From Candidatus Aldehydirespirator sp. (GTDB taxonomy: Bacteria > Actinomycetota > Acidimicrobiia > Acidimicrobiales > Aldehydirespiratoraceae): a stretch of DNA of 64,000 nt. A program made the translations under genes and the position numbers. The stretch covers positions 4,120,756 through 4,184,755 of the forward strand of contig OZ252146.1 of assembly GCA_965248735.1 (NCBI GenBank), read 5' to 3'. Below the pieces are notes generated by a model. The model had not been told where the DNA came from. It saw only the letters and a list, made by a program, of their open reading frames with translations, and made no database searches. Below are positions 1-64,000 of this stretch, piece after piece (the first letter of the stretch is position 1; every line of letters begins with the position of its first letter).

Positions 1-438
1 CTGGCTCTCGTAGACGGTCACGATGACGTGGGCGCCGGATGCGCTCGCCTGCTCCCAGAGCACGAACGTTGCCGGGTCGCTCAGCCAGGACCGCTCCCTG
101 GAGAGCGCGAAGAACCGCACGCCGCCGACACTGGGGTGATCGAGCCAAAGTTGCAGCGTCTCAGCGGGCGAGTCGCCGTAGGGATCCACGCAGCAGGCGG
201 CCTTGAACCGGCCGGGATGAGCCGACGCGCTGGCGGCCGCATACCGGTTGTCGAACGAGTAGGCCCCCAGCGGCTGCACCAGGACGGCCCGGTCAACGCC
301 CGCCGCGTCCATCTCGTCGAGCAGTCCCTCGGCCGAGCAGGGCGACTGCAGGTACCAGCTCCCCGGCAGCGCGGCCGGTGTGAGGGGGTAGGAGTCGGGA
401 TCGCTCGACACCACATGGGTATGGGCGTCTACGAGCAC
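1..438 (-). CDS. Amidohydrolase family protein (3' end runs off window)
   Basis: Manual translation from GTG at 438: VLVDAHTHVVSSDPDSYPL...LLDEMDAAGVDRAVLVQP. The DAHxH metal motif is typical of Amidohydro_2. Not in the ORF track because it has no stop in the window. Confidence 0.8.
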   Translation of the reverse strand, partial: MLVDAHTHVVSSDPDSYPLTPAALPGSWYLQSPCSAEGLLDEMDAAGVDRAVLVQPLGAYSFDNRYAAASASAHPGRFKAACCVDPYGDSPAETLQLWLDHPSVGGVRFFALSRERSWLSDPATFVLWEQASASGAHVIVTVYESQ

Positions 439-583
439 CCGGGAACGCTACTCGCCGCGCTCGGCGCCCCAGCGGGCGGCAGTGCCCTCGCGCTTCACAA
501 CCGGACAGTTCTGCCCTACAGTCGGTGGCCCTACCAGCCCGAGCCCACCGATCGGGCTAACAACCCAAGGAGGACCTGCTCTC

Positions 584-979
584 ATGTCGACCGTGGCCAG
601 CGACCTGGTGATCGAGTTGGAGAACAAACCGGGGGCGCTGGCCAGAGTGGCAACCGCCATAAGCGACGCAGGCGTGAACATCGCGGCGGCGACGTGCATG
701 GGCACGGGCCGCACCGCGGAGCTGCACATCCTCGTGCCCCACAGCGAGCCCGTCTACCGGGCGCTGGCCAACACCCACGGCCCGGCCGTCACCCGTGAGC
801 GGGAGGTCGTCGTGGTCCAAGCCCAGGACCGGCCCGGCGAGCTGGCCGAGCTGGCCACCAAGGTCTCCAGCGCCGGCATCAACCTCGACATGGTCTACGT
901 GGCCACCAACTCCCGGGTGGTGCTCGGCTCCGAGGACACCGACGCCCTCAAAGAAGTCCTCGACGGCTTCTCCCTGTAG
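584..979 (+). CDS. ACT domain-containing protein (two ACT repeats)
   Basis: LENKPGALARVATAISDAGVNI and AQDRPGELAELATKVSSAGINL ACT motifs; AAGGAGG RBS before ATG 584. Confidence 0.85.
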   Translation: MSTVASDLVIELENKPGALARVATAISDAGVNIAAATCMGTGRTAELHILVPHSEPVYRALANTHGPAVTREREVVVVQAQDRPGELAELATKVSSAGINLDMVYVATNSRVVLGSEDTDALKEVLDGFSL

Positions 980-997
980 GGTTCCGCGGCCCGAGCC

Positions 998-2014
998 TCA
1001 AGTCGACGGCGCCGGATCGGGCCGCACCAGCGCCCGCCACAGCGACCGGTAGCCGGGCCACACCGCCTCGGCGGGCAGATAGCCGTCCTGCACGAGGGCT
1101 CGCTGTAGCCGGGGCAGGTGGCGGGCAGGCACTCCCGAGTCGACGTGGTGGGCCAGGTGGTAGCCCACGTTGTAGGGCACCAGCAACAGGCGGGCCGTCC
1201 AGCTCTGGCGCACATGGTGGGTGGTGTTGCGGCGGTCGGGGGTGCGGGTCATGCCGCCATGCTCGGCTATGGCCCGCAGCCGGTTGGCCACCTGGTAGTA
1301 GCTGAAGTAGGGCAGCGCCCAAAGGACCAGATACAGCCACGGACGCCCCACAGCCCAGAACACGGCCAGTACCACGGCCTGACCGGCGAAGAACCGCAGG
1401 CTGAGCAGCAGGAACGGCGGCCGGACCAGGCCGGTGAAGCGGGGCTTGACGATGCGGAAGCCCGACACGCCGACCAAGTCCCGCAGGAGCTTGCGGCCCA
1501 TGGACGCCTTGGACACCGGATAGAGCGCATACAGCAGGAAGTCGGGCTCCTTGGGTCCGAACTCGTCGCGGTGGTGGTTGGCGTGGCCGCGCCGGTATTG
1601 GTGGGTGCCGGCGCCGAAGGGCAGCCACCCCAGGATGTTCACTCCGACGATGTCGTTGATGAGGCGGTTGGAGAACAACAACCGGTGGGCCGCCTCGTGA
1701 TGCAGGATGAACATCCGCAGCATCACGATTCCCATGACCGGCACGGCGACCGCAGTGGCCAGCCAGTGATCGACGGCGATGACAGCCGCGACCACGGCCA
1801 CAGCCGCTGCGAGCGTCGCCATCACAGTGATGGCGTTGAACGCGTTGGGGATCCGGCGCAGCTCGGCACGGAACTCGGGCCGGGGCCGCCCGTCGGGGCG
1901 CAGCCGCGGCGAGCCCGCGAAACGGGGCAGGTCACCCCGGGCCATGCCCCCGGTCATGGACGCCACAAGCTCGTCGTGGGACAGAGCACTCCCCGCGGCG
2001 GTCATCAACCCCAC
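998..2014 (-). CDS. Fatty acid desaturase family protein
   Basis: Three His boxes (HHEAAH, HANHH, HLAHH) and hydrophobic segments; true start may be 55-70 nt downstream. Confidence 0.85.
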   Translation of the reverse strand: MGLMTAAGSALSHDELVASMTGGMARGDLPRFAGSPRLRPDGRPRPEFRAELRRIPNAFNAITVMATLAAAVAVVAAVIAVDHWLATAVAVPVMGIVMLRMFILHHEAAHRLLFSNRLINDIVGVNILGWLPFGAGTHQYRRGHANHHRDEFGPKEPDFLLYALYPVSKASMGRKLLRDLVGVSGFRIVKPRFTGLVRPPFLLLSLRFFAGQAVVLAVFWAVGRPWLYLVLWALPYFSYYQVANRLRAIAEHGGMTRTPDRRNTTHHVRQSWTARLLLVPYNVGYHLAHHVDSGVPARHLPRLQRALVQDGYLPAEAVWPGYRSLWRALVRPDPAPST

Positions 2015-2080
2015 ACTACGGCATCTCGCGGCCCATAGCGGCTGTGACCGACCCCGTCCCCAACGGTCCCGCTGGTCGGG

Positions 2081-3658
2081 TCAGGACGACTCGTAGAGCT
2101 CCAGCTCGGCCCGCACGGCCCCCGACGCGCTGGGAGGCACGCCGGCGACGCTGACCGCCACTCCCGACGCTGAGATCCTCTCCAGGATGCGCCGCAGCGC
2201 GACCGCCCCGGAGTAGTCGATCCGTCCCACCCCGGACAGGTCGATCACGACGGCCGTGAGGTTGCGCTCGGAGGCCAGCTCCTCGCGCACCAAGCGTTCC
2301 ACCTGAGGCACGGTTGCGAACCACATCACGCCCTTGGGCCGGACGGTGAGCGTGTCATGGTTCCGCTCGCCGGGCGTGGTGACCTGCAGCTCGCGGTAGA
2401 GGTGCACCGCGACGGCCAGGCCGATCCCCACCAGCACGCCTCGCTCCACTCGGGGTGCGAAGGCGATGGTGGCAAGAGTGGTCCCCGCACCGACCAACGC
2501 CTGGGGGAAGGAGCCCCGAGGCAGGCGGGCCATCTCCTTCACATCCACCAGGCGCACTACGACGACGATGACGATCACGCCGAGCACCGCGGTGGGCAGG
2601 TCCTCCAGCAGCGGCGCCAGCGGCAGCACGGCCAGCACGAACGCTCCGGTGATCGCGCCCGACCAGGCGCTGGTGGCCCCGGCCATCCGATTGAGCGAAC
2701 TGCGCGAGAACGAGCCGCCCACCGGGAAGGCGCCCGAGACGGCGGAGGCGAGGTTGGCGACGCCCTGGCTCACCATCTCGCGATTGGCGTTCCACGGCAG
2801 GCGGTCGGCCGCGGCGAAGGTGCGGGCAATCGATGCCGGCTCCGCGAATCCCACCAGCGCTATCACGGCCGCGGGCAGCAGCAGGCTCGGCGCCTCCGCC
2901 CACGGGAAGTCCAGGCTCAGGGGAATGAAGCCGCCGTCGAGGTCGCCCACCTTCGACCCCTCATAGCTGCTGGAGCCGGCCACAGCGACCCCGGCAATCA
3001 CTGCCACCAGCACTCCGGGGAACAGCCGGTGCAAGTAGCGGCCCCCGATCATCAGGACCACCGTGCCCGCCGCGAAGGCGACCGCTGACCAGCGCCACTC
3101 GCCGGGCTGCCCCAGCGTGCGCACCGCCGCGGCCAGCAACTCGCCGGAGGGGTCGACGTCGAAGATCTTGGGCAGCTGCGAGGCGATGATCACCACCGCG
3201 GCTCCTGCGGTGAATCCGGTGACCACCGGCTCCGACAGCAGGTAGGCCACCCGGCCCATGCGCACCACCCCGAGCAGCAGCCGCGTCACGCCCACGAGCA
3301 GGGCTAGCAGCGCGGCGCTCTGGATGTAGTTGGCCTCGCCCGGCTCGGCCACCCCCGACAGCGCCCCGAGGGTGAGCAGGGCGGTGAGAGCCACCGGTCC
3401 GGTCTGCAGGTACCGCGACGACACGAACGCCGCGGCCAGCAGCGACGGCAGCGCGGTGGCGTAAAGGCCGTACTGGGGTGGAAGCCCGGCCAGCTCCGCG
3501 TAGGCCAGCGACTGGGGGATGGCGACCAGCGCCACCGACACCCCGGCGATCAGGTCCCCGGTGCTCGGGCGTGACACGCGAGTCAGGCTACGACGATCGA
3601 TAGCCTGCGCTGTGGTGACCGTCGAGTCCGACTCCCGCGAGACGCCGGAGATGTTCAC
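2081..3658 (-). CDS. SulP family anion transporter with C-terminal STAS domain
   Basis: DLIAGVSVALVAIPQSLAYAELAGLPPQYGLY SulP signature; C-terminal VIDLSGVGRIDYSGA STAS motif; start uncertain. Confidence 0.9.
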   Translation of the reverse strand: MNISGVSRESDSTVTTAQAIDRRSLTRVSRPSTGDLIAGVSVALVAIPQSLAYAELAGLPPQYGLYATALPSLLAAAFVSSRYLQTGPVALTALLTLGALSGVAEPGEANYIQSAALLALLVGVTRLLLGVVRMGRVAYLLSEPVVTGFTAGAAVVIIASQLPKIFDVDPSGELLAAAVRTLGQPGEWRWSAVAFAAGTVVLMIGGRYLHRLFPGVLVAVIAGVAVAGSSSYEGSKVGDLDGGFIPLSLDFPWAEAPSLLLPAAVIALVGFAEPASIARTFAAADRLPWNANREMVSQGVANLASAVSGAFPVGGSFSRSSLNRMAGATSAWSGAITGAFVLAVLPLAPLLEDLPTAVLGVIVIVVVVRLVDVKEMARLPRGSFPQALVGAGTTLATIAFAPRVERGVLVGIGLAVAVHLYRELQVTTPGERNHDTLTVRPKGVMWFATVPQVERLVREELASERNLTAVVIDLSGVGRIDYSGAVALRRILERISASGVAVSVAGVPPSASGAVRAELELYESS

Positions 3659-4016
3659 CGCCGAGTGGGTGGCCTGGCTCGACTCCGTGCTGTCGGAGTG
3701 TCCGGTGAGCGGTGCCGTGGACCTCGTCCTGGAGCACCGGGTGGCCAGCGAGGACGGCTCGGTCTTCTACTGGCATGTGCGCGTGGCCGAGGGCCGCGTG
3801 TCGGCTGCGGCCGGGCCTGCGAGCGCAGGGTCAGGCGGTGACCTCATGACCTTCGCGTCGGACCGCGAGACGGCCCGGGCGATAGCCGTCGAGCGCAAGT
3901 CCGCCCAGCGGGCCTTCGCCGAGGGCCGGCTGCGCCTCGGCGGCGATCCGCAGCTGCTGATCGCGGCCCGTCCAGCGATGGAGGCGATAGGCAAGGCCCT
4001 GAGCCCGCTCGTTTGA
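3651..4016 (+). CDS. SCP2 sterol-binding domain protein
   Basis: MFTAEWV start; AQRAFAEGRLRLGGDPQLL C-terminal SCP2 motif. Confidence 0.75.
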   Translation: MFTAEWVAWLDSVLSECPVSGAVDLVLEHRVASEDGSVFYWHVRVAEGRVSAAAGPASAGSGGDLMTFASDRETARAIAVERKSAQRAFAEGRLRLGGDPQLLIAARPAMEAIGKALSPLV

Positions 4017-4020
4017 GCGC

Positions 4021-4884
4021 CTACTTGAGGAAGCGGCTGGTGGTGTTGTCGGCCAGCACCTTGCCGCCGGTCTGGCACCCCGGGCAGTAGGCCACGCGAT
4101 ACCGGCGGTACTCGACCGAGCGCACCGTGTCGCCGCAGGCCGGGCACGGCTGGCCCACCCGGTGGTGTACGTCGTTGGGCCGGTCCTCGGAGCGGCCCAT
4201 GTCGTCGAGCATGCGCTCCGCGACCAGACCCCGCTCGATCGACACGCCGATGGCGGCGTGCAGGCGATCCACAGCCCCGTCGTCGAGTCGCGACGTGTTG
4301 GCGAAGGGCGAGATCCGAGCCGAGTGGAGCACCTCGTTGGCCAGCAGCCGCCCTATGCCGGCCAGATGCGACTGGTCGCGCAAGAAGCCGTGGACGCGCT
4401 CGCTGGCCGCGGCCAGGCGCCGGGCGAGCTCTTCGCGGCCGATGGTGTGGGCGTCGGGGCCAAGTCGCGCCAGGGGCTCGGCCTCGCCAAGGTCGCCTGC
4501 GACGAGCCACACACCGGCTCGGCGCTCGGTGCCGGCCTCGGTGAGCAGCAGCGCGGTGCCGTCGGCGAATGTCCAGCGAGCCATCCCGCCCCTGGGCTTG
4601 CGGGTCTGCCGGGTGTCGATGCGCAGCCGTCCGGCCTGCATGAGATGGACTACGAATGTGAGCCCGCCGGCGCCGCTTGAGCCGTCTGTGAAGCCGAAGC
4701 GCAGCAGCAGGTACTTGCCCCGATGGCCGAGCGAGGCGAGCACCTGGCCCGCGGCCGCCGCGGGCCTGGGATCGAACGTCTTGAGCGCGGCCGGGTGCAG
4801 CGGCTCGAACCGGGCCAGCGAGGCTCCCGCGAGCGCGGCCGACAGCCGCTCGGCGTGGGCTGCGACCTCGGGCAGCTCCGGCAC
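4021..4884 (-). CDS. Fpg/Nei family DNA glycosylase
   Basis: N-terminal PELPEV, HRGKYLL, LAGIGRLLANEVL H2TH motif, C-terminal CPAC...CPGCQ zinc finger. Confidence 0.92.
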   Translation of the reverse strand: MPELPEVAAHAERLSAALAGASLARFEPLHPAALKTFDPRPAAAAGQVLASLGHRGKYLLLRFGFTDGSSGAGGLTFVVHLMQAGRLRIDTRQTRKPRGGMARWTFADGTALLLTEAGTERRAGVWLVAGDLGEAEPLARLGPDAHTIGREELARRLAAASERVHGFLRDQSHLAGIGRLLANEVLHSARISPFANTSRLDDGAVDRLHAAIGVSIERGLVAERMLDDMGRSEDRPNDVHHRVGQPCPACGDTVRSVEYRRYRVAYCPGCQTGGKVLADNTTSRFLK

Positions 4885-4900
4885 CGAAGCGCTCGGCCTC

Positions 4901-5887
4901 TCAGATCAGGCCGAGTGAGGCCACCGTGTCGCGCTCGGCGGCCAGTTCAGCCACCGAGGCGTCGATGCGGGTGCGGGAGAAGTCGTCGATATCGAGCCCG
5001 CCGACGATCTGGTGGGAGCCGTCGGCGCAGGTGGCCGGGAACGACGAGATCAGCCCCTCGGGCACTCCGTAGCTGCCGTCGGAGCAGACCGCCATCGACA
5101 CCCAGTCGCCCGGCGGCGTGCCGAGCATCCAGTCGCGCACATGGTCGACGGCGGCGTTGGCCGCGGAGGCCGCCGACGACGCGCCCCGGGCCTCGATGAT
5201 GGCCGCGCCCCGCTGCTGCACGGTTCCGATGAACGTGCCCTCGAGCCACTGCTGGTCGTCGACCAGCGCGGCGGCGTTGCGGCCGCCCACCTCGCAATGG
5301 AACAGGTCGGGGTACTGGGTGGCGGAGTGGTTGCCCCAGATGGTCATCTTGGTGATGTCGCCGACAGTGGCCCCCACACGGGCCGCGAGCTGGGCCGTGG
5401 CCCGGTTGTGGTCGAGGCGGGTCATGGCCGTGAACCGCTCGGAGGGGACGCCCTCGGCGTTGTTCATGGCTATCAGGCAGTTGGTGTTGGCCGGGTTGCC
5501 CACCACCAGCACCCGCACGTCGGCGGCGGCGCGAGCTGCGATGGCCCGGCCCTGCACGGTGAAGATGGCGCCGTTGGCCTCCAGCAGGTCCCTGCGCTCC
5601 ATGCCTTTGGTGCGGGGCCGAGAGCCCACCAGCAGGGCGATCTGGGCGCCGTCGAAGGCCTCGTCGGGATCGTCGCTGAGCACCATCTGTGCCAGCAGCC
5701 CGAAGGCGCAGTCGTCGAGCTCCATGGCCACGCCCCGCAGGGCGTCCATGGCCGGAGGGATCTCCAGCATCTGCAGAACGACCGGCTGGTCGGGACCGAG
5801 CATCGACCCGGAGGCGATGCGGAACAGCAGGCTGTAGCCGATCTGGCCGGCCGCGCCGGTGACGGCCACTCTCACGGGATCACGCAT
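4901..5887 (-). CDS. mdh: Malate dehydrogenase
   Basis: [46 protein letters not shown] motifs. Confidence 0.97.
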
Positions 5888-7760
5888 GGCGGGCACGGTA
5901 GCCGGTGCGAGCGGCCGCCAGCTCTGGGCTGGTACTCAGCGCCCTGCGGCGGGTGTTGCCAACCCAGGACTGGTGCAGCCGGGCGTACACGCCGCCCGCG
6001 GCCGTCAGCTCGCGGTGGGCGCCCTGCTCCACCACTCTCCCGTCGTCGAACACCAGCACCAGGTCGGCCCGCTCCGCGGTGCTCAAGCGGTGGGCGACCG
6101 ACACCGTCGTGCGGCCCACCGCCAGATGGGCCATGGCCGCGGCCAGCGCCTCCTCGGTCTCGGGATCCACCGCCGAGGTCGCCTCGTCCAAGATCAGCAG
6201 ACCCGGATCTGCGACCTGGGCCCGGGCCAGCGCCACCAGCTGGCGCTCGCCGACCGACAGCCGCCCGCCCCGCTGACCCACCGGGGTCTGCATCCCTTGG
6301 GGCAGGCCGCCCATCCAGCCCCGCAGCCCCAGCTCATCGATGGCCGCGGCCGCGTCGGCTGCCGTCGCGCCGGGGCGCCCGTAGCGGATGTTGTCCTCGA
6401 TGGTGGCCGCGAACAGGAAGCCGTCCTGGGGAACCATTCGAATGCCTCGCCGGCGGGCCTCGGGGGCGATCCGGCGCAGGTCCACCCCGCCGATCAGGAC
6501 CTCGCCGGCGGTGGGATCGGCCAGGCGGGCCAGCAGGCGGGCGAAGGTCGTCTTGCCCGAGCCGGTCTCGCCCACCACGGCCACATTGGCGTCGGCCGGG
6601 ATCGAGGCGTCGATCCCGCGCAGCACCGGGCCTCCGGTGGAGTAGGCGAAATCGACGCCCCGCACCAGCACCGGCAGCGGGCCGGGCGCCAGAGCCTCGC
6701 CCTCGCCGGGCGGCGGCTCGACCACGTCCACAGGCATATCGAGCACGCCGAGGATCTTCGACCAGGCGGCCAGCGCCGTCTGGGTGCGGTCAAAAACCAG
6801 GCCGATCTCTGAGATCGGCCTGGCCAGGAGGCGCACCAGGAACAGGAAGGCAACCAGCCCGCCTGCGCCGATTCCCAGCTCGTCGCCCCACACCACCCCC
6901 ACGACAATGACCGCGGCCAGCGCGATCGACGACACGAGCTCGACCACGGGCATCATCACCGCCCACCACTTGAAGGCCGACATCTCGCACTCGTACTGCT
7001 GGTCGACGGCCCGGTCGAGCCGGCTCCGCACCGCGCCCCGATACCCGTAAGCCCGGATCACCTCCGCCGCCGACACCGCCTCGCTGGTGTGGCCCATGGT
7101 GTCGGCCACCCGGTCGCGCACCCGGGAGTAGGCCGCGATCTGGCGGCGCTGTATCCAGCGCAGGAACGGCAGCAGCGGTACGTGCAGGGCCAGCACGAAC
7201 AGGGTGAGCTGCCAGCTGTAGGACACCATGACGCCCAGCGTCGCCACGATCAGCACCGGGTTGACGATCCACGACATGGCGCCCCACTGCATGAACATGG
7301 CCATCGCCTCGATGTCGCTGGTGACCCGGGCCACGAGGACCCCGCGGCGCGACTGGGTGTGGGAGGACAGGCTCAGCCGATGGATGTGCTCGAAGGCCCG
7401 GACCCTCAGCCCGAGCAACACCGACTCGGCCATGCGCACCAGCCGGATGTAGGCCGCGCGGCTCGCAACCGCCACTACCAGCACCGCTCCGAAGGCGCTC
7501 AGCGACAACACCCACACCACGCCGGGCCGGTATCCGTCGGCGCCGAGCACGCCGTGGTCGAGCACTAGCTGCACCAGGATCGGCACGATCAGGCGGCCCA
7601 CTGCAGCGAACACGGCCACTGCGGCGGTGACTCCGAGGCCACGGCGCAGCTCGTCGCTCACGGCAAGGCCGCGGCGCAGCACGCCCAGCGCCCTCACCTC
7701 GTCCGGCGCGCCTACCTCGCCGCCGACGGGTGCAGTCTCGGCGTTGTCCGAGGTGGTCAC
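5880..7760 (-). CDS. ABC exporter subunit (fused TMD + NBD)
   Basis: Walker A GETGSGKT, signature LSVGERQ, Walker B ILDEATS; N-terminal TM helices. Confidence 0.92.
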
Positions 7761-9511
7761 GGCGCCGCGGCCTGCTCGTAGGCCGACACCAGCAACCGGT
7801 AGTCGTCGAGGGCCAGCAGTTCGGTGTGGGTGCCGACGGCGGCGATGCGGCCGCCGGCGAGAAAGGCCACCCGGTCGGCCAACTCGATGGTGGAGAGCCG
7901 GTGGGCGACAACGAGCAGGGTCGTGTCGAGCCGCCTGCGCATGTTGGCCAGAATCTCGCCCTCCACGACGGGATCGACTGCGCTGGTGGCGTCGTCGAGC
8001 ATGAGCAGCCGGGGCGATCGCACCAGGGCCCGGGCCAGAGCCACCCGCTGTCGCTGCCCGCCCGAAAGGGTCACACCCCGCTCGCCCACGACCGTTCCTG
8101 CGCCCTGGGGGAGGGCTTCCACGAACTCGCCCGCAGCAGCAACGCCCAGCGCGGCGCCCACGTCGGCCCGGGTGCCTCCCCAGCGCAGGTCCACGTTCTC
8201 GGTCACCGAGTCGGCGAACAGGAAGGCCTCCTGGAACACCAGAGCCACCGCCTCATGCAGTTCGTCGGCGGGGACACGGTGCAGGTCGGTGCCCGACAAC
8301 CGGATCGACCCCCGCGCCGGGGGGTTCAGCCCGGCGACGGTCTCCAGCAGGGTGGACTTGCCCGAGCCGGTGGCGCCGACGAGCGCCACCGTCTCGCCGG
8401 GCCGCACCGCGAATGTCACTCCGTCGAGCACGAGCTGGGCGCCGTAGCCCACGGCAAGGTCGTGGATCTCCAAGCCGAGCGGCCCCGACGGCAGGACCCG
8501 GCCGTCACCAACCGGAGCGGCTGCTTCCGGGACAGGCTGGTCGAGCACTCGGTCCACCCGCTCCAGCGACACCACCGAGCGGGGCATCTCCTCCAGGAAG
8601 AAACCCACGATCAGCAGAGGCAGAGCCAGCAGTGAGAACAGGGTGGTGGCCAGCACGAGGTCCCCGGGGGTGGCTGCGCCCCGGCCCACAAGCCAGGCCC
8701 CCACCAGCAGCAGGGTGATCGCGCCCAGTGTGGGCAGGGCGTCCAGGGCGGGCTCGAAGGTGCCCCGCATGCGGCCCACCCGGACCCGCTCGTCGCGCAG
8801 CCGCTCGGAGGCGGCGCGCATCCGCTCCACCTCCACCTGCTCGCGGCCCAGGGTCTTCACCACCACGGCACCGTCGAAGCTCTCGTGGGCCACCGTGGAC
8901 ACCTCGCCGACGCGCCGCTGCACCTCGGCCGAGGGCGCCTCGACCCTGCGGGTGTAGATGCGGCTGATCAACGCGAGGGCCGGGAAGACCACGGCCGCGA
9001 TGAGCGCCAGCAGCGGGTGGGCGAGGAACAGCACCACCATCGTCATCACCACCAGCACTAGGACGCTGACCGCGAAGGCCAGGGGTTTGAGCACCATCGT
9101 GGCCGTGTTGACGTCGGAGTCGGCGTGGGCGAGCAGCTCTCCGGGAGCCCGCTCGCGGTGGAAGTCCATGGGCAGATCGAGGTAGCGGTGCAGCAGGGCC
9201 CGGCGCCAGTCCCGCTGCGTTCGCAGCTCGGCCATGGCCAGGTACCAGCGGCGCAGCAGAACCGAGACCCCGCTGGCGACCGCCACTGCGATCACCGCGG
9301 CGGCCGCCACGGCCGGCGCCGTCCGTTCGACGGAGTCGGCAAAGATCACGTTGTCGGTGATCCAGCCCAGCAGCCAGGCGCTGCCCACGGTGGCGGCGAC
9401 GAAGCCGAGCGCCCCCACCATGGCCAGCGCGTGCGGGCCGGGATGGGCCCGCACCGACCGCATTATCAGCCGGAATCCCCGCCGGGCCACGCTGCCATGG
9501 GAGGCGCTCAC
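7757..9511 (-). CDS. ABC exporter subunit (fused TMD + NBD), probable heterodimer partner
   Basis: GATGSGKS, LSGGQRQR, MLDDATS; 4-nt overlap with the adjacent paralog. Confidence 0.92.
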   Translation of the reverse strand: MSASHGSVARRGFRLIMRSVRAHPGPHALAMVGALGFVAATVGSAWLLGWITDNVIFADSVERTAPAVAAAAVIAVAVASGVSVLLRRWYLAMAELRTQRDWRRALLHRYLDLPMDFHRERAPGELLAHADSDVNTATMVLKPLAFAVSVLVLVVMTMVVLFLAHPLLALIAAVVFPALALISRIYTRRVEAPSAEVQRRVGEVSTVAHESFDGAVVVKTLGREQVEVERMRAASERLRDERVRVGRMRGTFEPALDALPTLGAITLLLVGAWLVGRGAATPGDLVLATTLFSLLALPLLIVGFFLEEMPRSVVSLERVDRVLDQPVPEAAAPVGDGRVLPSGPLGLEIHDLAVGYGAQLVLDGVTFAVRPGETVALVGATGSGKSTLLETVAGLNPPARGSIRLSGTDLHRVPADELHEAVALVFQEAFLFADSVTENVDLRWGGTRADVGAALGVAAAGEFVEALPQGAGTVVGERGVTLSGGQRQRVALARALVRSPRLLMLDDATSAVDPVVEGEILANMRRRLDTTLLVVAHRLSTIELADRVAFLAGGRIAAVGTHTELLALDDYRLLVSAYEQAAAP

Positions 9512-9527
9512 GGTGGAGCGTCAGCCT

Positions 9528-10724
<1,197 letters not shown>

Positions 10725-10760
10725 GTATACCGAGGCTACAGGCGGCCCGAATGGGCTCGT

Positions 10761-11462
10761 TCAGCCGGCCAGCGACTGGGCCTCGTCGAAGACTTCCTGA
10801 AGGCGCTTGCGCACCATCTCGGAGAAGTGGATCCTCTGCGGGCGGGTCATGCGGCCCTCGGGCGGACGGATGGGCGGGCCGGCCACCATGACCACCCGCA
10901 CCCTCCGAGGCAGGCGAGTGCCGGAACTCATCGCGGCCTCAGTGCCGGCAATGCCGACGGGCACGATGGCCGCTCCGGTGCGCGACGCGAGGTAGCTCAT
11001 GCCGTCGAAGACGCTGACCACCTTCGGGCCGGTCTGGCGGGTGCCCTCGGGGAACACGACGATCTGCTCGCCCGCCTGCAGGATCTTGACCGAAGTCAGG
11101 ATCGCCTCCCGGTCGACCGCGCCCCGGCGCACCGGGAACGCGCCCAGCGCGGACAGGAAGGCGCCGAAGAGCCGGCTGCGGAACAAAGACTCCTTCGACA
11201 GGGCCCGCATCCGGCGGTGGCCCATCCCGGCCAGCAGCGGCGTGTCGAGGTTGGAGCGATGTACCGGGGCCACGATCACCGGACCCGCGATGTCGAGGTG
11301 CTCGGCCCCCTTGTGGCGCACCCGGAAGTAGGGGTGCAGCACCACGATGATGGTGCGCCGCACGAGACGGTACACCCACATGGAGCTGCGCTTGGCCGCG
11401 ATGCGCTGGGACCACTGCTGCAGGTCCTCGACCCGACTTGGCTTGCGACCCTTGGACGTCAT
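10761..11462 (-). CDS. 1-acyl-sn-glycerol-3-phosphate acyltransferase (PlsC family)
   Basis: HRSNLD (HxxxxD) and FPEGTR motifs. Confidence 0.9.
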   Translation of the reverse strand: MTSKGRKPSRVEDLQQWSQRIAAKRSSMWVYRLVRRTIIVVLHPYFRVRHKGAEHLDIAGPVIVAPVHRSNLDTPLLAGMGHRRMRALSKESLFRSRLFGAFLSALGAFPVRRGAVDREAILTSVKILQAGEQIVVFPEGTRQTGPKVVSVFDGMSYLASRTGAAIVPVGIAGTEAAMSSGTRLPRRVRVVMVAGPPIRPPEGRMTRPQRIHFSEMVRKRLQEVFDEAQSLAG

Positions 11463-11602
11463 GTTTGGTTGTGTCTAGCACTGCCGCCGCATTCGGCTGT
11501 AACGCGGCACGGCGCGCTTCGTCGCTCAGACCGACCGGCTAGCGGCGTTCGGCTGTAATGGAGTAGGGCACTTGGACGCCCGCACGGCACAGGAGGCAGG
11601 CC

Positions 11603-12382
11603 ATGGGACAGCTTGAGGGCAGGACGGCGATAGTCACCGGCGCGGGCGAGGGCATCGGGCGGGCTGTGGCCCGGGCCTTCGTGGCCGAGGGAGCCAATGT
11701 GCTAGTAGCCGAGATCGACGAGCGCCTGGGCGCCGACGCCGCAGCCGAGCTTGGCGACACCTGCCAGTTCCTGCCCACCGACGTTGGCGAGCGGGCTGAG
11801 GTCGAGGCCATGGTCGCCCATGCCGCCCAACAGTGGGGGTCAGTGGACATCCTGGTTAACAACGCCTGGGGCGGTGGCGAGGTGAGCCGTCTAGAGCACA
11901 AGTCCGCCGCCGGGATGGCCCGGGCTCTGGCCGTGGGCTTCTACGGCCCGTTCTGGGCCATGGCCGCGGCGCTGCCCATCATGAAGGCCAACGGCTGGGG
12001 CCGGGTGGTCAACATGTGCTCGCTCAACGGGGTGAACGCCCACATGGGCACCGTGGAGTACAACTCGGCCAAGGAGGCGCTGCGAGCCGCCACCCGTACC
12101 GCGGCCCGCGAGTGGGCGGGCTGGGGCATCACCGCCAACATCGTGTGCCCCGCGGCCAAGTCGGCCAGCTTCCACCGGGTGCTGGGCGCGCACCCCGAGC
12201 TGCTGGCCGCGGCCGACTCCTCCAACCCGATGGGCCGCATCGGCGACCCCGACCTCGACATCGCGCCGGTGGTGGTCTTCCTGGCCAGCGAGGCCAGCCG
12301 ATACGTGACCGGCAACACGCTGTTCGTGGACGGCGGGGGCCACATCAACGGCGCGGCCTGGAAGCCCGACCTGCCCGACTGA
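11603..12382 (+). CDS. SDR family oxidoreductase
   Basis: TGAGEGIG, NNA, YNSAK (YxxxK). Confidence 0.92.
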   Translation: MGQLEGRTAIVTGAGEGIGRAVARAFVAEGANVLVAEIDERLGADAAAELGDTCQFLPTDVGERAEVEAMVAHAAQQWGSVDILVNNAWGGGEVSRLEHKSAAGMARALAVGFYGPFWAMAAALPIMKANGWGRVVNMCSLNGVNAHMGTVEYNSAKEALRAATRTAAREWAGWGITANIVCPAAKSASFHRVLGAHPELLAAADSSNPMGRIGDPDLDIAPVVVFLASEASRYVTGNTLFVDGGGHINGAAWKPDLPD

Positions 12383-12421
12383 GCCTCGCCGCGACACCAC
12401 CGGCTGATACCGTCGCCGGTC

Positions 12422-13237
12422 ATGGGTTCAGCCGACGATTTCGTTCTCATCGACCACCCGCGGCCCAGCATCGCGCTCGTCACCCTCAATCGGCCCGAGC
12501 GCATGAACGCCATGGCTTTCGACGTGATGGTGCCGCTGGCCGACGCCCTGCGCGACGTGAACAACGACAACGAAGTTCGGGCCGTGGTGATCACCGGCGC
12601 CGGCCACGGGTTCTGCTCCGGGGCCGACATGGTGAGCTCGGGCAGCCCTCCCTACATCGAGGGCCTCACCAAGGCGACCGTCGCCCACCGGGCCGCCGAT
12701 CGCCTCCACGAGGTGATCGAGCTGATCGGGGACCTCCACCAGCCGGTTATCGCGGCCATCAACGGCGCGGCCATCGGCGGCGGCCTGTGCCTGGCGCTGG
12801 CCTGCGACATCCGCGTCGCGTCGACCGAGGCCTATTTCCGGGCCGCGGGCATCAACAACGGCCTCACCGCGGCCGAATTGGGCCTCAGCTTCACGCTGCC
12901 TCGGGCCATCGGCTCGTCACGGGCCTTCGAGATCATGCTGACCGGACGGGACGTGCACGCCGAGGAGGCGGCCCGCATCGGCCTGGTGAGCGAGACGGTT
13001 GAGCCCGACGACCTGCTGGAGCGCTGCTACGGGATCGGCGCCCGCATCGCCGCGTTCAGCCGACCGGGCACCGAGCTCACCAAGCGGATGCTGTGGGCCG
13101 GGCTGGAGGCCTCGAGCTACGGCGCCCACATGCGCTCGGAAATGAACGCCCAACTGCTGGTGCGCATGACCACCCGCAACTTCGAGGAGGCCGTCCTCGC
13201 CCGCCAAGAGAAGCGCCCCCCAGTCTTCGAAGACTGA
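12422..13237 (+). CDS. Enoyl-CoA hydratase/isomerase family protein
   Basis: FCSGAD, VIAAINGAAIGGG crotonase motifs. Confidence 0.92.
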   Translation: MGSADDFVLIDHPRPSIALVTLNRPERMNAMAFDVMVPLADALRDVNNDNEVRAVVITGAGHGFCSGADMVSSGSPPYIEGLTKATVAHRAADRLHEVIELIGDLHQPVIAAINGAAIGGGLCLALACDIRVASTEAYFRAAGINNGLTAAELGLSFTLPRAIGSSRAFEIMLTGRDVHAEEAARIGLVSETVEPDDLLERCYGIGARIAAFSRPGTELTKRMLWAGLEASSYGAHMRSEMNAQLLVRMTTRNFEEAVLARQEKRPPVFED

Positions 13238-13298
13238 CCGCGCGCGCTCGTAGTGCTCTTCTGGGATAATTCCAGGAAAGTACGACGAAGGCCAGGAA

Positions 13299-15143
13299 TC
13301 AGGCGATGCCGAGTACGCGGTGCAGGCGCTTCAGGGCGGCGACCACGTCGATGCCCTGATGCCAGAGGTCGCTCACCCCGCCGGCTCGCAGTTGGTGGAG
13401 CAAGTCGGCGGGTGTGTCGGTGTGGCAGACGACGGCCACGAACGCTGCTCCCGCCTCGGTGAGGGCGCAGGCCGTGGCCGGACCTCGCCGGCGGTACCAG
13501 TCGTCCGAGCCCGTTATCACCGCCGCGGCCAGGCCCGAAGCCGCGCAGTCGGCCGCGGCCGCGATGGGCGAATCGACGCCTTCTCCGCCGCGGGCCTCGA
13601 TGCCGCCTGCGGCCAGCAGGTTCTGCGCCCAGGCAGTGCGGTCGGAGTGGGCCGCAGCCGGCCCCAGGGCAGTGACCCACACCGCGGAACGCTCGCCGGT
13701 GGCGAGCCGGTGGCGGTCGGCGACGTCACGGAGATCCTCGAAGGGCTGGGCCAGCCGCCTGACCGGCAGCCCCCTCGCCGCGGGCGCGGCACGGTCGTCG
13801 GCGTCGGGCGCGGCGACTGCGTCCTCTAGAAGGGGGTACTCGCTTACGCCCGTGAGCGGCTCGCGGCGGGTGCTCAGGGCAGCGAGGCGTGTCGCCCACC
13901 GGTTCTCGATGGCCGCCTCCAGCGACGCGTCGGCCGTCACGGCTCCGATCCCCCCGGCGGCCTCCGTGGACTGCAGGATCCCCCAGCCGGCCTGGGCCAG
14001 TTCGTCGGTGAGCGACTCCACGTAGAACGACCCGCCGGCCGGATCGCCCGTGCGGGCCATGTGGGACTCCTCCAGCAGCAGCAATTGGGTGTTGCGGGCC
14101 AACCGGCGTCCGAGCACGCCGTCGGTGTCGACAGCGCCCGTCGCGTGGTCGAAGGGCAGCACGGTCACCGCGTCGGCGCCGGCCACACCGGCGGCCAGCG
14201 CAGCCGCGGCGCCCCGCAGCAGGTTCACCCACGGATCTCGCCGGCTGTACATGCAGGCCGCGGTCACCGCGTGCTGGTACTGGCGGGCCGCCTCCGGCGA
14301 GCCGCCGCTGGCCGTCACCACCCGGGCCCACATCACCCGGGCGGCCCGCAGCCCGGCGATGGTGACGAACTGGTCGGCTGTGGCCGCCAGCCGGAAGCCG
14401 ATGAGCTTGGCGGCGGCGTTCACCGGGAGTCCGGCCTCGACCAGCGCACGCAGGTACGCGACCCCCGTCGTCGTCGCCCACCCCAGGGCTTGAGCCTCGG
14501 TGGCGCCGGCGTCGGCGTACCGGGTGGCGTCCACAGTGAACGCCCTGACGGCTGGACCGAGCGTGTCGGCCGCCGTCGCTATTTGCATTCCGCCCCGCAC
14601 GGCTGCCTCAGCAACACGTTTGCCCGATCGGGCCCACTCCCCCAGCGGATCGAGGCCGAGTGAACTGCCCGCAGCGAGCACCGAACCCCGGCGAAGCGCC
14701 AACGCGCCGAGGGCTCGTGCTGCATCGGTGTAGGCATGGGGCGCCAGGGCAACCGGAGTCTGGGACAGATCCACATCGGAGAGCACGCGGTCCAGATCGG
14801 CAGCGGTGGTATCCGGCGCCGTTTCGAGTTCCAAGGAGGTCGCGCCACCGGCTAGGTCGTCCTTGATCTGCATCCGCAGCGCGTCCAGATCGCCCCCACC
14901 AGCACCCACACCCGAAGCAAGAACGTGGACGGCGCGAATGTCCCAGCCCTTCTCGGATCGCCTCGGATCCGCCGCGGCCGCATTCGCCGCAGGCCGATCC
15001 GGTCCGTCGGTGTAGAGCAATTGCACCTCGATGCCGTCGCGAGTGACGCTGGACAGCTCGTCCACCCCCCGGCCCCGCAGCAACTGCTGTACCAGAGCCA
15101 TCCAGTCGTCGGAGCTGACAGGCGACCAGCCTTGCGTGCTCAT
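13299..15143 (-). CDS. mutA: Methylmalonyl-CoA mutase small (beta) subunit-like protein
   Basis: RDPWVNLLR, RRLARNTQLLLLEESH, DPAGGSFYVESLT, LTGVSEYP motifs; no DxHxxG B12-binding motif seen. Confidence 0.85.
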   Translation of the reverse strand: MSTQGWSPVSSDDWMALVQQLLRGRGVDELSSVTRDGIEVQLLYTDGPDRPAANAAAADPRRSEKGWDIRAVHVLASGVGAGGGDLDALRMQIKDDLAGGATSLELETAPDTTAADLDRVLSDVDLSQTPVALAPHAYTDAARALGALALRRGSVLAAGSSLGLDPLGEWARSGKRVAEAAVRGGMQIATAADTLGPAVRAFTVDATRYADAGATEAQALGWATTTGVAYLRALVEAGLPVNAAAKLIGFRLAATADQFVTIAGLRAARVMWARVVTASGGSPEAARQYQHAVTAACMYSRRDPWVNLLRGAAAALAAGVAGADAVTVLPFDHATGAVDTDGVLGRRLARNTQLLLLEESHMARTGDPAGGSFYVESLTDELAQAGWGILQSTEAAGGIGAVTADASLEAAIENRWATRLAALSTRREPLTGVSEYPLLEDAVAAPDADDRAAPAARGLPVRRLAQPFEDLRDVADRHRLATGERSAVWVTALGPAAAHSDRTAWAQNLLAAGGIEARGGEGVDSPIAAAADCAASGLAAAVITGSDDWYRRRGPATACALTEAGAAFVAVVCHTDTPADLLHQLRAGGVSDLWHQGIDVVAALKRLHRVLGIA

Positions 15144-15267
15144 CTCACCATCACCTCGCAGCCCGTCCAGTGATTCTCATCGTGACAGTCGGTCCACTGG
15201 AACCGATCCACTGCAACCGACCAATGGCGCGAACCTTGTCCGAAAGGGGCAACCGCCTGGGCCGTTG

Positions 15268-16065
15268 TCACATCGTGAAGCGGAGGCTGCGGGCCGCGTG
15301 CTCGCCCCAATGCGCGTCGCCGCTCCAGGAGATGGAGCCGTCGTCGATCTTGGACTGGGGGTCGATGCGCCCGCAGGCCAGCATGATAAATGTGGTCGAG
15401 TCTGCGGTGAGCACCACGTCGGGCGAGTCCAGAGAGGCGGGGTCGACGGCCTTGGCCCTGCCGTCAACCACCACGGCGAGCTTGCGCTCGACCGGTCCGG
15501 TTATGTCGGCCCGCAGGCTCATGCCCTCGGGAAGGCCCACCTTCTTGCCCATGATGTAGCCGATCGAGCCCTCGACCTGGTCGAGGGTGATCTCGGCGGT
15601 GGGGCCGCTGTCGTCGGTGGCCCGTCCCAGCGGGATGGTGCAGTCGCGCACGTGCACCCACATATCGAAGATGCGGATCGCAAGGAAGCCGCCGTAGCTC
15701 TGCACGCCCACCGGCGTGAACGACGGGCGGCCAATGTCTTCGTCGCTGAACCCGGCCAGATCGGCCCGCCGGGCGTCGAAGATCTTCCCCACGCGGGCAC
15801 CGAACTCGGCCGCGGACATGCCCGCGGAGGCGTCGGTGAGAGCCTGCATCTTCTCGAATGGCGGCATGTTGTCGGTGCTGATCTCCCAGCCCGCGATCAC
15901 GTCCTCCACGCCCACGGCGTGGCCCAGCGCCTGGCGCACCGTCCACGCCGGGCACAGCGACTGCACCGTCCATTCGTCGTCGGATAGGTCGGCGCACAGG
16001 GCGGTAATCTCCGAGAAGCAGGCCTCTGTGGTGTCGATCAGTTGCTGGCGGGAGTAAGAATGCAT
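15268..16065 (-). CDS. Maleylpyruvate isomerase-like mycothiol-dependent enzyme with C-terminal SCP2-like domain
   Basis: SLCPAWTVRQALGH and DMWVHVRD DinB-fold motifs; ISWSGD C-terminus. Confidence 0.8.
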   Translation of the reverse strand: MHSYSRQQLIDTTEACFSEITALCADLSDDEWTVQSLCPAWTVRQALGHAVGVEDVIAGWEISTDNMPPFEKMQALTDASAGMSAAEFGARVGKIFDARRADLAGFSDEDIGRPSFTPVGVQSYGGFLAIRIFDMWVHVRDCTIPLGRATDDSGPTAEITLDQVEGSIGYIMGKKVGLPEGMSLRADITGPVERKLAVVVDGRAKAVDPASLDSPDVVLTADSTTFIMLACGRIDPQSKIDDGSISWSGDAHWGEHAARSLRFTM

Positions 16066-16123
16066 GGGCCAAGCATGACGCCGACCGAGCCGTGACCGCA
16101 ACGCCTAACGGGAGAATGTCCGA

Positions 16124-17350
16124 ATGACTGCCACCGACGCGCCCCCCGATACCGGAGCAGAGACCCGCATCGTCGACGAAGCCATCGACGCCCTGCTGGC
16201 CGAGCACGACCCCGCCAACGAGACCCGGATCGAGTTCCGCGGCCACACCTACGATGCCGGCCTGGCCTGGGTGCACCACCCGCCGGGCTTCGGCGGCCTC
16301 GGCCTGTCGCGCCGGGCACAACGCGTGGCGGACCGCCGCCTGCGGGACGCCGGGGCGCAGCCCGCCGACCCGTCGACGTTCTTCTCGGCGCTGATCGGCC
16401 CGACCATCCTCACCCACGGCACCGACGAGCAGAAGCGCCGCTACCTGCGGCCCATGTTCACCGGTGAGGAGCGCTGGTGCCAGCTATTCAGCGAGCCCGG
16501 CTCCGGCTCGGATTTCGCCGGGCTGGGCACCCGGGCCGTGCGCGACGGCGATGAGTGGGTGGTCAACGGCCAGAAGGTGTGGAACACGCTGGCGCACATC
16601 GCCGATCTGGGCATGCTCGTGGCCCGCACCAATCCCGAGCTTCCCAAGCACAAGGGCCTCACCTACTTCGCGCTGGACATGCGCGCCCCCGGAGTGGAGG
16701 TGCGCCCGCTGCGCCAGATCACCGGCGAGGCCGAGTTCAACGAGGTGTACATGACCGACGCGCGGGTCCCCGACTCCGCCCGGATCGGCGCCGTCGGCGA
16801 GGGCTGGAGAGTGTCGCTCACCACCCTGATGAACGAGCGGACGGCGATCGGCGGCGCGGTGGGCGGCGCCACCACCGCCCGGGCGGGCCCCGTGGCCGGC
16901 TTGGTCGAGGCCTACCGCAACATGGACCCGGCGGTGCGCACCAAGGCCCACCGCGACGAGGTCATGCAACTGTGGGTGCGGGGCGAGGCGCTGCGGTTCA
17001 CCAACGCCCGGGCCGCGCACAACGCCCGCTCCGGCAACCCCGGCCCCGAAAGCTCGGTGAGCAAGCTGATGCTGGCCGAGTTCAACAAGGACCTCACCGC
17101 CAAGGTGGTCGACCTGGAGGGCCCGGCCGGGATGGTGGACTACGACTACGAGTTCCGCCGCCCGACTGAGATCTCCCTGGACGGCAAGTTCGGCGACACC
17201 CACCACGGCTTCCTGCGGGCCAGGGCCAACTCCATCGAGGGCGGCACCAGCGAGATCATGCGCAACATCCTGGGCGAGCAGGTTCTGGGCCTGCCGGGCG
17301 AGCCCAGGGTGGACAAGGCGATCCCCTGGCGCGACGTTCCCAGGAACTAG
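16124..17350 (+). CDS. Acyl-CoA dehydrogenase
   Basis: WCQLFSEPGSGSD, NGQKVW, FNEVYMTD, NSIEGGTSEI motifs. Confidence 0.93.
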   Translation: MTATDAPPDTGAETRIVDEAIDALLAEHDPANETRIEFRGHTYDAGLAWVHHPPGFGGLGLSRRAQRVADRRLRDAGAQPADPSTFFSALIGPTILTHGTDEQKRRYLRPMFTGEERWCQLFSEPGSGSDFAGLGTRAVRDGDEWVVNGQKVWNTLAHIADLGMLVARTNPELPKHKGLTYFALDMRAPGVEVRPLRQITGEAEFNEVYMTDARVPDSARIGAVGEGWRVSLTTLMNERTAIGGAVGGATTARAGPVAGLVEAYRNMDPAVRTKAHRDEVMQLWVRGEALRFTNARAAHNARSGNPGPESSVSKLMLAEFNKDLTAKVVDLEGPAGMVDYDYEFRRPTEISLDGKFGDTHHGFLRARANSIEGGTSEIMRNILGEQVLGLPGEPRVDKAIPWRDVPRN

Positions 17351-17367
17351 CAGAGATAGCTCAAACC

Positions 17368-18228
17368 ATGCCTATGCCGACCGATGTGGGGATCGTCGAC
17401 ACGATGATCGGCTTTCCCGCCAAGGACTTCGAGCACTACGAGTTCATTCGCAAGCAGCTCAAGGACGCCGAGTCGGCCGACTTCGACTTCCCAGTGGAAT
17501 ACATGTTCAAGGGCGTGCCCAAGGAGAAGTACGGCGCGGACGACCCCATCGCGCTGACGCTGGGAGAAATGGACGCCCACGGCGTCGAGTTCGGCCTGAT
17601 CGGCTGCGAGGGCGAGGTGAACCGCAAGGCCCTGGCCGACCACTCCGACCGATTCGTGGCCACCTGCCAGATCGACGCCAACGACGTGATGGGCGCGGTG
17701 CGCAAGATCCGCCACTGCAAGGAGACCTACGACATCCGGGCGGTGGGCACGTTCCCGGCCGGGTGCTTCCCGCAGATCCCCATCGACGACCCCAAGTGGT
17801 ATCCGGTCTACGCCACCTGCTGCGACCTCGACATCCCCGTCTTCGTTTGCGCGGGCGTGCCCGGCCCCCGGCTGCCCATGGACTGCCAGCACGTGGAGCG
17901 CATCGACCGGGTCATGTACGACTTCCCCGAGCTCACCCTGGTCACCCGCCACGGCTGCGAGCCGTGGGAGGGCCTAGCCGTGAAGCTGATGCTGAAGTGG
18001 CCCGGCCTGCACTACTCCACCTCTGCGTTCGCCCCCAAGCACTATCCCTCCGCCATCATCGACTACGCCAACACCCGGGGCGCCGACAAGATCATGTACG
18101 CCGGCTACTTCCCGATGGGCCTGTCGCTGCAGCGCATCATGACCGAGATGCCCAACGTCGCCTTCCGCGACGAGGTCTGGCCCAAGTTCCTGCGCCACAA
18201 CGCCGCCCGAGTCCTCAAGATCACCTAG
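17368..18228 (+). CDS. Amidohydrolase family protein
   Basis: Actinobacterial Amidohydro_2 pattern (LVTRHGCEPW, KIMYAGYFP, WPKFLRHNA). Confidence 0.8.
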   Translation: MPMPTDVGIVDTMIGFPAKDFEHYEFIRKQLKDAESADFDFPVEYMFKGVPKEKYGADDPIALTLGEMDAHGVEFGLIGCEGEVNRKALADHSDRFVATCQIDANDVMGAVRKIRHCKETYDIRAVGTFPAGCFPQIPIDDPKWYPVYATCCDLDIPVFVCAGVPGPRLPMDCQHVERIDRVMYDFPELTLVTRHGCEPWEGLAVKLMLKWPGLHYSTSAFAPKHYPSAIIDYANTRGADKIMYAGYFPMGLSLQRIMTEMPNVAFRDEVWPKFLRHNAARVLKIT

Positions 18229-18263
18229 CAGGGCGCCAGGCCGCCTGCTGCGAGACTGCCGAT

Positions 18264-18632
18264 ATGGTGACTTTCGACGAGGTGCGGCGACTGGGGCTGC
18301 GGCTGCCTGAGGTGACCGAGTCGACCTGGTACGGCACGCCGGGGCTGAAGGTTCGCAACAAGGGCTTCTGCCGCCTGTGGGGCGAGCGCGAGCATCGACG
18401 CGACCAGGTGCACGACACCGAGGTACTGGTGGTGTTCTGCGAGCTGGAGATGAAGCCGGTGCTGCTCGAGAACCATCCCGATGTGCTGTTCACCGCGGCC
18501 CACTACGACGGCTACGGCGCGGTGCTCGTCCGGCTCGCCGACGCCGGCATCGACGACGTCGCCGACTGGCTCGAGGACAGCTACCGGCGGGTGGCGCCGG
18601 CCCCACTCATCCGGCAGCTGGACAGCCGCTGA
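18264..18632 (+). CDS. MmcQ/YjbR family DNA-binding protein
   Basis: LRLPEVTESTWYGTPGLKV...HYDGYGAVLVRL...WLEDSYRRVAP; ATG at 18264 inside the longer listed ORF. Confidence 0.85.
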   Translation: MVTFDEVRRLGLRLPEVTESTWYGTPGLKVRNKGFCRLWGEREHRRDQVHDTEVLVVFCELEMKPVLLENHPDVLFTAAHYDGYGAVLVRLADAGIDDVADWLEDSYRRVAPAPLIRQLDSR

Positions 18633-18772
18633 CCACGCCCAGACAGGTCATGGTCCTCTAGAGAGATGAGCGCCCGGTTGCTGATGCTCGCGACCACCCA
18701 CAAACTCGAGGAGATCGTCCTCCCGGCAGGAGAATCGCGCCGTCACTGAGGCCATCAACGAACGTACCGGGA

Positions 18773-18828
18773 GTTCTCAGAATATGAAATTAGTTTTAGC
18801 TCATCGCAATTCCGATGCAAGGCTATAA
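18773..18828. repeat. Left flank of AlbA_2 cassette: 11-bp inverted-repeat arm plus 37-bp imperfect direct repeat
   Basis: GTTCTCAGAAT (18773-18783) is the reverse complement of ATTCTGAGAAC (20580-20590). AGTTTT...GCAA...CAAGGCTATAA (18792-18828) recurs at 20543-20580. Confidence 0.7.
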
Positions 18829-20541
18829 ATCAAACTTGCGTACCAGGTCTTCGAAGAAGGGCCCCGGTCCATACTCGACCGCTGGGCCTCGGCTTGAGTC
18901 GCTGGTGCGCTCCAACGTCATCACCCGCACCAAGTCCCGCAGGATCGCCGAGGCACGCGGAGTGCCGACATTGAACAGGCTCCGCACGTCAGCGTTGGTG
19001 ATGCGCCCATGTTCTGACACGTAAGCGACCACTTTCTCTGCTATATCGCGTCTGGTGTGGCGGCGACGCACCACCGCCGAGGCAAGCCCAGAAGAGGTGG
19101 CACCAGTCAGTCGATAGCGCACGCGAGATGTGCTCGCGGACGCGTGCAGCGGCTCAATGAGCGGATCAGGTCCCTCGGACATTCGCCGCAGAGAACTCGC
19201 GGTCCCGTCGACCGACCGTTGAAACAGCGGCGCCATGTCCGCTGACGAGGTGCTGTTGGCCTCGCAAAGGCGTCTCAGCACAAGCAGTGCCTCGACATCG
19301 TCACGCAGCGGCTCGTCCATAGAAGCGACGAACCGGGCGAAGGCAATGACCGCGCTACCGCCAACCAACGACACCCGAACCGATTCTGCCGAAGTCTGGT
19401 ACGACGGAGGTGGTTTGCCGAGGCGCAGCATCGACCTGTACATCCGACCGACTCCAGTTCCCAGTTCCTCGATCAGGCCGAGGCTGCGGAACGCTTGCGC
19501 CAGTAGCCGGTTGCGGGGCCTCGAAGCAGCCGTCAGGATGTTGTCGACGGTCACGCCGCTCACAAGAGCCCCCATGGAGGTTATGGAGAGCGAATCGTCA
19601 AAATGCTCGACATGCACCGGGTCGGCGAGGTCGAGCCTCCGATGCACAAAGGCATTGGCGAGCGCCTCCCGTACAACATCGTCGGGATACCACTGAAGCC
19701 TCAGTTGTTGTCCGCTGCGCAGCAGAAGAGGATCCCAGCCGTTGCGTGCGGTGACGTGTTCTAGTGTGCGACTGAAGGCTGTCACGAGAGGCATCGCCAA
19801 CCGCTGGCTGGCGTCGACGGGGGATCCAGCACTGGCTCGATGCTGGTAGACGACGGCCTCGTTGCTGCCAGCGCAAAAGATCTGTTCTCCGGCGACCAAT
19901 AGCTCACCGTCATCGGTCGCTACGCCCATGGCCCTGCATAGCTCAGAGCTGGACAGGTCAGCCCAGCGGGCTTGCTCGTCGGTGAGTTGCCGGAGATGGC
20001 GCCGGGCCAGAGCTATGGCTACAGGATCGACCTCGTCTGCCGACCGTCCGCTCCGCACCTCCGACGGGTCGCGGCCAGCGCGCTCGTCGTGGAGTGCGGC
20101 GACCTGGTCGGGGGCCAGCGGCATGCATGAGCGCCCTATGCGCCTAGTCACCTTTCCGGCTAGAGCGTGGACAGTCGCTCCCGCCGGCACTCCGACGAGA
20201 ACAAGTCTCGCGCCGTGGTGCAGGTGCTCCGCAACCGTGACCGTTAGGCCAGGAGTCAGTGAGTCGAAGATGTAGCGACGGGCCTCATGGAGATCGAGGG
20301 TGGTGCCTGAGACTGCGTTGCCACCGGTGAGAGCGTTCTCCACGCCGAGCACGACCGTCCCGCCGCGACTGTTGGCTAGGCACATGGCGGCCTCGGCCAC
20401 CTTGCTCAGCGTCTTGCGGTGGCCGCCCTGCTCCGACTTGAATTCCATCGTCTCCGACTCCAAGTCGCTCGGCCGCACCTGTCCTCGATCAATTTGATCG
20501 AGGGCATTGGTTACTTCCGTCAGAACCGGGAACCAGGCCAC
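18823..20541 (-). CDS. Schlafen/AlbA_2 + HATPase_c-like + C-terminal HTH protein
   Basis: ESETMEFKSE and CLANSRGGTVVLGV (AlbA_2); VVREALANAFVHR and RPRNRLLAQAF...IEELGTGV (HATPase_c_4-like); ITNADVRSLFNV HTH; codon usage differs from neighbours. Confidence 0.85.
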   Translation of the reverse strand: MAWFPVLTEVTNALDQIDRGQVRPSDLESETMEFKSEQGGHRKTLSKVAEAAMCLANSRGGTVVLGVENALTGGNAVSGTTLDLHEARRYIFDSLTPGLTVTVAEHLHHGARLVLVGVPAGATVHALAGKVTRRIGRSCMPLAPDQVAALHDERAGRDPSEVRSGRSADEVDPVAIALARRHLRQLTDEQARWADLSSSELCRAMGVATDDGELLVAGEQIFCAGSNEAVVYQHRASAGSPVDASQRLAMPLVTAFSRTLEHVTARNGWDPLLLRSGQQLRLQWYPDDVVREALANAFVHRRLDLADPVHVEHFDDSLSITSMGALVSGVTVDNILTAASRPRNRLLAQAFRSLGLIEELGTGVGRMYRSMLRLGKPPPSYQTSAESVRVSLVGGSAVIAFARFVASMDEPLRDDVEALLVLRRLCEANSTSSADMAPLFQRSVDGTASSLRRMSEGPDPLIEPLHASASTSRVRYRLTGATSSGLASAVVRRRHTRRDIAEKVVAYVSEHGRITNADVRSLFNVGTPRASAILRDLVRVMTLERTSDSSRGPAVEYGPGPFFEDLVRKFDL

Positions 20542-20542
20542 G

Positions 20543-20590
20543 AGTTTTATTCTATCAGCAAGTGTTCATCAAGGCTATAATTCTGAGAAC
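20543..20590 (-). promoter_or_regulatory. Right flank repeat containing an extended -10 (TGATAGAAT) 7 nt before the GTG start; leaderless-type promoter
   Basis: Minus strand TGATAGAAT at 20557-20549, then AAAACTC, then GTG 20541; overlaps the direct and inverted repeats. Confidence 0.55.
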
Positions 20591-20651
20591 CTCGGACTAG
20601 AACCATTTCAGCCGTCAGGTGGGGCTCGCGCTGACGCTCGCGGCTGGATGT

Positions 20652-22205
20652 CTAGATGCGGCGGTCTTGGTCTTGCCAGTACTCGTCGCGCAGGAGGCGC
20701 TTGTAGAGCTTGCCCGTCTGGTCTCGGGGCAGCTCGGAGCGGAAGTCCACCGTGCGGGGGCACTTGACCGACGCCAAGTTGGCCCGGCAGTAGTCGATCA
20801 GCTCGCGCTCCACGGCGGCCGCGGCCTCGTCGCCGGCGGGCATCTCCATCGGCTGCACCACCGCCTTGACCACCTCGCCCAGGTCGTCGTCGGGCACGCC
20901 GATCACAGCCACATCCAGCACCGCGGGGTGCATGGTCAGCAGGTTCTCGGCCTCTTGGGGATACACGTTCACCCCGCCCGAGATGATCATGTGGGCCTTT
21001 CGGTCGGTCAGGTACAGGAACCCGTCGGAGTCCACGCGGCCGATGTCGCCGATGGTGGACCAGCCGTTGGGCAGCCGGGAGCTGCTCGTCTTCTCCTCGT
21101 CGAGGTGATACTCGAAAGAGTTCCCTCCGCTGAAGTACACGACGCCCTCTTCCCCGACGGGGACCTCCTCTCCGGTGGCCTCGTCCACGATGTGGACCTC
21201 ACAGTTGATGGGAGCTCCCACGCTGCCCTCATGCGCCAGCCACTGTTCGCTGTCGCAGAAGCAGAACCCGTTTCCCTCGGTGCCGGCGTAGTACTCGCTG
21301 ATGATCGGCCCCAACCAGTCGATCACCTGGCGCTTGGCCTCCACCGGGCACGGGGCGGCCGCATGCAGCACGCTGGTCAACGACGACACATCGTGGGCTA
21401 GCCGCCGCGCGTCGGGCAGCTTCAGCATCCGCACGAGCATGGTGGGCACCACCTGGGTGTGGGTCACCGACCAGCGCTCGACGGCGGCGAGGAACTCCTC
21501 GGCGTCGAAGCGCTCCATCACCACCGCGGTGGCGCCGATGATCTGGGCGGCCATCGTGAACCGCAAAGGTGCGCCGTGGTACATGGGCGCCGGCGACAGA
21601 TACACCGACTCGTCTGACATGGCCAGAAGCAGCACGCACATCATGGCCACCACCGACTGCACCTCGTCCAACGGCAACGGTTGATGATCGGTCAGCACAC
21701 CCTTGGGGCGGCCGGTAGTGCCGGAGCTGTACAGCATGTCGACGCCGGCCACCCGCTCGTCCAGCGGCTCCGGCGACGCCGCGGCCACGGCCTGCTCGTA
21801 GCTCTCATAGCCGCCCACGACACCATCCATCATCAGCCTTAGACCGACCGACGGCATCCTGTCGACCAGCTCCGCGGCCTGAGCGGACTTGCAGCGGGAC
21901 GTCACGAACGCCTGGGCGCCGCTGTTGTCGACGATGTAGGCGATCTCGTCGGTGGTCAGGCGGCTGCTGATCGGCGTGTAGATCAGCCCGGCGTAGTACG
22001 CGCCCCAGGCCAGCGACAGGAAGTTGCGGTGATTCTCGAGGCACCAAGCCACATGGTCGCCGGGAACCAGGCCCGCCTCGCGGAACACCCGCGAGACGCG
22101 GCTGGCCTCGGCGTCGAGCTGGGCATAGGTGATCATCTCGCCCGAGCCGGCCATGATGAGAGCTGGCTTGTCGGGACTGGCGGCGGCGTGCACTCCGGGA
22201 TACAT
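20652..22205 (-). CDS. Acyl-CoA synthetase (AMP-forming)
   Basis: YSSGTTGRPKG, YYAGTEG, GDIGRVD, IISGGVNVYP, KLYKR motifs. Confidence 0.93.
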   Translation of the reverse strand: MYPGVHAAASPDKPALIMAGSGEMITYAQLDAEASRVSRVFREAGLVPGDHVAWCLENHRNFLSLAWGAYYAGLIYTPISSRLTTDEIAYIVDNSGAQAFVTSRCKSAQAAELVDRMPSVGLRLMMDGVVGGYESYEQAVAAASPEPLDERVAGVDMLYSSGTTGRPKGVLTDHQPLPLDEVQSVVAMMCVLLLAMSDESVYLSPAPMYHGAPLRFTMAAQIIGATAVVMERFDAEEFLAAVERWSVTHTQVVPTMLVRMLKLPDARRLAHDVSSLTSVLHAAAPCPVEAKRQVIDWLGPIISEYYAGTEGNGFCFCDSEQWLAHEGSVGAPINCEVHIVDEATGEEVPVGEEGVVYFSGGNSFEYHLDEEKTSSSRLPNGWSTIGDIGRVDSDGFLYLTDRKAHMIISGGVNVYPQEAENLLTMHPAVLDVAVIGVPDDDLGEVVKAVVQPMEMPAGDEAAAAVERELIDYCRANLASVKCPRTVDFRSELPRDQTGKLYKRLLRDEYWQDQDRRI

Positions 22206-22328
22206 CGGTCCCGACGCTAGCCCGCCGCTGGGATCTCGCGTCCCCGCCGCCCCGGCCTCGACAACACCTCCTGCAGGCCCCGGCGGACAGGCAGAGCGCG
22301 GCGAATCTGCGTCCCCAAGACCTCGGGC

Positions 22329-23141
22329 TCAGACGGTGTAGCCGCCGTCGACGGCGAGGTGCTGGCCGGTGATGTAGCGGGCCCGGTCCGAGGCCAGGAA
22401 GCACACCGCCTCGGCGATGTCGGAGGCAGTGCCGAAGCTGCGCAACGGGATGTTGGCCCGGGCCGCGTCGAGGGCCCTCTCATCGAGATCGCCCGAGGAC
22501 ATCAGCCGCTGGGCCATGCCGTCGGTAAGCATCCCCGGACCCACGCTGTTGACCCGCACGCCGAAACGCCCCTCCTCCGCGGCCAATCCCCGCACAGCGG
22601 CCTCCACCGCCGCCTTGGGGACGGTGCTGAGGCCGTCTCGAACCGGGAACCGGCCGGTGCCCGCCGTGGTGACCGCCACGACGCTGCCTCTGGCTGCACG
22701 CAGGTGCGGCAGCGCGGCGTGGACCGCGGTGAAGAAGCCGGCCGCCTCGGCGTCGAGCTGAGCCCGCATCGCAGCCGGCTCCGTGCGGCTCAGGTGGACC
22801 TGCGGGACGTGGGGTCCGGCCGCGTACACCATTGTGTGCAGGCCTCCAGACGCGGCGGCCAATTCCTCCATCGCGGCGGCCGTGGAGGAATCATCGGTGA
22901 GGTCGACGGCCGCGATCCAGTTCCGGCGGCCGCGGCGCTCCACCTCTGCGGCCGCGGCCGCGGCCGCCTCGGCGTTGTTGCGGTACGTGAGGGCCACGTC
23001 GCTGCCCCGCGCAGCCAGCGCCGCCGCGATGACGGAACCGAGTCCGCCGCTGCCCCCCACCACCAGCGCGGCGCCGGGCCGCCCCGCAAAATCCTGCCCT
23101 AGGTCCAGCTCGCCCACCGCCTCAGCCTGCCCGCGAGGCAT
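22329..23141 (-). CDS. SDR family oxidoreductase
   Basis: VGGSGGLG Rossmann motif; RVNSVGPG; ITGQHLAVDGG. Confidence 0.88.
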   Translation of the reverse strand: MPRGQAEAVGELDLGQDFAGRPGAALVVGGSGGLGSVIAAALAARGSDVALTYRNNAEAAAAAAAEVERRGRRNWIAAVDLTDDSSTAAAMEELAAASGGLHTMVYAAGPHVPQVHLSRTEPAAMRAQLDAEAAGFFTAVHAALPHLRAARGSVVAVTTAGTGRFPVRDGLSTVPKAAVEAAVRGLAAEEGRFGVRVNSVGPGMLTDGMAQRLMSSGDLDERALDAARANIPLRSFGTASDIAEAVCFLASDRARYITGQHLAVDGGYTV

Positions 23142-23790
23142 CCGCTCGCCAACCGCGGCGCAGCAGCGTGGTCAGATCGCGGATCGGACGATCCGGTAGC
23201 GACCTGGCGATTTCCGGGATCGCCGGGTCGAGGCGGCCTTCGGCCAGGGTCCGGAACTTGCGCTCGATCTCCTCGTCGCCGAGCGGATCGTGCATCGAGC
23301 CTCGCGGGCCGTGGACGGTCCGCTCCAACACCCGGCCGTCGTTCAGGTTGATCTCCACCCGGGCGCCCTGCTTCCAGGCGTAGGTGGCGTCGAAGGTGGG
23401 ATCGGGCAGGGTGGCGGCCACCGCCAATGCGGCGGGCACGACAACCGCGCCGGGATGGTTGACGGCCTCTTCGTGGACGTCGTCGAGTTCGAAGGCGTGC
23501 GCGGCGGCTCCGTTGGCGAAGGCGGCCATGGCCGGCGAGGCGGTGTCGGGCCAACCCACGATCGTGCAGGCTCCCCCGCGGCCGGTGGCCACAGCGTGTC
23601 GGGCCGCGGCCCGCGACCACGGCTGCTCGGCGCCGTAGGCGATCGCGCCGAGGGTGTCGATCACGCAGTTGCCAGCCGCCGCGATGCGGGCCGGGGCGAT
23701 CCTGCCGTCCAGTCCGCTGAGGAAGTCGGCCAGCTCGGCTGACCGCGACGGCGCCGCGGCCGGTGAGATTCCCTGCCCCGGCTGTGCCAT
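23122..23790 (-). pseudogene. MmgE/PrpD family gene with large in-frame internal deletion
   Basis: N-terminal motifs (CVIDTLG, NGAAAHAFELDDVH, HPGAVVVPAALA) join directly near 23415 to C-terminal motifs (ARVEI, PRGSMHDPL, ERKFR); 222 aa versus about 450 aa typical. Confidence 0.75.
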
Positions 23791-23852
23791 TCAGCCGGCG
23801 TCGCCCGAAGCCGCGACCAGCAAGCTCTGAGCCGTCCCCGGTCGGGCCATGG

Positions 23853-24938
23853 TTAGACGGCGTCACCGAGGGCCGCGAGCAGCAGGTCCTGAAGGTGGCG
23901 CACGGAGTTCTCGCTGTGGACGTCGCAGGTGCCGCTGGGGTCCATGATCAGCGGACCGGGCCGGTAGCCCCGGCTGGAGACGCCCCGCTGCACCGACTCG
24001 ACGATCACGAAGTCCTCCCATGCGGTGTTGTCCCAATCCTCTGTGATGAGCTTCGACTGCTCCTCGGTCAGCTGAGCGCTCGGGAACCACCACTCGCGGA
24101 TCAGCCGCGTGCGGTCGACGGCCGCAGGCACCCAGCGGAAGGTGTTGATGACCTGACCCGGATAGCACTGGATGGAAGAGACCGGCCAGGTGTAGAACGA
24201 GCCGTAGCCGCCGGCCGCGTCGTTCGAGTCGCTGGGTGCGCCACGCGGCCGCGGGCCCTCGGCGGTGTGCCGGATCACGCCGCCGTGCATCGAGATCCGG
24301 TAGCTGCCGGGCGAGATTACCCCCGCGGTGAACCACTTGTGCACGTTGGGGCAGTCGTAGCACTCGTTGTAGTTCTCCACCACCAGCTTCCAGTTGGACT
24401 GCACCTCGTGGGTGTTGCGGGCCGCCAGCACCCGCTGGGGCGCGTCGGGCGCCAGGGCGAGCAATTCGTCCTCCACGCCGGGAGCGGCCTCCACTAACGG
24501 CACGGCGCCGGGATCGAGGTTGACGAACATGAACCCGGCCTGGAACTCCAGTCGCACCGCAGGCACGCACAGCTCCCCGACGCTCTCGCCCCGCGCGTGC
24601 ACGAGCCGCCCGTCGAGCCCGTAGGTCCAGGCGTGGTAGGGGCAGGTGATCCGGTCGAGGTGCACCCTCTCGGAGGTCACCAGCTGGTGGCCGCGGTGCT
24701 GGCACACGTTGTACATGGCCCGCAGCCTCCCGCCGTCGTTGGCGATCAGCACGCTCTCGTCGCCGACCTCGGCGGTGATGACCGTGCCCGGCACGGCGAC
24801 CTGCGAGACGTGACCCACCATCACCCAGCTCCGAGCGAAGATTCGCTCCATCTCCGCGGCGAACACCGCCGCGTCGGTGTAGTAGCGCGCCGCCAGCCCG
24901 CGGGGGCGCTCGATGGTCGCAGAACCGTCCGTCGACAT
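23853..24938 (-). CDS. Rieske non-heme iron oxygenase alpha subunit (choline/carnitine monooxygenase-like)
   Basis: CQHRGH...CPYHAWTY Rieske motif; NWKLVVENYNECYDCPNVH (His to Asp at an iron ligand); GAAGGAGG RBS before ATG 24938. Confidence 0.88.
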   Translation of the reverse strand: MSTDGSATIERPRGLAARYYTDAAVFAAEMERIFARSWVMVGHVSQVAVPGTVITAEVGDESVLIANDGGRLRAMYNVCQHRGHQLVTSERVHLDRITCPYHAWTYGLDGRLVHARGESVGELCVPAVRLEFQAGFMFVNLDPGAVPLVEAAPGVEDELLALAPDAPQRVLAARNTHEVQSNWKLVVENYNECYDCPNVHKWFTAGVISPGSYRISMHGGVIRHTAEGPRPRGAPSDSNDAAGGYGSFYTWPVSSIQCYPGQVINTFRWVPAAVDRTRLIREWWFPSAQLTEEQSKLITEDWDNTAWEDFVIVESVQRGVSSRGYRPGPLIMDPSGTCDVHSENSVRHLQDLLLAALGDAV

Positions 24939-25004
24939 GTCGCTCGCCTCCTTCACTTGGGAGCGTGCGGGTGGGTGTCAACACCTCGCGATACAGAATG
25001 ACGG

Positions 25005-25103
25005 TTCCCGCTCTCGTTCGCTGCGCTCACAGGCCGCTCGGGCCACGGCCTCGCTCCGCACCTCCCGAAATCCTCGTCAGACACGGCCTACCCGCTCGGC
25101 CTC
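25005..25103. repeat. Dispersed REP-like intergenic element, copy 1
   Basis: 25005-25044 matches 41008-41047 (37/40). 25026-25063 matches 41129-41166 (35/38), and both are followed after 28 nt by CCGCTCGGCCTC. Confidence 0.8.
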
Positions 25104-25107
25104 TTGG

Positions 25108-26220
25108 TCACGGCAGGTCCGCCAGCGCGTCCACTAGGCGATCCATCCGCTCGGGCAGATTCGCGTCGCAGCGCAGGAAGCGCTTGTGCAGGCCCCGGAA
25201 CGACACCGAGCCGTCCTTGACGATCACGCCCCGCTCCAGCAGGCCCTCGAAGACCCCGGTGGAGTCGATGCCGGGGTCGCAGATCTCGACGAGGAAGAAG
25301 TTGGACCGGCTGCCGGGCACCATCCGGAAACGGTCGAGCTCGGCGAAGCGGGCCTGCGCGTGGGCCCGACCCTTGGAGATCACGGCCACGGTGGCGTCAA
25401 CATGGTCCTTGTCGTCAAGGGCCGCGGCCGCGCCCGCCGTCTGCAGAACGCCCATGTTCCAGGTCGGCTTCACCGCCAGGCACGCATCGACCACCGGCTT
25501 CGGCCCCACCCCGAAACCGACCCGCAGGCCCGCGAGGCCGAAGGCCTTGGAGAAGGTGCGCAGCACCACCAGGTTCGCGTACTCGTCGGCCAGATGGATG
25601 TAGCCGGGTGTGCCCGAGTAGTGCACGTAGGCCTCGTCGAGCACCACCAGAGCCTCGGGCGCGGCCTCAATGATGCGCCGAACATCGCCCTCGGTCATCC
25701 ATGTGCCCGACGGGCTGTGCGGGTTGGTCACGAACACGATGCGGGTGTCTTCACCGATGGCGTCGACGTACGCACCAACGTCCACGGCCATGGTGCGGCG
25801 GTCGGTGGACTCGTGCACCAGCACCGGGACCCTGCCCTCGGCCTCGGCGAACAGGTGGTAGATCGGAAAGCACGGGCCAGGCATCTGGATACGCTCTCCC
25901 GGCTCGCAGAACGCCCGGATGAGCCAGGAGATAATCTCGGTCTCACCCGCGCCGCACATCACCCGCTCGGGCTCGAAGCCATAGACCTGCGAGACCTTCT
26001 CCCGCAACGGCTCAGCCGTCCAGGACGGATACAGATGCAGGTCGTCCAGCCGCTCGCGGATCGCCTGCACCGCCAGCGGCGAGGCACCCAGGGGATTCTC
26101 GGCGGAGCTGAGCTTGGCGATGGCAGCACCGCTGACGCCGTAGCGGGCAGCCACGTAGTCGACAGGCAAGCCGGGCACGTAGAACTCCGGGTCGTCCAGC
26201 CCGGGATGCGACAGACGCAC
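25108..26220 (-). CDS. Histidinol-phosphate aminotransferase family protein (class I/II PLP)
   Basis: KLSSAENPLG, VTNPHSPSG, LDEAY, RTFSKAFGLAGLRVG motifs. Confidence 0.88.
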   Translation of the reverse strand: MRLSHPGLDDPEFYVPGLPVDYVAARYGVSGAAIAKLSSAENPLGASPLAVQAIRERLDDLHLYPSWTAEPLREKVSQVYGFEPERVMCGAGETEIISWLIRAFCEPGERIQMPGPCFPIYHLFAEAEGRVPVLVHESTDRRTMAVDVGAYVDAIGEDTRIVFVTNPHSPSGTWMTEGDVRRIIEAAPEALVVLDEAYVHYSGTPGYIHLADEYANLVVLRTFSKAFGLAGLRVGFGVGPKPVVDACLAVKPTWNMGVLQTAGAAAALDDKDHVDATVAVISKGRAHAQARFAELDRFRMVPGSRSNFFLVEICDPGIDSTGVFEGLLERGVIVKDGSVSFRGLHKRFLRCDANLPERMDRLVDALADLP

Positions 26221-26349
26221 TCGACCTCCTGTCTCGTGTGGTCGGCACCGCCCAATCGGTTGCCCTCGAACGCGTATTGTGCCCCATCCGCGGCGCTAGC
26301 GTCGCGCTCCGGCGTCCGCGGGCGGCGAAGCTTCTAACGGAGGGGCAGG

Positions 26350-28001
26350 ATGGTTGGAGGACCGGTTGTGCCCGACCATCCCGGACTCGCCGCCGCCGGG
26401 CTGCCTGCCTCTGCCCGGGTCGTGATCATCGGCGGCGGAATATGTGGCGCCAGCGCGCTGTATCACCTGGCCCACGAGGGCTGGACCGACACCGTCCTCA
26501 TCGAGAAGGCCGAGCTCACCTCCGGCTCAACCTGGCACGCCGCGGGCCAGGTCACGCACTCGGTGTCGAGCTACGCGCTGGCCGAGTTCCGCCACTACGC
26601 CAGCGAGTTGTACGCGTCACTGGAGGACGAGAGCGGTGTGGCCACCTCGTGGCACCGGAGCGGCAGCCTCAGGGTGGCCTACAACACCGAGGAGGTGGAC
26701 TGGCTGACGGCCCAGCTCGGCCCGGCCCAGTACGTGGGCAACGCCATGGAGTGGGTCGGCCCGCGGCGCATCGCCGCGCTGCATCCCTTCTATGCAACCG
26801 ACGGGATGCTTGGCGCGGTCCACACCCCCGACGACGGCCACGCGGACCCCGCCGGCGCCGCCAATGCCATGGTGCGGGCCGCCCGCAACCTGGGCGCGGC
26901 GATCAGCCGCCGCAACCGGGTGCTCGGCATCCGGCGGCGGCGCGACGGCAGCTTCGACGTCGACACCGGGCGGGGCACCGTGCACGCTGAGCACGTCGTG
27001 AACGCGGCCGGCTGCTACGCGCACAGGGTGGCCCGCATGGTGGGGCTCGACGTGCCGATCGCCAACGTGCTGCACACCTACCTGCTGACCGAACCGGTGC
27101 CGCAGTTCGCCGATCTCGACCGCGAGTTGCCGGTCGTGCGCACTCCCCTGTACGGGCGCCTTCACGACAAGGGCGCGGTGTTCACGCACGTCGACGGCTG
27201 GGAACGGCCCAAGTGGTTCCCCTCTGTGGCCGGGCTCCCGCAGCGGGACATGGTGTCGTTCCGCCACACCGGCTGGTTCGACACGGTGGCCGAGGAGTGC
27301 CGGGCCGTGCGCGAGCGGGTCGGGATCCTCGACGCCACCGCATTCGCCAAGTTCGATCTGATCGGTCCCGACGCGGCTGCGGTGCTCGACCATCTGACCA
27401 CCAACACCGTGCCCGCTGTCGGGCGCATCGGCCTCACCTACCTGCTCACGCCGCAGGCTCGGATCGAGAGCGAGTTGACCGTCACCCGCCTGGCCAACGA
27501 TCGCCTCTACCTGGTGTCTGCGGCCGCGGGCGAGGGCAAGGACCGGGAGTTCTTCGAGACGCACTGGCCCGACGGTGCCGACGCCGAGCTCGTGACCCGG
27601 TCGATGCAGCTCGGCGTGCTGAATGTGACCGGGCCCGCGGCCCGGCGCCTGCTGGCCCGCCTAACCGACGCCGGTCTGAGCAATGAGGCCTTCGGATGGC
27701 TGCGGGGGCGGATCATCACCGTGGCCGGCGTGGAGGGTGTGCGAGCCCTCAGGGTGGGATTCACCGGGGAGCTGGGCTGGGAGCTGCACCTGCCCGTCGA
27801 AGACCTCGCGGCCGTCTACGACGCCCTGTGGGCCGCGGGCGCGCCCTTGGGCGTGGCCGACGCCGGCCATTCGCCTACCTGGCGCCCGAGCACGCCGAGC
27901 CCGGCACCGAACTGGAGGTGCGCGTCGTGGGCGACTTGCGGGCCGCCCGCGTGCTCGGCGAGGCCGTCCATGATCCGATGAACACGCGTCTGCGTGCCTA
28001 G
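26350..28001 (+). pseudogene. GcvT-family FAD-dependent oxidoreductase (dimethylglycine/sarcosine dehydrogenase-like) with two internal deletions
   Basis: IIGGGICG, GSTWHAAG N-terminus; in-frame jump LPVVR/TPLYGRL near 27141; frameshifting jump near 27867, with the C-terminus (FAYLAPEH...HDPMNTRLRA) in another frame ending at 28001. Confidence 0.8.
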
Positions 28002-28108
28002 GAGACTGCTGAGCAAGTGGTGTGGCAGCTGGCGATGGGGCGGGGTTGGAGCGGCCGGTTGGCCGGTTGGGGCGGTGGGGTTGGGGCGCGCGGCGCGGCG
28101 CGGGCGTT

Positions 28109-29785
28109 TCAGAGGGTGAAGGCGCCGTTGTCGTGGGTGACGCCGAGGTTGGTGAGGCGCACGAGGTTGACGGCGGCGGCTCTGGTGGTGAGCCAGAGGT
28201 GGTTGGCGGCGACGCCCCGGTAGGGGACGCGTCTGGCTTTGTTGCGGGTGAGCCACGCGATGGAGCGTTCGGCCATGGGGCGGTGCTGTTGGTAGGCGCC
28301 CTGGGTGGCGGGCTGGGCCCAGCGGGTCTTGTTGGCTTGTCGGCGGTGGTGGTGTGCGTCCACGGTGACGCTGCGCCCGGCGGCGGAGGTGGTGCAGCGG
28401 GCGCGCAGGGGGCAGCCGCGGCAGAGCGCGCCGAAGCGGGCCGCGCCGGAGGTGACGGCTTTGGTGTGCCCGGCGGGGCAGGTCACGGTCTGTGCGTCGG
28501 TGTCGATGGTGAAGTCGTCTCGGGTGAAGCCGCCTGTGATGCGCGGCTTGGGGTCGATGGGCTTGATGGCGGTGTCGTAGCCGGCGGCCGCGAACGCGTC
28601 GAGCGCCTCGCCCGACGCGTAGGCCGAGTCGGCCAGCACCAGCCCCACGAACCCCTCAGCGCCGACGTCGCCAACAGCGGCGGTGTCGGTGTCGGCGGTG
28701 TCGGTGTCGGCGGTGTCGGTGTCGGCGGTGTCGGTGTCGGCGGTGTCGGCGGTGTCGGTGTCGGCGGTGTCGGCGGTGTCGGCGGTGGCGGTGTCGGCGG
28801 TGTTGTGGGGGGCTGTGGGGTCCTGTTGGAGGAGGCGGGGGCCGACTTGGGCGTCTGATGTGTCCGCTGTGGTGAGTTCTGCTGCGGTGATGAGCCCGGT
28901 GTCGGGCTCGGCGCAGATGTGGGCCTTGTAGCCGTCGCTGCGCTGCGAGCGGGACTTGCGGGCGTGGCGGGCCTCGGGGTCCACTGTGGATATGACCCGG
29001 CCCGTCGCGACACGGCGCGCTATGCGCCAGCGACCCGGCACCTTGGGGTCGGCCTCGACGTCTTGGCCGGCCACCACCGCCAAAAGCGTCGCCGCCTGGG
29101 CCTGCTCGTCGCTGAGCTCTGAGCCGTCGAGCGCGTCGAGCACCGCCCGGGCGTCGGTGACCAGATCGTCGATGAGCCAGGCCCGCTCGTCGGGGTCGCC
29201 CCAGTCGCACACCGGCTTGGCGCGGCTGTCGTAGTCATGGGCCAGCACCAACGCGGCCGCCTGCGGCGCCAGCCTGCGCACACGCCGTATCTGCGCGCCG
29301 ATCATCGTGACCGTGTCCTGGGTCGCGACCGCGTCATACAGCACCGTGGAGTCCAACGCCCGCCGCGTCCTCTTTGACAGCGCCCCGCACTCAGCGGCCA
29401 CCTCGCGCACCGCGTCGAAGATCCGCTCGGGGCGCTCACTGGCGCGCAGCCTCTGACGCCACAGCGTCAACACGCTCGCGTCGAAGCCCTCGTCGTCGAT
29501 GCCCAGGCCCGCCGCGGCCTTCCAGCGCACATCGCAGCGCAGCCGCTCCACCGCCTCGCGGTCCGAGCAGCCCTCCAACGCCTGCAGCACCATCACCACC
29601 GCGATCACCGACCCCGGCACCGACGGGCGGCCCCGACCCCCGAACAGATCGGCGAACAACCCGTCACCGAACAGCCTCAGCCGGTGCTCGGCCAAGAACC
29701 GATACACCGACCCCTCGCGCACCAGAGCCCCGCACAGCCCCAACGCGTCCAACAGTTCCCGATCCGGCTTCTCAGTGCCCTGCAT
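28109..29785 (-). CDS. IS1182-family DDE transposase
   Basis: LQALEGCSDREAVERLRCDVRW, LDSTVLYDAVATQDT, ISTVDPEARH, GYKAH, RPMAERSIAWL; ATG 29785 lies inside the IR (the longer listed ORF crosses the IS end). Confidence 0.9.
   Translation of the reverse strand: MQGTEKPDRELLDALGLCGALVREGSVYRFLAEHRLRLFGDGLFADLFGGRGRPSVPGSVIAVVMVLQALEGCSDREAVERLRCDVRWKAAAGLGIDDEGFDASVLTLWRQRLRASERPERIFDAVREVAAECGALSKRTRRALDSTVLYDAVATQDTVTMIGAQIRRVRRLAPQAAALVLAHDYDSRAKPVCDWGDPDERAWLIDDLVTDARAVLDALDGSELSDEQAQAATLLAVVAGQDVEADPKVPGRWRIARRVATGRVISTVDPEARHARKSRSQRSDGYKAHICAEPDTGLITAAELTTADTSDAQVGPRLLQQDPTAPHNTADTATADTADTADTDTADTADTDTADTDTADTDTADTDTAAVGDVGAEGFVGLVLADSAYASGEALDAFAAAGYDTAIKPIDPKPRITGGFTRDDFTIDTDAQTVTCPAGHTKAVTSGAARFGALCRGCPLRARCTTSAAGRSVTVDAHHHRRQANKTRWAQPATQGAYQQHRPMAERSIAWLTRNKARRVPYRGVAANHLWLTTRAAAVNLVRLTNLGVTHDNGAFTL
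28680..28802. repeat. In-frame VNTR inside the transposase (15-bp GCGGTGTCGGTGTCG and 9-bp GCGGTGTCG units)
   Basis: Read directly; encodes a TADTDTAD-type acidic low-complexity tract. Confidence 0.95.
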
Positions 29786-29875
29786 ACCCCCGATTCTCCC
29801 ACACCCACCCACACGATCGCGAGCACCCCGGCCCGAATTACTCAGCAGTCTCCTAGAGAACAGGGAGCAACGAGC

Positions 29876-30643
29876 ATGATCCCGATCCTCGTGCTGTGGG
29901 CGGTACCCCGCTCGACCTCGACCGCCTTCGAGCGGATGATGAGCCAGCGCGGCGATCACACCTGCGTCCACGAGCCCTTCGGCGAGGTGTGGTACTCGAT
30001 CGGCAACGACACCCGCCCGCCGGACAGCCACATCCAGCGCCGGCCGGAACTCAGCTACGAGTCGGTGTGGGAGGAGCTGGTGTCGGCGGCCAGGAGGGGG
30101 CCGGTGTTCATGAAGGACTTCCCCTACTACGTCACCCACATGCACGACTGGGTCGTCCCCGGCGCCGGTCCCGACGGCGCGGACTTGCCGTTCCTCGACG
30201 CGTTCAACCACTCCTTCTTGATACGCGACCCGGCCAAGACGCTGACCTCGATGTACGCGCAGTGGACGGACTTCACCCTGTCCGAGACCGGCTTCGTCGA
30301 GCAGCGGGAGTTGTTCGACCTGCTGACGCAGCGCACCGGCACGCCGCCGCCGCTGATCGACGCCGACGACCTGCTCGACGACCCCCACGGCGTGACGGCC
30401 GCATGGTGTGAGGCGGTGGGCATTGACTTCAAGCCCGAGGCGCTCGAGTGGGGCGCCGCCAAGGCGTCCGCTCTGACCTGGTACGAGACCGGCACCTGGC
30501 ACGACAACCTCGCCCAGTCCACCACGCTGTCACGCCAGAAGCGCGAGTATGTGTCGATCGACCACAACCAGCATCTGAGGGACGCACACGAGGCCTGCCT
30601 GCCCCACTACCAGGCCATGCACGCCCACCGGCTCACCCGATGA
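29876..30643 (+). CDS. Sulfotransferase-like P-loop protein
   Basis: LWAVPRSTSTAFER...HEPF, FLIRDP motifs; GGGAG RBS before ATG 29876. Confidence 0.8.
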   Translation: MIPILVLWAVPRSTSTAFERMMSQRGDHTCVHEPFGEVWYSIGNDTRPPDSHIQRRPELSYESVWEELVSAARRGPVFMKDFPYYVTHMHDWVVPGAGPDGADLPFLDAFNHSFLIRDPAKTLTSMYAQWTDFTLSETGFVEQRELFDLLTQRTGTPPPLIDADDLLDDPHGVTAAWCEAVGIDFKPEALEWGAAKASALTWYETGTWHDNLAQSTTLSRQKREYVSIDHNQHLRDAHEACLPHYQAMHAHRLTR

Positions 30644-30649
30644 TCTCAG

Positions 30650-31804
30650 ATGTCGCCGACCGTGCCCGATTCTGACCTGCCCGCGGCGATGCGGGCCGCG
30701 GTGCTGCTCGGCACCGGCGGGCCGGAGATGCTGGTGGTGCGCGACGACGTGGGTGTGCCCAGCCCCGGGCGGGGCGATGTGCTGGTACGGGTCGCCGCCT
30801 GCGGGATGAACAACACCGACATCAATACCCGGGTCGGGTGGTACAGCCGGACGGTCACGTCCGCCACCTCAGGGGAGGGCTTCCACGAGGCCGACGTCCA
30901 CGACTCGGGCTGGGGCCGCCGGGGCCTCTCGTTCCCCCGGATCCAGGGTGCCGACATCGCGGGCGTGGTGGTCGCGGCCGGCGACGGCGCAGATGGCGGC
31001 CTGGTGGGGCGCCGGGTGCTGGTAGACCCGTGGCTGCGGGACAGGGACCGGCCCGGCGACCGCGAACTCGCGGGTTACCTGGGGAGCGAGCGAGACGGCG
31101 GCTTCGCGGAGTTCTGCGCGGTGCCGGGCGAGAACGTGTACCCGGTGTCGACCGGACTCTCGGATGTGGAGCTGGCCAGCTTCGCCTGCTCGTGGTCCAC
31201 CGCCGAGCACATGCTGCAGCGGGCAGGGCTGCGCCCGGACGAGTCGATCGCGGTGCCGGGAGCGTCGGGCGGCGTGGGCAGCGCGCTGGTACAACTCGCC
31301 AAGCGGCGCGGGGCCCGCGTGGTCGCCGTCGCGGGGGCGTCCAAGCTCGAGCAGGTGAGCGACCTGGGCGCCGACGCCGCGGTGGCACGCGAATCGGCCG
31401 ATGTCGTCGCGGCGGCCACCGCCGCCAACCGCGGCCGCTTCGACGTGGTCGCCGACATCGTGGGGGGAGACTGCTTCGGCGACTGGCTCGAGGCGCTGGG
31501 CCGCGGCGGTCGCTACGTGACCTCGGGGGCCATCGCCGGGCCGGTGGTGGACCTCGACCTGCGCACGCTGTACCTGAACGACCTGCAGCTCCATGGCGCC
31601 ACCGTCTACGAGTCGCAGGTGTTCGCCGATCTCGTCGGCTACATCGAGCGGGGCGAGGTCCGCCCCGTGGTGGGCGGCACCTATCCGCTGGAGAAGATCA
31701 AGGCCGCGCAGCAGGCCTTCGACGCCAAGCGCCACGTCGGAAGCCTGGTGATCACCGTCGCGCCGGGTGTGATCAGCCCTCAGCCGCTAGCGCTGTCGAC
31801 GTAG
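30650..31804 (+). CDS. MDR-family alcohol dehydrogenase / quinone oxidoreductase-like protein
   Basis: VRVAACGMNNTD, IQGADIAG, GASGGVG motifs. Confidence 0.88.
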   Translation: MSPTVPDSDLPAAMRAAVLLGTGGPEMLVVRDDVGVPSPGRGDVLVRVAACGMNNTDINTRVGWYSRTVTSATSGEGFHEADVHDSGWGRRGLSFPRIQGADIAGVVVAAGDGADGGLVGRRVLVDPWLRDRDRPGDRELAGYLGSERDGGFAEFCAVPGENVYPVSTGLSDVELASFACSWSTAEHMLQRAGLRPDESIAVPGASGGVGSALVQLAKRRGARVVAVAGASKLEQVSDLGADAAVARESADVVAAATAANRGRFDVVADIVGGDCFGDWLEALGRGGRYVTSGAIAGPVVDLDLRTLYLNDLQLHGATVYESQVFADLVGYIERGEVRPVVGGTYPLEKIKAAQQAFDAKRHVGSLVITVAPGVISPQPLALST

Positions 31805-34047
31805 TCGCGGGCCCGGACGATGAAGGTGGCCGCCTGACCCCGCGTGACGAGATCGTCGGGGCAGAATCGGTCGGATCCGGCCCGGCAGCCCAGGGTGATG
31901 CCCGCGGCGGTGACGGCGTCGATGCTGGCCGCGTGCGAGCTCTGACTGTCGACGTCGACGAACCCGGAGGGCGTGTCGGACTGCAGATCGAAGGCCCGAG
32001 CGAGCAGGCTCGCCATCTGGGCCCTGGTCACCGTGTTCTGGGGACAGAATCTGGCGGGACTGCGGGAACAGCCCGTAGTGATGCCGAGCTCGGCGAGGCG
32101 CTCGACGTGCGTCGCCCACTGCAGGCCGGGATGCACATCTTCGAACCGGTTGTAGCCGAGCGGTTCGGGGTCGTCGCCGTCGAGCACGCGCACGAGCCAG
32201 ATGGCGACCACCCAGCGCTCGATCGCCAGACCGGGGCAGATGAGGTCCAGTCCGCACTCGGTGTTTTCCAGGATCGCGTTCGCGGCCAGCAGGCTCAGGT
32301 TCCAGCCGTGGATCGAGCCCGCCGCGTTGATGTCCCAGAAGAAGCTGTCCGGCGAGTCTCCCCGCTGTTCGTCGCCACCGTGAATCCTCAGCCCGGCCAC
32401 GATCAGGTCGCGCAGGGGCGAGAAGTCCCTGATGAGGTTGCCGGCCACGTACAGGTCTTCGAGGGCATCCAGGCTCGACAGCGCCGAGACGTCGCTGACA
32501 ATGTTGTCTTCGAGCCTTAGCTCGGTAAGCCGTACCAAGGGCGCCAGCGACAACACACCCGTGATCGAGTTGCCGCTCAAGTCGAGTTTCTCCAGCGACG
32601 ACAGCCTCGCAAGGTTGGACAAGTCCGCGCCGGTGAGGCCCATGTCCGTCAGCCCCAACTCGGTCAGGCCGGTCAGACCGGCCACCTGGGACGGGCCCGA
32701 GATCTGGCCGCCGCTCACGTAGAGCTTCCGCAGGCCGGGTCGCGACGACACCGGAACCGGTGCCGCCAGGGGATTGCCGGCCAGCCTGAGATCGGTGAGG
32801 AAGCGGGGCAGCTGTCCGAGGCTTGTGATCTGGTTCTGATAGGCGGGGTCGGGACTGCTGCCGGGCGAGGTCGAGCCGTTGTCGAGCCAGAGGACCGCCA
32901 GCTGAGTCAGCGTGCTCACATCCACCGCGGTGAGCCGGTTGTCGCTCAGGTAGAGCTGGCGGAGGCCCGTCAGCCCGGACAGGTCGATCGACGAGAGACG
33001 GTTCGTCCTCAGGTTGAGGGAGATGAGGGTGTCGCCGATGTCTCGCAGCCCTGTGATCCCGGCTATGCGGTTCCCCCTCAGCCAGAGCCGCTGGATGCTG
33101 TCCAGTCCGGTGACATCGACCGACATGAGGTTGTTGTCGTTGAGGAATGCCCTCTCCAGCCGTGAGAACGGGGAAAGGTCGATGGACGAGATGTCCGTCT
33201 CGTACAGGTGGAGCCGCCGGAGGTTGGTGAGCGCTGACAAGCCGGGGAGATCGGCGGTGCTTGAGAGCGGGTTGTTGTTCAGGTACAGGTAGTGGAGATG
33301 CTCGGCGCCCCTGAGATCGACCGAGGTCAGCCGGTTGTTCTCCAGCCTCAGACTCCAGGTGCCGGGCCGGAGGTCACTGAGCCCCATGACGCTCGTCAGC
33401 TGGTTGCGGTCCAGCCGCAGGCTCACATAGTTCGGGTGGGAAGTGCCGTCGGTTCGGTCTCGTAGGGCGGTCAGGCCGGAGAGGTCGATCGACGTCAGGC
33501 GATTGTTGTGCAGCCACAGCGCGTACAGCCTGCTGTCTCGAGCGTTCTCACCGACCCTGGTTCTCTGGCCGGAGAGATCGACGGTGGCTAGGTCGTTGTT
33601 GCCGAGATCGAGGAACCTCAGATCCGTCATTGCGGTGAGATCGATCTCCGGGATGTCGTTGCTGTGCAGCACGAGCACCTGCATCCTGGCCAGGTTCGCA
33701 AGACTCGACGCGTCCGAGATGCGGTTGCCCTGCAGGTACAGGGCGCGCATGTTGACCGCGTGCTGCAGGCCGTCGAGTTGTCCGACGCCCGAATAGCGGG
33801 CGTCCACAACCGTCAGCCGGGCCATGTCGCCTTCGGTGATCGCCTCGCCGGACTGCTTGCCGAGGGCCCCCTCGATGGCGCTGCGGAGGCTCGCGTCGGG
33901 AATCGAGATCGCAGCGGGCTGGGCGGCCGCTCCCGGCGCCAGTGCGACCGCCACGAGGGCCAGGACGGCCGCAGCGGCCGCGATCCTCACGGCTGCGCCA
34001 CACAGGATGGAACCGAGAGCAGGCGCGCGTGGACGGGTTCGGCCCAT
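31780..34047 (-). CDS. Secreted leucine-rich-repeat (internalin-like) protein with C-terminal SLH domains
   Basis: Signal peptide; many LxxLxLxxNxL repeats; SLH motifs (GITTGC...FCPQNTVTRAQMAS, FCPDDLVTRGQAA). Confidence 0.88.
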   Translation of the reverse strand: MGRTRPRAPALGSILCGAAVRIAAAAAVLALVAVALAPGAAAQPAAISIPDASLRSAIEGALGKQSGEAITEGDMARLTVVDARYSGVGQLDGLQHAVNMRALYLQGNRISDASSLANLARMQVLVLHSNDIPEIDLTAMTDLRFLDLGNNDLATVDLSGQRTRVGENARDSRLYALWLHNNRLTSIDLSGLTALRDRTDGTSHPNYVSLRLDRNQLTSVMGLSDLRPGTWSLRLENNRLTSVDLRGAEHLHYLYLNNNPLSSTADLPGLSALTNLRRLHLYETDISSIDLSPFSRLERAFLNDNNLMSVDVTGLDSIQRLWLRGNRIAGITGLRDIGDTLISLNLRTNRLSSIDLSGLTGLRQLYLSDNRLTAVDVSTLTQLAVLWLDNGSTSPGSSPDPAYQNQITSLGQLPRFLTDLRLAGNPLAAPVPVSSRPGLRKLYVSGGQISGPSQVAGLTGLTELGLTDMGLTGADLSNLARLSSLEKLDLSGNSITGVLSLAPLVRLTELRLEDNIVSDVSALSSLDALEDLYVAGNLIRDFSPLRDLIVAGLRIHGGDEQRGDSPDSFFWDINAAGSIHGWNLSLLAANAILENTECGLDLICPGLAIERWVVAIWLVRVLDGDDPEPLGYNRFEDVHPGLQWATHVERLAELGITTGCSRSPARFCPQNTVTRAQMASLLARAFDLQSDTPSGFVDVDSQSSHAASIDAVTAAGITLGCRAGSDRFCPDDLVTRGQAATFIVRARDYVDSASG

Positions 34048-34179
34048 TCAGACTTCCTTGGTCGAGGCGGCCGCGCTCGGCTCGCCGGCTCGGAAGGTAG
34101 CAAGGGCTGGGGTGTCCGTAAAGCGAACGGGACGACCCGACGCCGGCGGGGCGTGCCTAGAGAATGCCCTCTTGCCCGA

Positions 34180-34518
34180 TCAGCGGAAGCGGCGCATGGC
34201 GTCGAGGGCACGCTCCTCGGCCACGCGCTTGCGGCCCACGATCGGCGTCGTGGGCGCGAATCCGGCCTCGGCCCGCTCCGACTCGCTCTCGCCTCCCCAG
34301 AAGCCGAGCTCGCGGTTCCTGCGGGCATAGTCCCGGCATGCGAGCAGCACAACGCACTTGTCGCAGATCGACCGGGCCCGGGCCTCTCGGCGGACCCTCG
34401 CCTCGGGCCGCTCGGCGAACGGAGCGAAGAACAGGTCGCTCTCACCCATGCAGCGCCCCTGCTCCATCCAGGCCGTGGAGCCCATGGGGGCTACGTCGGT
34501 CTCGTATAACTCGAGCAT
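34180..34518 (-). CDS. WhiB family transcriptional regulator
   Basis: C-x(n)-CDKC-x5-C Fe-S ligands and GFWGG turn. Confidence 0.92.
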   Translation of the reverse strand: MLELYETDVAPMGSTAWMEQGRCMGESDLFFAPFAERPEARVRREARARSICDKCVVLLACRDYARRNRELGFWGGESESERAEAGFAPTTPIVGRKRVAEERALDAMRRFR

Positions 34519-34547
34519 CGGTATACAATCTAGCAGCGGTATACAAT
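34515..34547. promoter_or_regulatory. Tandem 15-bp direct repeat (18-bp period) at the whiB start
   Basis: GCATCGGTATACAAT (34515-34529) and GCAGCGGTATACAAT (34533-34547). Confidence 0.65.
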
Positions 34548-34599
34548 TTCGTCAAAATTGAAGATGAACGGCAAGTCAAGTGCTTCGGGAAGAGCGGGC

Positions 34600-35841
34600 C
34601 TAGCCGGCTTCGGTGCCTCCCACCACTCCGAGATCGTGCAAGCTGCCGATCTCACCGGCTGAGAGTCCCAGCCATCCGGCCAGCACCTCGTCGGTGTTCT
34701 GGCCCAGAACGGGCGCCACCGCAGCGTCGCGGGGCGCGGCGGAGTCCGGCCCGTGTGCGCCCGCGAGAGTCAGCGGCGATCCCGGCACCAGGTATGGGCC
34801 TATGCCGGGCTGGTTCACCTCGCGGAACAGTCCCCCGCCCGGCGAGCAGCGCGGGTCGCTCTCGACGAGCTCGGTGAAAGTCTGGTACGGCCCCCAGCAC
34901 ACTCCGAACGCGTCGAGGCGCTCGGCCGCCTCCGCGAAGGACCGCTGGCCGGCCCAGGCCTGCATCACCGCCTTGATCTCGTGGCGGGCTTCGAAGCGAT
35001 CGCCCTCATCGTCGAAGTCGAGGCCGCGAGCCTCGGAGATCTCCGCGACCGCGTCGACGCTCTCGGTGGCCTCCAGCAGCGAGGCCCACTGCCGGCCGCT
35101 GATGCCCACCGCGTAGAGACGCCGCCCGTCGGCCGTCGACAGCTCCGCGCCGAACGCGCCGTACAGGTCGTTGCCGCAGCGGGGCCGGACCGCGCCGTTG
35201 ACCTGGACCTCGGCGATGTACCCCAGCGCAGCCGTCGCCGCCAGGGCCACGTCGCTCAGGGCGAGCATCATCACCGACCCCTCCCCGGTGAGCAGCCGGC
35301 GGCGCTCCGCGGCCAGTATCCCCACCGCAGCCGTCTGCCCGCACAGCAGGTCCCAGGCCGGCAGCACGGTGTTGACGGGATCGTGGTGGTCGGCGGGACC
35401 GGTCACCATCGGGAACCCCAGCGCCGCGTTGACCGTGTAGTCCACCGCGGTGGTGCCGTCCCGGTTGCCTGTGATCGCCAACATCACCAGGTCGGACCGC
35501 CGGGCAGTGAGCCGATCCGGCGCCATCCAGCCCCGGGCCGGGAAGTTGGTGAGGAAGGTGCCCGCGGCGCCGACCAGCTCGGTGAGCAGCTCGTGGGCGG
35601 CCGGATCGCGCAGGTTGACGGCCAGCGACTTCTTGCCCTTGTTCAACCCGGCCCAGTACAGCGAGCGCCCCTCGGCGGTGAGGGGCCAGCGGCCGTAGTC
35701 GATGCCCCCGCCGAGGGGGTCGAAGCGCACCACCTCGGCTCCCAACTGGGCCAGCGTCATGCCCCCGGAGGGCGCGGCCACGAACGCCGAGCCTTCGACG
35801 ACTCGCAGACCGTCGAGCGGAGCATCGCCAATCACGCCCAC
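34600..35841 (-). CDS. CaiB/BaiF family III CoA transferase, mesaconyl-CoA (2-methylfumaryl-CoA) isomerase-like
   Basis: VEGSAFVAAPSGGMTLAQLGA, WAGLNKGKKS, AVDYTVNA, PAWDL motifs; start estimated. Confidence 0.8.
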   Translation of the reverse strand: MGVIGDAPLDGLRVVEGSAFVAAPSGGMTLAQLGAEVVRFDPLGGGIDYGRWPLTAEGRSLYWAGLNKGKKSLAVNLRDPAAHELLTELVGAAGTFLTNFPARGWMAPDRLTARRSDLVMLAITGNRDGTTAVDYTVNAALGFPMVTGPADHHDPVNTVLPAWDLLCGQTAAVGILAAERRRLLTGEGSVMMLALSDVALAATAALGYIAEVQVNGAVRPRCGNDLYGAFGAELSTADGRRLYAVGISGRQWASLLEATESVDAVAEISEARGLDFDDEGDRFEARHEIKAVMQAWAGQRSFAEAAERLDAFGVCWGPYQTFTELVESDPRCSPGGGLFREVNQPGIGPYLVPGSPLTLAGAHGPDSAAPRDAAVAPVLGQNTDEVLAGWLGLSAGEIGSLHDLGVVGGTEAG

Positions 35842-35941
35842 GAACCTAGAGCGAGCGCAAACTGGTTGCGAGCGCCTGGCGGTGAAGCGTTGTCTCTCGC
35901 CACACGGCGCCATCGGCCGGCGGCGCGGGCACACTGGCCGC

Positions 35942-36694
35942 GTGATCGAGAGCGTGCCGTGCATGCTCATGCGCGGCGGAACGTCCAAGGGCGCCTACTT
36001 CCGCAGCCGGGACCGGCCCGCCGATCCCGCCCAGCGCGACGACCTCATCCTGCGCATCGTCGGTTCTCCGGACCCCCGCCAGATCGACGGCATCGGCGGG
36101 GCCCACGTGCTCACCACCAAGGTGGCTGTGGTCGGTCCGGCAGCCGGGCCAGGCGCCGCCGTGGACTACCTGTTCCTTCAGCCCTCGGTGGACGAGCCCC
36201 TCGTCAGCGATGCCCAGAACTGCGGCAACATGCTGGCCGGCGTGGGGCCGTTCGCGGTGGAGCGGTCCATGATCGCGCCTGGCGGGGCCGAGGCGAGGGT
36301 GCGCATCCACATGGTGAACACCGGATCGGTGGCGACCGCGACGTTCCCGCTGCGCGACGGTATGCCCGACTACGCGGGCCGCGCCGCCCGATTCAACTTC
36401 GTCAGGCACTTGGGGGGCGGCGACCTGGGGGCCTTCGAGCGCACGGCCCGCAGGGTGGCGCCTCGGGGCTGGCACATGGTGGTGCACCTCGATGCGGCCG
36501 ATCTGGGGGACTTCGCCGGGGTGCTGCTCAGCCTGCCGTGCCCGTTCATCATCGACCACATGGCCCGCGTGCCTGCGGCCGGCGGACTCTCCCAGCCGGC
36601 GTTCGCCGCGCTGCTGGACCTGATGGAAGACGACAGGGCCTGGGTGAAGATCTCCGGCGCGGAGCGGCTCACCGCCGGGGCGCGTCCGCCCTAG
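35942..36694 (+). pseudogene. Chimera: 4-oxalomesaconate tautomerase (PrpF/LigU-like) N-terminus fused to an internal part of 2-pyrone-4,6-dicarboxylate lactonase (LigI-like)
   Basis: MRGGTSKG...NCGNMLAGVGPFA (PrpF family) switches near 36388 to RFNFV...IIDHMAR...WVKISGAER (LigI amidohydrolase) and stops early. Confidence 0.75.
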
Positions 36695-37021
36695 CGCGAC
36701 GTCGGCCAGCTCGACCGCGTCGGCGAGGTTATCGGCCATGGGAATCTCCACCAGCACGTGCCGGCCGGCCCGGAGCACCTCAATGGCCTGCGCGGCGTGC
36801 AGATGCGTGGGAGTGGCCAGGATGGCGGCCTCGACGCCAGGCTGGGCCAGACACTCGCCGAGCTCCAGCGACCAGTGGCCGATCCCGTGCTCGGCCGCCA
36901 AGGCCTCGGTGTCGGCCTCGATGCCTCCGGCCAGCGAGACGATCTCCACTCCGTCGATGCGGCCTACGGCAGCCAGATGGCGCCGCGCGATGGCGCCCTC
37001 GCCGGCCAGCGCCACCCTCAC
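36695..37021 (-). pseudogene. 5' fragment of a Gfo/Idh/MocA dehydrogenase (LigC-like)
   Basis: VALAGEGAIARRH, ILATPTHLH, HVLVEIPMAD; sequence changes to antisense LigI after about 108 codons; GGAGG RBS. Confidence 0.75.
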
Positions 37022-37091
37022 GACCGGTCCTCCATTCTGGTTCCCGTACGCATCCGGGCGAGGCTAGACCCGGGCCTGGCCGGACACCGTT

Positions 37092-37802
37092 CTAGCCGGC
37101 CGGATCATCGAGGGTGTCCGCCCAGTCGACGCCCATCTCGACGAGCTTCTGGCGGAGGCCGTACATGTCAAGACCCAGCTCGCCGTCAGCGAGTCGGGCC
37201 CGGGCGTCCTCCTCGTTGGCCAGCCGCTGGCGGGACATATCCAGCGCCCAGGCTGCCTCCGAGCAGGCCACCACGACCACGCCGTCGTCGTCGGCGCACA
37301 CGACGTCGCCAGGGCTGACGGTCTGTCCGCCGATCACGACCGGCACGTTCACCGAGCCCGGTGTGGCCTTGACCGTGCCCTGGCAGGAAACGTGCCGGCT
37401 CCACGCCGCGAAGCCCATGGCCCGCAGCTCGGCGGTGTCGCGCACGCCCGCGTCCATCACTAGGCCCCGCACCCCCCGAGCCTGAAGCGACGTGGCCAGC
37501 AGCTCCCCGAAGAAGCCGTGCGTCGAGGGCGCGGTCACAGCCACGACGAGGATGTCGCCGGGCTGGCAGGTCTCAACCGCCGCGTGGATCATCAGATTGT
37601 CGCCGGGATGGCACAGCGCGGTCACCGCCGAGCCCGCGGTGCGGGTGCCGGACTGGATGGGACGGATGTCGGGACCGAGGAAGCCCCGCCGGCCAATGGA
37701 CTCGTGCACGGTGGCCGAGCCCAGCGGCGCCAGGGCGTCGACGATCGACGGATCGGGGCGTTCCACTGTGCGCACCACCACCGGGCGGCCGCGGCTACTC
37801 AT
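37092..37802 (-). CDS. ligK: 4-carboxy-4-hydroxy-2-oxoadipate / HMG aldolase (RraA family)
   Basis: ATVHE, PGDNLMIHAA, GFFGELL, MDAGVRD, GDVVCADDDGVV; ATG 37802 overlaps the ligJ stop. Confidence 0.9.
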   Translation of the reverse strand: MSSRGRPVVVRTVERPDPSIVDALAPLGSATVHESIGRRGFLGPDIRPIQSGTRTAGSAVTALCHPGDNLMIHAAVETCQPGDILVVAVTAPSTHGFFGELLATSLQARGVRGLVMDAGVRDTAELRAMGFAAWSRHVSCQGTVKATPGSVNVPVVIGGQTVSPGDVVCADDDGVVVVACSEAAWALDMSRQRLANEEDARARLADGELGLDMYGLRQKLVEMGVDWADTLDDPAG

Positions 37803-38728
37803 TGCTGCACCTCCAGTCGGGGATAGACCTGCCGGGCGTTGCCCTCGAAGATCTTGGCCCGAGCCTTGTCGTCGAGGGCCGCTTTGTCGATGTAGCGCCG
37901 GGCGTCGTCGTAGTGGTGGCCGGTGGTGGGATCGATGCCGCGCACCGCGCCCACCATCTCCGATGCGAACAGTACGTTGTCCGCGGGCACCACGTCGACG
38001 AGCAGATCGATGCCGCGCTGGTGGTACACGCAGGTGTCGAACCAGATGTGCTCCAGCAGCCCGTCGAAGTCCCAGCCGGAGTCCTGGGCCATCCCCACAA
38101 ACCGACCCCAGTGATAGGGCACCGCTCCCCCGCCGTGGGGGATCACCCAGCGCAGCCCCTCGAAGTCGGCGAGGAACCCCGAGGTGAGCGCCTGCATGAA
38201 TGCGGTCGTGTCGGCGCCCAGGTAGTGCGAGCCGGTGGTGTGGAAGTTCTCGTTGCAGGAGGCGCTCACATGGATCATGGCGGGCACGTCGAGCTCGCAC
38301 ATCGCCTCCCACAGCGGCCACCAGTGCCGGTCCCACAACGGCGGCCCGCTCCAGTGCCCGCCGCTGGGGTCGGGATTGACGTTGCACGCGATGAAGCCCA
38401 TCTCCTCGGTGCAGCGTCGCAACTCGCACACTGAGGCGTCGATGGGTGCGCCTGGAGACTGGGGCAGCTGGGCGAGCGGGGCGAAGTTGTTGGGGTACAG
38501 GTCGCACACCCGCCGGATCAGCTCGTTCTGGTGCTGGGACCAGAACTTGGAGGTGTGCTCGTTGCCGATGTGGTGGCCCATCCAGCTGGCCCGGGGCGAG
38601 AAGATCGTCAGGTCGGTGCCCCGCTCGCGCTGGAAGGCGAGCTGGGCGCCCTCCAGGCTCTCGCGGATCTCGTCATCGCTCACCGCGATCTCGCCCTTCG
38701 ACCCCACATGGCGGGGATCGGCCGCCAC
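37799..38728 (-). pseudogene. ligJ: 4-oxalomesaconate hydratase, 5' truncated
   Basis: SDDEIRES, TIFSPRASWMGHHIG, NPDPSGGHW, PHGGGAVPYHWGR, FASEMVGAVRG; the N-terminal HxH motif is absent. Confidence 0.8.
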
Positions 38729-38955
38729 CCGACTTCGACGAGGCCTTCATCGAGTGCCTCATCGCGGACCCGGCCCGGCAGGCCGCGATGGACCACACGA
38801 CGTACATACGCGAGGCGGGCGCCGAGGGCGTGGAGCTGGTGATGTGGCTGGTGATGCGGGGCGCCCTCGACAACGAGGTGCGCGAGGTGTACCGCATGCA
38901 CCATGTCCCCACGTCCAACACCAGCAACGGCCTGCTCATCCTCGAGAACGCCTGA
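38729..38955 (+). pseudogene. ligB: 3' fragment of protocatechuate 4,5-dioxygenase beta subunit
   Basis: PDFDEAF...YIREAGAEGVELVMWLVMRGAL...HHVPTSNT; no 5' part and no ligA. Confidence 0.8.
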
Positions 38956-39117
38956 GAATCGCTGCCACTGCCGATGGCCGTTTGACGTGGCGACAGCTGC
39001 AAACTCGCCATCGAGCCGGCGAGCGTCCACCACATCGGAGACCGCCGGGGTGTGGGCTGCTAGGCGAGTGGACGGGCAGGCGCAAGTAGTGGCAGAGTCT
39101 CGACCCCACATCTGGCT

Positions 39118-40362
39118 ATGACAGACAGGAGAGATGTGATGGGTGAGCTCAGTTCAGCCGCGGATGCGGTATTGGATGGCGTTGTCTCGGGATCGCCGCG
39201 CGTGCCCGGCGTTGCCGCCATTGCCACCGACCGTAACGGCGTCATCTACAAGGGCGCTCGGGGCGAGCGCGTTCTCGGGGGAGACTCCTTCACCACCGAC
39301 ACGGTGTGTGCGATCTTCTCGACCACCAAGGCCCTCGGCGGCACCGCCTGCCTGCAGCTAGTCGAACAGGGCGATCTAGACCTGGACGCCCCGGCGAAGG
39401 AGTACATACCGAGGATCGGTGGGCTCCAAGTGATCGAGGGGTTCGACGACGATGGAGCACCCAGACTGCGCCCGCCCAAGAGCGACATCACGACCCGCCA
39501 GCTGCTCACCCACACCGCGGGGCTCTCGTACGACTTCTTCAACGAGACGTACACGAGGTTGGCCAACGAGCAGGGTCAGCCGTGGGTGGTGGACGCCTCA
39601 TACGCCTCCATCGAGACGCCCCTGCTCTTCGACCCGGGCGAGCGGTGGGACTACGGCTCCAACATCGACTGGGCCGGTCAGGTCGTGGAGGGCATTACCG
39701 GCAAGCGGCTGGGCGAAGTGCTCGCGGAGCGGGTGCTGGGCCCGCTGGGCATGGACTCGACTGCTTTCTCGATGACTCCGTCGATGCGTGAGCGCCTAGC
39801 GACGATCCACGCACGCGAGGACGCCGACGGGTCGCTCGTGCCGCTGCCCGGGGTGGAACTGCCGCCCGACCCGGAGGTTCACATGGCCGGCCACGGCCTC
39901 TACGGCACGGTGGAGGACTACGCGAAGTTCATCCGCATGTGGCTCAACGACGGAGCCGGCCCCGACGGCGAGCAGATCCTCAAGCCCGAGACCGTCGAGA
40001 TGGCGTCGCGAAACCACCTGCCCGAGGGCATGTTCATCAAGATGCTGCCCGGCGTCGGCGCCACCGAGGTGGCAAAGTCGGTTCTTCCCGTATCGAATCC
40101 GCGCCTGTCCAACGACGCCGAATTCTTCCCAGGAATGCCGAAGACTTGGGCGCTGACCTTCATGATCAACGAGGAGGATGCTCCCACCGGTCGGCCTGCA
40201 GGCGCGCTGGCATGGGCGGGGCTCGCCAACTTGTACTTCTGGATCGACCGAGCCAACGGAGTAGGCGGCTACTGGGCCACCCAGGTGTTCCCCTTCGCCG
40301 ACCCCACTTCGGTGGTCGGGTTCCTCGACTTCGAGAAGGCGGTCTACGACAACGCCGTCTAG
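39118..40362 (+). CDS. Serine hydrolase (beta-lactamase family esterase)
   Basis: FSTTK (SxxK), [23 protein letters not shown] motifs. Confidence 0.9.
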
Positions 40363-40422
40363 ACCGGCGTGGCCCCAGCGCGGCGGGTCTTCCTGCTGTT
40401 GTCGGGGGCGGATTGGAGCCCG

Positions 40423-40893
40423 TCAGGATCGGGCTGCGATGTCGGCCAGGACTTGGGCCGCATGGCTGGCGAGGTCCTGACCAGCGAGGTCGTAGGCCAC
40501 CGCGATCCGGCCCTCGGGGTCGATCAGGTAGCTGATGCGGCGGGGCACGCCCCAGTCGTAGTAGTCCTCCCCCGGCTCGCGCTCCGCGTGGTAGAGGCGG
40601 CCGATCGACTTGTCCGCATCGCTGATCAGCGCGTAGTCGAAACCCTCGGTGTCGGCAAAGGTCCGCTGCTCTTCGACGGTGTCGAAGGATGCACCGATCA
40701 CCACCGCTCCGGCCGCCTCGAACTGCGGGGCTCGATCACGGAACCCCCTGCCCTCCTTCGTTCAACCGGCGGTCGAGGCCTTCGGATACCACCACAGCAC
40801 CACCCAGCTGCCCCGGTGGTCCGCGAGTCGCACGGGGTTGCCGTGCTGGTCGGGCGACTCGAAGTCGGGAGCCTGCGAGTTCACATCGAGCAT
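40423..40893 (-). CDS. BCP/PrxQ peroxiredoxin, probable selenoprotein (in-frame TGA at codon 44)
   Basis: MLDVNSQAPDF...WYPKASTAG-TGA-TKEG...GASFD...RISYLIDPEG. The TGA (40764-40762) aligns to the peroxidatic Cys of YPKxxTxGC; the protein has no Cys. Confidence 0.85.
40727..40747 (-). promoter_or_regulatory. Candidate bacterial SECIS hairpin
   Basis: GGGGUUC-cGUGAUC-GAGCCCC 7-bp stem (one G-U); loop begins 21 nt after the UGA and has G at loop position 2. Confidence 0.6.
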
Positions 40894-41007
40894 GGCCCGG
40901 AAACTACCCGAGCGCGCCGACGCTCCACCTACTGAGCGCTCATGCTGGCTTGCTTCACTTGAGGCAGCGCATACAGGTGCGACCGTCGTCGCGGTGAAGC
41001 GTCAGGT

Positions 41008-41206
41008 TTCCCGCTCTTGTTCGCTGCGCTCACGGGCCGCTCAGGCCTACTCGCCGAAATTAGTAGAGAAACTCGTCATATAGGAGCAATACCCGTGCAG
41101 ATTTGATGCGAGGTTGACACAAGGGCTACTCACGGGCCGCTCCGGCCACGGCCTCGCTCCGCGCCTGGTGCGATTCCTTACGAACTGCGACCATCCGCTC
41201 GGCCTC
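41008..41206. repeat. Dispersed REP-like intergenic element, copies 2 and 3 around an AT-rich spacer
   Basis: 41008-41047 and 41129-41206 match 25005-25103. Confidence 0.8.
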
Positions 41207-41248
41207 CGGGCCGGGGGCGGACAGGCTCCGGGTTAGGGTGATTTGCCG

Positions 41249-42796
41249 ATGGCGTTCGTGGCTGGTCTGCGCTCCGATCTCGGCCCAGCCGGGGTTCTCA
41301 CCGGATCCGATGCCGCGCCGTACTTGACCGATCAGCGGGGCTCGTTCACGGGGGAAGCCCTGGCCGTGGTGCGCCCGGCCTCGGTCGACGAGACCGTGCT
41401 GGTGGTGCGGGCGTGCGCGTCGACCGGCGCGGCCATCGTGCCCCAAGGAGGAAACACGGGGATGTCCGGCGGCGCGGTCCCGGCCGTGGCGGGCCGCTTC
41501 GATGCCCCGGCCCTTCCAGACACCGGTGATGACGGCGACAGACGGGGCTCGCCGCGGCCGTCGATCGTGCTGTCGATGAGCCGCATGAGCCGGATCGTGT
41601 CAGTGGACCCCGACCGCTGGACAATCACCGCCGAGGCCGGCGCCACCATCGAGGCGGTGCAGCAGGCCGCCGCCGCGGCCAACCGCCTGTTCGGGCCCGA
41701 CTGGGGGGCGCGGGGCACCGCCACCATCGAGGCGGTGCAGCAGGCCGCCGCCGCGGCCAACCGCCTGTTCGGGCCCGACTGGGGGGCGCGGGGCACCGCC
41801 ACCGTCGGCGGGGCCGTCTCCACCGACGCGGGCGGCAACAACGTGGTGCGCTACGGCACCATGCGCGACCACGTGCTTGGCATCGAGGCGGTGCTGGCCG
41901 ACGGGCGGGTGTGGAACGGCCTGCGGGCGCTGCGCAAGGACTCGTCGGGCTACGACCTCAAGCAGCTCTTCATCGGTGCTGAGGGCACCCTGGGAGTGGT
42001 GACCCGGGCGGTGCTGCGGCTGCATCCGGCCACACCACACACCCAGAGCGCCCTCGCCGCCATCTCCGGGCTTGACCGGCTGATGCCTCTGTTGGAGCTG
42101 GCCATGGCCCGCTGCGGCGGCGACGTGACCGCATTCGAGCTCAAACCCGAGGTGGGCCTGGAGCGGGTGTGCGAGAAGTTCGCGCTGGCCCGGCCGCTGG
42201 TGACCCGCGAGGAGTTCTGCGTGCTGGTGCGGCTGGCCTCGGCCGAGCCGGTGTCCGAGCGGCTCGGAGCGTTCCTGGCCGAGGCGTCCGAGCGGGGGTG
42301 GGTCAGCGACGCGGCCATGGCGGTGACCGAGGAGCAGGAGACTCGGCTGTGGACCATCCGCGACGAGTTGTCGCCCATGTTCCTATGGCCGCAGCACGAG
42401 CACGGCGTCAAGCTCGACACCGCCGTGCCCATCGACAGCTTCGGCGCCTACCACGACGTGGTCCGGCAGATCGCGTCCGAGTTGGCCCCAGGTGCGCTGA
42501 CCTACGGGTTCGGCCATGTCGGCGACGGCAACCTGCACATGTACGTCCTGCCGACCAGCGACGATCAGATGGCGCCGTTCCTAGCCGTGCGCGAAGAACT
42601 GCGGGAGCGAATCGACGAGGCCACCTTCGCCTTCGGCGGCACCCTCAGCGCCGAGCACGGCATCGGCCAGCTCCTGCGCAGACGGATTCTGCGCCAGAAG
42701 CCCGAGATCGAGTGGGAGATGATGCGAGCAGTCAAGGACGCCCTCGACCCCCAAGGCATCATGAACCCCCACAAGACCCTTCCCACCCAGCACTGA
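41249..42796 (+). CDS. FAD-binding oxidoreductase (D-2-hydroxyacid dehydrogenase family)
   Basis: PQGGNTGMSGG, TDAGGNNVVRYG, GAEGTLGV, FGHVGDGNLH, SAEHGIG motifs; contains a 26-aa duplication. Confidence 0.9.
   Translation: MAFVAGLRSDLGPAGVLTGSDAAPYLTDQRGSFTGEALAVVRPASVDETVLVVRACASTGAAIVPQGGNTGMSGGAVPAVAGRFDAPALPDTGDDGDRRGSPRPSIVLSMSRMSRIVSVDPDRWTITAEAGATIEAVQQAAAAANRLFGPDWGARGTATIEAVQQAAAAANRLFGPDWGARGTATVGGAVSTDAGGNNVVRYGTMRDHVLGIEAVLADGRVWNGLRALRKDSSGYDLKQLFIGAEGTLGVVTRAVLRLHPATPHTQSALAAISGLDRLMPLLELAMARCGGDVTAFELKPEVGLERVCEKFALARPLVTREEFCVLVRLASAEPVSERLGAFLAEASERGWVSDAAMAVTEEQETRLWTIRDELSPMFLWPQHEHGVKLDTAVPIDSFGAYHDVVRQIASELAPGALTYGFGHVGDGNLHMYVLPTSDDQMAPFLAVREELRERIDEATFAFGGTLSAEHGIGQLLRRRILRQKPEIEWEMMRAVKDALDPQGIMNPHKTLPTQH
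41642..41797 (+). repeat. Exact 78-bp in-frame tandem duplication
   Basis: 41642-41719 equals 41720-41797; bounded by CGCCACC microhomology. Confidence 0.95.
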
Positions 42797-42872
42797 GAGC
42801 CGTGCAGGCTTTCGATCGCCCGTGTTCGTGCTGACGGCTGGACGAGGCGCCGTGGCCCATCGCTGGTGATCG

Positions 42873-43283
42873 CTACTGCGGAATGTCGATGCTCCGGGGC
42901 AGGATGAACTCGTACCGGCTATCAGGGCCGAACAGCACAAACTCCCCGAGTCTCAGTACATCTAGCCCGATCAGGATCTCTGCTCCCAAGCCCTGCGGAA
43001 CAGCCTGAGCACGGACTGATATCGGATCCGGCGGTCGATCCTGCCGCCAGTCAAGCTGCAACGAGAGGTAGTGCACGGCGCTCCTGCTCTCACCCGACGC
43101 CGCGTGCAGTGTCGTATACGCCACCGGCTCAAGCAGCATCGCTCGGGCGGTTCTCTCGCTGATGCAAGTCCGCATGGCGGCCGAGTCGATGATGCCCCGA
43201 ACGCGCTGCGGGGACGGCACCATACGTCCCTGCAGACGGTACCGCTCTACCTCATCCGGGTGAAGGCGTACCTCCACGTCCAT
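42873..43283 (-). CDS. Retropepsin-like (clan AA) aspartyl protease-fold protein
   Basis: IIDSAAMRTCIS resembles the xIDTGAxxT motif; C-terminal ILIGLDVL; start uncertain (frame open to 43391). Confidence 0.6.
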   Translation of the reverse strand: MDVEVRLHPDEVERYRLQGRMVPSPQRVRGIIDSAAMRTCISERTARAMLLEPVAYTTLHAASGESRSAVHYLSLQLDWRQDRPPDPISVRAQAVPQGLGAEILIGLDVLRLGEFVLFGPDSRYEFILPRSIDIPQ

Positions 43284-43332
43284 GACCGCACCCCGGGATT
43301 CGATGCGTCCGATGATTCGAGAGTAGCCAGTT

Positions 43333-43608
43333 TCATAGGAGATAACTGGATAGTACTGCCTGCCCGATGGTGACCACGCGATCCTTCTCAAGGACCTCCT
43401 TGATCAGGAAGCGTCTGCCGATCCTGCTCCCGAAACCGGCGGAGCAGGCCTGGTGCTCATCGTCGAAGCAGCCGACGAACTCGGCACGGCGGCGCTTGTC
43501 GCGGGGCTGCACGAACACCGCCCAGCGTCCCTCATCCGTCACGAGCAAATCGGCGCGGCGTTTCGAAAAGGCTGCCTCCAGCTTGTCAAGGACGGGATCG
43601 GGAGCCAT
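43333..43608 (-). CDS. Small hypothetical protein resembling DUF5678-type partners of aspartyl proteases
   Basis: 91 aa; EGRWAVF...VGCFDDEHQA...FLIKEV pattern; directly upstream of the protease. Confidence 0.55.
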   Translation of the reverse strand: MAPDPVLDKLEAAFSKRRADLLVTDEGRWAVFVQPRDKRRRAEFVGCFDDEHQACSAGFGSRIGRRFLIKEVLEKDRVVTIGQAVLSSYLL

Positions 43609-43670
43609 GCCGCATTATGGCACGGTTTACGAGACTGAGTGGTGGATTATTTCAATAACTTTCGATATGT

Positions 43671-45155
43671 CTAGGACAGCCAATTGATGGCTTGGATCTC
43701 GGTGTAGGCCTCCACGCCCCACTTGCCCCGGTCGCGGCCGATGCCCGACATCTTGAAGCCTCCGAAGGGGGCGTACATGTGGGGCTGCACCGTGTTGAGG
43801 GCCACATTGCCGGACTCCAGGCGGCAGCCGATCTCATAGGCCCGCTTGGCGTCGCCTGCGTAGACGTAGGAGAACAGCCCGAAGGACGAGTCGTTGGCCA
43901 ACGCCACCGCCTCGTCGTCTCCGTCGTGGGGCATCACCACCACTACCGGCCCGAACGCCTCGTCGCGGACCACGGCCATGTCGGGGGTCACGTCCACCAG
44001 CAGCGTGGGCGCCACGAAGTAGCCGGGCAGGTCGGGGCGCTCGCCGCCGCACACGGCCGTGGCCCCGACGTCGACCCCGCCGGCGATGAAGTCCTCAACC
44101 CGGTCGCGGTGGGTCTCGGTGATCACCGGGCCGACGATGGTGCCCTCCTCGCGGCCGTCGCCCACCTTCATGAACCCAGCGAACGTCTTGAGGGTGTTCA
44201 CCGTCTGCTCGTAGAGGCTCCGGTGGCAGATCACCCGGGTGGGGGCGGTGCAGATCTGGCCCGAGTGGAGCCCCCAGGTGGTGGCGATGCCCATGCAGGC
44301 CGCGTTCACGTCGGCGTCCTCGGTCATCACCAGCGCGCCCTTGCCGCCAAGCTCCATCAGCACCCGCTTCATGGTGGCCGCCCCGTCGGCGTAGATGCGC
44401 GCCCCCACCTCGGTGGAACCGGTGAACGACACCATGTTCACGTCGGTGGAGGCCACTAGGGCGGCAGGCGCATCCGGCCCGGAGCCGGTGACGATGTTGA
44501 CCACGCCGTCGCCGAGACCGGCCTCGGCCACCGCCTCCCCGAGCAGCAGCACGCCCAGCGGGTCCTGGGGGGCGGGCTTGATCACCACCGTGTTGCCCGC
44601 AGCCAGCGCCGGAGCGATCTTGCCGGCCACGTTCACCAGCGGCATGTTGTAGGGGGTGATGCAGGCCACCACCCCAACCGGATGGCGTCGCACCGTGGCC
44701 GCCAGCAGTCCGGCTGGCCCCAGTGCCCCCTTCTCCGCCGGCATGGGCGTCACGTTCTCGTCGAGGTTGAACGGGCGGGAGTAGTAGCGGAACCGTTCGA
44801 TCATGGGCCCGCCGACCTGCAGGCTCGTGGCGATGGAGGTGACCGAGCCGGTCTCGGCCTGCACCAGCCGGAGCCACGAGGGGGCCATCCGCTCGATCAC
44901 ATCGGCTAGGCGGGCAAGGCGGCTGCCCCGCTCCTCAGGACTCAGAGCCCGCCACCTCGCCCGAGCGTCGCGAGCCGCCCTGGCTGCGTCGGCAGCCTGG
45001 CCCGCGGTTGCTTCGGGAGCATGGCCCACCACGGTGCCGTCGTTGGGGTCGATGATGGGATAGGTCCCCGCGCCGGGATCCACCCACTCCCCGCCGATCA
45101 AGAGCTTCCAGGCCCGGTCGGTGTCAATCCGGGAGTCGTCGCTACTGTGGTGCAC
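43671..45155 (-). CDS. Aldehyde dehydrogenase
   Basis: ITPYN, FTGST, ELGGK, GQICT, EAFGPV, PFGGFKMSG motifs. Confidence 0.95.
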   Translation of the reverse strand: MHHSSDDSRIDTDRAWKLLIGGEWVDPGAGTYPIIDPNDGTVVGHAPEATAGQAADAARAARDARARWRALSPEERGSRLARLADVIERMAPSWLRLVQAETGSVTSIATSLQVGGPMIERFRYYSRPFNLDENVTPMPAEKGALGPAGLLAATVRRHPVGVVACITPYNMPLVNVAGKIAPALAAGNTVVIKPAPQDPLGVLLLGEAVAEAGLGDGVVNIVTGSGPDAPAALVASTDVNMVSFTGSTEVGARIYADGAATMKRVLMELGGKGALVMTEDADVNAACMGIATTWGLHSGQICTAPTRVICHRSLYEQTVNTLKTFAGFMKVGDGREEGTIVGPVITETHRDRVEDFIAGGVDVGATAVCGGERPDLPGYFVAPTLLVDVTPDMAVVRDEAFGPVVVVMPHDGDDEAVALANDSSFGLFSYVYAGDAKRAYEIGCRLESGNVALNTVQPHMYAPFGGFKMSGIGRDRGKWGVEAYTEIQAINWLS

Positions 45156-45221
45156 CGCGCGAGCCTATGCAGGCTGCATCGAACCAGTGAAACCCCACCA
45201 TCCAACCCGCAAGGAGCCGTC

Positions 45222-46424
45222 ATGGTTGAAGCCGTCATCGTCGCCACCGCCCGCACGCCCGTCGGCCGGGCCAACAAGGGATCGCTCGCCGAGGTGCGGC
45301 CCGACGACATGTCGGCATTCATCATCGGCGACGTGCTGTCCAAGGTCCCCGGACTCGACCCCGCCGATATCGAGGACGTGATGTGGGGCATCGGCCAGCC
45401 CGGCGGCGAGGGCGGCTACAACATCGCCCGGGTGGCCTCGATCCTGTCCGGGGTCAACGCTCCCGGTGTGACCGTCAACCGCTACTGCTCGTCGTCTCTG
45501 CAGACCGTGCGGATGGCCGCCCACGCCATCAAGGCCGGCGAGGGCGACTGCTTCGTGGCGGGAGGCGTAGAGACCGTTTCCCGCTACATCAGCGGCGCCG
45601 CCGACAGCGGCCCCCACAACGACCAGTTCGCGGGCGCCGAGGGCCGCAGCGCGGAGCGCACCGCCGAGGGCTCCGAGGCTTGGGCCCCGCCGCAGGGCCT
45701 GCCCGACATCTACATCGCCATGGGCCAGACCGCGGAGAACGTGGCCCAGCTCAAGGGCGTGTCCCGCCAGGCCCAGGACGAGTGGGGCGTGCTGTCCCAG
45801 AACCGGGCCGAGGCGGCCCGCAACCGGGGCTTCTTCGAGCGCGAGATCACCCCCTACCCGCTGGACGACGGCTCCGAGGTGCGCCACGACGACGGCATCC
45901 GCGAGGGCACCACCCTGGAGGGCGTGTCCCAGCTGCGCCCGGTGTTCCGCTCCGACGGCACCGTCACCGCCGGCAACTGCTGCCCCCTCAACGACGGCGC
46001 AGCCGCGGTGGTGGTGATGTCCGACGCCAAGGCGGCCGCGGTGGGTGCGACCCCGCTGGCCCGCATCGTGGCCACCGGCGTGTCCGCGCTCAATCCCGAG
46101 ATCATGGGTCTCGGCCCCGTCGACGCCTGCCGCCAGGCCCTGGGCCGGGCCGGCCTGACCATCGACGACATCGACCATGTGGAGATCAACGAGGCCTTCG
46201 CGGCCCAGGTGCTGCCGTCGGCCGACGACCTGGGCATCGGCTACGACAAGCTCAACCCCAACGGCGGGTCGATCGCTCTGGGCCATCCCTTCGGCATGAC
46301 CGGGTCGCGCATCATGTGCACCCTGCTCAACGGCCTCGAGGACGCCGACAAGACCATCGGATTGGAGTCGATGTGCGTGGGCGGCGGCCAGGGCATGGCC
46401 ATGATCGTCGAGCGCCTCAGCTGA
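45222..46424 (+). CDS. Acetyl-CoA C-acyltransferase (thiolase)
   Basis: NRYCSSS, NEAFA, GHPFGMTG, CVGGGQG motifs; AAGGAG RBS before ATG 45222. Confidence 0.95.
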   Translation: MVEAVIVATARTPVGRANKGSLAEVRPDDMSAFIIGDVLSKVPGLDPADIEDVMWGIGQPGGEGGYNIARVASILSGVNAPGVTVNRYCSSSLQTVRMAAHAIKAGEGDCFVAGGVETVSRYISGAADSGPHNDQFAGAEGRSAERTAEGSEAWAPPQGLPDIYIAMGQTAENVAQLKGVSRQAQDEWGVLSQNRAEAARNRGFFEREITPYPLDDGSEVRHDDGIREGTTLEGVSQLRPVFRSDGTVTAGNCCPLNDGAAAVVVMSDAKAAAVGATPLARIVATGVSALNPEIMGLGPVDACRQALGRAGLTIDDIDHVEINEAFAAQVLPSADDLGIGYDKLNPNGGSIALGHPFGMTGSRIMCTLLNGLEDADKTIGLESMCVGGGQGMAMIVERLS

Positions 46425-46626
46425 CAGCGGGACACCCCTGCGGCCGCGCTGAGGTGCCTTGGCACCGTCAACCTCGACCGTCACCGGTGGCGGAGGATGA
46501 GTACCCTCGGCGTGCTGTGATCGAGCCTTCCATGACAGCGGAGTCCGCCCCGACTGGCGGGCAACTCCACCGGGCCGTCCCTCAATTGGCCTGCCGTGTG
46601 GACGCGGCGACCTCGGCAGGGGTGGT

Positions 46627-48645
46627 ATGAGCGGCGCGGCGATCAAGAACCACGCCGGGTTCATCTGGTCGGTGGCGGACCTGCTGCGGGGCGTGTACAA
46701 GCAGTCCGAGTACGGCCGGGTGATCCTGCCGTTGACAGTGCTGCGCCGGCTGGACTGCGTGCTGGAGCCGACCAAGGCCGAGGTGCTGGAGACCATGGCG
46801 GACCTGCCCGAGACGCTGCGCAACCGCGAGCCGCTGCTGCAGCAGGTGGCCGGGCAGCCGTTCGTGAACATGTCCCGGCATACGTTCCACACGCTGCTGG
46901 GCGATCCCAACAACGTGGCCGGGAACCTGCGCAACTACATCGCTGGGTTCTCGGAGTCGGCGCGCGACATCGTGGACAAGTTCAACTTCGACGTGCAGAT
47001 CGACCGTCTCGACGACCACAACCTGCTGTATCTGGTGGTGTCGAAGTTCGCGGAGATCGACTTGAGCCCCGCCGCGGTGTCAAACCTGGAGATGGGGTAC
47101 CTGTACGAGGAGCTGATCCGGAAGTTCTCGGAGCTGTCCAATGAGACCGCGGGCGAGCATTTCACGCCCCGCGAGGTGATCCGGCTGATGGTGAATCTGC
47201 TGTTCGCGGACGATGACGAGTTGCTGACTCGGCCGGGCGTGCTGAAGACGCTGCTGGATCCGGCGTGCGGCACCGGCGGGATGCTGTCGGTGGCCGAGGA
47301 CTACCTGCGCGAGCTCAACCCGCAGGCCCGGCTGCTGGTGTTCGGCCAGGAGGTGAACGCCGAGACGTACGCCACCTGCCGCGCCGACATGCTGATCAAG
47401 GGCGCCGACGCCGACAACATCGGCTTCGGCAACAGCTTCGACGACGACCGCCACGAGGGCCGGCGCTTCGACTACCTGCTGGCCAACCCGCCGTTCGGGG
47501 TGGAGTGGAAGATGGTGGCCGACACGATCCGCGACGAGCACGCCGCCCAGGGCTTCGCGGGCCGTTTCGGGGCGGGGCTGCCCCGCATCAACGACGGCAG
47601 CTTCCTGTTCCTGCAGCACATGATCTCCAAGATGAGGCGCCCCGAGGAGGGCGGCGCCCGGCTGGCGATCGTGTTCAACGGATCGCCGCTGTTCACCGGC
47701 GCGGCCGGCTCGGGCGAGTCGGAGATCCGCCGCTGGATCATCGAGAGCGACATGCTCGAAGCGGTCGTCGCCCTGCCCGACCAGCTGTTCTACAACACCG
47801 GCATCTCCACCTACTTCTGGGTGGTCACCAACCGCAAGGCGCCCCGCCGCCGGGGCAGGGTGCAGCTCATCGACGCCCGCGACAGCTTCACCAAGATGCG
47901 CAAGAGCCTCGGCCAGAAGCGCAAAGAGATCTCCACCGAGCAGATTGACGACATCACCCGCCTCTACGGCGCCTTCGAGGAGAGCCCCCGGGTCAAGATC
48001 TTCCCCAACGAGTCGTTCGGGTTCCTGCGCATCACCGTGGAGAGGCCCCTGCAACTGCGCTGGGAGATCACCGACGACACCCTCGCCGCCGTCGAGGCCG
48101 ACAAGAAGGTCGCCAAGCTCGATCATCCGCAGCGCGACGCCCTGCTCGAAGCACTGGGACGTTGCCGAGGCAGCCAGTACGCCACCGACAAGTCAGCCAA
48201 GGCAGCAGTGCAGGAAGCACTCACCTCGACCGACGCCGACACACCCGCGGCCCTCATCAAAGCCGTGACCGACGCCCTAGCCGTGCGAGACCCAGAGGCC
48301 CCCGTCATCACCGACCGGGCCGGCAACCCCAAACCCGACCCCGACCTCCGCGACAACGAGAACGTCCCGCTGCCCCAAATGAGCGTCGCCTACGAGCCCG
48401 ACCCCACCGCCCGCCTCGAAACCATCGAGTACCGCACAGCCGTCGACGACTACGTCGAGACCGAAGTACACCCCTACGTCCCCGACGCCTGGCCCGACCC
48501 CGACAAGACCAAGATCGGCTACGAGATCCCCCTAACCCGCCACTTCTACACCTACACCCCACCCCGCCCCCTCCACGAAATCGACGCCGAAATCAAGGCG
48601 CTAGAGACCGAGATACAAGAACTCTTGGAACAGTTAACTCAATGA
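46627..48645 (+). CDS. hsdM: Type I R-M system methyltransferase subunit
   Basis: GEHFTPREVI, LDPACGTGG, ANPPF (m6A), FYNTGI motifs. Confidence 0.95.
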   Translation: MSGAAIKNHAGFIWSVADLLRGVYKQSEYGRVILPLTVLRRLDCVLEPTKAEVLETMADLPETLRNREPLLQQVAGQPFVNMSRHTFHTLLGDPNNVAGNLRNYIAGFSESARDIVDKFNFDVQIDRLDDHNLLYLVVSKFAEIDLSPAAVSNLEMGYLYEELIRKFSELSNETAGEHFTPREVIRLMVNLLFADDDELLTRPGVLKTLLDPACGTGGMLSVAEDYLRELNPQARLLVFGQEVNAETYATCRADMLIKGADADNIGFGNSFDDDRHEGRRFDYLLANPPFGVEWKMVADTIRDEHAAQGFAGRFGAGLPRINDGSFLFLQHMISKMRRPEEGGARLAIVFNGSPLFTGAAGSGESEIRRWIIESDMLEAVVALPDQLFYNTGISTYFWVVTNRKAPRRRGRVQLIDARDSFTKMRKSLGQKRKEISTEQIDDITRLYGAFEESPRVKIFPNESFGFLRITVERPLQLRWEITDDTLAAVEADKKVAKLDHPQRDALLEALGRCRGSQYATDKSAKAAVQEALTSTDADTPAALIKAVTDALAVRDPEAPVITDRAGNPKPDPDLRDNENVPLPQMSVAYEPDPTARLETIEYRTAVDDYVETEVHPYVPDAWPDPDKTKIGYEIPLTRHFYTYTPPRPLHEIDAEIKALETEIQELLEQLTQ

Positions 48646-49898
48646 GCGCTTGGAGATGGACGCGCCTAAAGCACCTGGCATCGGGAGCCATCAGAAATGG
48701 CGTCGGTGAACCGGGAGCCTTCGACAACCCTGAATGGCCTAGATACGTTCGAACGACTGATATTGCTGGACCACGCCAACTCAGGGAGGATACATTTGCT
48801 TCACTTCCTCCCAACATTGCAGCTAGGGCTGATCTTCAGCGTGGAGATCTTGTTATGACCGCAGCCGGAGCGACAATCGGTAAGTCGCTGCTCTACGATT
48901 CGGAAGCGCCTGCCTGTTATGCTGGCTATCTCGTACGATTCCGGCCCCGCGCCGATGTTGATATTCGGTTTGTCTCCTACTGGACCGAGTCAAGGCCGTA
49001 TTGGGAGCAACTCGACGCTGGGCGAGTCGTTTCAACCATAGAGAACTTCAACGCATCAAAGTACCGCAATCTGAGGATTCGTGTTCCAGCTACTAACGAA
49101 CAGCGTGCGATAGCTGACTATCTAGATGCCGAAACCGCTCGCATCGACGCCCTCATCTCTAAGAAACGCAGAATGCTTGAACTCTTGGCAGAACGCCGTC
49201 GTGCCTTCGCTATCGCCTTCACCACTGGGGAAGGATGCGGGGATGACTGGACTCCTGGCCCATATTGGCTTAGCCCTGTCCCTCGAACCTGGCAGCCATA
49301 TAAGATTGCTTGGCATAAACGAACGGCGAGTGGGACCACGCCTGACAGTGGTAACTCGTCGTACTATGACGACACTATGGGAGTTCCTTGGGTTACAACA
49401 TCTGAATTACGTGAAACAACGATTCGTGACGCTGCTCGTCGAGTCACGAGCGCTGCCCTCCAGCGATACTCCGCGCTCAAGGTACTACCTGTTGGGGCAG
49501 TACTGATTGCGATGTATGGCGCGACAGTGGGTCGCTTAGGAGTACTGGGGACATCAGCAACGACGAACCAAGCGTGTTGCGCAGTGTATGACGCTGGCGC
49601 CCTTGATCAGCGTTTCCTCTATTGGTGGTTCTGGGCAAACAGAGAGCATCTCATCTCGATGGCATACGGCGCTGGTCAACCGAATATCAGCCAAGATCTG
49701 ATTCGTAGCCTACGCATTCCGGCTCCCGAAATAGGGGAGCAGCGAGAAATCGCGGATCGTATCGAACACGAGGCAGCTCGGATTGAGCGAATTGCGTCTA
49801 AGTTGACCCGTCTTATCGACCTCCTCACCGAGCGGCGACAAACGTTGATTACGGCTGTCTTGACCAGCGAGATGGCGGTGCCTGGGGTGACAGCCTGA
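48642..49898 (+). CDS. hsdS: Type I R-M system specificity subunit
   Basis: ATGA overlap with hsdM; two TRDs each followed by a conserved helix (EQRAIADYLD, EQREIADRIE). Confidence 0.93.
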   Translation: MSAWRWTRLKHLASGAIRNGVGEPGAFDNPEWPRYVRTTDIAGPRQLREDTFASLPPNIAARADLQRGDLVMTAAGATIGKSLLYDSEAPACYAGYLVRFRPRADVDIRFVSYWTESRPYWEQLDAGRVVSTIENFNASKYRNLRIRVPATNEQRAIADYLDAETARIDALISKKRRMLELLAERRRAFAIAFTTGEGCGDDWTPGPYWLSPVPRTWQPYKIAWHKRTASGTTPDSGNSSYYDDTMGVPWVTTSELRETTIRDAARRVTSAALQRYSALKVLPVGAVLIAMYGATVGRLGVLGTSATTNQACCAVYDAGALDQRFLYWWFWANREHLISMAYGAGQPNISQDLIRSLRIPAPEIGEQREIADRIEHEAARIERIASKLTRLIDLLTERRQTLITAVLTSEMAVPGVTA

Positions 49899-49933
49899 AC
49901 ATTCTCTCCGAGGCGATGTTCGAGGCGCATATT
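49895..49933 (+). pseudogene. Remnant hsdR 5' end / left 26-bp direct repeat
   Basis: 49908-49933 CCGAGGCGATGTTCGAGGCGCATATT matches 62183-62208 at 24/26. CTG at 49895 overlaps the hsdS stop and is in frame, at the same 15-nt distance to GAG as the real hsdR GTG. Confidence 0.75.
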
Positions 49934-50031
49934 GCCGTTACGATGGCCCGCAGGCCCAAGCCAGTATTTTCGAATTAGTCCCTTGCGGACTTCCACAGAT
50001 CCTCGTTGAGGCCTTCCACAAGCGGGTGCCC

Positions 50032-53000
50032 CTATTCTGATTCTGCTTCTAAGTCGACAAGTTCGATGAGTTGTTCAACTTCGCAGAGGTGAGTCCCGGC
50101 ATCCCACTCCGATGCGAGGCACTGCGCCACCGATATCCATGCTGATTCGTTGGTGTCTTCTCCAGTCAGGAGTGGTCTGACACACTGTGCTGCGAGACTT
50201 GGTTCTGGACTTGTTACATCCAGTTCCGCCTGTACCCTGGCACAAAAGTAGCCGATGCCGCTCAGCAGTGCATCGGCTACCCGGTCGCCCGACATACTAG
50301 TGAGTTGCTCTCCCGCTGTTTCTAAATTGGAAGAGAATGCTTGGATGGCGTCTTGGATCCTATCATGCGCTCGTTGCTCCTCAGGCAGGTCGTTCACACC
50401 CGACAGTCCTTGCAGCGCGAAGACAGCTTGGTTGAATATGCCGGTGAGTCTGCCTGCGTGTGCCTCAGGTAGTTTGTCCAACCCGCTGGGGTTAGGAGTA
50501 GGCCAAAGATCATTGATCAGGCTGAAGGCCATTCCCGGTACCGGTCGGGTGTTGCGAAGCGGCACGAATAGAAGTGTCTCGTCGGCTCTCTGGTCTTGTC
50601 GGAGAGCAACCATTAGCTTGTGGACCGCTTCATGCCACTCAACGAGCGAATCGAGCGTTACGGATACGCGGTATTCCCTTACGGCGGTCCAGCCGCGGTC
50701 GTAGTCGAATACTCTTGCCTGGAGTCCTGTGTTATAGCAGGTAGACTGGATCTGCTTGAGGCGCTTCTGCTGTCTGCGCTCATTGGTGGCGCGGCATATT
50801 CTTGCGCCTCGTTGCAACGCGCTGGAGGGTTTACCTGATCTAGCGGCCTGCCGGATCTTGCCGATATCGGCATCGCCATTGGCTAGTTCACTGACTACAT
50901 CGCGGAGGTCGTCTAGCGTGGACCTGAGTTCTTCAAGGCTGGGAGGGTAGCCGTCGAGCCCGATGAGTCGCCACTGCTCCCTGAGTGTCCCGGCGAGATT
51001 CTTGCCGATGATCGTGTCGGAGATGTACGCCGTCAGAGCCCGATAGCCATCGGGGCCTTGCAGCCGGAGGAATGCACTGTCGGTGATGTTGAGGATCGTG
51101 GCGGAGAGATTGTCCGTTAGATCTGGGGTTCGTCGCTCCAAGATGGCGGTGTCGCCGATCTGTGTCGTGAGGGCCGGTCGTAGCGCCCGTGCGCATTCGT
51201 GGAGCAATCTGCGTTGCTGGCCTAAGCCGGGACCGGGTGACGATCGCCCGGTTAGAAGCGCAGCGCCCGCACGTTGGACCAGATCGTTTGCTTGGCCAAG
51301 CAGTGGAAGTGCTTCCGTTAGCCGGACCGTGTCCGCTTCACCTACCAGAGCGACAGCAGCCCGGACGCGCGCCTGTGCCCAGGCGACACTGGATGCTGCC
51401 GGGGCGTATTGCCGCTGGAGCCGACTAACGCCGGCGGGGTCGCCGCCTATAGCCGGTTCTAGGTTGCCCGGCCAGAGGGCCTTTATGTCGACGGAAGCGA
51501 TCCGGGGAAGGCACCAGAGAAGGGTCCGCCCCAAGCTGTGGGCCTGCTCCTGCATGTCTCCCTGCACATCGTCTGAGACGTGGAGGAATCGGGCAAACCC
51601 GACCGGGCCATCCTCACCTTCCCGGATCCCTATCTGGGTAATCCACGGGTTGCCGACACGGATGCGCTGGATCAGAGCCTGCTCCCCGCCGACGCCCTCC
51701 ACGAGCGCTTGTGCCACCCGCGGATCGGCGTCGCGCGCCGCGGACATGCAGTCCCTGAGGTCTTCGAGCGGCGCTTCGCGCAGCGCCAACGCGAGCGGTG
51801 AGTCCTGATCGAAGGTGTTCTCTACGGCTCTCGCAAGGTCCGGGCCCGTGTTAGCGAGCGTGGCGAGCAGCAGCGTTGCTCTGCCGGTGTCACTCGCTGA
51901 GGTGAGGAGTTGGGCGATGGCCTCTCGTCCGGCAGCCTCGAGGAGTCCGTCGCGGGAGTCTCGTCCGGGAACGGCGACAAGGGCCCTATGGGCTGTCTGG
52001 AGATCATCTGTGAGGAAATCCGGAGGCTCGCCGCCTTGTACTGCCATAGCGAACAGCGTTGGACGGTTCGTGGGTGGAACATCGTGCTGCTCGGCGACCT
52101 CGTTCCAGGCTCTTGCCAGTTCTTGGAAGTCGGCGAGGCGGAGACCTTGAAGGCACGCAGCGACGCGTTCCAACTCCAGGTCGCCGCTGCCGGCTTGGTC
52201 GGCGACGATGCCACGAGCTTCGGGGTTGTCTTCGAGCATCGCCGCGATGAACCTGTGGAGCTGCGCTGTAGGCACGAGGGGAATCGCCTTCTGGATGGTC
52301 ACGTCGATGGCAGGCGGCGGGAGCGCGTGGACCGCTTGGCAAATGGCGGTGGATCTGAGCCGGTGCAGCCCTCCCATCTGACCGTCCCGCTCAACAACGA
52401 GATGCTCAGTGTCAAGCCGGTCCAAGGCTCTTCGCAGATCGTGATCGGACAGCCCGCAGGCCCGTGCCACATTCGCTGTTGAGACGGTGGCCGACCAGCG
52501 ATCGGCCACCGAGACGAGGGCCAGGACCTTGAGCTCTTGGTCTCGGTTCTCGCGGATGCGCCGCCGGACCTGATCGTCGATCACGTCGCTGAGCCGCTTC
52601 CCTCTCGTAAGGAGGTGTGTGAACTCGAGTGTAAGTCCGCGCGACTGTTCGAAGGCTTCACGCCAGTGGGCGACAGTGGTCGCACCGCTGCCGAAGAGTT
52701 CTCCGTGGATCGTCTCAGCGGCGCGCTCGTCTAGCTGTACGGCGACAGTGGCACATTCCGCCAGGTCGCCGAGGGCCGCCAAATCCTCGTGTCTCGCTGT
52801 CGCCACGACGAACATGCCCGGTACGGCTGCCGCCTCGGCCCGCAGACGTGCCCAGCCCGTGAAGTCGCCCGTGCCAGCAGAATCGACCAGGAATCCGATC
52901 GGGACGCTAGGCGAGGCACAGTAGGCGTGAGCGAGGCGGACGATGGCTGGCACGTCTTCGTCGGCGAGCCGTCGGACACGGAACCAGGCGACGCCCCGAA

Positions 53001-54072
53001 GCTCCGGTTCTCGTGGGATGGTCCACAGGACGGCGCTCTTGCCCACGCCCGACGGGCCGGTAATCACTACAGCGGACCGCTCGCCCAACCCAGACAGAAC
53101 CCTCTCAATGACATCGCCCCGGCGTACGACTAGCCCTGATTCGACGTGGAAGGGTTGAGTGGCAGCGCCCTCATAGAACCGTTCACGGCTGTTGGTGGCC
53201 TCATGGACGCCGTACTCCAGCGGCTCGCAGATGCCCAGATGGATAGCGGCCTCAAGCGACTCAACGTTGACCATTCCCGCGATCCTTGTGATCTCGCTCG
53301 CGAGCTGAGTCCGATCGAGACGTCGCCTTTGCTCGTAGATGGGAGTGTCGTTGTCGTCCGCCGCGCTGGCGAGGAAGACACGGAGCTGGTCGGCGACAAG
53401 GCGCAGGGCCGCCGGGGGCAACTCCAACTGTTCGCTCAGGGCAGCAACGGTCTCGGCTGTGATGTCGTCCCACGAGATGCCTGCGACCACGGTGGACGAC
53501 AGCAGCCGACCGACATCCATCCCAAGCTCACTGCCCTTTTCCTTCAGGCTGTTGAGAAGTTGTGAGCCGTCCACCAGGGACCCTGCCAAGGTCCTATCGA
53601 GATCATGCGACGGGGTCTCCCCCTTTACGCCCCTTTCGAACACGACCACGAGCCTCGACCCCGGCTCGTCCCGACCGGCATGCCGCGCCCACGCGTCCAT
53701 GATGTGCCCGGCCGCCTGGGCTGCTGAGAACAGGCCTAGACGCTCCACCTTCGACTTGACCTGGACATGCCAATGCGTCCCGCCCTCCAGCAACACGTCC
53801 TCCGAACCCTCGGGCACGACTAGGACATTCGGAATGGTCCCCGCTGCCACCTTCGCTGCGAGCCAAGTCACGGCAGCGTCTTGGAAATGGATGCCCCGAC
53901 CGGTCCGCGCCCCATGCCGCTCGCCCTTCCAACGAAGGGCAGGCCCGCTGCCGTCGCTGTCGTCCGTTAGGCCCTCCCCGCCTGGTCCAGCTTCCCGGCC
54001 GCCAGCTCCACGACCTGGAGGGAGCGGCCCGCTGGCCGACTTCCTCCGCTTCTTCCTGCGCTTGCCTGACAC
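50032..54072 (-). CDS. Large PD-(D/E)xK nuclease + STAND P-loop NTPase protein (Avs-like architecture)
   Basis: GRGIHFQD...PEGSEDV...VQVKSK (Cap4/DUF4297-like nuclease); ITGPSGVGKS Walker A; FLVD Walker B; wHTH-like segment; long helical C-terminus. Confidence 0.7.
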   Translation of the reverse strand: MSGKRRKKRRKSASGPLPPGRGAGGREAGPGGEGLTDDSDGSGPALRWKGERHGARTGRGIHFQDAAVTWLAAKVAAGTIPNVLVVPEGSEDVLLEGGTHWHVQVKSKVERLGLFSAAQAAGHIMDAWARHAGRDEPGSRLVVVFERGVKGETPSHDLDRTLAGSLVDGSQLLNSLKEKGSELGMDVGRLLSSTVVAGISWDDITAETVAALSEQLELPPAALRLVADQLRVFLASAADDNDTPIYEQRRRLDRTQLASEITRIAGMVNVESLEAAIHLGICEPLEYGVHEATNSRERFYEGAATQPFHVESGLVVRRGDVIERVLSGLGERSAVVITGPSGVGKSAVLWTIPREPELRGVAWFRVRRLADEDVPAIVRLAHAYCASPSVPIGFLVDSAGTGDFTGWARLRAEAAAVPGMFVVATARHEDLAALGDLAECATVAVQLDERAAETIHGELFGSGATTVAHWREAFEQSRGLTLEFTHLLTRGKRLSDVIDDQVRRRIRENRDQELKVLALVSVADRWSATVSTANVARACGLSDHDLRRALDRLDTEHLVVERDGQMGGLHRLRSTAICQAVHALPPPAIDVTIQKAIPLVPTAQLHRFIAAMLEDNPEARGIVADQAGSGDLELERVAACLQGLRLADFQELARAWNEVAEQHDVPPTNRPTLFAMAVQGGEPPDFLTDDLQTAHRALVAVPGRDSRDGLLEAAGREAIAQLLTSASDTGRATLLLATLANTGPDLARAVENTFDQDSPLALALREAPLEDLRDCMSAARDADPRVAQALVEGVGGEQALIQRIRVGNPWITQIGIREGEDGPVGFARFLHVSDDVQGDMQEQAHSLGRTLLWCLPRIASVDIKALWPGNLEPAIGGDPAGVSRLQRQYAPAASSVAWAQARVRAAVALVGEADTVRLTEALPLLGQANDLVQRAGAALLTGRSSPGPGLGQQRRLLHECARALRPALTTQIGDTAILERRTPDLTDNLSATILNITDSAFLRLQGPDGYRALTAYISDTIIGKNLAGTLREQWRLIGLDGYPPSLEELRSTLDDLRDVVSELANGDADIGKIRQAARSGKPSSALQRGARICRATNERRQQKRLKQIQSTCYNTGLQARVFDYDRGWTAVREYRVSVTLDSLVEWHEAVHKLMVALRQDQRADETLLFVPLRNTRPVPGMAFSLINDLWPTPNPSGLDKLPEAHAGRLTGIFNQAVFALQGLSGVNDLPEEQRAHDRIQDAIQAFSSNLETAGEQLTSMSGDRVADALLSGIGYFCARVQAELDVTSPEPSLAAQCVRPLLTGEDTNESAWISVAQCLASEWDAGTHLCEVEQLIELVDLEAESE

Positions 54073-54257
54073 ATCGCCATCATCGCAGCAGACTGTGACG
54101 TCTGTTTGATCTTGCGCTGACAGTGGTGCACGTGGTCACCCTGGATCGAACGCACCTTGTGGCTCGCCTCGAATGTCGCATCTGCGCTCTATGGTGCTGA
54201 CCACGAACGGGCCGCCAAGGCGGGCGACGCGACGCAGACACTCCCAGGAGACCCCGA

Positions 54258-56282
54258 ATGAGATTGCATCAGGCGAGGGTACGAAACTACCGCAGCATCC
54301 GCGACACCGGTTGGTTCAGCGTGGAGGACGCCAAGACGATCCTGGTCGGGCCAAACGAGGCTGGCAAGACAGCGTTGCTTGAAGCGCTCCGACAGATCAA
54401 CACCACCGATGAGGCGCGAGGATTCGACCCTTTGCGGGACTACCCGCGCAAGATCTACAACGACGACATCCAGTCCGGCCGCTGCGATCCCAGCGACATC
54501 CCCGTCGCCGCTGCCAGGTTCAAGCCTGAGCCCGATGATCTCGATGGGCTTTCTGAGGGCTTCACGAAAGCGACCTATCGCTGCACCCGATATCTCGACA
54601 ACAGTTTCAAGCACAAGATCGAGGGCGGGCCACAGCCCGTCGTCTTTGACGACCGGGTGCGCAAGGATCTGCTACGCATGGCGTCCCACGTCGACAAACA
54701 AACCGCCGACGAGCGGGACGCCGACGAGCAACCTCCCAGCGGCGATCTCGCAGAGATCATCGAGGAGTGGCAGGTAGGCACAACGAAGATTGACGGCGAC
54801 CGCGCAACCGAACTGCAGGAATGGCTCGACTCAATCGGCGTCAAGATAGACGAGAACAACACCACCGAGGAGAACCGCCACAACCGGCTCCTCGAATACA
54901 CACGCATCCCCCAGCAGCGCGCCACGGCTCTTGGTGCGTTCAAGGCCCGGCTACCGGTGTTCGTCTACTACAGCAACTACTTCCGAGTACGCCCCAACAT
55001 CCACCTACGCCGATTCGCGGACCGCACCGAGCATCACCCCCTCGATGACGAGCGTTACGACTACGGGAACCTGTGCCTGCTCAAGCTGCTCGGCTTCACC
55101 GCTCGTCAACTCGCGAACCTCGGGGACGCACCTGACCCCGGGGACGATGCGGACGCGTTCGAGAGCTATCGCGGCCAGCTCGACGAGCGCCGCTTCCAAC
55201 TCAACGCTGCCAGCCTCAGCCTCACTAAGCAGATCAACTCAGCCTGGAACCCCGATCATTCCCGCGCCGAGGCCGACCGGGTGCTAATCCAAGCGGACGG
55301 GCAGTATCTCAAGGTCGTGGTCCAAGATGAACTCGGGGTCGAGGTTGAGTTCGACCAGCGTTCCGCTGGGTTCCAGTGGCTGGTGTCGTTCTTCGTGGTG
55401 TTCTTCGCCGAAGCCCAAGGTGCCCACGCCAACGCCATCCTGCTGCTCGACGAGCCTGGTCTGAGCCTCCACGGTCTCAAGCAGCGCGAGTTCCGTCAGA
55501 CAGTCTCGCAGCTAGCCGAAACGAACCAGACCCTGTACACGACCCACTCGCCGTTTCTGGTCGGCCCTGACGAACTCGATCTGGTCCGGGTCGTGGAGAT
55601 GACCGATCGCGACACCGGGACTGAAGTCCACACCGGCGTCACAGCCGGCGACCCGGCCGCTCTACTGCCTCTGCAGGAGGCGCTCGGTTATGACCTCGCC
55701 CAGAGCCTTTTCGCCCAGCGGCGCAATCTGGTCCTCGAAGGACTGACCGACTACTGGTACTTCGAAGCCACGGCCCAACTGCTACGCGACGCACGCATCG
55801 CTGACCTGAACGACAAGATCGCCTTGATGCCAGCCGAGGGCGCCGGGAAGGTCGTGTACTTCGCCACCATTCTCTACGCCAACAGACTCAAGGTCGCTGC
55901 CCTGCTCGACTCCGACAACGCCGGCGACAACGCTGCCAAGAAGGACACTCTGATTCACGCTCTCGGCTACAACAACATCCTCCGCACCGCCGACGTCTGC
56001 CCCGGCTCGATCACCAAGCCTGAGATCGAAGACCTCCTGCGCGACACCCTCGTCGTCGTCGCCAAGACCGAACTCGGCTGGGACATCACCGAGGTGGCTG
56101 CCAGCCAACCTCGCCGGCCGATCCTCCAGATCTTCAAGCAACAAGTATCTGGCTTTCACAAGTACCCACTTGCGAAGGCATACCTTCGCTGGACACGCGA
56201 CCACACCGCCGACGACCTCACCAGCGGCGAACGGGATGCGTGGAGCGAGCTCATCACCCGGGTCAACAAGGCTCTCAAGTGA
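54258..56282 (+). CDS. OLD-family ATP-dependent nuclease (ABC ATPase + TOPRIM)
   Basis: VRNYRSI, GPNEAGKT, RSAGFQW, LLLDEP, TTHSP; TOPRIM VLEGLTD and LLDSD. Confidence 0.85.
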   Translation: MRLHQARVRNYRSIRDTGWFSVEDAKTILVGPNEAGKTALLEALRQINTTDEARGFDPLRDYPRKIYNDDIQSGRCDPSDIPVAAARFKPEPDDLDGLSEGFTKATYRCTRYLDNSFKHKIEGGPQPVVFDDRVRKDLLRMASHVDKQTADERDADEQPPSGDLAEIIEEWQVGTTKIDGDRATELQEWLDSIGVKIDENNTTEENRHNRLLEYTRIPQQRATALGAFKARLPVFVYYSNYFRVRPNIHLRRFADRTEHHPLDDERYDYGNLCLLKLLGFTARQLANLGDAPDPGDDADAFESYRGQLDERRFQLNAASLSLTKQINSAWNPDHSRAEADRVLIQADGQYLKVVVQDELGVEVEFDQRSAGFQWLVSFFVVFFAEAQGAHANAILLLDEPGLSLHGLKQREFRQTVSQLAETNQTLYTTHSPFLVGPDELDLVRVVEMTDRDTGTEVHTGVTAGDPAALLPLQEALGYDLAQSLFAQRRNLVLEGLTDYWYFEATAQLLRDARIADLNDKIALMPAEGAGKVVYFATILYANRLKVAALLDSDNAGDNAAKKDTLIHALGYNNILRTADVCPGSITKPEIEDLLRDTLVVVAKTELGWDITEVAASQPRRPILQIFKQQVSGFHKYPLAKAYLRWTRDHTADDLTSGERDAWSELITRVNKALK

Positions 56283-56309
56283 CGAGAGCCCTGAACCGTC
56301 GGGCTGGGG

Positions 56310-56456
56310 TCAGGCGGGCTTGGGCCGGCGCCAGCGGCGCCAGAAGAACAATGCCTCGGGCAGTGCCCCCCGATTGACGATGGTGCTCGGGTACGGGCTC
56401 AGCTCGTATGGCCCTCGCCGATGTGGGCTGTCGTCGGACTTGTCGGTCGGCTCCAT
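56310..56456 (-). CDS. Possible 48-aa small protein
   Basis: ATG 4 nt after the stop of the upstream membrane gene; MEPTDKSDD...FFWRRWRRPKPA; no other support. Confidence 0.25.
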   Translation of the reverse strand: MEPTDKSDDSPHRRGPYELSPYPSTIVNRGALPEALFFWRRWRRPKPA

Positions 56457-56460
56457 GGGC

Positions 56461-56943
56461 TCACGCTACTGCTAGGACGGCGGCGATGAGGATGCATGTG
56501 GCGACGAAGCTGATGAAGGCCTGAACGGTGACCCAGAGCCTCACTCGGCGCACGATCGGCTCGTGGCGCTCGTAGTGGTCGCTGAGGGTCTCGACCAAGT
56601 GGTCCAGCAGCGCCGGATAGCCGTTGTGGCGATTGGGGAAACTGCGCACCAGTTGGTCGATCTTGGGGCCTTCGTGCCACGCCACGGGCGCGCTGTGAAC
56701 GGCGACCCAGCACAGGCCGTTGGCGACAGCGATCACCAGCGCTATAACACCGGCGGTACTGGCTTCGAGGCTGCTCGCCTCGACGGCGGGGGACGCCAGC
56801 AGGGCGGTCACGAGAGCACCGATGGTGAGGAACCCGCCGGCAAGCACCGCTGAGCGCTGCTGGTGCGCCGCGAGACGGGCATCCTGCTTGCGGCGTAACT
56901 CGGCCGCCTGGCGCAGGATTTCCTCTCGGGTCTCGATGCTCAC
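56461..56943 (-). CDS. Hypothetical membrane protein (about 3 TM; Pycsar/SLATT-effector-like topology)
   Basis: Two N-terminal hydrophobic helices, a soluble loop, and a C-terminal hydrophobic helix. Confidence 0.6.
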   Translation of the reverse strand: MSIETREEILRQAAELRRKQDARLAAHQQRSAVLAGGFLTIGALVTALLASPAVEASSLEASTAGVIALVIAVANGLCWVAVHSAPVAWHEGPKIDQLVRSFPNRHNGYPALLDHLVETLSDHYERHEPIVRRVRLWVTVQAFISFVATCILIAAVLAVA

Positions 56944-57123
56944 GGAACCATCTCTAGCGGGCTGACTTGATACTTCCTACCTTTCCGATATATTTCCGTA
57001 ACGGCGAATCTGGAGCCATCCCAAGTACATGTGTGGCCAAGGCAGCTAAGGAGGCCGCAAGCCGATTGCCAACCGACGCCCGCGACACATGGACGCGAGC
57101 TTGGAAGCGCAAACGGTACGTGG

Positions 57124-58272
57124 TCACATGACTTCCAGCCGCTCGGCCATGCCGTTGAACGTCGCGAGCTTCTTCAACCCGAGCATCTGGAATGCATCGG
57201 CATAGAGCGTTTGGCCCTCGAGGGTGCTGACGATGACGGACCGGGCGAACCGCTTGCTGACTCGTGCCGGCTGGGTGTTGTAGAAGTCGCCGCCGCCACC
57301 ACCCGCGCCGATCAAATCCATGACGCGTCTGAACTCGGTGCTGTACGCCCGCCGGTAGGCGTCCCACGGGAGATATCCAGCCTCGTGCACCCGGCGAAGC
57401 ACCACGAGCGTGCTCGACTTGAATCGGCGCGCCAGGCGATCGAGTTCGTCCGTGAGGTCTGCACGGGCGTTGAAGTCCGATTGCAGCGCCTCAAGCGGAA
57501 CCAGCACCTCGGCGGCGACTCGGTTGCACCAGCGCTCGACCTCGTGAGTGGCCTGAACGCCTAGATCGGCGTCGGACAGGGCGCTCTCCCCGAGCCAGAT
57601 GTGGGCCAGCTCGTGCGCCAGTGTGAAGATCTGCGCGGCCTTCGTGTCGGCGCCGTTCACGAAGACGAGCGGTGCCAGAGGATCGGTGAGCGCGAACCCT
57701 CTGAACTCGGCGGGGTTGAGTTTGCGGCGGGTGTTGCTTCCCACCACGCCGCTGACCATCACAAGCACACCGCTGTCCTCGGCCTGGTCGCGCAGGTAGC
57801 CGAACGCCTCGGACCAATTCGATCCCCTTTGCTCAATCGAGAACGACATCGCGGCTGTCACTGCCGGGGCCGCCTCGTCGACTGGCGTGGCCGCCGAGAG
57901 CGAACCAACGTAGGGAACCGGGTCTAGTCCGATCCCGCGGGCGTAGTCGCGGTACCAGTCCTGTCGCTGTTGGCACTGGTAGATCGTGTCGAGGAGGTCG
58001 GGACTCGGACGCCTGACGCCTCTATCGCCGACCGTGCGGAGGTCGGGGATGGGAACTTCGTCGTCAGGCGGTGCAGGCAGGAAGAAGTAGCCCACGGGCG
58101 TTCGGGTCGCCCTCGCGAACCCTTCGAGCTGCTTCAACGTGGGCGAGTGCTCGCCGCTCTCCCACTGCTGGAGCTTGGGGAACTTGTCAGCGAGCTCGTC
58201 CGCGCCGAGGCCCGACCGCTCCGCAGCCCACGCGTAGAGCGGCGCGGCCACGTCAACGCGGACAGCCACCAT
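57124..58272 (-). CDS. XRE-HTH + ImmA/IrrE metallopeptidase
   Basis: N-terminal HTH (LQQWESGEHSPTLKQLEGFA); FTLAHELAH (HExxH); EVERWCNRVAAEVL. Confidence 0.9.
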   Translation of the reverse strand: MVAVRVDVAAPLYAWAAERSGLGADELADKFPKLQQWESGEHSPTLKQLEGFARATRTPVGYFFLPAPPDDEVPIPDLRTVGDRGVRRPSPDLLDTIYQCQQRQDWYRDYARGIGLDPVPYVGSLSAATPVDEAAPAVTAAMSFSIEQRGSNWSEAFGYLRDQAEDSGVLVMVSGVVGSNTRRKLNPAEFRGFALTDPLAPLVFVNGADTKAAQIFTLAHELAHIWLGESALSDADLGVQATHEVERWCNRVAAEVLVPLEALQSDFNARADLTDELDRLARRFKSSTLVVLRRVHEAGYLPWDAYRRAYSTEFRRVMDLIGAGGGGGDFYNTQPARVSKRFARSVIVSTLEGQTLYADAFQMLGLKKLATFNGMAERLEVM

Positions 58273-58575
58273 GACCCATTCTGGCCTCGGCTGCGGTCAG
58301 ATTGCAGCATCCTCGTCCGAGTCGGCCGCCCCGGCGGTGTCGGGCAGGACGGCTTGTCCGACGTAACGGTCGTGCGTGGCTACCGTGCGTGTCGTTGGCA
58401 CCCTCGGCATTGCCGCCCCCAATTTGATGGCCCCCCGGCATCTTCGCACAGTGCAGCGACAACGAGAAGCGGTAGGGCGTGTGAAGGCGCCGTGGAGCGG
58501 CCTGCCGCATGCGCCTAGCACGGCGTCTGGTGCGACACAGAAAATGCTTGTCTGGGGCTTGGCCGGCTTGCGGCA

Positions 58576-58622
58576 GCCGATAATCGCTCTTGTGCGATCA
58601 TCGTGTTTGTGCAATTATCGGC
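58576..58622. promoter_or_regulatory. 9-bp inverted repeat upstream of a TA operon (candidate antitoxin operator)
   Basis: GCCGATAAT (58576-58584) and ATTATCGGC (58614-58622), 3 nt before GTG 58626. Confidence 0.55.
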
Positions 58623-58625
58623 CAT

Positions 58626-58949
58626 GTGGCAGAGATTGAGGCTCACGACGAGGTTGTCGATTGGCTGGACGGCCTCACCGACGTCGAGTGGGACCGAACG
58701 GCTGTAGTGATCGATCGCCTCGCGGTGGTCGGTCAGCAGGCACGGATGCCCTTGTCTCGCAGCCTCGGTGACGGGTTGTTCGAGCTTCGGTTCTCGCTGG
58801 GCTCAACCGCTCGGCGGATCACGTACCGGTTCCGCTCGGACGGTCGCATCGTCTTGTTGACGACATTCCGAAAGCAGCGCAACAACGAATGGGCCGAGGT
58901 GGCGAGAGCCCGCAAGGCCGCCGAGCACTGCGCTCGCAACGATCCCTGA
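58626..58949 (+). CDS. RelE/ParE-superfamily toxin (HigB/Gp49-like)
   Basis: VVDWL...SLGDGLFELRF...RITY...IVLLTTFRKQ; toxin-first gene order. Confidence 0.85.
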   Translation: MAEIEAHDEVVDWLDGLTDVEWDRTAVVIDRLAVVGQQARMPLSRSLGDGLFELRFSLGSTARRITYRFRSDGRIVLLTTFRKQRNNEWAEVARARKAAEHCARNDP

Positions 58950-58958
58950 AAGGAGAAC

Positions 58959-59282
58959 ATGATGGCGAACCATTCCCGTTGGGAGGAAATCAAGAAGAGG
59001 CGGGGCGAGCCTTCCTCAGAGGCCCGTGCCGGCGTCGAGCAGGATCTCGCGCTCGGCCAGCTCATTTATGACCTGCGCATCGACGCCGGGATGAGCCAGC
59101 GTGAGCTGGCCGAGTGTATGGGCACCACTCAGTCGGTGATCTCCCGGCTGGAGGAGGGTGGAGGCGCTCGCAATCGGATCGACACGCTCGCGCGGGTGGC
59201 CACCGCCTTAGGCCGACACCTAGTGCTGTCGTTCCCCGCCACGGTTCCCGACCGGCTTGAAGACGCAATCCAGGTCGCATAA
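58959..59282 (+). CDS. XRE-family HTH antitoxin (HigA-like)
   Basis: AGMSQRELAECMGTTQSVISRLE; AAGGAG RBS. Confidence 0.88.
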   Translation: MMANHSRWEEIKKRRGEPSSEARAGVEQDLALGQLIYDLRIDAGMSQRELAECMGTTQSVISRLEEGGGARNRIDTLARVATALGRHLVLSFPATVPDRLEDAIQVA

Positions 59283-59310
59283 CCGGCCGCTCGGCACGAC
59301 CAAGCTGAAC

Positions 59311-59373
59311 TCGGCTAACGGCGGTGGAACGACCCACTCCCGTCGCTTGGGCACGGTGCTCAGCCGGGCGGGG
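59311..59373. repeat. Repeat R2 copy a (fossil of the antitoxin-stop/toxin-start junction at 60804-60866)
   Basis: 57/63 identical by manual alignment. Confidence 0.85.
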
Positions 59374-59422
59374 GCTACTCACCACAGTCCGGAATCCGGT
59401 CGATGCGTCCCGCGACGAGTGG

Positions 59423-59842
59423 CTAGCGCTCTTCGGCGGTCGGGTCTGCAGTCCTGGAGCCAACGAGAAGCTGGACGGGCTCGGCGTCGGGGAATGTCAC
59501 GATGAGCTGGAGTTCGCCGCCGGTTGCTCGGATGAACGAGCGAAGCGTCGACAGGAGCATGTTGCTGCGGTGCTCCAGCCTGGACACCTCCGACTGGTCC
59601 ATCTCCAACAGTTCCGCAATCGTCGCCTGCGTCAGCTCTCGTGCCTTACGGACATGCGCGAGCGTTGTCTGACGCTCGTTGATCTCGGCCAGGACCGCCT
59701 CCATGCGTTCTCGCGCCCGGGAGTCGGCCTTCACCTCGTCATAGAAGGCGTCGGGTGTGATCTTGTGCTGCCACGCGTCAGGAGGGACCTCGCCAATCGA
59801 GGCCTCATCTGCGGGTAGGTGTCTGGGGTGTGCTGCTTCCAT
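59423..59842 (-). CDS. XRE-family HTH antitoxin (start uncertain)
   Basis: RKARELTQATIAELLEMDQSEVSRLE...LSTLRSFIRATGGEL; the listed ATG lies inside repeat R1. Confidence 0.8.
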   Translation of the reverse strand: MEAAHPRHLPADEASIGEVPPDAWQHKITPDAFYDEVKADSRARERMEAVLAEINERQTTLAHVRKARELTQATIAELLEMDQSEVSRLEHRSNMLLSTLRSFIRATGGELQLIVTFPDAEPVQLLVGSRTADPTAEER

Positions 59843-59846
59843 GCCT
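59766..59846. repeat. Repeat R1 copy a (about 80 bp)
   Basis: 69/81 identical to 61349-61428. Confidence 0.85.
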
Positions 59847-59916
59847 GTTGTGCTTCGCCTTTCGTGTTTCGCCTCTTGTGCTTCGCCTTGTCGTGTTGCG
59901 CCTCTTGTGTTTCGGC
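59846..59916. repeat. Five imperfect 14-15 bp tandem repeats in a strand-biased spacer
   Basis: Minus-strand units GCCGAAACACAAGA, GGCGCAACACGACAA, GGCGAAGCACAAGA, GGCGAAACACGAAA, GGCGAAGCACAACA. Confidence 0.8.
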
Positions 59917-60023
59917 GTCTTATGGTTTGACGTTCTCGTCTGGGCTTCTGGTATTGGCGTCTTGTGTGTTTCGGCTTGGGTTGCTGGTGTTGGTTGTTGC
60001 CTCCCTGTAGTCGGCTATCGATC

Positions 60024-60455
60024 TCAGCGGCGAACGATCGGCCGGTAGTCGGGGTGCTGTCGGCACCATTGGTCGAGCCGGTCCTGTGCTTGCTGGACGT
60101 GGGGCGGATACCAGCGGTTGCCTAGTTCGGTCTTGTCGCCGCCTATGAGCACCACCACGGCTTCGAGACCCGTGTCGTCGATCACGAAGCCGAAGAGGAT
60201 GCGCAGCACTGGGGCAGTGTCGGCGTAGGGCGTGGTCGCCGTCGGTGGCGTACGCCGCAGCGCGTGGATGTCGTAACGCGCAGTGACCACTTCGTGGCAC
60301 TCCGGGTCGCCGAGGCCGCGACCATGAGACTCAAGAGCCCTCAAGAGAGCCGCGATTTCCGCTCGAACCTCCCACCAATCGACCGTGTCGCCCGCCTCGC
60401 CATCAGCAAGTGACCTCAGCCACCTGTCGAAGAGAGGATGGAAGAACAGTTCCAC
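60024..60455 (-). CDS. RelE/ParE-like toxin (atypical, longer)
   Basis: FDRWL...VLRILFGF...VLIGGDK...RWY motif; upstream of the XRE gene. Confidence 0.7.
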   Translation of the reverse strand: MELFFHPLFDRWLRSLADGEAGDTVDWWEVRAEIAALLRALESHGRGLGDPECHEVVTARYDIHALRRTPPTATTPYADTAPVLRILFGFVIDDTGLEAVVVLIGGDKTELGNRWYPPHVQQAQDRLDQWCRQHPDYRPIVRR

Positions 60456-60503
60456 AACATGCAGTCTAGCACATATTCAGCTCTTCACGATCGAATCGTC
60501 GCC

Positions 60504-60847
60504 CTACTCCGTCGCCTTCGGGTGGCCTGTGTGCGCTTCGGTCACCCAAACAGTCTTGGTGACGTCATCTATGCAGTACCAGATCCGTCCGCCTGCCGTG
60601 ATCTCGTACTGCCACTGCTCCATCTCCACCCCGTTCAGCGAGCGCCGTCCTAGCGAGCCCTTCAACGGATGCTGGCGGTCCCCACGCCGACGCCGGTCGC
60701 TCGTGATCACTTCCCATGCGGTCCGAGCGTTGCCCCGTGAGGTGGCGCAGAGCTGCTCCCATCCCGGGCCGCGTCGTTGGTCGCGAAGCGGAAGTCCCAG
60801 CCTTCGGCTGACGGCGGCGGAGCAACCCGCTCCCGTCGCTTGGGCAC
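60504..60847 (-). pseudogene. RelE-like toxin with a -1 frameshift
   Basis: VPKRRERVAPPP...FATNDAAR in one frame and GWEQLC...QWQYEITAGGRIWYCID in another; a G is missing in CGGG at 60763-60766; span 344 nt = 3n+2. Confidence 0.75.
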
Positions 60848-60866
60848 GGTCCTCAGCCGGGCGGGG
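60804..60866. repeat. Repeat R2 copy b
   Basis: Matches 59311-59373. Confidence 0.85.
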
Positions 60867-61308
60867 CCGGGACCGGATCGCCGGCTGCCTCCAACGGTTC
60901 GACGAGGCGACGCGCGAGCCCGGGATCTGCATGTATCTCGGCGGTGGCCTTCCACTCCCGCACCAGTTGAGCGACCGGCTCGTAGTTGTCCATCGAGACC
61001 GCCCCAAGCAGCGTCGGGATGAGCTCCTCGGCGAACAGATCCCGATCCTGTTCGGGCAGGAACTCCACCCACGCGAACGCATCTCCCAGCGCCGCGCCCA
61101 GCGCCACGGGACTGTGGGCCGCGACGTTGCGCAGCAGCCGCGCGCAAGCCTCGAAGGCTTCCGAGCGGCTCTCGTGGCGATCCGCCCGGCTCAACCGCAG
61201 CGCGGGCGCGTTGCGCCGCCGTAGCAGCACATCACACCCAGTCAACTCGACCACCACCTCGTTCGGCCGGCGCAAGAACTCGGAGAACGGGCGCTCGATC
61301 AATTCCAT
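60853..61308 (-). CDS. Phd/YefM-like actinobacterial antitoxin
   Basis: PFSEFLRRPNEVV...VLLRRRNAP N-terminus; WVEFLP...EWKATAEIHADP C-terminal domain; directly upstream of the toxin. Confidence 0.75.
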   Translation of the reverse strand: MELIERPFSEFLRRPNEVVVELTGCDVLLRRRNAPALRLSRADRHESRSEAFEACARLLRNVAAHSPVALGAALGDAFAWVEFLPEQDRDLFAEELIPTLLGAVSMDNYEPVAQLVREWKATAEIHADPGLARRLVEPLEAAGDPVPAPPG

Positions 61309-61314
61309 ACACGA

Positions 61315-61342
61315 AAAATAGCTGCGTTACTTCAGAAGTCAA
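61315..61342 (-). promoter_or_regulatory. Sigma-70-type promoter, leaderless-type
   Basis: TTGACT (61342-61337), N16, TATTTT (61320-61315), N6, ATG 61308. Confidence 0.6.
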
Positions 61343-61348
61343 TCCCTC

Positions 61349-61428
61349 TGCTGCCACCCGTGAGGGTGCACCTCGCCAAGCGAGGCCTCGTCTGCGGGTA
61401 GCTGTCGGGGGTGTGGCGCTTCCTGCCT
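61349..61428. repeat. Repeat R1 copy b
   Basis: Matches 59766-59846. Confidence 0.85.
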
Positions 61429-61487
61429 ACACTCGGCCTCACTCCGCTGAGGTTTCCGCCCGTGGGCGATAGAGGAGGAGCAGCGAT

Positions 61488-61766
61488 ATGGAGCGCAAGG
61501 GTCAGGTAGCCAGGCCCGACGGCAAGCTCGTCGGCCTGTGGGCCAAGATCGCCGTCTCGCACGCGACGGTCCGCAGCATCAACGACCCGGTCGGGGCCGT
61601 CGCCACCGTCGCCGGCATCGACGGGGCGTGGGGTTTCGGCACTTCCACCGAGCAGGCCCTGCAGGACTTGGAGTCGGTGCTCATTGATTGGGCCACCCTG
61701 AAGCTCGAGGACGGCGACGACGACATCCCCAGCATGGAAGGCGTGCATCTCGCCGTACACAGATGA
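61488..61766 (+). CDS. hicB: HicB-family antitoxin (short form)
   Basis: VAGIDGAWGFGTSTEQALQDLESVLIDW...DDIP; GAGGAGGAG RBS. Confidence 0.8.
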   Translation: MERKGQVARPDGKLVGLWAKIAVSHATVRSINDPVGAVATVAGIDGAWGFGTSTEQALQDLESVLIDWATLKLEDGDDDIPSMEGVHLAVHR

Positions 61767-61993
61767 ACCGCAGGCTCGCACCGGTCACGCGGGACGACCT
61801 TGTCAAGCGGTTCAGGAGGCTTGGCTGGGACGGCCCAAGACACGGCGCGAGGCACAGTTTCATGGAGAAGGGGACACGGAAGATCCGCATCCCGAACCCC
61901 CATCAGCGCAAGGACATCGGAGTGGGGCTGCTCGCCACGATCCTAGAGCAGGCCGGGGTGTCCCGCGATGAGTGGCTCGATGCCTCCAGATAA
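61763..61993 (+). CDS. hicA: HicA-family toxin
   Basis: ATGA overlap with hicB; GARHSFM...IPNPH..DIGVGLLATILEQAG. Confidence 0.88.
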   Translation: MNRRLAPVTRDDLVKRFRRLGWDGPRHGARHSFMEKGTRKIRIPNPHQRKDIGVGLLATILEQAGVSRDEWLDASR

Positions 61994-62169
61994 TGACGTG
62001 TGCTGGGACGGTGGCATGCTGGCAGTGTCGCTGTAGGGGCAACGGACGACCTCGGCTCGGTTGCGGGAAGAGAACCGGGCGACAGCCTCCTGCCTCGGCG
62101 CGGATCATGGCTTGGGAGGCGTGGCTTTAGGATGGGTTGGACATTGGGGCCGTAGAGGAGGGTGGCGGC

Positions 62170-64000
62170 GTGAGTTCTGTCACCGAGGCGGCGTTCGAGG
62201 CGCATATTTCTGGCTGGCTGGTCGAGCACGGCGGGTATCAGCGCGTGAAGATCGGCAATGTCGGGGACGGGCCGCGGGACTTCGACGCTAAGGCGGGCGT
62301 CGACACGGCCGACCTGTTCGAGTTCATCGGTGCGACTCAGGGGCCCGAGTGGGAGCGACTCGTGGACTCGGCCTATGGCGGCGATCCGAACCGGGCGCAG
62401 TCCGGGTTCGTGCAGCGGCTGGCTGCGGAGCTGGACAGGCGGGGCACGGTGGATGTGCTGCGCCACGGTGTCGTCGACCGCAACATCACGATCCGGCTGG
62501 CGTTCTTCAAGCCCGCCCATGGGCTGACGCCCGAGCTTGCCGCCCGCTACGAGGCCAACGTGCTGTCGGTGACCCGGCAGCTGCCCTTCGATCCGTCCGG
62601 CGGCCGGACTGTCGATCTAGGACTGTTCGTGAACGGGGTGCCGGTGGCGACCGCCGAACTGAAGAACCCGCTGACGGGCCAGAGCGTCGAGAACGCCGTC
62701 GCCCAGTACCGAGCCGACCGTCCGCACAACAACCGGACTCTGGGCCGGGTGGGCATGGTGCACTTCGCTGTCGATCCGTCCTCGGTGATGATGACCACTC
62801 GCCTGGCCGGTGCCCGCACCCGGTTCCTGCCGTTCAACCGGGGCTGCGATCTCGGTGCGGGCAACCCCCCGAATCCTGACGGGCATCGCACGGCGTACTT
62901 GTGGGAGCAGGTGTGGAGCCGCGACGCCTGGATGGACATCCTCGGACGCTTCGTTCATGTGGAGAAGCCGTCGAAGGGATCGCGGGCCCGCCCAGAAGTG
63001 ATCTTCCCAAGGTTCCACCAATGGGACGCCGTGCGGCGCCTGGAGGCCGACGCCAAAGAGCGCGGAGCGGGCCGCAGCTACCTGGTGCAGCACTCCGCGG
63101 GGTCGGGCAAGTCGAACTCGATCGCCTGGCTGGCGCACCGGCTGTCGTCGCTGCACTCCGCCGACGACGCCAAGGTGTTCGACAAGGTGGTGGTCATCAC
63201 CGATCGGGTCGTGCTCGACCGACAGCTTCAGGACACCATCAGCCAGTTCGAGCACGCCGTCGGGGTGGTGCAGCGCATCGACGAGTCCTCCGCTCAGCTC
63301 GCTGAGGCGCTGACCGGAGAGCAGGCCCGCATCATCGTGACCACGCTGCAGAAGTTCCCGTTCATCTTCGACAAGATCGGGTCGCTGCCGGAGCGCGACT
63401 ACGCGGTGATCGTCGACGAGGCCCACTCTTCACAGACCGGCGACGCGGCCAAGGAGCTGCGCCGCGCCTTGGGTTCGGCCGAACCCGAGGTTGAGGCCGA
63501 CGGCGATGTGGAGCCGACCGACGCCGAGACGCTGCTGGCCGAGGCGGTGGCCGCCCGAGGACGGCAGCCCAACCTGTCGTTCTTCGCGTTCACCGCCACC
63601 CCCAAGGGCCGAACCCTGGAACTGTTCGGCGAACTCGGCGCCGGCGGCCGCCACGAGCCGTTCCATCTGTATCCGATGCGCCAGGCCATCGAGGAGGGCT
63701 TCATCTGCGATGTGCTGGCCGGCTACGTCACCTACAGCCGGTACTACCACCTGGAGAAGGCGATCCTCGACGACCCCTCCTATGACACCGGCAAGGCCCG
63801 CAGCGCGCTGGCCCGATTCGTGACCCTGCACCCCGACAACCTGGCCCAGAAGGCCGAGATCATCGTCGAGCACTTCCGCACCAAGATCGCCCGACAGGTC
63901 GCCGGGCGGGCCAAGGCGATGGTGGTGTGCTCGTCACGACCCCACGCGGTGCGCATGTGGCGGGCGCTGCGGAGCTACGCCGCCGACCTGGGCTACGACC
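62170..64000 (+). CDS. hsdR: Type I restriction endonuclease subunit R (runs off window)
   Basis: Manual translation from GTG 62170: VDLGLFVNG...ELKNP nuclease, HSAGSGKS, ITDR, IVDEAHSSQ, FTATPK; AGAGGAGG RBS; not in the ORF track. Confidence 0.95.
   Translation, partial: MSSVTEAAFEAHISGWLVEHGGYQRVKIGNVGDGPRDFDAKAGVDTADLFEFIGATQGPEWERLVDSAYGGDPNRAQSGFVQRLAAELDRRGTVDVLRHGVVDRNITIRLAFFKPAHGLTPELAARYEANVLSVTRQLPFDPSGGRTVDLGLFVNGVPVATAELKNPLTGQSVENAVAQYRADRPHNNRTLGRVGMVHFAVDPSSVMMTTRLAGARTRFLPFNRGCDLGAGNPPNPDGHRTAYLWEQVWSRDAWMDILGRFVHVEKPSKGSRARPEVIFPRFHQWDAVRRLEADAKERGAGRSYLVQHSAGSGKSNSIAWLAHRLSSLHSADDAKVFDKVVVITDRVVLDRQLQDTISQFEHAVGVVQRIDESSAQLAEALTGEQARIIVTTLQKFPFIFDKIGSLPERDYAVIVDEAHSSQTGDAAKELRRALGSAEPEVEADGDVEPTDAETLLAEAVAARGRQPNLSFFAFTATPKGRTLELFGELGAGGRHEPFHLYPMRQAIEEGFICDVLAGYVTYSRYYHLEKAILDDPSYDTGKARSALARFVTLHPDNLAQKAEIIVEHFRTKIARQVAGRAKAMVVCSSRPHAVRMWRALRSYAADLGYD
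62183..62208 (+). repeat. Right 26-bp direct repeat (hsdR 5' coding region)
   Basis: CCGAGGCGGCGTTCGAGGCGCATATT. Confidence 0.8.

Follow-up and report, generated by a model that had tools for sequence, protein, structure and literature searches.

An old, decaying duplicate of the hsdS/hsdR junction in a cargo-bearing type I restriction-modification locus of Candidatus Aldehydirespirator

The stretch of Candidatus Aldehydirespirator sp. DNA analysed here (64,000 nucleotides, referred to as the window; genome G000, a sponge-associated member of the Acidimicrobiia) carries a type I restriction-modification (R-M) locus in which hsdS and hsdR are separated by other genes and part of the hsdS/hsdR junction is present at both edges of the gap (Table 1). 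Taken as a whole, these features are probably best explained by an ancient duplicative opening at the hsdS/hsdR junction, after which the gap took up defence and toxin-antitoxin (TA) genes over a long period. An ancestral, translationally coupled hsdM-hsdS-hsdR operon would have been opened at this junction by duplicative recombination before G000 split from its congeners and from more distant lineages (hsdM 76-91%). Two products would have remained: a non-functional hsdR 5' stub joined directly to the hsdS stop, and an intact hsdR that retains the final hsdS codons and has a ribosome-binding site of its own and a leader resembling a promoter. The gap would since have been remodelled piecewise by homologous exchange anchored in hsdMS, the M78 gene and hsdR, by illegitimate joins and by IS elements.

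Table 1. Features of the hsd locus and its gap (positions within the window)
Feature	Position	Strand	Basis or remark
hsdM, type I methyltransferase subunit, 672 aa	46627-48645	+	Pfam N6_Mtase 1.9e-58, HsdM_N 1.5e-26
hsdS, specificity subunit, 418 aa	48642-49898	+	Pfam Methylase_S, two stretches
Left junction-repeat copy	49885-49933	+	Last 14 nt of hsdS and 39-nt pseudo-5' end of hsdR
hsdR stub inside left repeat copy	49895-49933	+	Possibly decayed on to about 49950
STAND-like NTPase, uncharacterised family, 1346 aa	50032-54072	-	Weak AAA_16 match only
OLD-family ATPase-TOPRIM nuclease, 674 aa	54258-56282	+	Pfam AAA_15, AAA_21, OLD-like_TOPRIM
160-aa protein, no assigned function	56461-56943	-	Downstream partner of M78 gene
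HTH and ImmA/IrrE M78 metallopeptidase, 382 aa, RmrA/CapP-like	57124-58272	-	Pfam Peptidase_M78 1.5e-15; PADLOC capP, RmrA
Gp49/HigB-like toxin and XRE-HTH antitoxin	58590-58949 and 58959-59282	+	Pfam Gp49 1.6e-11, HTH_3 2.9e-9
Second TA pair: HTH_37 antitoxin (59423-59842), Gp49-like toxin (60024-60455)	59423-60455	-	Domain matches
DUF6247 protein	60853-61308	-	Domain match
UPF0150/HicB-like antitoxin	61488-61766	+	Domain match
Conserved hsdR leader	62080-62169	+	Conservation across congeners
Right junction-repeat copy	62160-62208	+	Pairs with left copy
hsdR, intact, 1157 aa	62170-64000, past the window to window-equivalent 65640	+	Pfam HSDR_N, ResIII, SWI2_SNF2

As predicted from its genes, the locus is a type I R-M system, with HsdM domains, an HsdS with two Methylase_S regions, and an HsdR with a nuclease domain, an SF2 motor and a C-terminal SLFN_AlbA_2 domain. 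The hsdS gene is coupled to hsdM (89-94% in congeners) through an ATGA overlap and ends in CTGA, and its C-terminal RQTLITAVLTSEMAVPGVTA aligns with the hsdS ends of relatives (conserved C-terminal helix). The whole genome contains one hsdM and one hsdR, this being the sole hsd system, and hsdM/hsdR identities co-vary across relatives (about 90%/90% in congeners and about 70%/69% in G049), indicating that hsdR is the cognate partner of hsdM and hsdS and does not belong to a different type I family, an outcome that the first-pass annotation had named as telling against its reading.

The same annotation reported a 24/26 repeat at the end of hsdS, 12,275 bp upstream of an intact copy in hsdR, and direct sequence comparison confirmed this: CCGAGGCGATGTTCGAGGCGCATATT at 49908-49933 matches CCGAGGCGGCGTTCGAGGCGCATATT at 62183-62208, 12,275 nt apart from start to start. 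Homology extends to approximately 49 nt at 78% identity, with a longest perfect run of 16 nt, and takes in ~14 nt at the end of hsdS and 39 nt at the start of hsdR. Chance similarity is ruled out by a local alignment score of 45, compared with 14.8 ± 2.3 for shuffled sequences (maximum 23), and by the occurrence of just these two copies, at up to 4 mismatches, in the 4.19-Mb genome. The hsdS frame stops at TGA (49896-49898), which a CTG at 49895 overlaps as CTGA; the left copy is indeed in frame with this CTG and with an ATG at 49916, and translates as LNILSEAMFEAHIAVTMARRPKPVFSN followed by a stop, compared with VSSVTEAAFEAHISGW in HsdR. The repeat begins 13 nt past the CTG on the left and 13 nt past the hsdR start codon (GTG, 62170) on the right, so the reported equality of the two offsets holds, at 13 rather than 15 nt. 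A transposon target-site duplication was considered and rejected, as the repeat is 49 nt long and imperfect, the ends have no terminal inverted repeats and the G000 gap contains no transposase.

In three relatives that lack cargo (G049, L081 and L102) hsdS overlaps the hsdR start, stop to start, at the sequence homologous to the repeat. Since these more distant relatives are contiguous at exactly this point, the ancestral operon was probably coupled and opened at the hsdR start, as originally proposed. Contiguous L081 is nested within the split clade of the HsdR tree, however, which implies either several independent splits or a reversal, and thus a history other than a single clean event.

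The right copy overlaps the hsdR start with the hsdS-derived GGGTGGCGGCGTGA at 62160-62173, a 14-nt sequence that recurs unchanged at the end of hsdS in the contiguous operon of G049, which reads GGGGTGGCGGCGTGA; leader and hsdS are securely homologous over these ~14 nt only, identity farther upstream being about 45% and not significant. The leader includes a -10-like TAGGAT (62128-62133) and a Shine-Dalgarno GGAGGG (62157-62162). In all congeners the conserved block starts 31-90 nt 5' of the GTG, with differing sequences farther upstream, and a TAGGAT/TAGGGT/TAAGGT motif reappears in the same region in many lineages. We infer that hsdR may be transcribed from its own promoter in this leader; an E. 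coli-type consensus promoter scan of both junctions returned no promoter-like site, and a terminator scan of both returned a single terminator-like match, inside the hsdR coding region. The leader is homologous throughout a 37-row subclade of the HsdR tree and retains the hsdS-like last codons, which argues against the suggestion that an incoming block had supplied the ribosome-binding site and 5' end.

Comparison with orthologous junctions indicates that the repeat is a genuine but old remnant of the hsdR start, now in decay, and that it does not mark a recent 12-kb insertion. The same hsdS-stub-STAND junction was found in L128, L130, L131 and L132, where the stubs carry more substitutions and indels, contrary to a recent target duplication; L128 is an ordinary congener (hsdM 91.5%, hsdR 90.8%), while the hsdM of L132 is only 76% identical. 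The 26-nt core differs at 2/26 positions in G000 versus 8 of 25-27 in the orthologous stubs, and the G000 repeat may have undergone gene conversion or a later refresh in its own lineage. Orthologous stubs in congeners are decayed or shortened to 0-21 nt, with only 3-21 nt resembling the hsdR start in G005, G020 and G024. No equivalent stub was found by blastn of the G000 left junction against congeners, and among pairwise left-junction alignments only that of G000 was significant.

At least 10 ORFs lie in the G000 gap between intact plus-strand flanks, among them a STAND-like NTPase, an OLD nuclease, an HTH-M78 module and three or four TA pairs. The STAND-like gene is convergent with hsdS and had no match in PADLOC, NCBIfam or a PDB sequence search; it has 232 homologues, the closest of which (79-83%, from the protein database) all adjoin hsdS, and an order-wide search of 300 genomes returned distant homologues only. 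The OLD nuclease matches Old (2.4e-22), AriA and GajA in PADLOC, and 6p74 (OLD) and 8ee4 (PtuA) in PDB. It has the composition of a class 1 stand-alone OLD-family protein, an ABC-type ATPase followed by TOPRIM, with no UvrD or AriB partner nearby, the neighbouring genes being neither helicase nor DUF4435, and is missing from the gaps of congeners, with the exception of an OLD-like gene in G011. In most congeners the position of the 160-aa gene (cluster c10) is taken by DUF4411 (c8). The M78 gene is a conserved core of the gap, with 84-88% nucleotide identity in 8/11 congeners compared, fragments in three more, none in G020, and 91% amino acid identity in L128. The first TA pair has NCBIfam matches to RelE/ParE and Y4mF antitoxin, and the region of the second is common to G020, G022, G024 and G033. 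Defence-family matches in the gap are thus OLD/AriA/GajA-like and RmrA/CapP-like, with none by PADLOC for the STAND-like gene, and the cargo presumably acts in defence. As the first-pass annotation had stated, the block has no integrase: domain, PADLOC and NCBIfam profiles identified no integrase or transposase domain in any of its ORFs. No further hsdR, hsdS or hsdM fragments were found within the gap, and Rfam and tRNA scans returned no match, indicating that no tRNA-type att site is involved.

The system occupies a single syntenic site in 12 congeners, between a thiolase gene and ilvC/ilvB, with 4.9-17.5 kb from the hsdM end to the hsdR start and no empty hsdS-hsdR site in any of the 12. 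The hsdMS and hsdR flanks are ~90% identical among congeners but the cargo differs, including Avs2, IetAS, PD-Lambda-5, an AbiJ-like gene, and ISL3-, IS256- and IS3-like transposase-like ORFs (read from the sequences; ISL3 Pfam domains in L129), which bears out the earlier view of the hsdR region as a site for swappable cargo. That the 12.3 kb arrived as one block is not borne out: positions 56300-62169 are common to congeners at 76-88% nucleotide identity, positions 49934-56299 are not, and L128, which has the STAND-like gene, carries DUF7380 where G000 has OLD and DUF4411 where G000 has the 160-aa gene. The 12.3 kb form a mosaic whose right ~6 kb also occurs in congeners. Across the sponge-associated clade of the HsdR tree (100/100 support) 47 of the 50 rows are not contiguous, a count for which hsdM was found upstream in only part of the rows. 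The locus has the makeup of embedded cargo sensu Payne et al. (2024), namely foreign genes, defence families among them, between same-strand, non-pseudogene subunit genes.

Duplications of the hsdR 5' end with other boundaries were identified in four other genomes. In L078, two copies of an 818-nt segment comprising vapBC and hsdR 1-76, 94% identical, enclose a partial second hsdS; in L090, 255 nt are duplicated at 87% around a single 293-aa gene; and the duplicated lengths in L083 and L111 are 47 and 67 nt, respectively. No integrase lies between the copies in any of the four. Close relatives show mosaic sequence over the first 150 nt of hsdR, the L090 stub grouping with leader-A alleles of other genomes, and a search of 63 upstream regions for non-5' hsdR fragments returned AlbA_2-domain paralogue-like matches only. 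Independent 5' duplications with differing boundaries suggest that the hsdR start has repeatedly been a site of homology-anchored or illegitimate recombination. Homology-facilitated illegitimate recombination, described in Acinetobacter and Streptococcus, combines one homologous anchor with one illegitimate join; its products would be exactly a 5' stub kept by the recipient, cargo from the donor, and an intact gene that is a hybrid of the two. For the uncultured bacteria considered here it is proposed from structure. The duplication may have arisen in this way, by Campbell-type recombination with another hsd allele, or by a short tandem duplication followed by insertions. The resident and incoming copies are not distinguishable from sequence.

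A bolder reading, possible in our view though unlikely, is that the hsdR start (codons for xEAAFEAHIxGWLVEHGGY) is an integrase-free docking sequence, with modules that bring their own first ~40-270 nt of hsdR, recombine inside the recipient start and shift the former 5' end upstream as a stub, cassettes thereby accumulating in front of an hsdR that stays intact throughout. If true, a restriction enzyme gene would contain within it a system that captures cargo by homology.

Imperfect direct repeats flanking cargo could also be attL and attR of an integrase-borne island inserted site-specifically into the hsdR 5' end, where it supplied a new 5' end and promoter and later lost its integrase. Dedicated integration at a gene 5' end is reportedly practised by dusA-specific elements and by SXT in prfC. 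The resemblance to such elements lies in the insertion in a 5' end, the displacement of the old 5' end and the restoration of an intact gene with a new upstream region (PMC8409611); they differ in having a dedicated integrase, a directionality factor and a fixed att core, whereas the locus described here has no recombinase, variable boundaries and a decaying left copy. Neither a recombinase at an element end nor a fixed, identical att core was found: the G000 gap is without recombinase, as are the younger L078 and L090 duplications, and the boundaries (+39, +54, +76, about +80 and +268) differ between genomes and hence share no common core. The partial hsdS between the L078 copies indicates recombination between hsd loci instead. 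A recombinase acting in trans, which the first-pass annotation had raised, is conceivable in principle to the extent that the genome encodes at least 16 tyrosine recombinases, but no PF00589 match lies within 270 kb of the locus. We regard an island of this kind as quite improbable.

Replacement of the original hsdR by an imported second copy, the stub being the remnant of the first gene after deletion in tandem or stacked type I systems, is rather unlikely. The first 13 nt of the stub differ from the functional gene as alleles do, a state shared by L131 and L132, the L078 gap holds a second partial hsdS, and the L090 and L111 stubs carry a leader or allele unlike that of the functional copy. 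However, the G000 gap has no other detectable hsd fragment, hsdM and hsdR are equally diverged from congeners, and the proposal largely overlaps the allelic-recombination version of the duplicative opening favoured here.

The first-pass annotation also entertained a working switch, in which recombination between the repeats would delete or reinstate the cargo and toggle a coupled hsdMSR and a split operon. The repeats are direct and in register, deletion would rebuild hsdS-hsdR with the CTG or the ATG at 49916 as start, and contiguous L081 among split loci suggests that the gap may have been lost at least once over evolution. Such a switch is nonetheless extremely improbable, since an integrase and a fixed repeat core are lacking and nothing indicates that the repeat is maintained: identity is uninterrupted for 16 nt at most, the repeat is not conserved, orthologous stubs having decayed or been cut to 0-21 nt, no dedicated recombinase is present, 0/12 congeners have an empty site, and the rebuilt gene would have no canonical start.

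Embedded defence genes in type I R-M loci are known from PrrC in EcoprrI, TgvAB in Vibrio cholerae VPI-2 and the 'guilt-by-embedding' survey of Payne et al. 2024 (PMC11411939; PMC12707154; bioRxiv 10.1101/2024.01.29.577857). The present locus resembles these cases in having non-hsd defence genes between the genes of one intact type I system, and diverse cargo that mostly does not consist of mobility genes. It differs from them in that the gap is bounded by a duplicated hsdS/hsdR junction, that the same gap is occupied across a large clade, and that several genomes have independent hsdR 5' duplications. These papers do not treat cargo entry, and for Payne et al. what embedding signifies is still 'to be explored' (bioRxiv 10.1101/2024.01.29.577857). 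Integrase-free hotspots such as the E. coli immigration control region likewise have variable defence content between conserved anchors and no resident mobilising activity, replacement presumably occurring by flanking homologous recombination (PMC12707154); unlike that region, the anchors here are subunit genes of a single R-M enzyme, placing the hotspot inside a functional unit.

That type I R-M loci can harbour embedded defence genes is therefore already known; the new detail is the junction scars. Taken alone, the window gives a modest result, an old scar and not an active mobile island or switch. Across the clade, the same hsdS-hsdR gap is filled in dozens of sponge-symbiont genomes, which preserve scars of the opening and of later events as hsdR 5' stubs that differ in age and length, and these scars provide a concrete, testable model of integrase-free, homology-anchored duplicative recombination at the hsdR start. 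Embedding in R-M, BREX and similar loci is now used for finding new immunity genes, and this clade is a rich source of uncharacterised embedded defence candidates, such as the 1346-aa STAND-like family adjoining hsdS.

The restriction-modification (R-M) genes flanking the interval between hsdS and hsdR (the gap) are, judged by sequence comparison, one cognate type I system whose ancestral state was contiguous. The window's genome has one hsdM and one hsdR, and in 11 other genomes of the genus both are about 89-94% identical to its own; identities fall together to about 70% (hsdM) and 69% (hsdR) in G049, a genome of another family, which argues against hsdR belonging to a different type I family from its neighbours. 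In G049 hsdM, hsdS and hsdR are contiguous, the hsdS stop overlapping the hsdR GTG (GGGGTGGCGGCGTGAGG), and 14 nt of this junction are identical to window positions 62160-62173. Contiguous hsdM-hsdS-hsdR also occurs in loci L081 and L102 of further relatives, and reading of the upstream sequence indicates a contiguous hsdS-hsdR junction in L100 and L122. Contiguous, cargo-free loci thus join hsdS and hsdR at the repeat sequence and, with the G049 match, bear out the proposal of the first-pass annotation that an ancestral operon was opened at the start of hsdR. The window occupies 4,120,756-4,184,755 of a 4.19-Mb genome in a single contig. The related records belong to Acidimicrobiia associated with sponges, under the name Candidatus Aldehydirespirator and allies.

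Gene content of the split type I locus, in gene order (window coordinates)
Feature	Position	Strand	Remark
Aldehyde dehydrogenase, thiolase			Core genes, 5' of hsdM
hsdM	46627-48645
hsdS	48642-49898
Stub	49895-49933		Left repeat copy
STAND-like NTPase	50032-54072	minus	1346 aa
OLD-family nuclease	54258-56282
160-aa gene and HTH-M78 ImmA/IrrE metallopeptidase gene	56461-58272	minus
Two pairs of Gp49/HigB-like toxin and HTH antitoxin			Between M78 gene and DUF6247 gene
DUF6247 gene			After the toxin-antitoxin pairs
HicB-like gene			Between DUF6247 gene and hsdR
hsdR	62170-65640		Ends beyond the window

No ORF of this gap carries an integrase or transposase domain, in agreement with the reported absence of an integrase, and the nearest of the genome's 16 tyrosine-recombinase matches over the Pfam cut-off is >270 kb away; scans found neither tRNA genes nor Rfam matches. 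G+C content drops to 0.54-0.58 at 48400-51000, which takes in hsdS and the 3' portion of the STAND-like gene, versus 0.66-0.74 in the flanking core genes. Just 3' of hsdR is an ilvB (acetolactate synthase) fragment of ~180 codons (window-equivalent 66347-66895, minus strand; C1:4187102-4187650), ~3.3 kb from intact ilvB (70130-71944), the region's second case of a partial gene copy beside an inserted block. The HsdR C-terminus (window-equivalent ~65100-65640) is a SLFN_AlbA_2 (Schlafen/AlbA_2) domain, a fusion unusual for a type I restriction subunit and kept in orthologues (Pfam, L128 and L129).

The 26-bp repeat on which attention had centred is real: 49908-49933 matches 62183-62208, 12,275 nt away, with mismatches at two adjacent positions. 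Homology exceeds this length, reaching 49 nt at 78% (49885-49933 and 62160-62208), so that the repeat takes in the final ~14 nt of hsdS as well as 39 nt from the start of hsdR. The copies have a local alignment score of 45 versus 14.8 +/- 2.3 in shuffles, and no third copy was found in the 4.19-Mb genome at up to 4 mismatches, which together rule out a chance origin. A CTG at 49895 overlaps the hsdS stop (TGA, 49896-49898), and the repeat begins 13 nt after it, just as it does after the GTG start codon of hsdR at 62170; the equal offset noted on both sides therefore holds, though not its given value of 15 nt. The in-frame ATG at 49916 was confirmed.

An incoming block had been thought to supply hsdR with a replacement 5' end and ribosome-binding site, but the right-hand copy was not brought by the block, since the 31-90 nt leader directly 5' of the GTG is common to all congeners despite different sequence further upstream. 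It includes TAGGAT 37-42 nt before the hsdR start and a GGAGGG Shine-Dalgarno motif. Homologous leaders with TAGGGT or TAAGGT were recognized by reading of sequences through much of a 37-row subclade, where they carry hsdS-like last codons (GTGACGGCTGATG or GTGGCGGCGTGA). Conservation suggests a putative autonomous hsdR promoter of the actinobacterial TANNNT type; a scan for E. coli-type promoters found nothing at either junction.

The left copy, a hsdR 5' end fused to the hsdS stop (the stub), behaves as a pseudogene fragment. Five other assemblies encode the proteins closest to the STAND-like NTPase (79-83% identity); in L128, L130, L131 and L132 the gene is convergent with hsdS and about 100-130 nt away, and in L129 IS elements separate the two. 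L128 is an ordinary congener at the same syntenic site (hsdM 91.5%, hsdR 90.8% and thiolase 92.8% identical), with DUF7380 replacing the OLD-family nuclease and DUF4411 replacing the 160-aa gene, and the hsdM of L132 is only 76% identical. Alignment of the hsdS-STAND spacers revealed orthologous stubs in the four convergent loci, each decayed differently from the hsdR-like start: L128 and L130 keep GTGAGTTCTG with 8 of 25 core positions changed, and L131 and L132 have a CTGAGCA-type start, as in the window, with more changes or indels downstream. The hsdS-stub-STAND junction is therefore older than the divergence of these lineages, and the orthology and greater decay of their stubs contradict a recent insertion with target duplication in the transposon or integrase sense. 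The window's stub is the best-preserved copy, its 2 differences in 26 being the low tail, and gene conversion is a possible cause of this preservation. In congeners lacking the STAND-like gene only 0-21 nt after the hsdS stop are still hsdR-start-like (GTGAGT in G020, ATGAGTCCTGT in G024, ATGAACTCGGCTACCGA in G005), as expected if later cargo replacement had trimmed the stub up to the hsdS stop, which would be the sole boundary under selection.

Across the genus the locus is one syntenic site, between the thiolase gene and ilvC/ilvB, with 4.9 to 17.5 kb from the hsdM end to the hsdR start. Its cargo includes Avs2 (G022, G033), IetA/IetS (G024, G005, G034), PD-Lambda-5 (G020), an AbiJ-like gene and several transposase-like ORFs (ISL3-, IS256- and IS3-like, assigned by reading their sequences); the gap is thus a real hotspot whose contents differ between genomes, in keeping with the idea of swappable defence cargo between the same flanks. 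The supposed single 12.3-kb block is instead a mosaic: nucleotide matches in congeners are limited to 56300-62169, and 49934-56299, with the STAND-like and OLD genes, has none among the 11 compared. Of these 11, 8 have the M78 gene at 84-88% identity, three more have fragments of it, and G020 has none. In the HsdR tree the sponge-associated clade comprises 50 rows (support 100/100), all but three of them non-contiguous (the exceptions being L081 and outgroup-like contiguous rows); hsdM was found upstream in only part of the non-contiguous rows, and there the gap measures from ~2 kb upward.

Within the cargo the conserved M78 gene is constant in position but the partner gene downstream of it varies (56461-58272 in the window; L128:6221-7860). 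The partner is DUF4411 (PIN-like; Pfam) in L128, a 164-165-aa cluster (c8) read as DUF4411 family in G033, G022 and G030, and an unrelated 160-aa protein in the window's genome, G011 and G024, an arrangement resembling RosmerTA-type antitoxins with variable toxins. Two pairs of direct repeats in the toxin-antitoxin array, with copies about 1.5 kb apart, bracket different antitoxin genes: 59311-59373 and 60804-60866 (63 nt, 90%), and 59766-59840 and 61349-61423 (75 nt, 85%); the gaps of G030 and G033 also contain copies of the 75-nt element. A 14/29-nt unit (TTGTGCTTCGCCT...) occurs in four tandem-like copies at 59834-59919, between two oppositely oriented toxin-antitoxin modules.

Independent duplications of the hsdR 5' end are found in other genomes. 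L078 has two copies, 94% identical, of an 818-nt segment (vapB, vapC and hsdR 1-76), separated by a hicB-like gene and the 3' half of a second hsdS. L090 has a stub of 268 nt from the hsdR 5' end, complete with a leader of its own, 1.2 kb upstream of functional hsdR (87% identity). Between these copies is just one 293-aa gene, which is fused to a different hsdR start; the stub frame is still open for 90 codons. L111 is the reverse, with a decayed stub behind the 3' end of a homologue of the 293-aa gene and a functional hsdR whose leader is that of L090's stub, and L083 has hsdR fragments of 47 nt and 34 nt. Comparison of close relatives (L085, L087, L088, L090, L111) shows identity 8-13 points lower in the first 150 nt of hsdR than in the next 1.6 kb, and this initial stretch clusters according to the module upstream, not according to the remainder of hsdR; the corresponding 150 nt of the L090 stub group with alleles of other genomes, not with L090's own hsdR. 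A site-specific att mechanism could be invoked for these duplications, but this mosaic, the varied boundaries (+39, +54, +76, about +80 and +268), the restriction of detectable hsdR fragments in gaps to 5' ends, and the absence of a recombinase between the copies in L078 and L090, whose ORFs were listed, all count against it. We favour an exchange between hsd alleles that would combine a homologous crossover within hsdR with a second one that is illegitimate or falls where a short patch of homology ends. For the window's genome, insertions after a short tandem duplication of the junction would produce the same picture.

In one subclade vapBC is translationally coupled to hsdR, the vapC stop overlapping the hsdR ATG as ATGA (L078:9313-10004; L080, L087, L088 and L093 assigned because the sequence immediately 5' of hsdR is similar), so that an addiction module precedes the restriction subunit there.

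The repeat pair is very probably not a switch that deletes and restores the cargo, as had been suggested. The two copies share no perfect match longer than 16 nt and are not conserved in relatives, no recombinase is present, an empty hsdS-hsdR site is absent from all 12 congeners that have the system, and deletion between the copies would leave the CTG or the internal ATG as start codon. L081 (OZ253443.1) is contiguous yet nested among split loci in the HsdR tree; it may be an evolutionary re-fusion of hsdS and hsdR, for which it is weak evidence and which would say nothing for programmed switching, or else a retained ancestral state, implying several independent splits.

It is well documented that type I R-M loci can contain embedded defence genes, as with PrrC and TgvAB and in the systematic survey of Payne et al. 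(bioRxiv 10.1101/2024.01.29.577857; PMC11411939; PMC12707154), in a literature that does not explain the origin of embedding (bioRxiv 10.1101/2024.01.29.577857). Integrase islands at gene 5' ends (dusA/prfC type) differ in having a dedicated recombinase and a fixed att core, both of which were tested for here and neither found. Because these features are missing and embedding is documented, the locus is a member of the embedded-cargo class. The earlier interpretation is partly supported, in that an operon was opened at the hsdR start and the hotspot is real, rather than a recent one-block insertion. The unusual and informative feature is the presence of duplicated-junction scars in an integrase-free setting, recurring across the clade, and this clade-wide pattern is more interesting than the window alone.

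Follow-up and report, generated by a model that had tools for sequence, protein, structure and literature searches.

A putative Avs-like STAND receptor with a Cap4-type nuclease and a large C-terminal sensor in Candidatus Aldehydirespirator

The locus examined here raises the question of what is done by a 1346-residue protein whose gene opens a 12.3-kb island lying between hsdS and hsdR of Candidatus Aldehydirespirator sp. In the window (the whole 64,000-nucleotide stretch of contig OZ252146.1 that was analyzed), the gene had originally been predicted to encode a restriction-fold nuclease joined to a STAND NTPase and a sensor of no recognized family, acting on its own as a new Avs-like antiviral system. 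The evidence assembled below indicates that it probably encodes a single-polypeptide antiviral STAND receptor of the Avs-like (bacterial NLR-like) kind.

Gene model and N-terminal nuclease domain

The gene (positions 50032 to 54072, reverse strand, as for all of its features) is an intact frame of 1346 codons plus a stop with a GTG start, free of frameshifts and internal stops, and encodes a Cap4-like nuclease, a STAND NTPase and a sensor in that order (ORF list, translation, start analysis); its full-length homologues share 26 to 81% identity with it. The protein-collection record of the same protein begins at M125 and comprises 1222 aa, and the nuclease active site is therefore missing from it. 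As residues upstream of M125 are conserved, the 1346-codon model is the correct one, and the GTG at 54072 is the sole in-frame ATG, GTG or TTG upstream of the conserved N-terminal domain. No obvious ribosome-binding site was seen at this GTG, a scan with the sigma-70 consensus (ill-suited to a high-GC host) returned no promoter-like site, and a terminator scan was uninformative. Residues 1 to 44 (53941 to 54072) form a basic, Gly-rich leader of weak conservation (mean pairwise identity 0.21 versus 0.41 to 0.55 in the catalytic domains), and the model opens with low pLDDT.

The domain that follows (residues 45 to 200; 53473 to 53940) is a predicted Cap4/DUF4297-type PD-(D/E)xK restriction-fold nuclease, the presumptive effector. 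Motif conservation was assessed over 30 to 39 homologues (alignment A1, 39 sequences, and a second alignment, A4), in which RG(F/I)HFQ (residues 59 to 64), PEGxED (87 to 92) and HVQVKS (102 to 107) are conserved; E88, G89, D92, K106 and S107 do not vary in A1 and keep at least 90% conservation in A4, a level that Q104 reaches in both alignments. The predicted active-site motif, E88-G-S-E-D92 followed by Q104-V-K106 (53755 to 53811), aligns with the corresponding motifs of LmuA and HamA. When the whole-protein profile was searched against PDB sequences, only P-loop matches and insignificant HamA and LmuA matches were returned, and a profile of the nuclease domain only (A6) was needed to reach significance (LmuA 9ux7_C: E = 6 × 10−4; HamA 8zue_A: E = 1.8 × 10−3), with GF.(F/Y)Q, PE..ED and QVK(S) paired in the alignments. 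The PADLOC LmuA model matched 12 of 30 family members (best 5.9 × 10−8) and the HamA model six of the 30. Pfam Cap4_nuclease (PF14130) matched three of the same 30 (best E = 4 × 10−4) and not the window protein, and a distant member scored 21 bits against a gathering cut-off of 26.2 bits. Foldseek searches with the nuclease part of the AF2 model recovered Cap4 (6wam), LmuA (9hr5) and HamA (8zue), in agreement with the restriction fold that had been predicted. The nuclease domains of Cap4 (CBASS), LmuA (Lamassu) and HamA (Hachiman) share with this domain the GF.(F/Y)Q helix, the PE..ED...QVK(S) motif and the fold; however, Cap4 is fused to SAVED, LmuA is paired with the SMC protein LmuB and HamA with the helicase HamB, whereas here the nuclease is fused to a STAND module, and the scanned ORFs adjoining the gene include no SMC, helicase or SAVED/cyclase gene.

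STAND NTPase module and C-terminal sensor

A helical linker by AF2 secondary structure (residues 201 to 295; 53188 to 53472; mean pairwise identity 0.34) connects the nuclease to residues ∼296 to 590, which are a STAND NTPase (NBD-HD-WHD) that, among solved structures, most resembles Avs3 and Avs4, with plant NLRs also among the best matches. The nucleotide-binding domain (residues 296 to 470; 52663 to 53187) was delimited from conserved motifs, weak Pfam matches (AAA_16, nSTAND1, nSTAND5 and nSTAND6) and Foldseek. It carries FYEG (residues 299 to 302), conserved in the aligned homologues, and the Walker A motif GPSGVGKS (residues 339 to 346; 53035 to 53058), invariant in them except at V343, together with invariant Walker B D397 and R427-x-E429-D430, in which R427 is the sensor-1 residue of a TxR motif. 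Only one acidic residue of Walker B, D397, is conserved, with S, G, A or D after it, and the protein may accordingly hydrolyze ATP weakly or not at all. The helical domain and winged helix (residues 471 to 590; 52303 to 52662) were placed by invariant residues (L480, E483, H486, E556, H557, L558, G568, H570, R573 and S574) and model topology; the former contains a GLPLA-like motif (GLTLEFTHLL), and the latter, with the motif EHL...GLHxLRS and conserved His570, spans ∼532 to 583, shows an H-H-E-E-H topology in the AF2 model and has weak Pfam matches to Rio2_N and Rrf2. The AF2 model of residues 40 to 640 (pLDDT 85) matched Avs3 best by Foldseek (8dgc: E = 2.7 × 10−12, ∼14% identity), with further matches to Avs4 (8dgf), EfAvs5, SAMD9, RPP1, MalT and CED-4; HMMER searches of PDB sequences retrieved neither Avs3 nor Avs4. 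The original prediction was thus borne out for the 1346-aa frame and its motifs (FQ, E..ED, QVK, FYEG, P-loop and winged helix, all present and conserved in 30 to 39 homologues), and profile and Foldseek searches recovered both of the folds it had named.

The remainder of the protein (residues 591 to 1346; 50035 to 52302), defined by its AF2 model and by profile A5, is a confidently folded sensor of 756 residues (pLDDT 90.7, pTM 0.84). The predicted helical C-terminus of ∼750 aa was right as to its mostly helical scaffold, but two alpha/beta inserts, at about 811 to 890 and 1116 to 1195, interrupt it. No other folded region of the protein varies as much (pairwise identity 0.29 to 0.42), and a large sensor more variable than the NTPase is also a feature of Avs proteins. 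Foldseek found no significant match to the sensor model in the PDB (best E = 0.06) or among viral models in BFVD (best E = 0.16), and 8dgc, matched by the nuclease and NTPase half only, was absent from the 50 PDB matches listed for the sensor; the expectation of a sensor outside recognized families held, in that no family library or solved structure matches it. An internal duplication was sought at the sequence level with hhalign (residues 800 to 1105 versus 1106 to 1346, and each versus 591 to 800) and rejected (probability of at most 3.6%). Likeness to importin/HEAT proteins was likewise set aside as chance-level Foldseek matching.

Since the sensor shows no likeness to those of Avs3, Avs4 or Avs5, a phage-protein trigger would be pure analogy, and this bears on whether a defense STAND protein of this kind might instead respond to some structure in nucleic acid, to a nucleotide or small molecule, or to a signal of host integrity. 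Its two alpha/beta inserts set the sensor apart from a plain TPR solenoid, and the only hints as to their nature are very weak Foldseek matches to nucleotidyltransferase-fold proteins (AadA, DncV and pol beta; probability 0.1 to 0.35, E about 1); moreover, LmuA and HamA, relatives of the effector, belong to systems that sense the state of DNA. However, the nucleotidyltransferase-fold matches are not significant and were rejected as chance-level, no conserved acidic or catalytic motif was seen in the inserts, and all Avs families with an identified trigger sense a phage protein according to the literature. A cue other than a phage protein is therefore an unlikely, though not negligible, reading of the sensor.

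Genomic setting and distribution of the family

The island is bounded by two copies of a 49-nt imperfect direct repeat (family D5, scored without strand; 78% identity, spacing 12275 nt), the left at the junction of the hsdS stop and hsdR 5′ sequence (49885 to 49933) and the right at the 5′ end of hsdR (62160 to 62208), where HsdR domains begin in an ORF from 62137. Its GC content is 58 to 65%, versus about 70% in the surroundings. Neighbors at the locus are type I restriction-modification, OLD and toxin-antitoxin (TA) genes. Among these, an OLD-family ATPase-TOPRIM gene (54258 to 56282) is divergent from the STAND gene, 186 bp apart, and a small membrane protein gene (56461 to 56943) lies in the same island, an arrangement that could be taken for a multigene system of STAND protein, OLD nuclease and membrane protein. 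The OLD protein is genuinely of the defense type (PADLOC Old, 2.4 × 10−22, plus AriA and GajA matches) and shares one island with the STAND gene. Nevertheless, none of the annotated homologue loci has an OLD/TOPRIM gene close by, nor is there one among the five Pfam-scanned neighbors at loci L016 and L017; the 81%-identical homologue occupies the same hsdS/hsdR site beside DUF7380 and DUF4411 instead of OLD; and OLD nucleases, like Avs proteins, are known to act alone. We consider a partnership with OLD very improbable.

No conserved neighbor was found at the homologue loci examined, where the neighbors differ at every locus, and the gene is organized as a single-gene system, as the original prediction had proposed. 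A downstream gene of 346 to 348 aa was considered as a family-wide partner and rejected; its copies in Streptomyces share 83% identity and show no relation to the gene of equal size in an Acidimicrobiia-type locus. Defense genes recognized at homologue loci were those of type I restriction-modification, at the 81%-identical homologue; BREX; Abi_2; AbiEii with transposases; DUF1156/DUF499-HEPN with AbiEii; and CBASS. The predicted defense-island setting is accordingly seen here and at most homologue loci examined, the exceptions being two Streptomyces loci (L002 and L008) whose scanned neighbors included no recognized defense gene. The sensor profile A5 retrieves 538 clusters (at 50% identity). 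Almost all of them share the architecture described here and carry the sensor at a matching point along proteins of ∼1250 to 1360 aa. Named members belong mostly to Actinomycetota (Acidimicrobiia, Microbacteriaceae and Streptomyces), and the gene is patchily distributed, being recorded in 4 of the genus's 25 species and, outside its own family, in 1 of 16 families of the order.

These observations also bear on whether the gene is a nonimmune STAND protein (a regulator or housekeeping ATPase) or, following the 1222-aa record, a decaying gene devoid of its nuclease. Many STAND clades are nondefense according to the literature, and the record's start at M125 and the GTG without an obvious ribosome-binding site would fit such a view. 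Yet conservation of the nuclease domain ahead of M125, with catalytic residues intact, extends across the family, the protein has no DNA-binding output domain, the frame is uninterrupted, and the gene, apart from the two Streptomyces loci, sits consistently in defense islands with a patchy distribution. Such a reading is very unlikely, and an antiviral STAND receptor remains the preferred reading.

Searches of Pfam, NCBIfam and PADLOC with the full protein gave sub-threshold P-loop or nSTAND matches, or nothing. Against PADLOC-DB v2, which names Avs types 1 to 5, the window protein had no match at E ≤ 1 and none of 30 family members matched an Avs model at E ≤ 0.1; PADLOC thus linked no described Avs type to the protein over its full length. 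Among NTPase families, Pfam nSTAND5 (PF25199) gives the most specific match; it matched 8 of 30 members (best E = 1.4 × 10−6), also reaches distant members, and has a precomputed match in one homologue (P0093). With the window protein at 14.3 bits and five distant members at 18.1 to 28.9 bits against a gathering cut-off of 34 bits, the family resembles a diverged sister of nSTAND5 more than a clear member of it. Nothing relevant was found in the literature on “nSTAND5.” Six NCBI accessions of members and NTPase sequence strings had no match in the portion of the Lee et al. 2026 supplement that was covered, a result that is not decisive.

Relation to known Avs proteins and proposed mode of action

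The closest structural parallel, SeAvs3 of Salmonella enterica (8dgc), is a single-gene system with the same order of Cap4-type nuclease, STAND NBD-HD-WHD and large C-terminal sensor. It differs in having no sequence-level relation detectable by HMMER or PADLOC, in length (a PDB chain of ∼2000 residues versus 1346 aa here), in host (Enterobacteria versus mostly Actinomycetota) and in its sensor, which is not among the Foldseek matches listed for the sensor model. Sensors of the Avs3 type bind the large subunit of terminase. SeAvs7 also combines a Cap4 nuclease and STAND in a single polypeptide; by its description, however, its sensor is a bilobed, all-helical TPR structure, whereas the sensor here has alpha/beta inserts. 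SeAvs7 (Cap4-STAND-TPR) recognizes the major capsid protein, the Cap4 nuclease of both SeAvs3 and SeAvs7 is switched on by tetramerization, and a 2026 survey cataloged 198 defense-associated STAND clades and 684 sensor structural clusters (bioRxiv 10.64898/2026.01.04.697583). The features by which Avs proteins are broadly defined (Gao 2022; Lee 2026) are present, namely, a STAND core, a defense-type effector, a C-terminal sensor of at least 400 aa and association with defense genes. The predicted novelty survives to the extent that no named Avs type (PADLOC types 1 to 5) was matched, but it was overstated, as SeAvs3 and SeAvs7 already have the Cap4-STAND-sensor architecture; with this design and hundreds of defense STAND clades already known, the family is another Avs-like family and not a new kind of system.

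The three-part architecture, with intact conserved catalytic and NTP-binding motifs and a confidently folded sensor without a solved match, is consistent with the following scheme. In the uninfected cell the protein would be an autoinhibited, ADP-bound monomer, by analogy with SeAvs3, EcAvs4 and SeAvs7. Once the ∼750-residue sensor bound a ligand specific to infection, a conserved phage protein being the likeliest, the NBD-HD-WHD module would open, allowing ATP binding and driving oligomerization, probably into a tetramer. The oligomer would gather the N-terminal Cap4-type PD-(D/E)xK domains into an active nuclease, which may cut double-stranded DNA without sequence specificity, so that phage replication would stop and the cell be sacrificed (abortive infection). 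That the trigger is a phage protein, the oligomer a tetramer, the substrate DNA and the outcome abortive is inferred by analogy with these Avs proteins.

The conceptual advance is modest, because the Cap4 nuclease-STAND-sensor design and its mechanism are already established. As Pfam, NCBIfam and PADLOC v2 miss the family and the recorded gene model drops the nuclease, a family HMM would improve the annotation of defense genes in high-GC genomes. To our knowledge, almost no STAND defense has been tested in Actinomycetota, and the present protein, if confirmed, would add an Avs-type receptor family from that phylum (Acidimicrobiia, Microbacteriaceae and Streptomyces). More tentatively, and with the balance of probability against it, the sensor may represent a class of fold that occurs in neither the Avs1 to Avs24 families nor the 684 cataloged sensor clusters, and would then recognize something that no known Avs detects, either a component of Actinomycetota phages or a nonprotein infection cue held by its two alpha/beta inserts; if so, this protein would be the first representative of a new specificity of pattern recognition, one occurring chiefly in Actinomycetota. 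The trigger of the sensor, once found, would widen the map of phage components sensed by bacterial NLR-like proteins.

Gene model and domain architecture

The STAND-nuclease gene occupies window positions 50032-54072 on the reverse strand as an uninterrupted frame of 1346 codons with a GTG start. Read codon by codon, the stretch from the upstream stop (54138-54136) down to residue ~125 offers no in-frame ATG, GTG or TTG besides this GTG (at 54072). The protein as recorded in the searched collection has only 1222 aa and starts at M125, so that window positions 53701-54072 (residues 1-124), with the whole nuclease active site, are missing from it. Because residues 45-124 are strongly conserved among homologues (E88, G89, D92, K106 and S107 were invariant in 39 sequences; Q104 was conserved in at least 90%), sequence conservation indicates that the 1346-aa frame is the right gene model. 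The start at M125 was evidently miscalled because of the GTG codon and the low-complexity leader; this leader, the first ~44 residues of the protein, is Gly-rich, basic and weakly conserved (pairwise identity 0.21).

Translation recovered every motif listed in the original prediction. RGIHFQ (residues 59-64), PEGSED (87-92) and HVQVKS (102-107) are followed by FYEG (299-302) and by a STAND signature that is invariant across the family, comprising Walker A GPSGVGKS (G339-S346), Walker B D397, sensor-1 ATAR427xED, the GLPLA-like motif GLTLEFTHLL (479-488) and a winged helix (EHL at 556-558 and GLH570xLRS). As Walker B has a single conserved acidic residue, the protein may depend on binding the nucleotide and not on hydrolyzing it.

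Scans of the full protein returned sub-threshold Pfam matches to AAA_16 and nSTAND1/5/6, zero PADLOC matches and nothing meaningful from NCBIfam. An AlphaFold2 model of residues 40-640 (input of 48 homologues; pLDDT 85.1) was then compared with the PDB using Foldseek. Its top match was terminase-bound Avs3 (8dgc, E 2.7e-12); portal-bound Avs4 (8dgf, 3.6e-8) was also matched, and further leading matches were EfAvs5, SAMD9, the plant NLR RPP1, MalT, CED-4 and Dark. Within this model, the nuclease region matched HamA (8zue), Cap4 (6wam, 6vm6) and LmuA (9hr5), and at the sequence level a profile restricted to the N-terminal domain retrieved LmuA (9ux7_C, E 6e-4) and HamA (8zue_A, E 1.8e-3), with the GF.(F/Y)Q helix, PE..ED and QVK(S) aligned. 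Together with the invariant STAND signature, these matches bear out the proposed fusion of a restriction-fold nuclease to a STAND NTPase. When 30 family members were scanned singly, PADLOC LmuA was matched in 12 (best 5.9e-8), PADLOC HamA in 6 and Pfam Cap4_nuclease in 3; the most specific NTPase match was Pfam nSTAND5 (8 of 30, best 1.4e-6), with all printed scores below the gathering cut-off.

The sensor and its relation to known Avs types

The C-terminal sensor was modeled very confidently (residues 590-1346; pLDDT 90.7, pTM 0.84) as ~14 helices followed by two alpha/beta inserts (~811-890 and ~1116-1195), which are separated by a helical region; the end of the domain is again helical. This model had no significant match in the PDB (best E 0.06, TM ~0.1), and the viral BFVD library gave none either (best E 0.16). 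A search for internal duplication found none at the sequence level. Among the folded parts of the protein, the sensor varies most (pairwise identity 0.29-0.42 vs 0.55 for the NTPase), as might be expected of its putative role. In a search of a sensor-only profile against 1.84 billion cluster representatives, 538 clusters passed E ≤ 1e-3, and 307 of these also passed E ≤ 1e-30. Among the 150 matches listed, full-length proteins (~1200-1360 aa, sensor start mostly at ~470-600) had the same architecture, two longer proteins differed in architecture, and shorter matches look like contig fragments. Given this shared architecture, and the traces of nSTAND5 and Cap4 that persist in distant members, the sensor seems to be tied to its nuclease-STAND chassis rather than shuffled between effectors.

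PADLOC Avs models had zero matches in the 30 family members, no HMMER link to Avs3 or Avs4 was found, and the sensor differs from all those solved; by the tests available, therefore, the protein falls outside every named Avs type. Its only overlap with Lamassu, Hachiman and CBASS-Cap4 is the nuclease domain, and their partner modules are absent. The best-supported reading, by analogy with Avs3 and Avs7, is that of an Avs-type receptor. What the analysis itself demonstrates is the domain architecture, the intact motifs and the genomic setting. In the mechanism that we infer (trigger, stoichiometry, substrate and outcome alike), engagement of the sensor would lift autoinhibition, the STAND module would oligomerize in an ATP-dependent manner, and in the oligomer the Cap4-type domains would come together to form an active dsDNA nuclease, aborting the infection. 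The same mechanism has been solved for SeAvs3 and EcAvs4 (PDB 8dgc, 8dgf) and described for SeAvs7, likewise a Cap4 user (bioRxiv 10.64898/2026.01.04.697583). A non-protein trigger, for which the one line of support was a set of insignificant nucleotidyltransferase-like matches, is unlikely. A 2026 survey distinguished 589 STAND clades (198 defense-associated) and sorted sensors into 684 structural clusters, and Avs numbers now run to 24 (Lee, Koonin, Gao et al., bioRxiv 10.64898/2026.01.04.697583); the examined part of its supplement contained neither six accessions of family members nor sequence strings from the NTPase. The family is real, well defined and unannotated, and, given its resemblance to Avs3 and Avs7 and the many clades and sensor clusters of that survey, conceptually expected.

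Genomic setting and distribution

The predicted location in a defense island held, with type I restriction-modification and OLD-family genes surrounding the gene, which lies between hsdM/hsdS (46627-49898) and hsdR (from 62137). The 12.3-kb island at the hsdS/hsdR junction has an imperfect direct repeat of 49 nt at its two boundaries (49885-49933 and 62160-62208), and GC content from ~48 to 62 kb is 58-65% vs ~70% elsewhere. The OLD-family gene (54258-56282, forward strand; 674 aa, ABC-type ATPase plus TOPRIM) had Old as its best PADLOC match (2.4e-22), followed by AriA and GajA; as neither a GajB-like helicase nor AriB was identified in the scanned neighboring ORFs, it seems to be an OLD nuclease of the class-1-like, stand-alone kind. 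Converging on it is a 160-aa ORF (56461-56943, reverse strand) without a Pfam or PADLOC family match, probably a membrane protein given its two to three hydrophobic stretches. The interval also holds an M78/IrrE-like metallopeptidase (57124-58272, reverse strand; 382 aa, PADLOC similarity to CapP and RmrA) and HTH and Gp49/HigB-like genes. In the TA-rich part, two pairs of direct repeats (59311-59373/60804-60866 and 59766-59840/61349-61423; 63-75 nt, 85-90% identical) enclose different small genes of HTH or toxin-like type, and positions 59834-59919 are taken up by a tandem array of 14-15-nt repeats.

An 81%-identical homologue on a metagenomic contig (L003 1-13300) occupies the same hsdS/hsdR site with the same conserved flank (aldehyde dehydrogenase, thiolase). 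This close relative retains the STAND gene while DUF7380 and DUF4411 with an M78 peptidase replace the OLD gene and TA array, which suggests cassette exchange inside the island; the hsdS/hsdR junction is a cargo hotspot. The M78-peptidase gene there also encodes 382 aa and is followed by the DUF4411 gene. A functional pair of STAND-nuclease and OLD, as their adjacency in the window would have it, is contradicted by the homologue loci and very unlikely.

A word-indexed search found 96 relatives, “hypothetical” wherever named, in Acidimicrobiia MAGs, Candidatus Poriferisodalis, Microbacterium, Leucobacter, Brevibacterium, Streptomyces, Kitasatospora, Cellulomonadaceae and one Gemmatimonadota MAG. 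The closest homologues from cultured hosts include those of Microbacterium testaceum (WP_153008945) and Leucobacter komagatae (WP_141886044) and a Streptomyces copy. Scanning species-representative genomes extended the set to Leifsonia and to the alphaproteobacterium Pelagivirga sediminicola, whose copy is 26% identical. This Pelagivirga copy lies directly downstream of a gene for a 1711-aa AAA_16 P-loop protein (L011 2749-7884), which may be another STAND-like protein, and of a gene for a HipA kinase toxin (L011 1315-2538). Within the genus, one species carries a match to sensor residues 1004-1326 only, inside a 443-aa open frame (G024:C1:3798454-3799422, reverse strand); this is a remnant or else a C-terminal piece that stands alone. 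At the two Streptomyces loci with neighbors scanned (L002, L008) no recognized defense gene was found. There the gene that follows the homologue encodes a conserved 346-aa protein (L002 12118-13158; L008 7280-8320; 83% identical between the two species), absent from other lineages, with Cys-rich N-terminal repeats and no Pfam match; inspection by eye suggests a DnaQ-like exonuclease motif.

Elsewhere, homologues adjoin BREX, Abi_2, or AbiEii and transposases, and further neighbors include DUF1156/DUF499-HEPN, DUF6119 and AbiEii, as well as a CBASS cyclase accompanied by patatin. Such context, and the conservation of the protein, contradict a non-immune or decaying gene, which we consider highly improbable. 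No neighbor is shared family-wide across the homologue loci, and the gene occurs in 4 of 25 species of the genus (one as a C-terminal fragment) and in 1 of 16 other families of the order. This combination is the signature of a mobile, single-gene defense.
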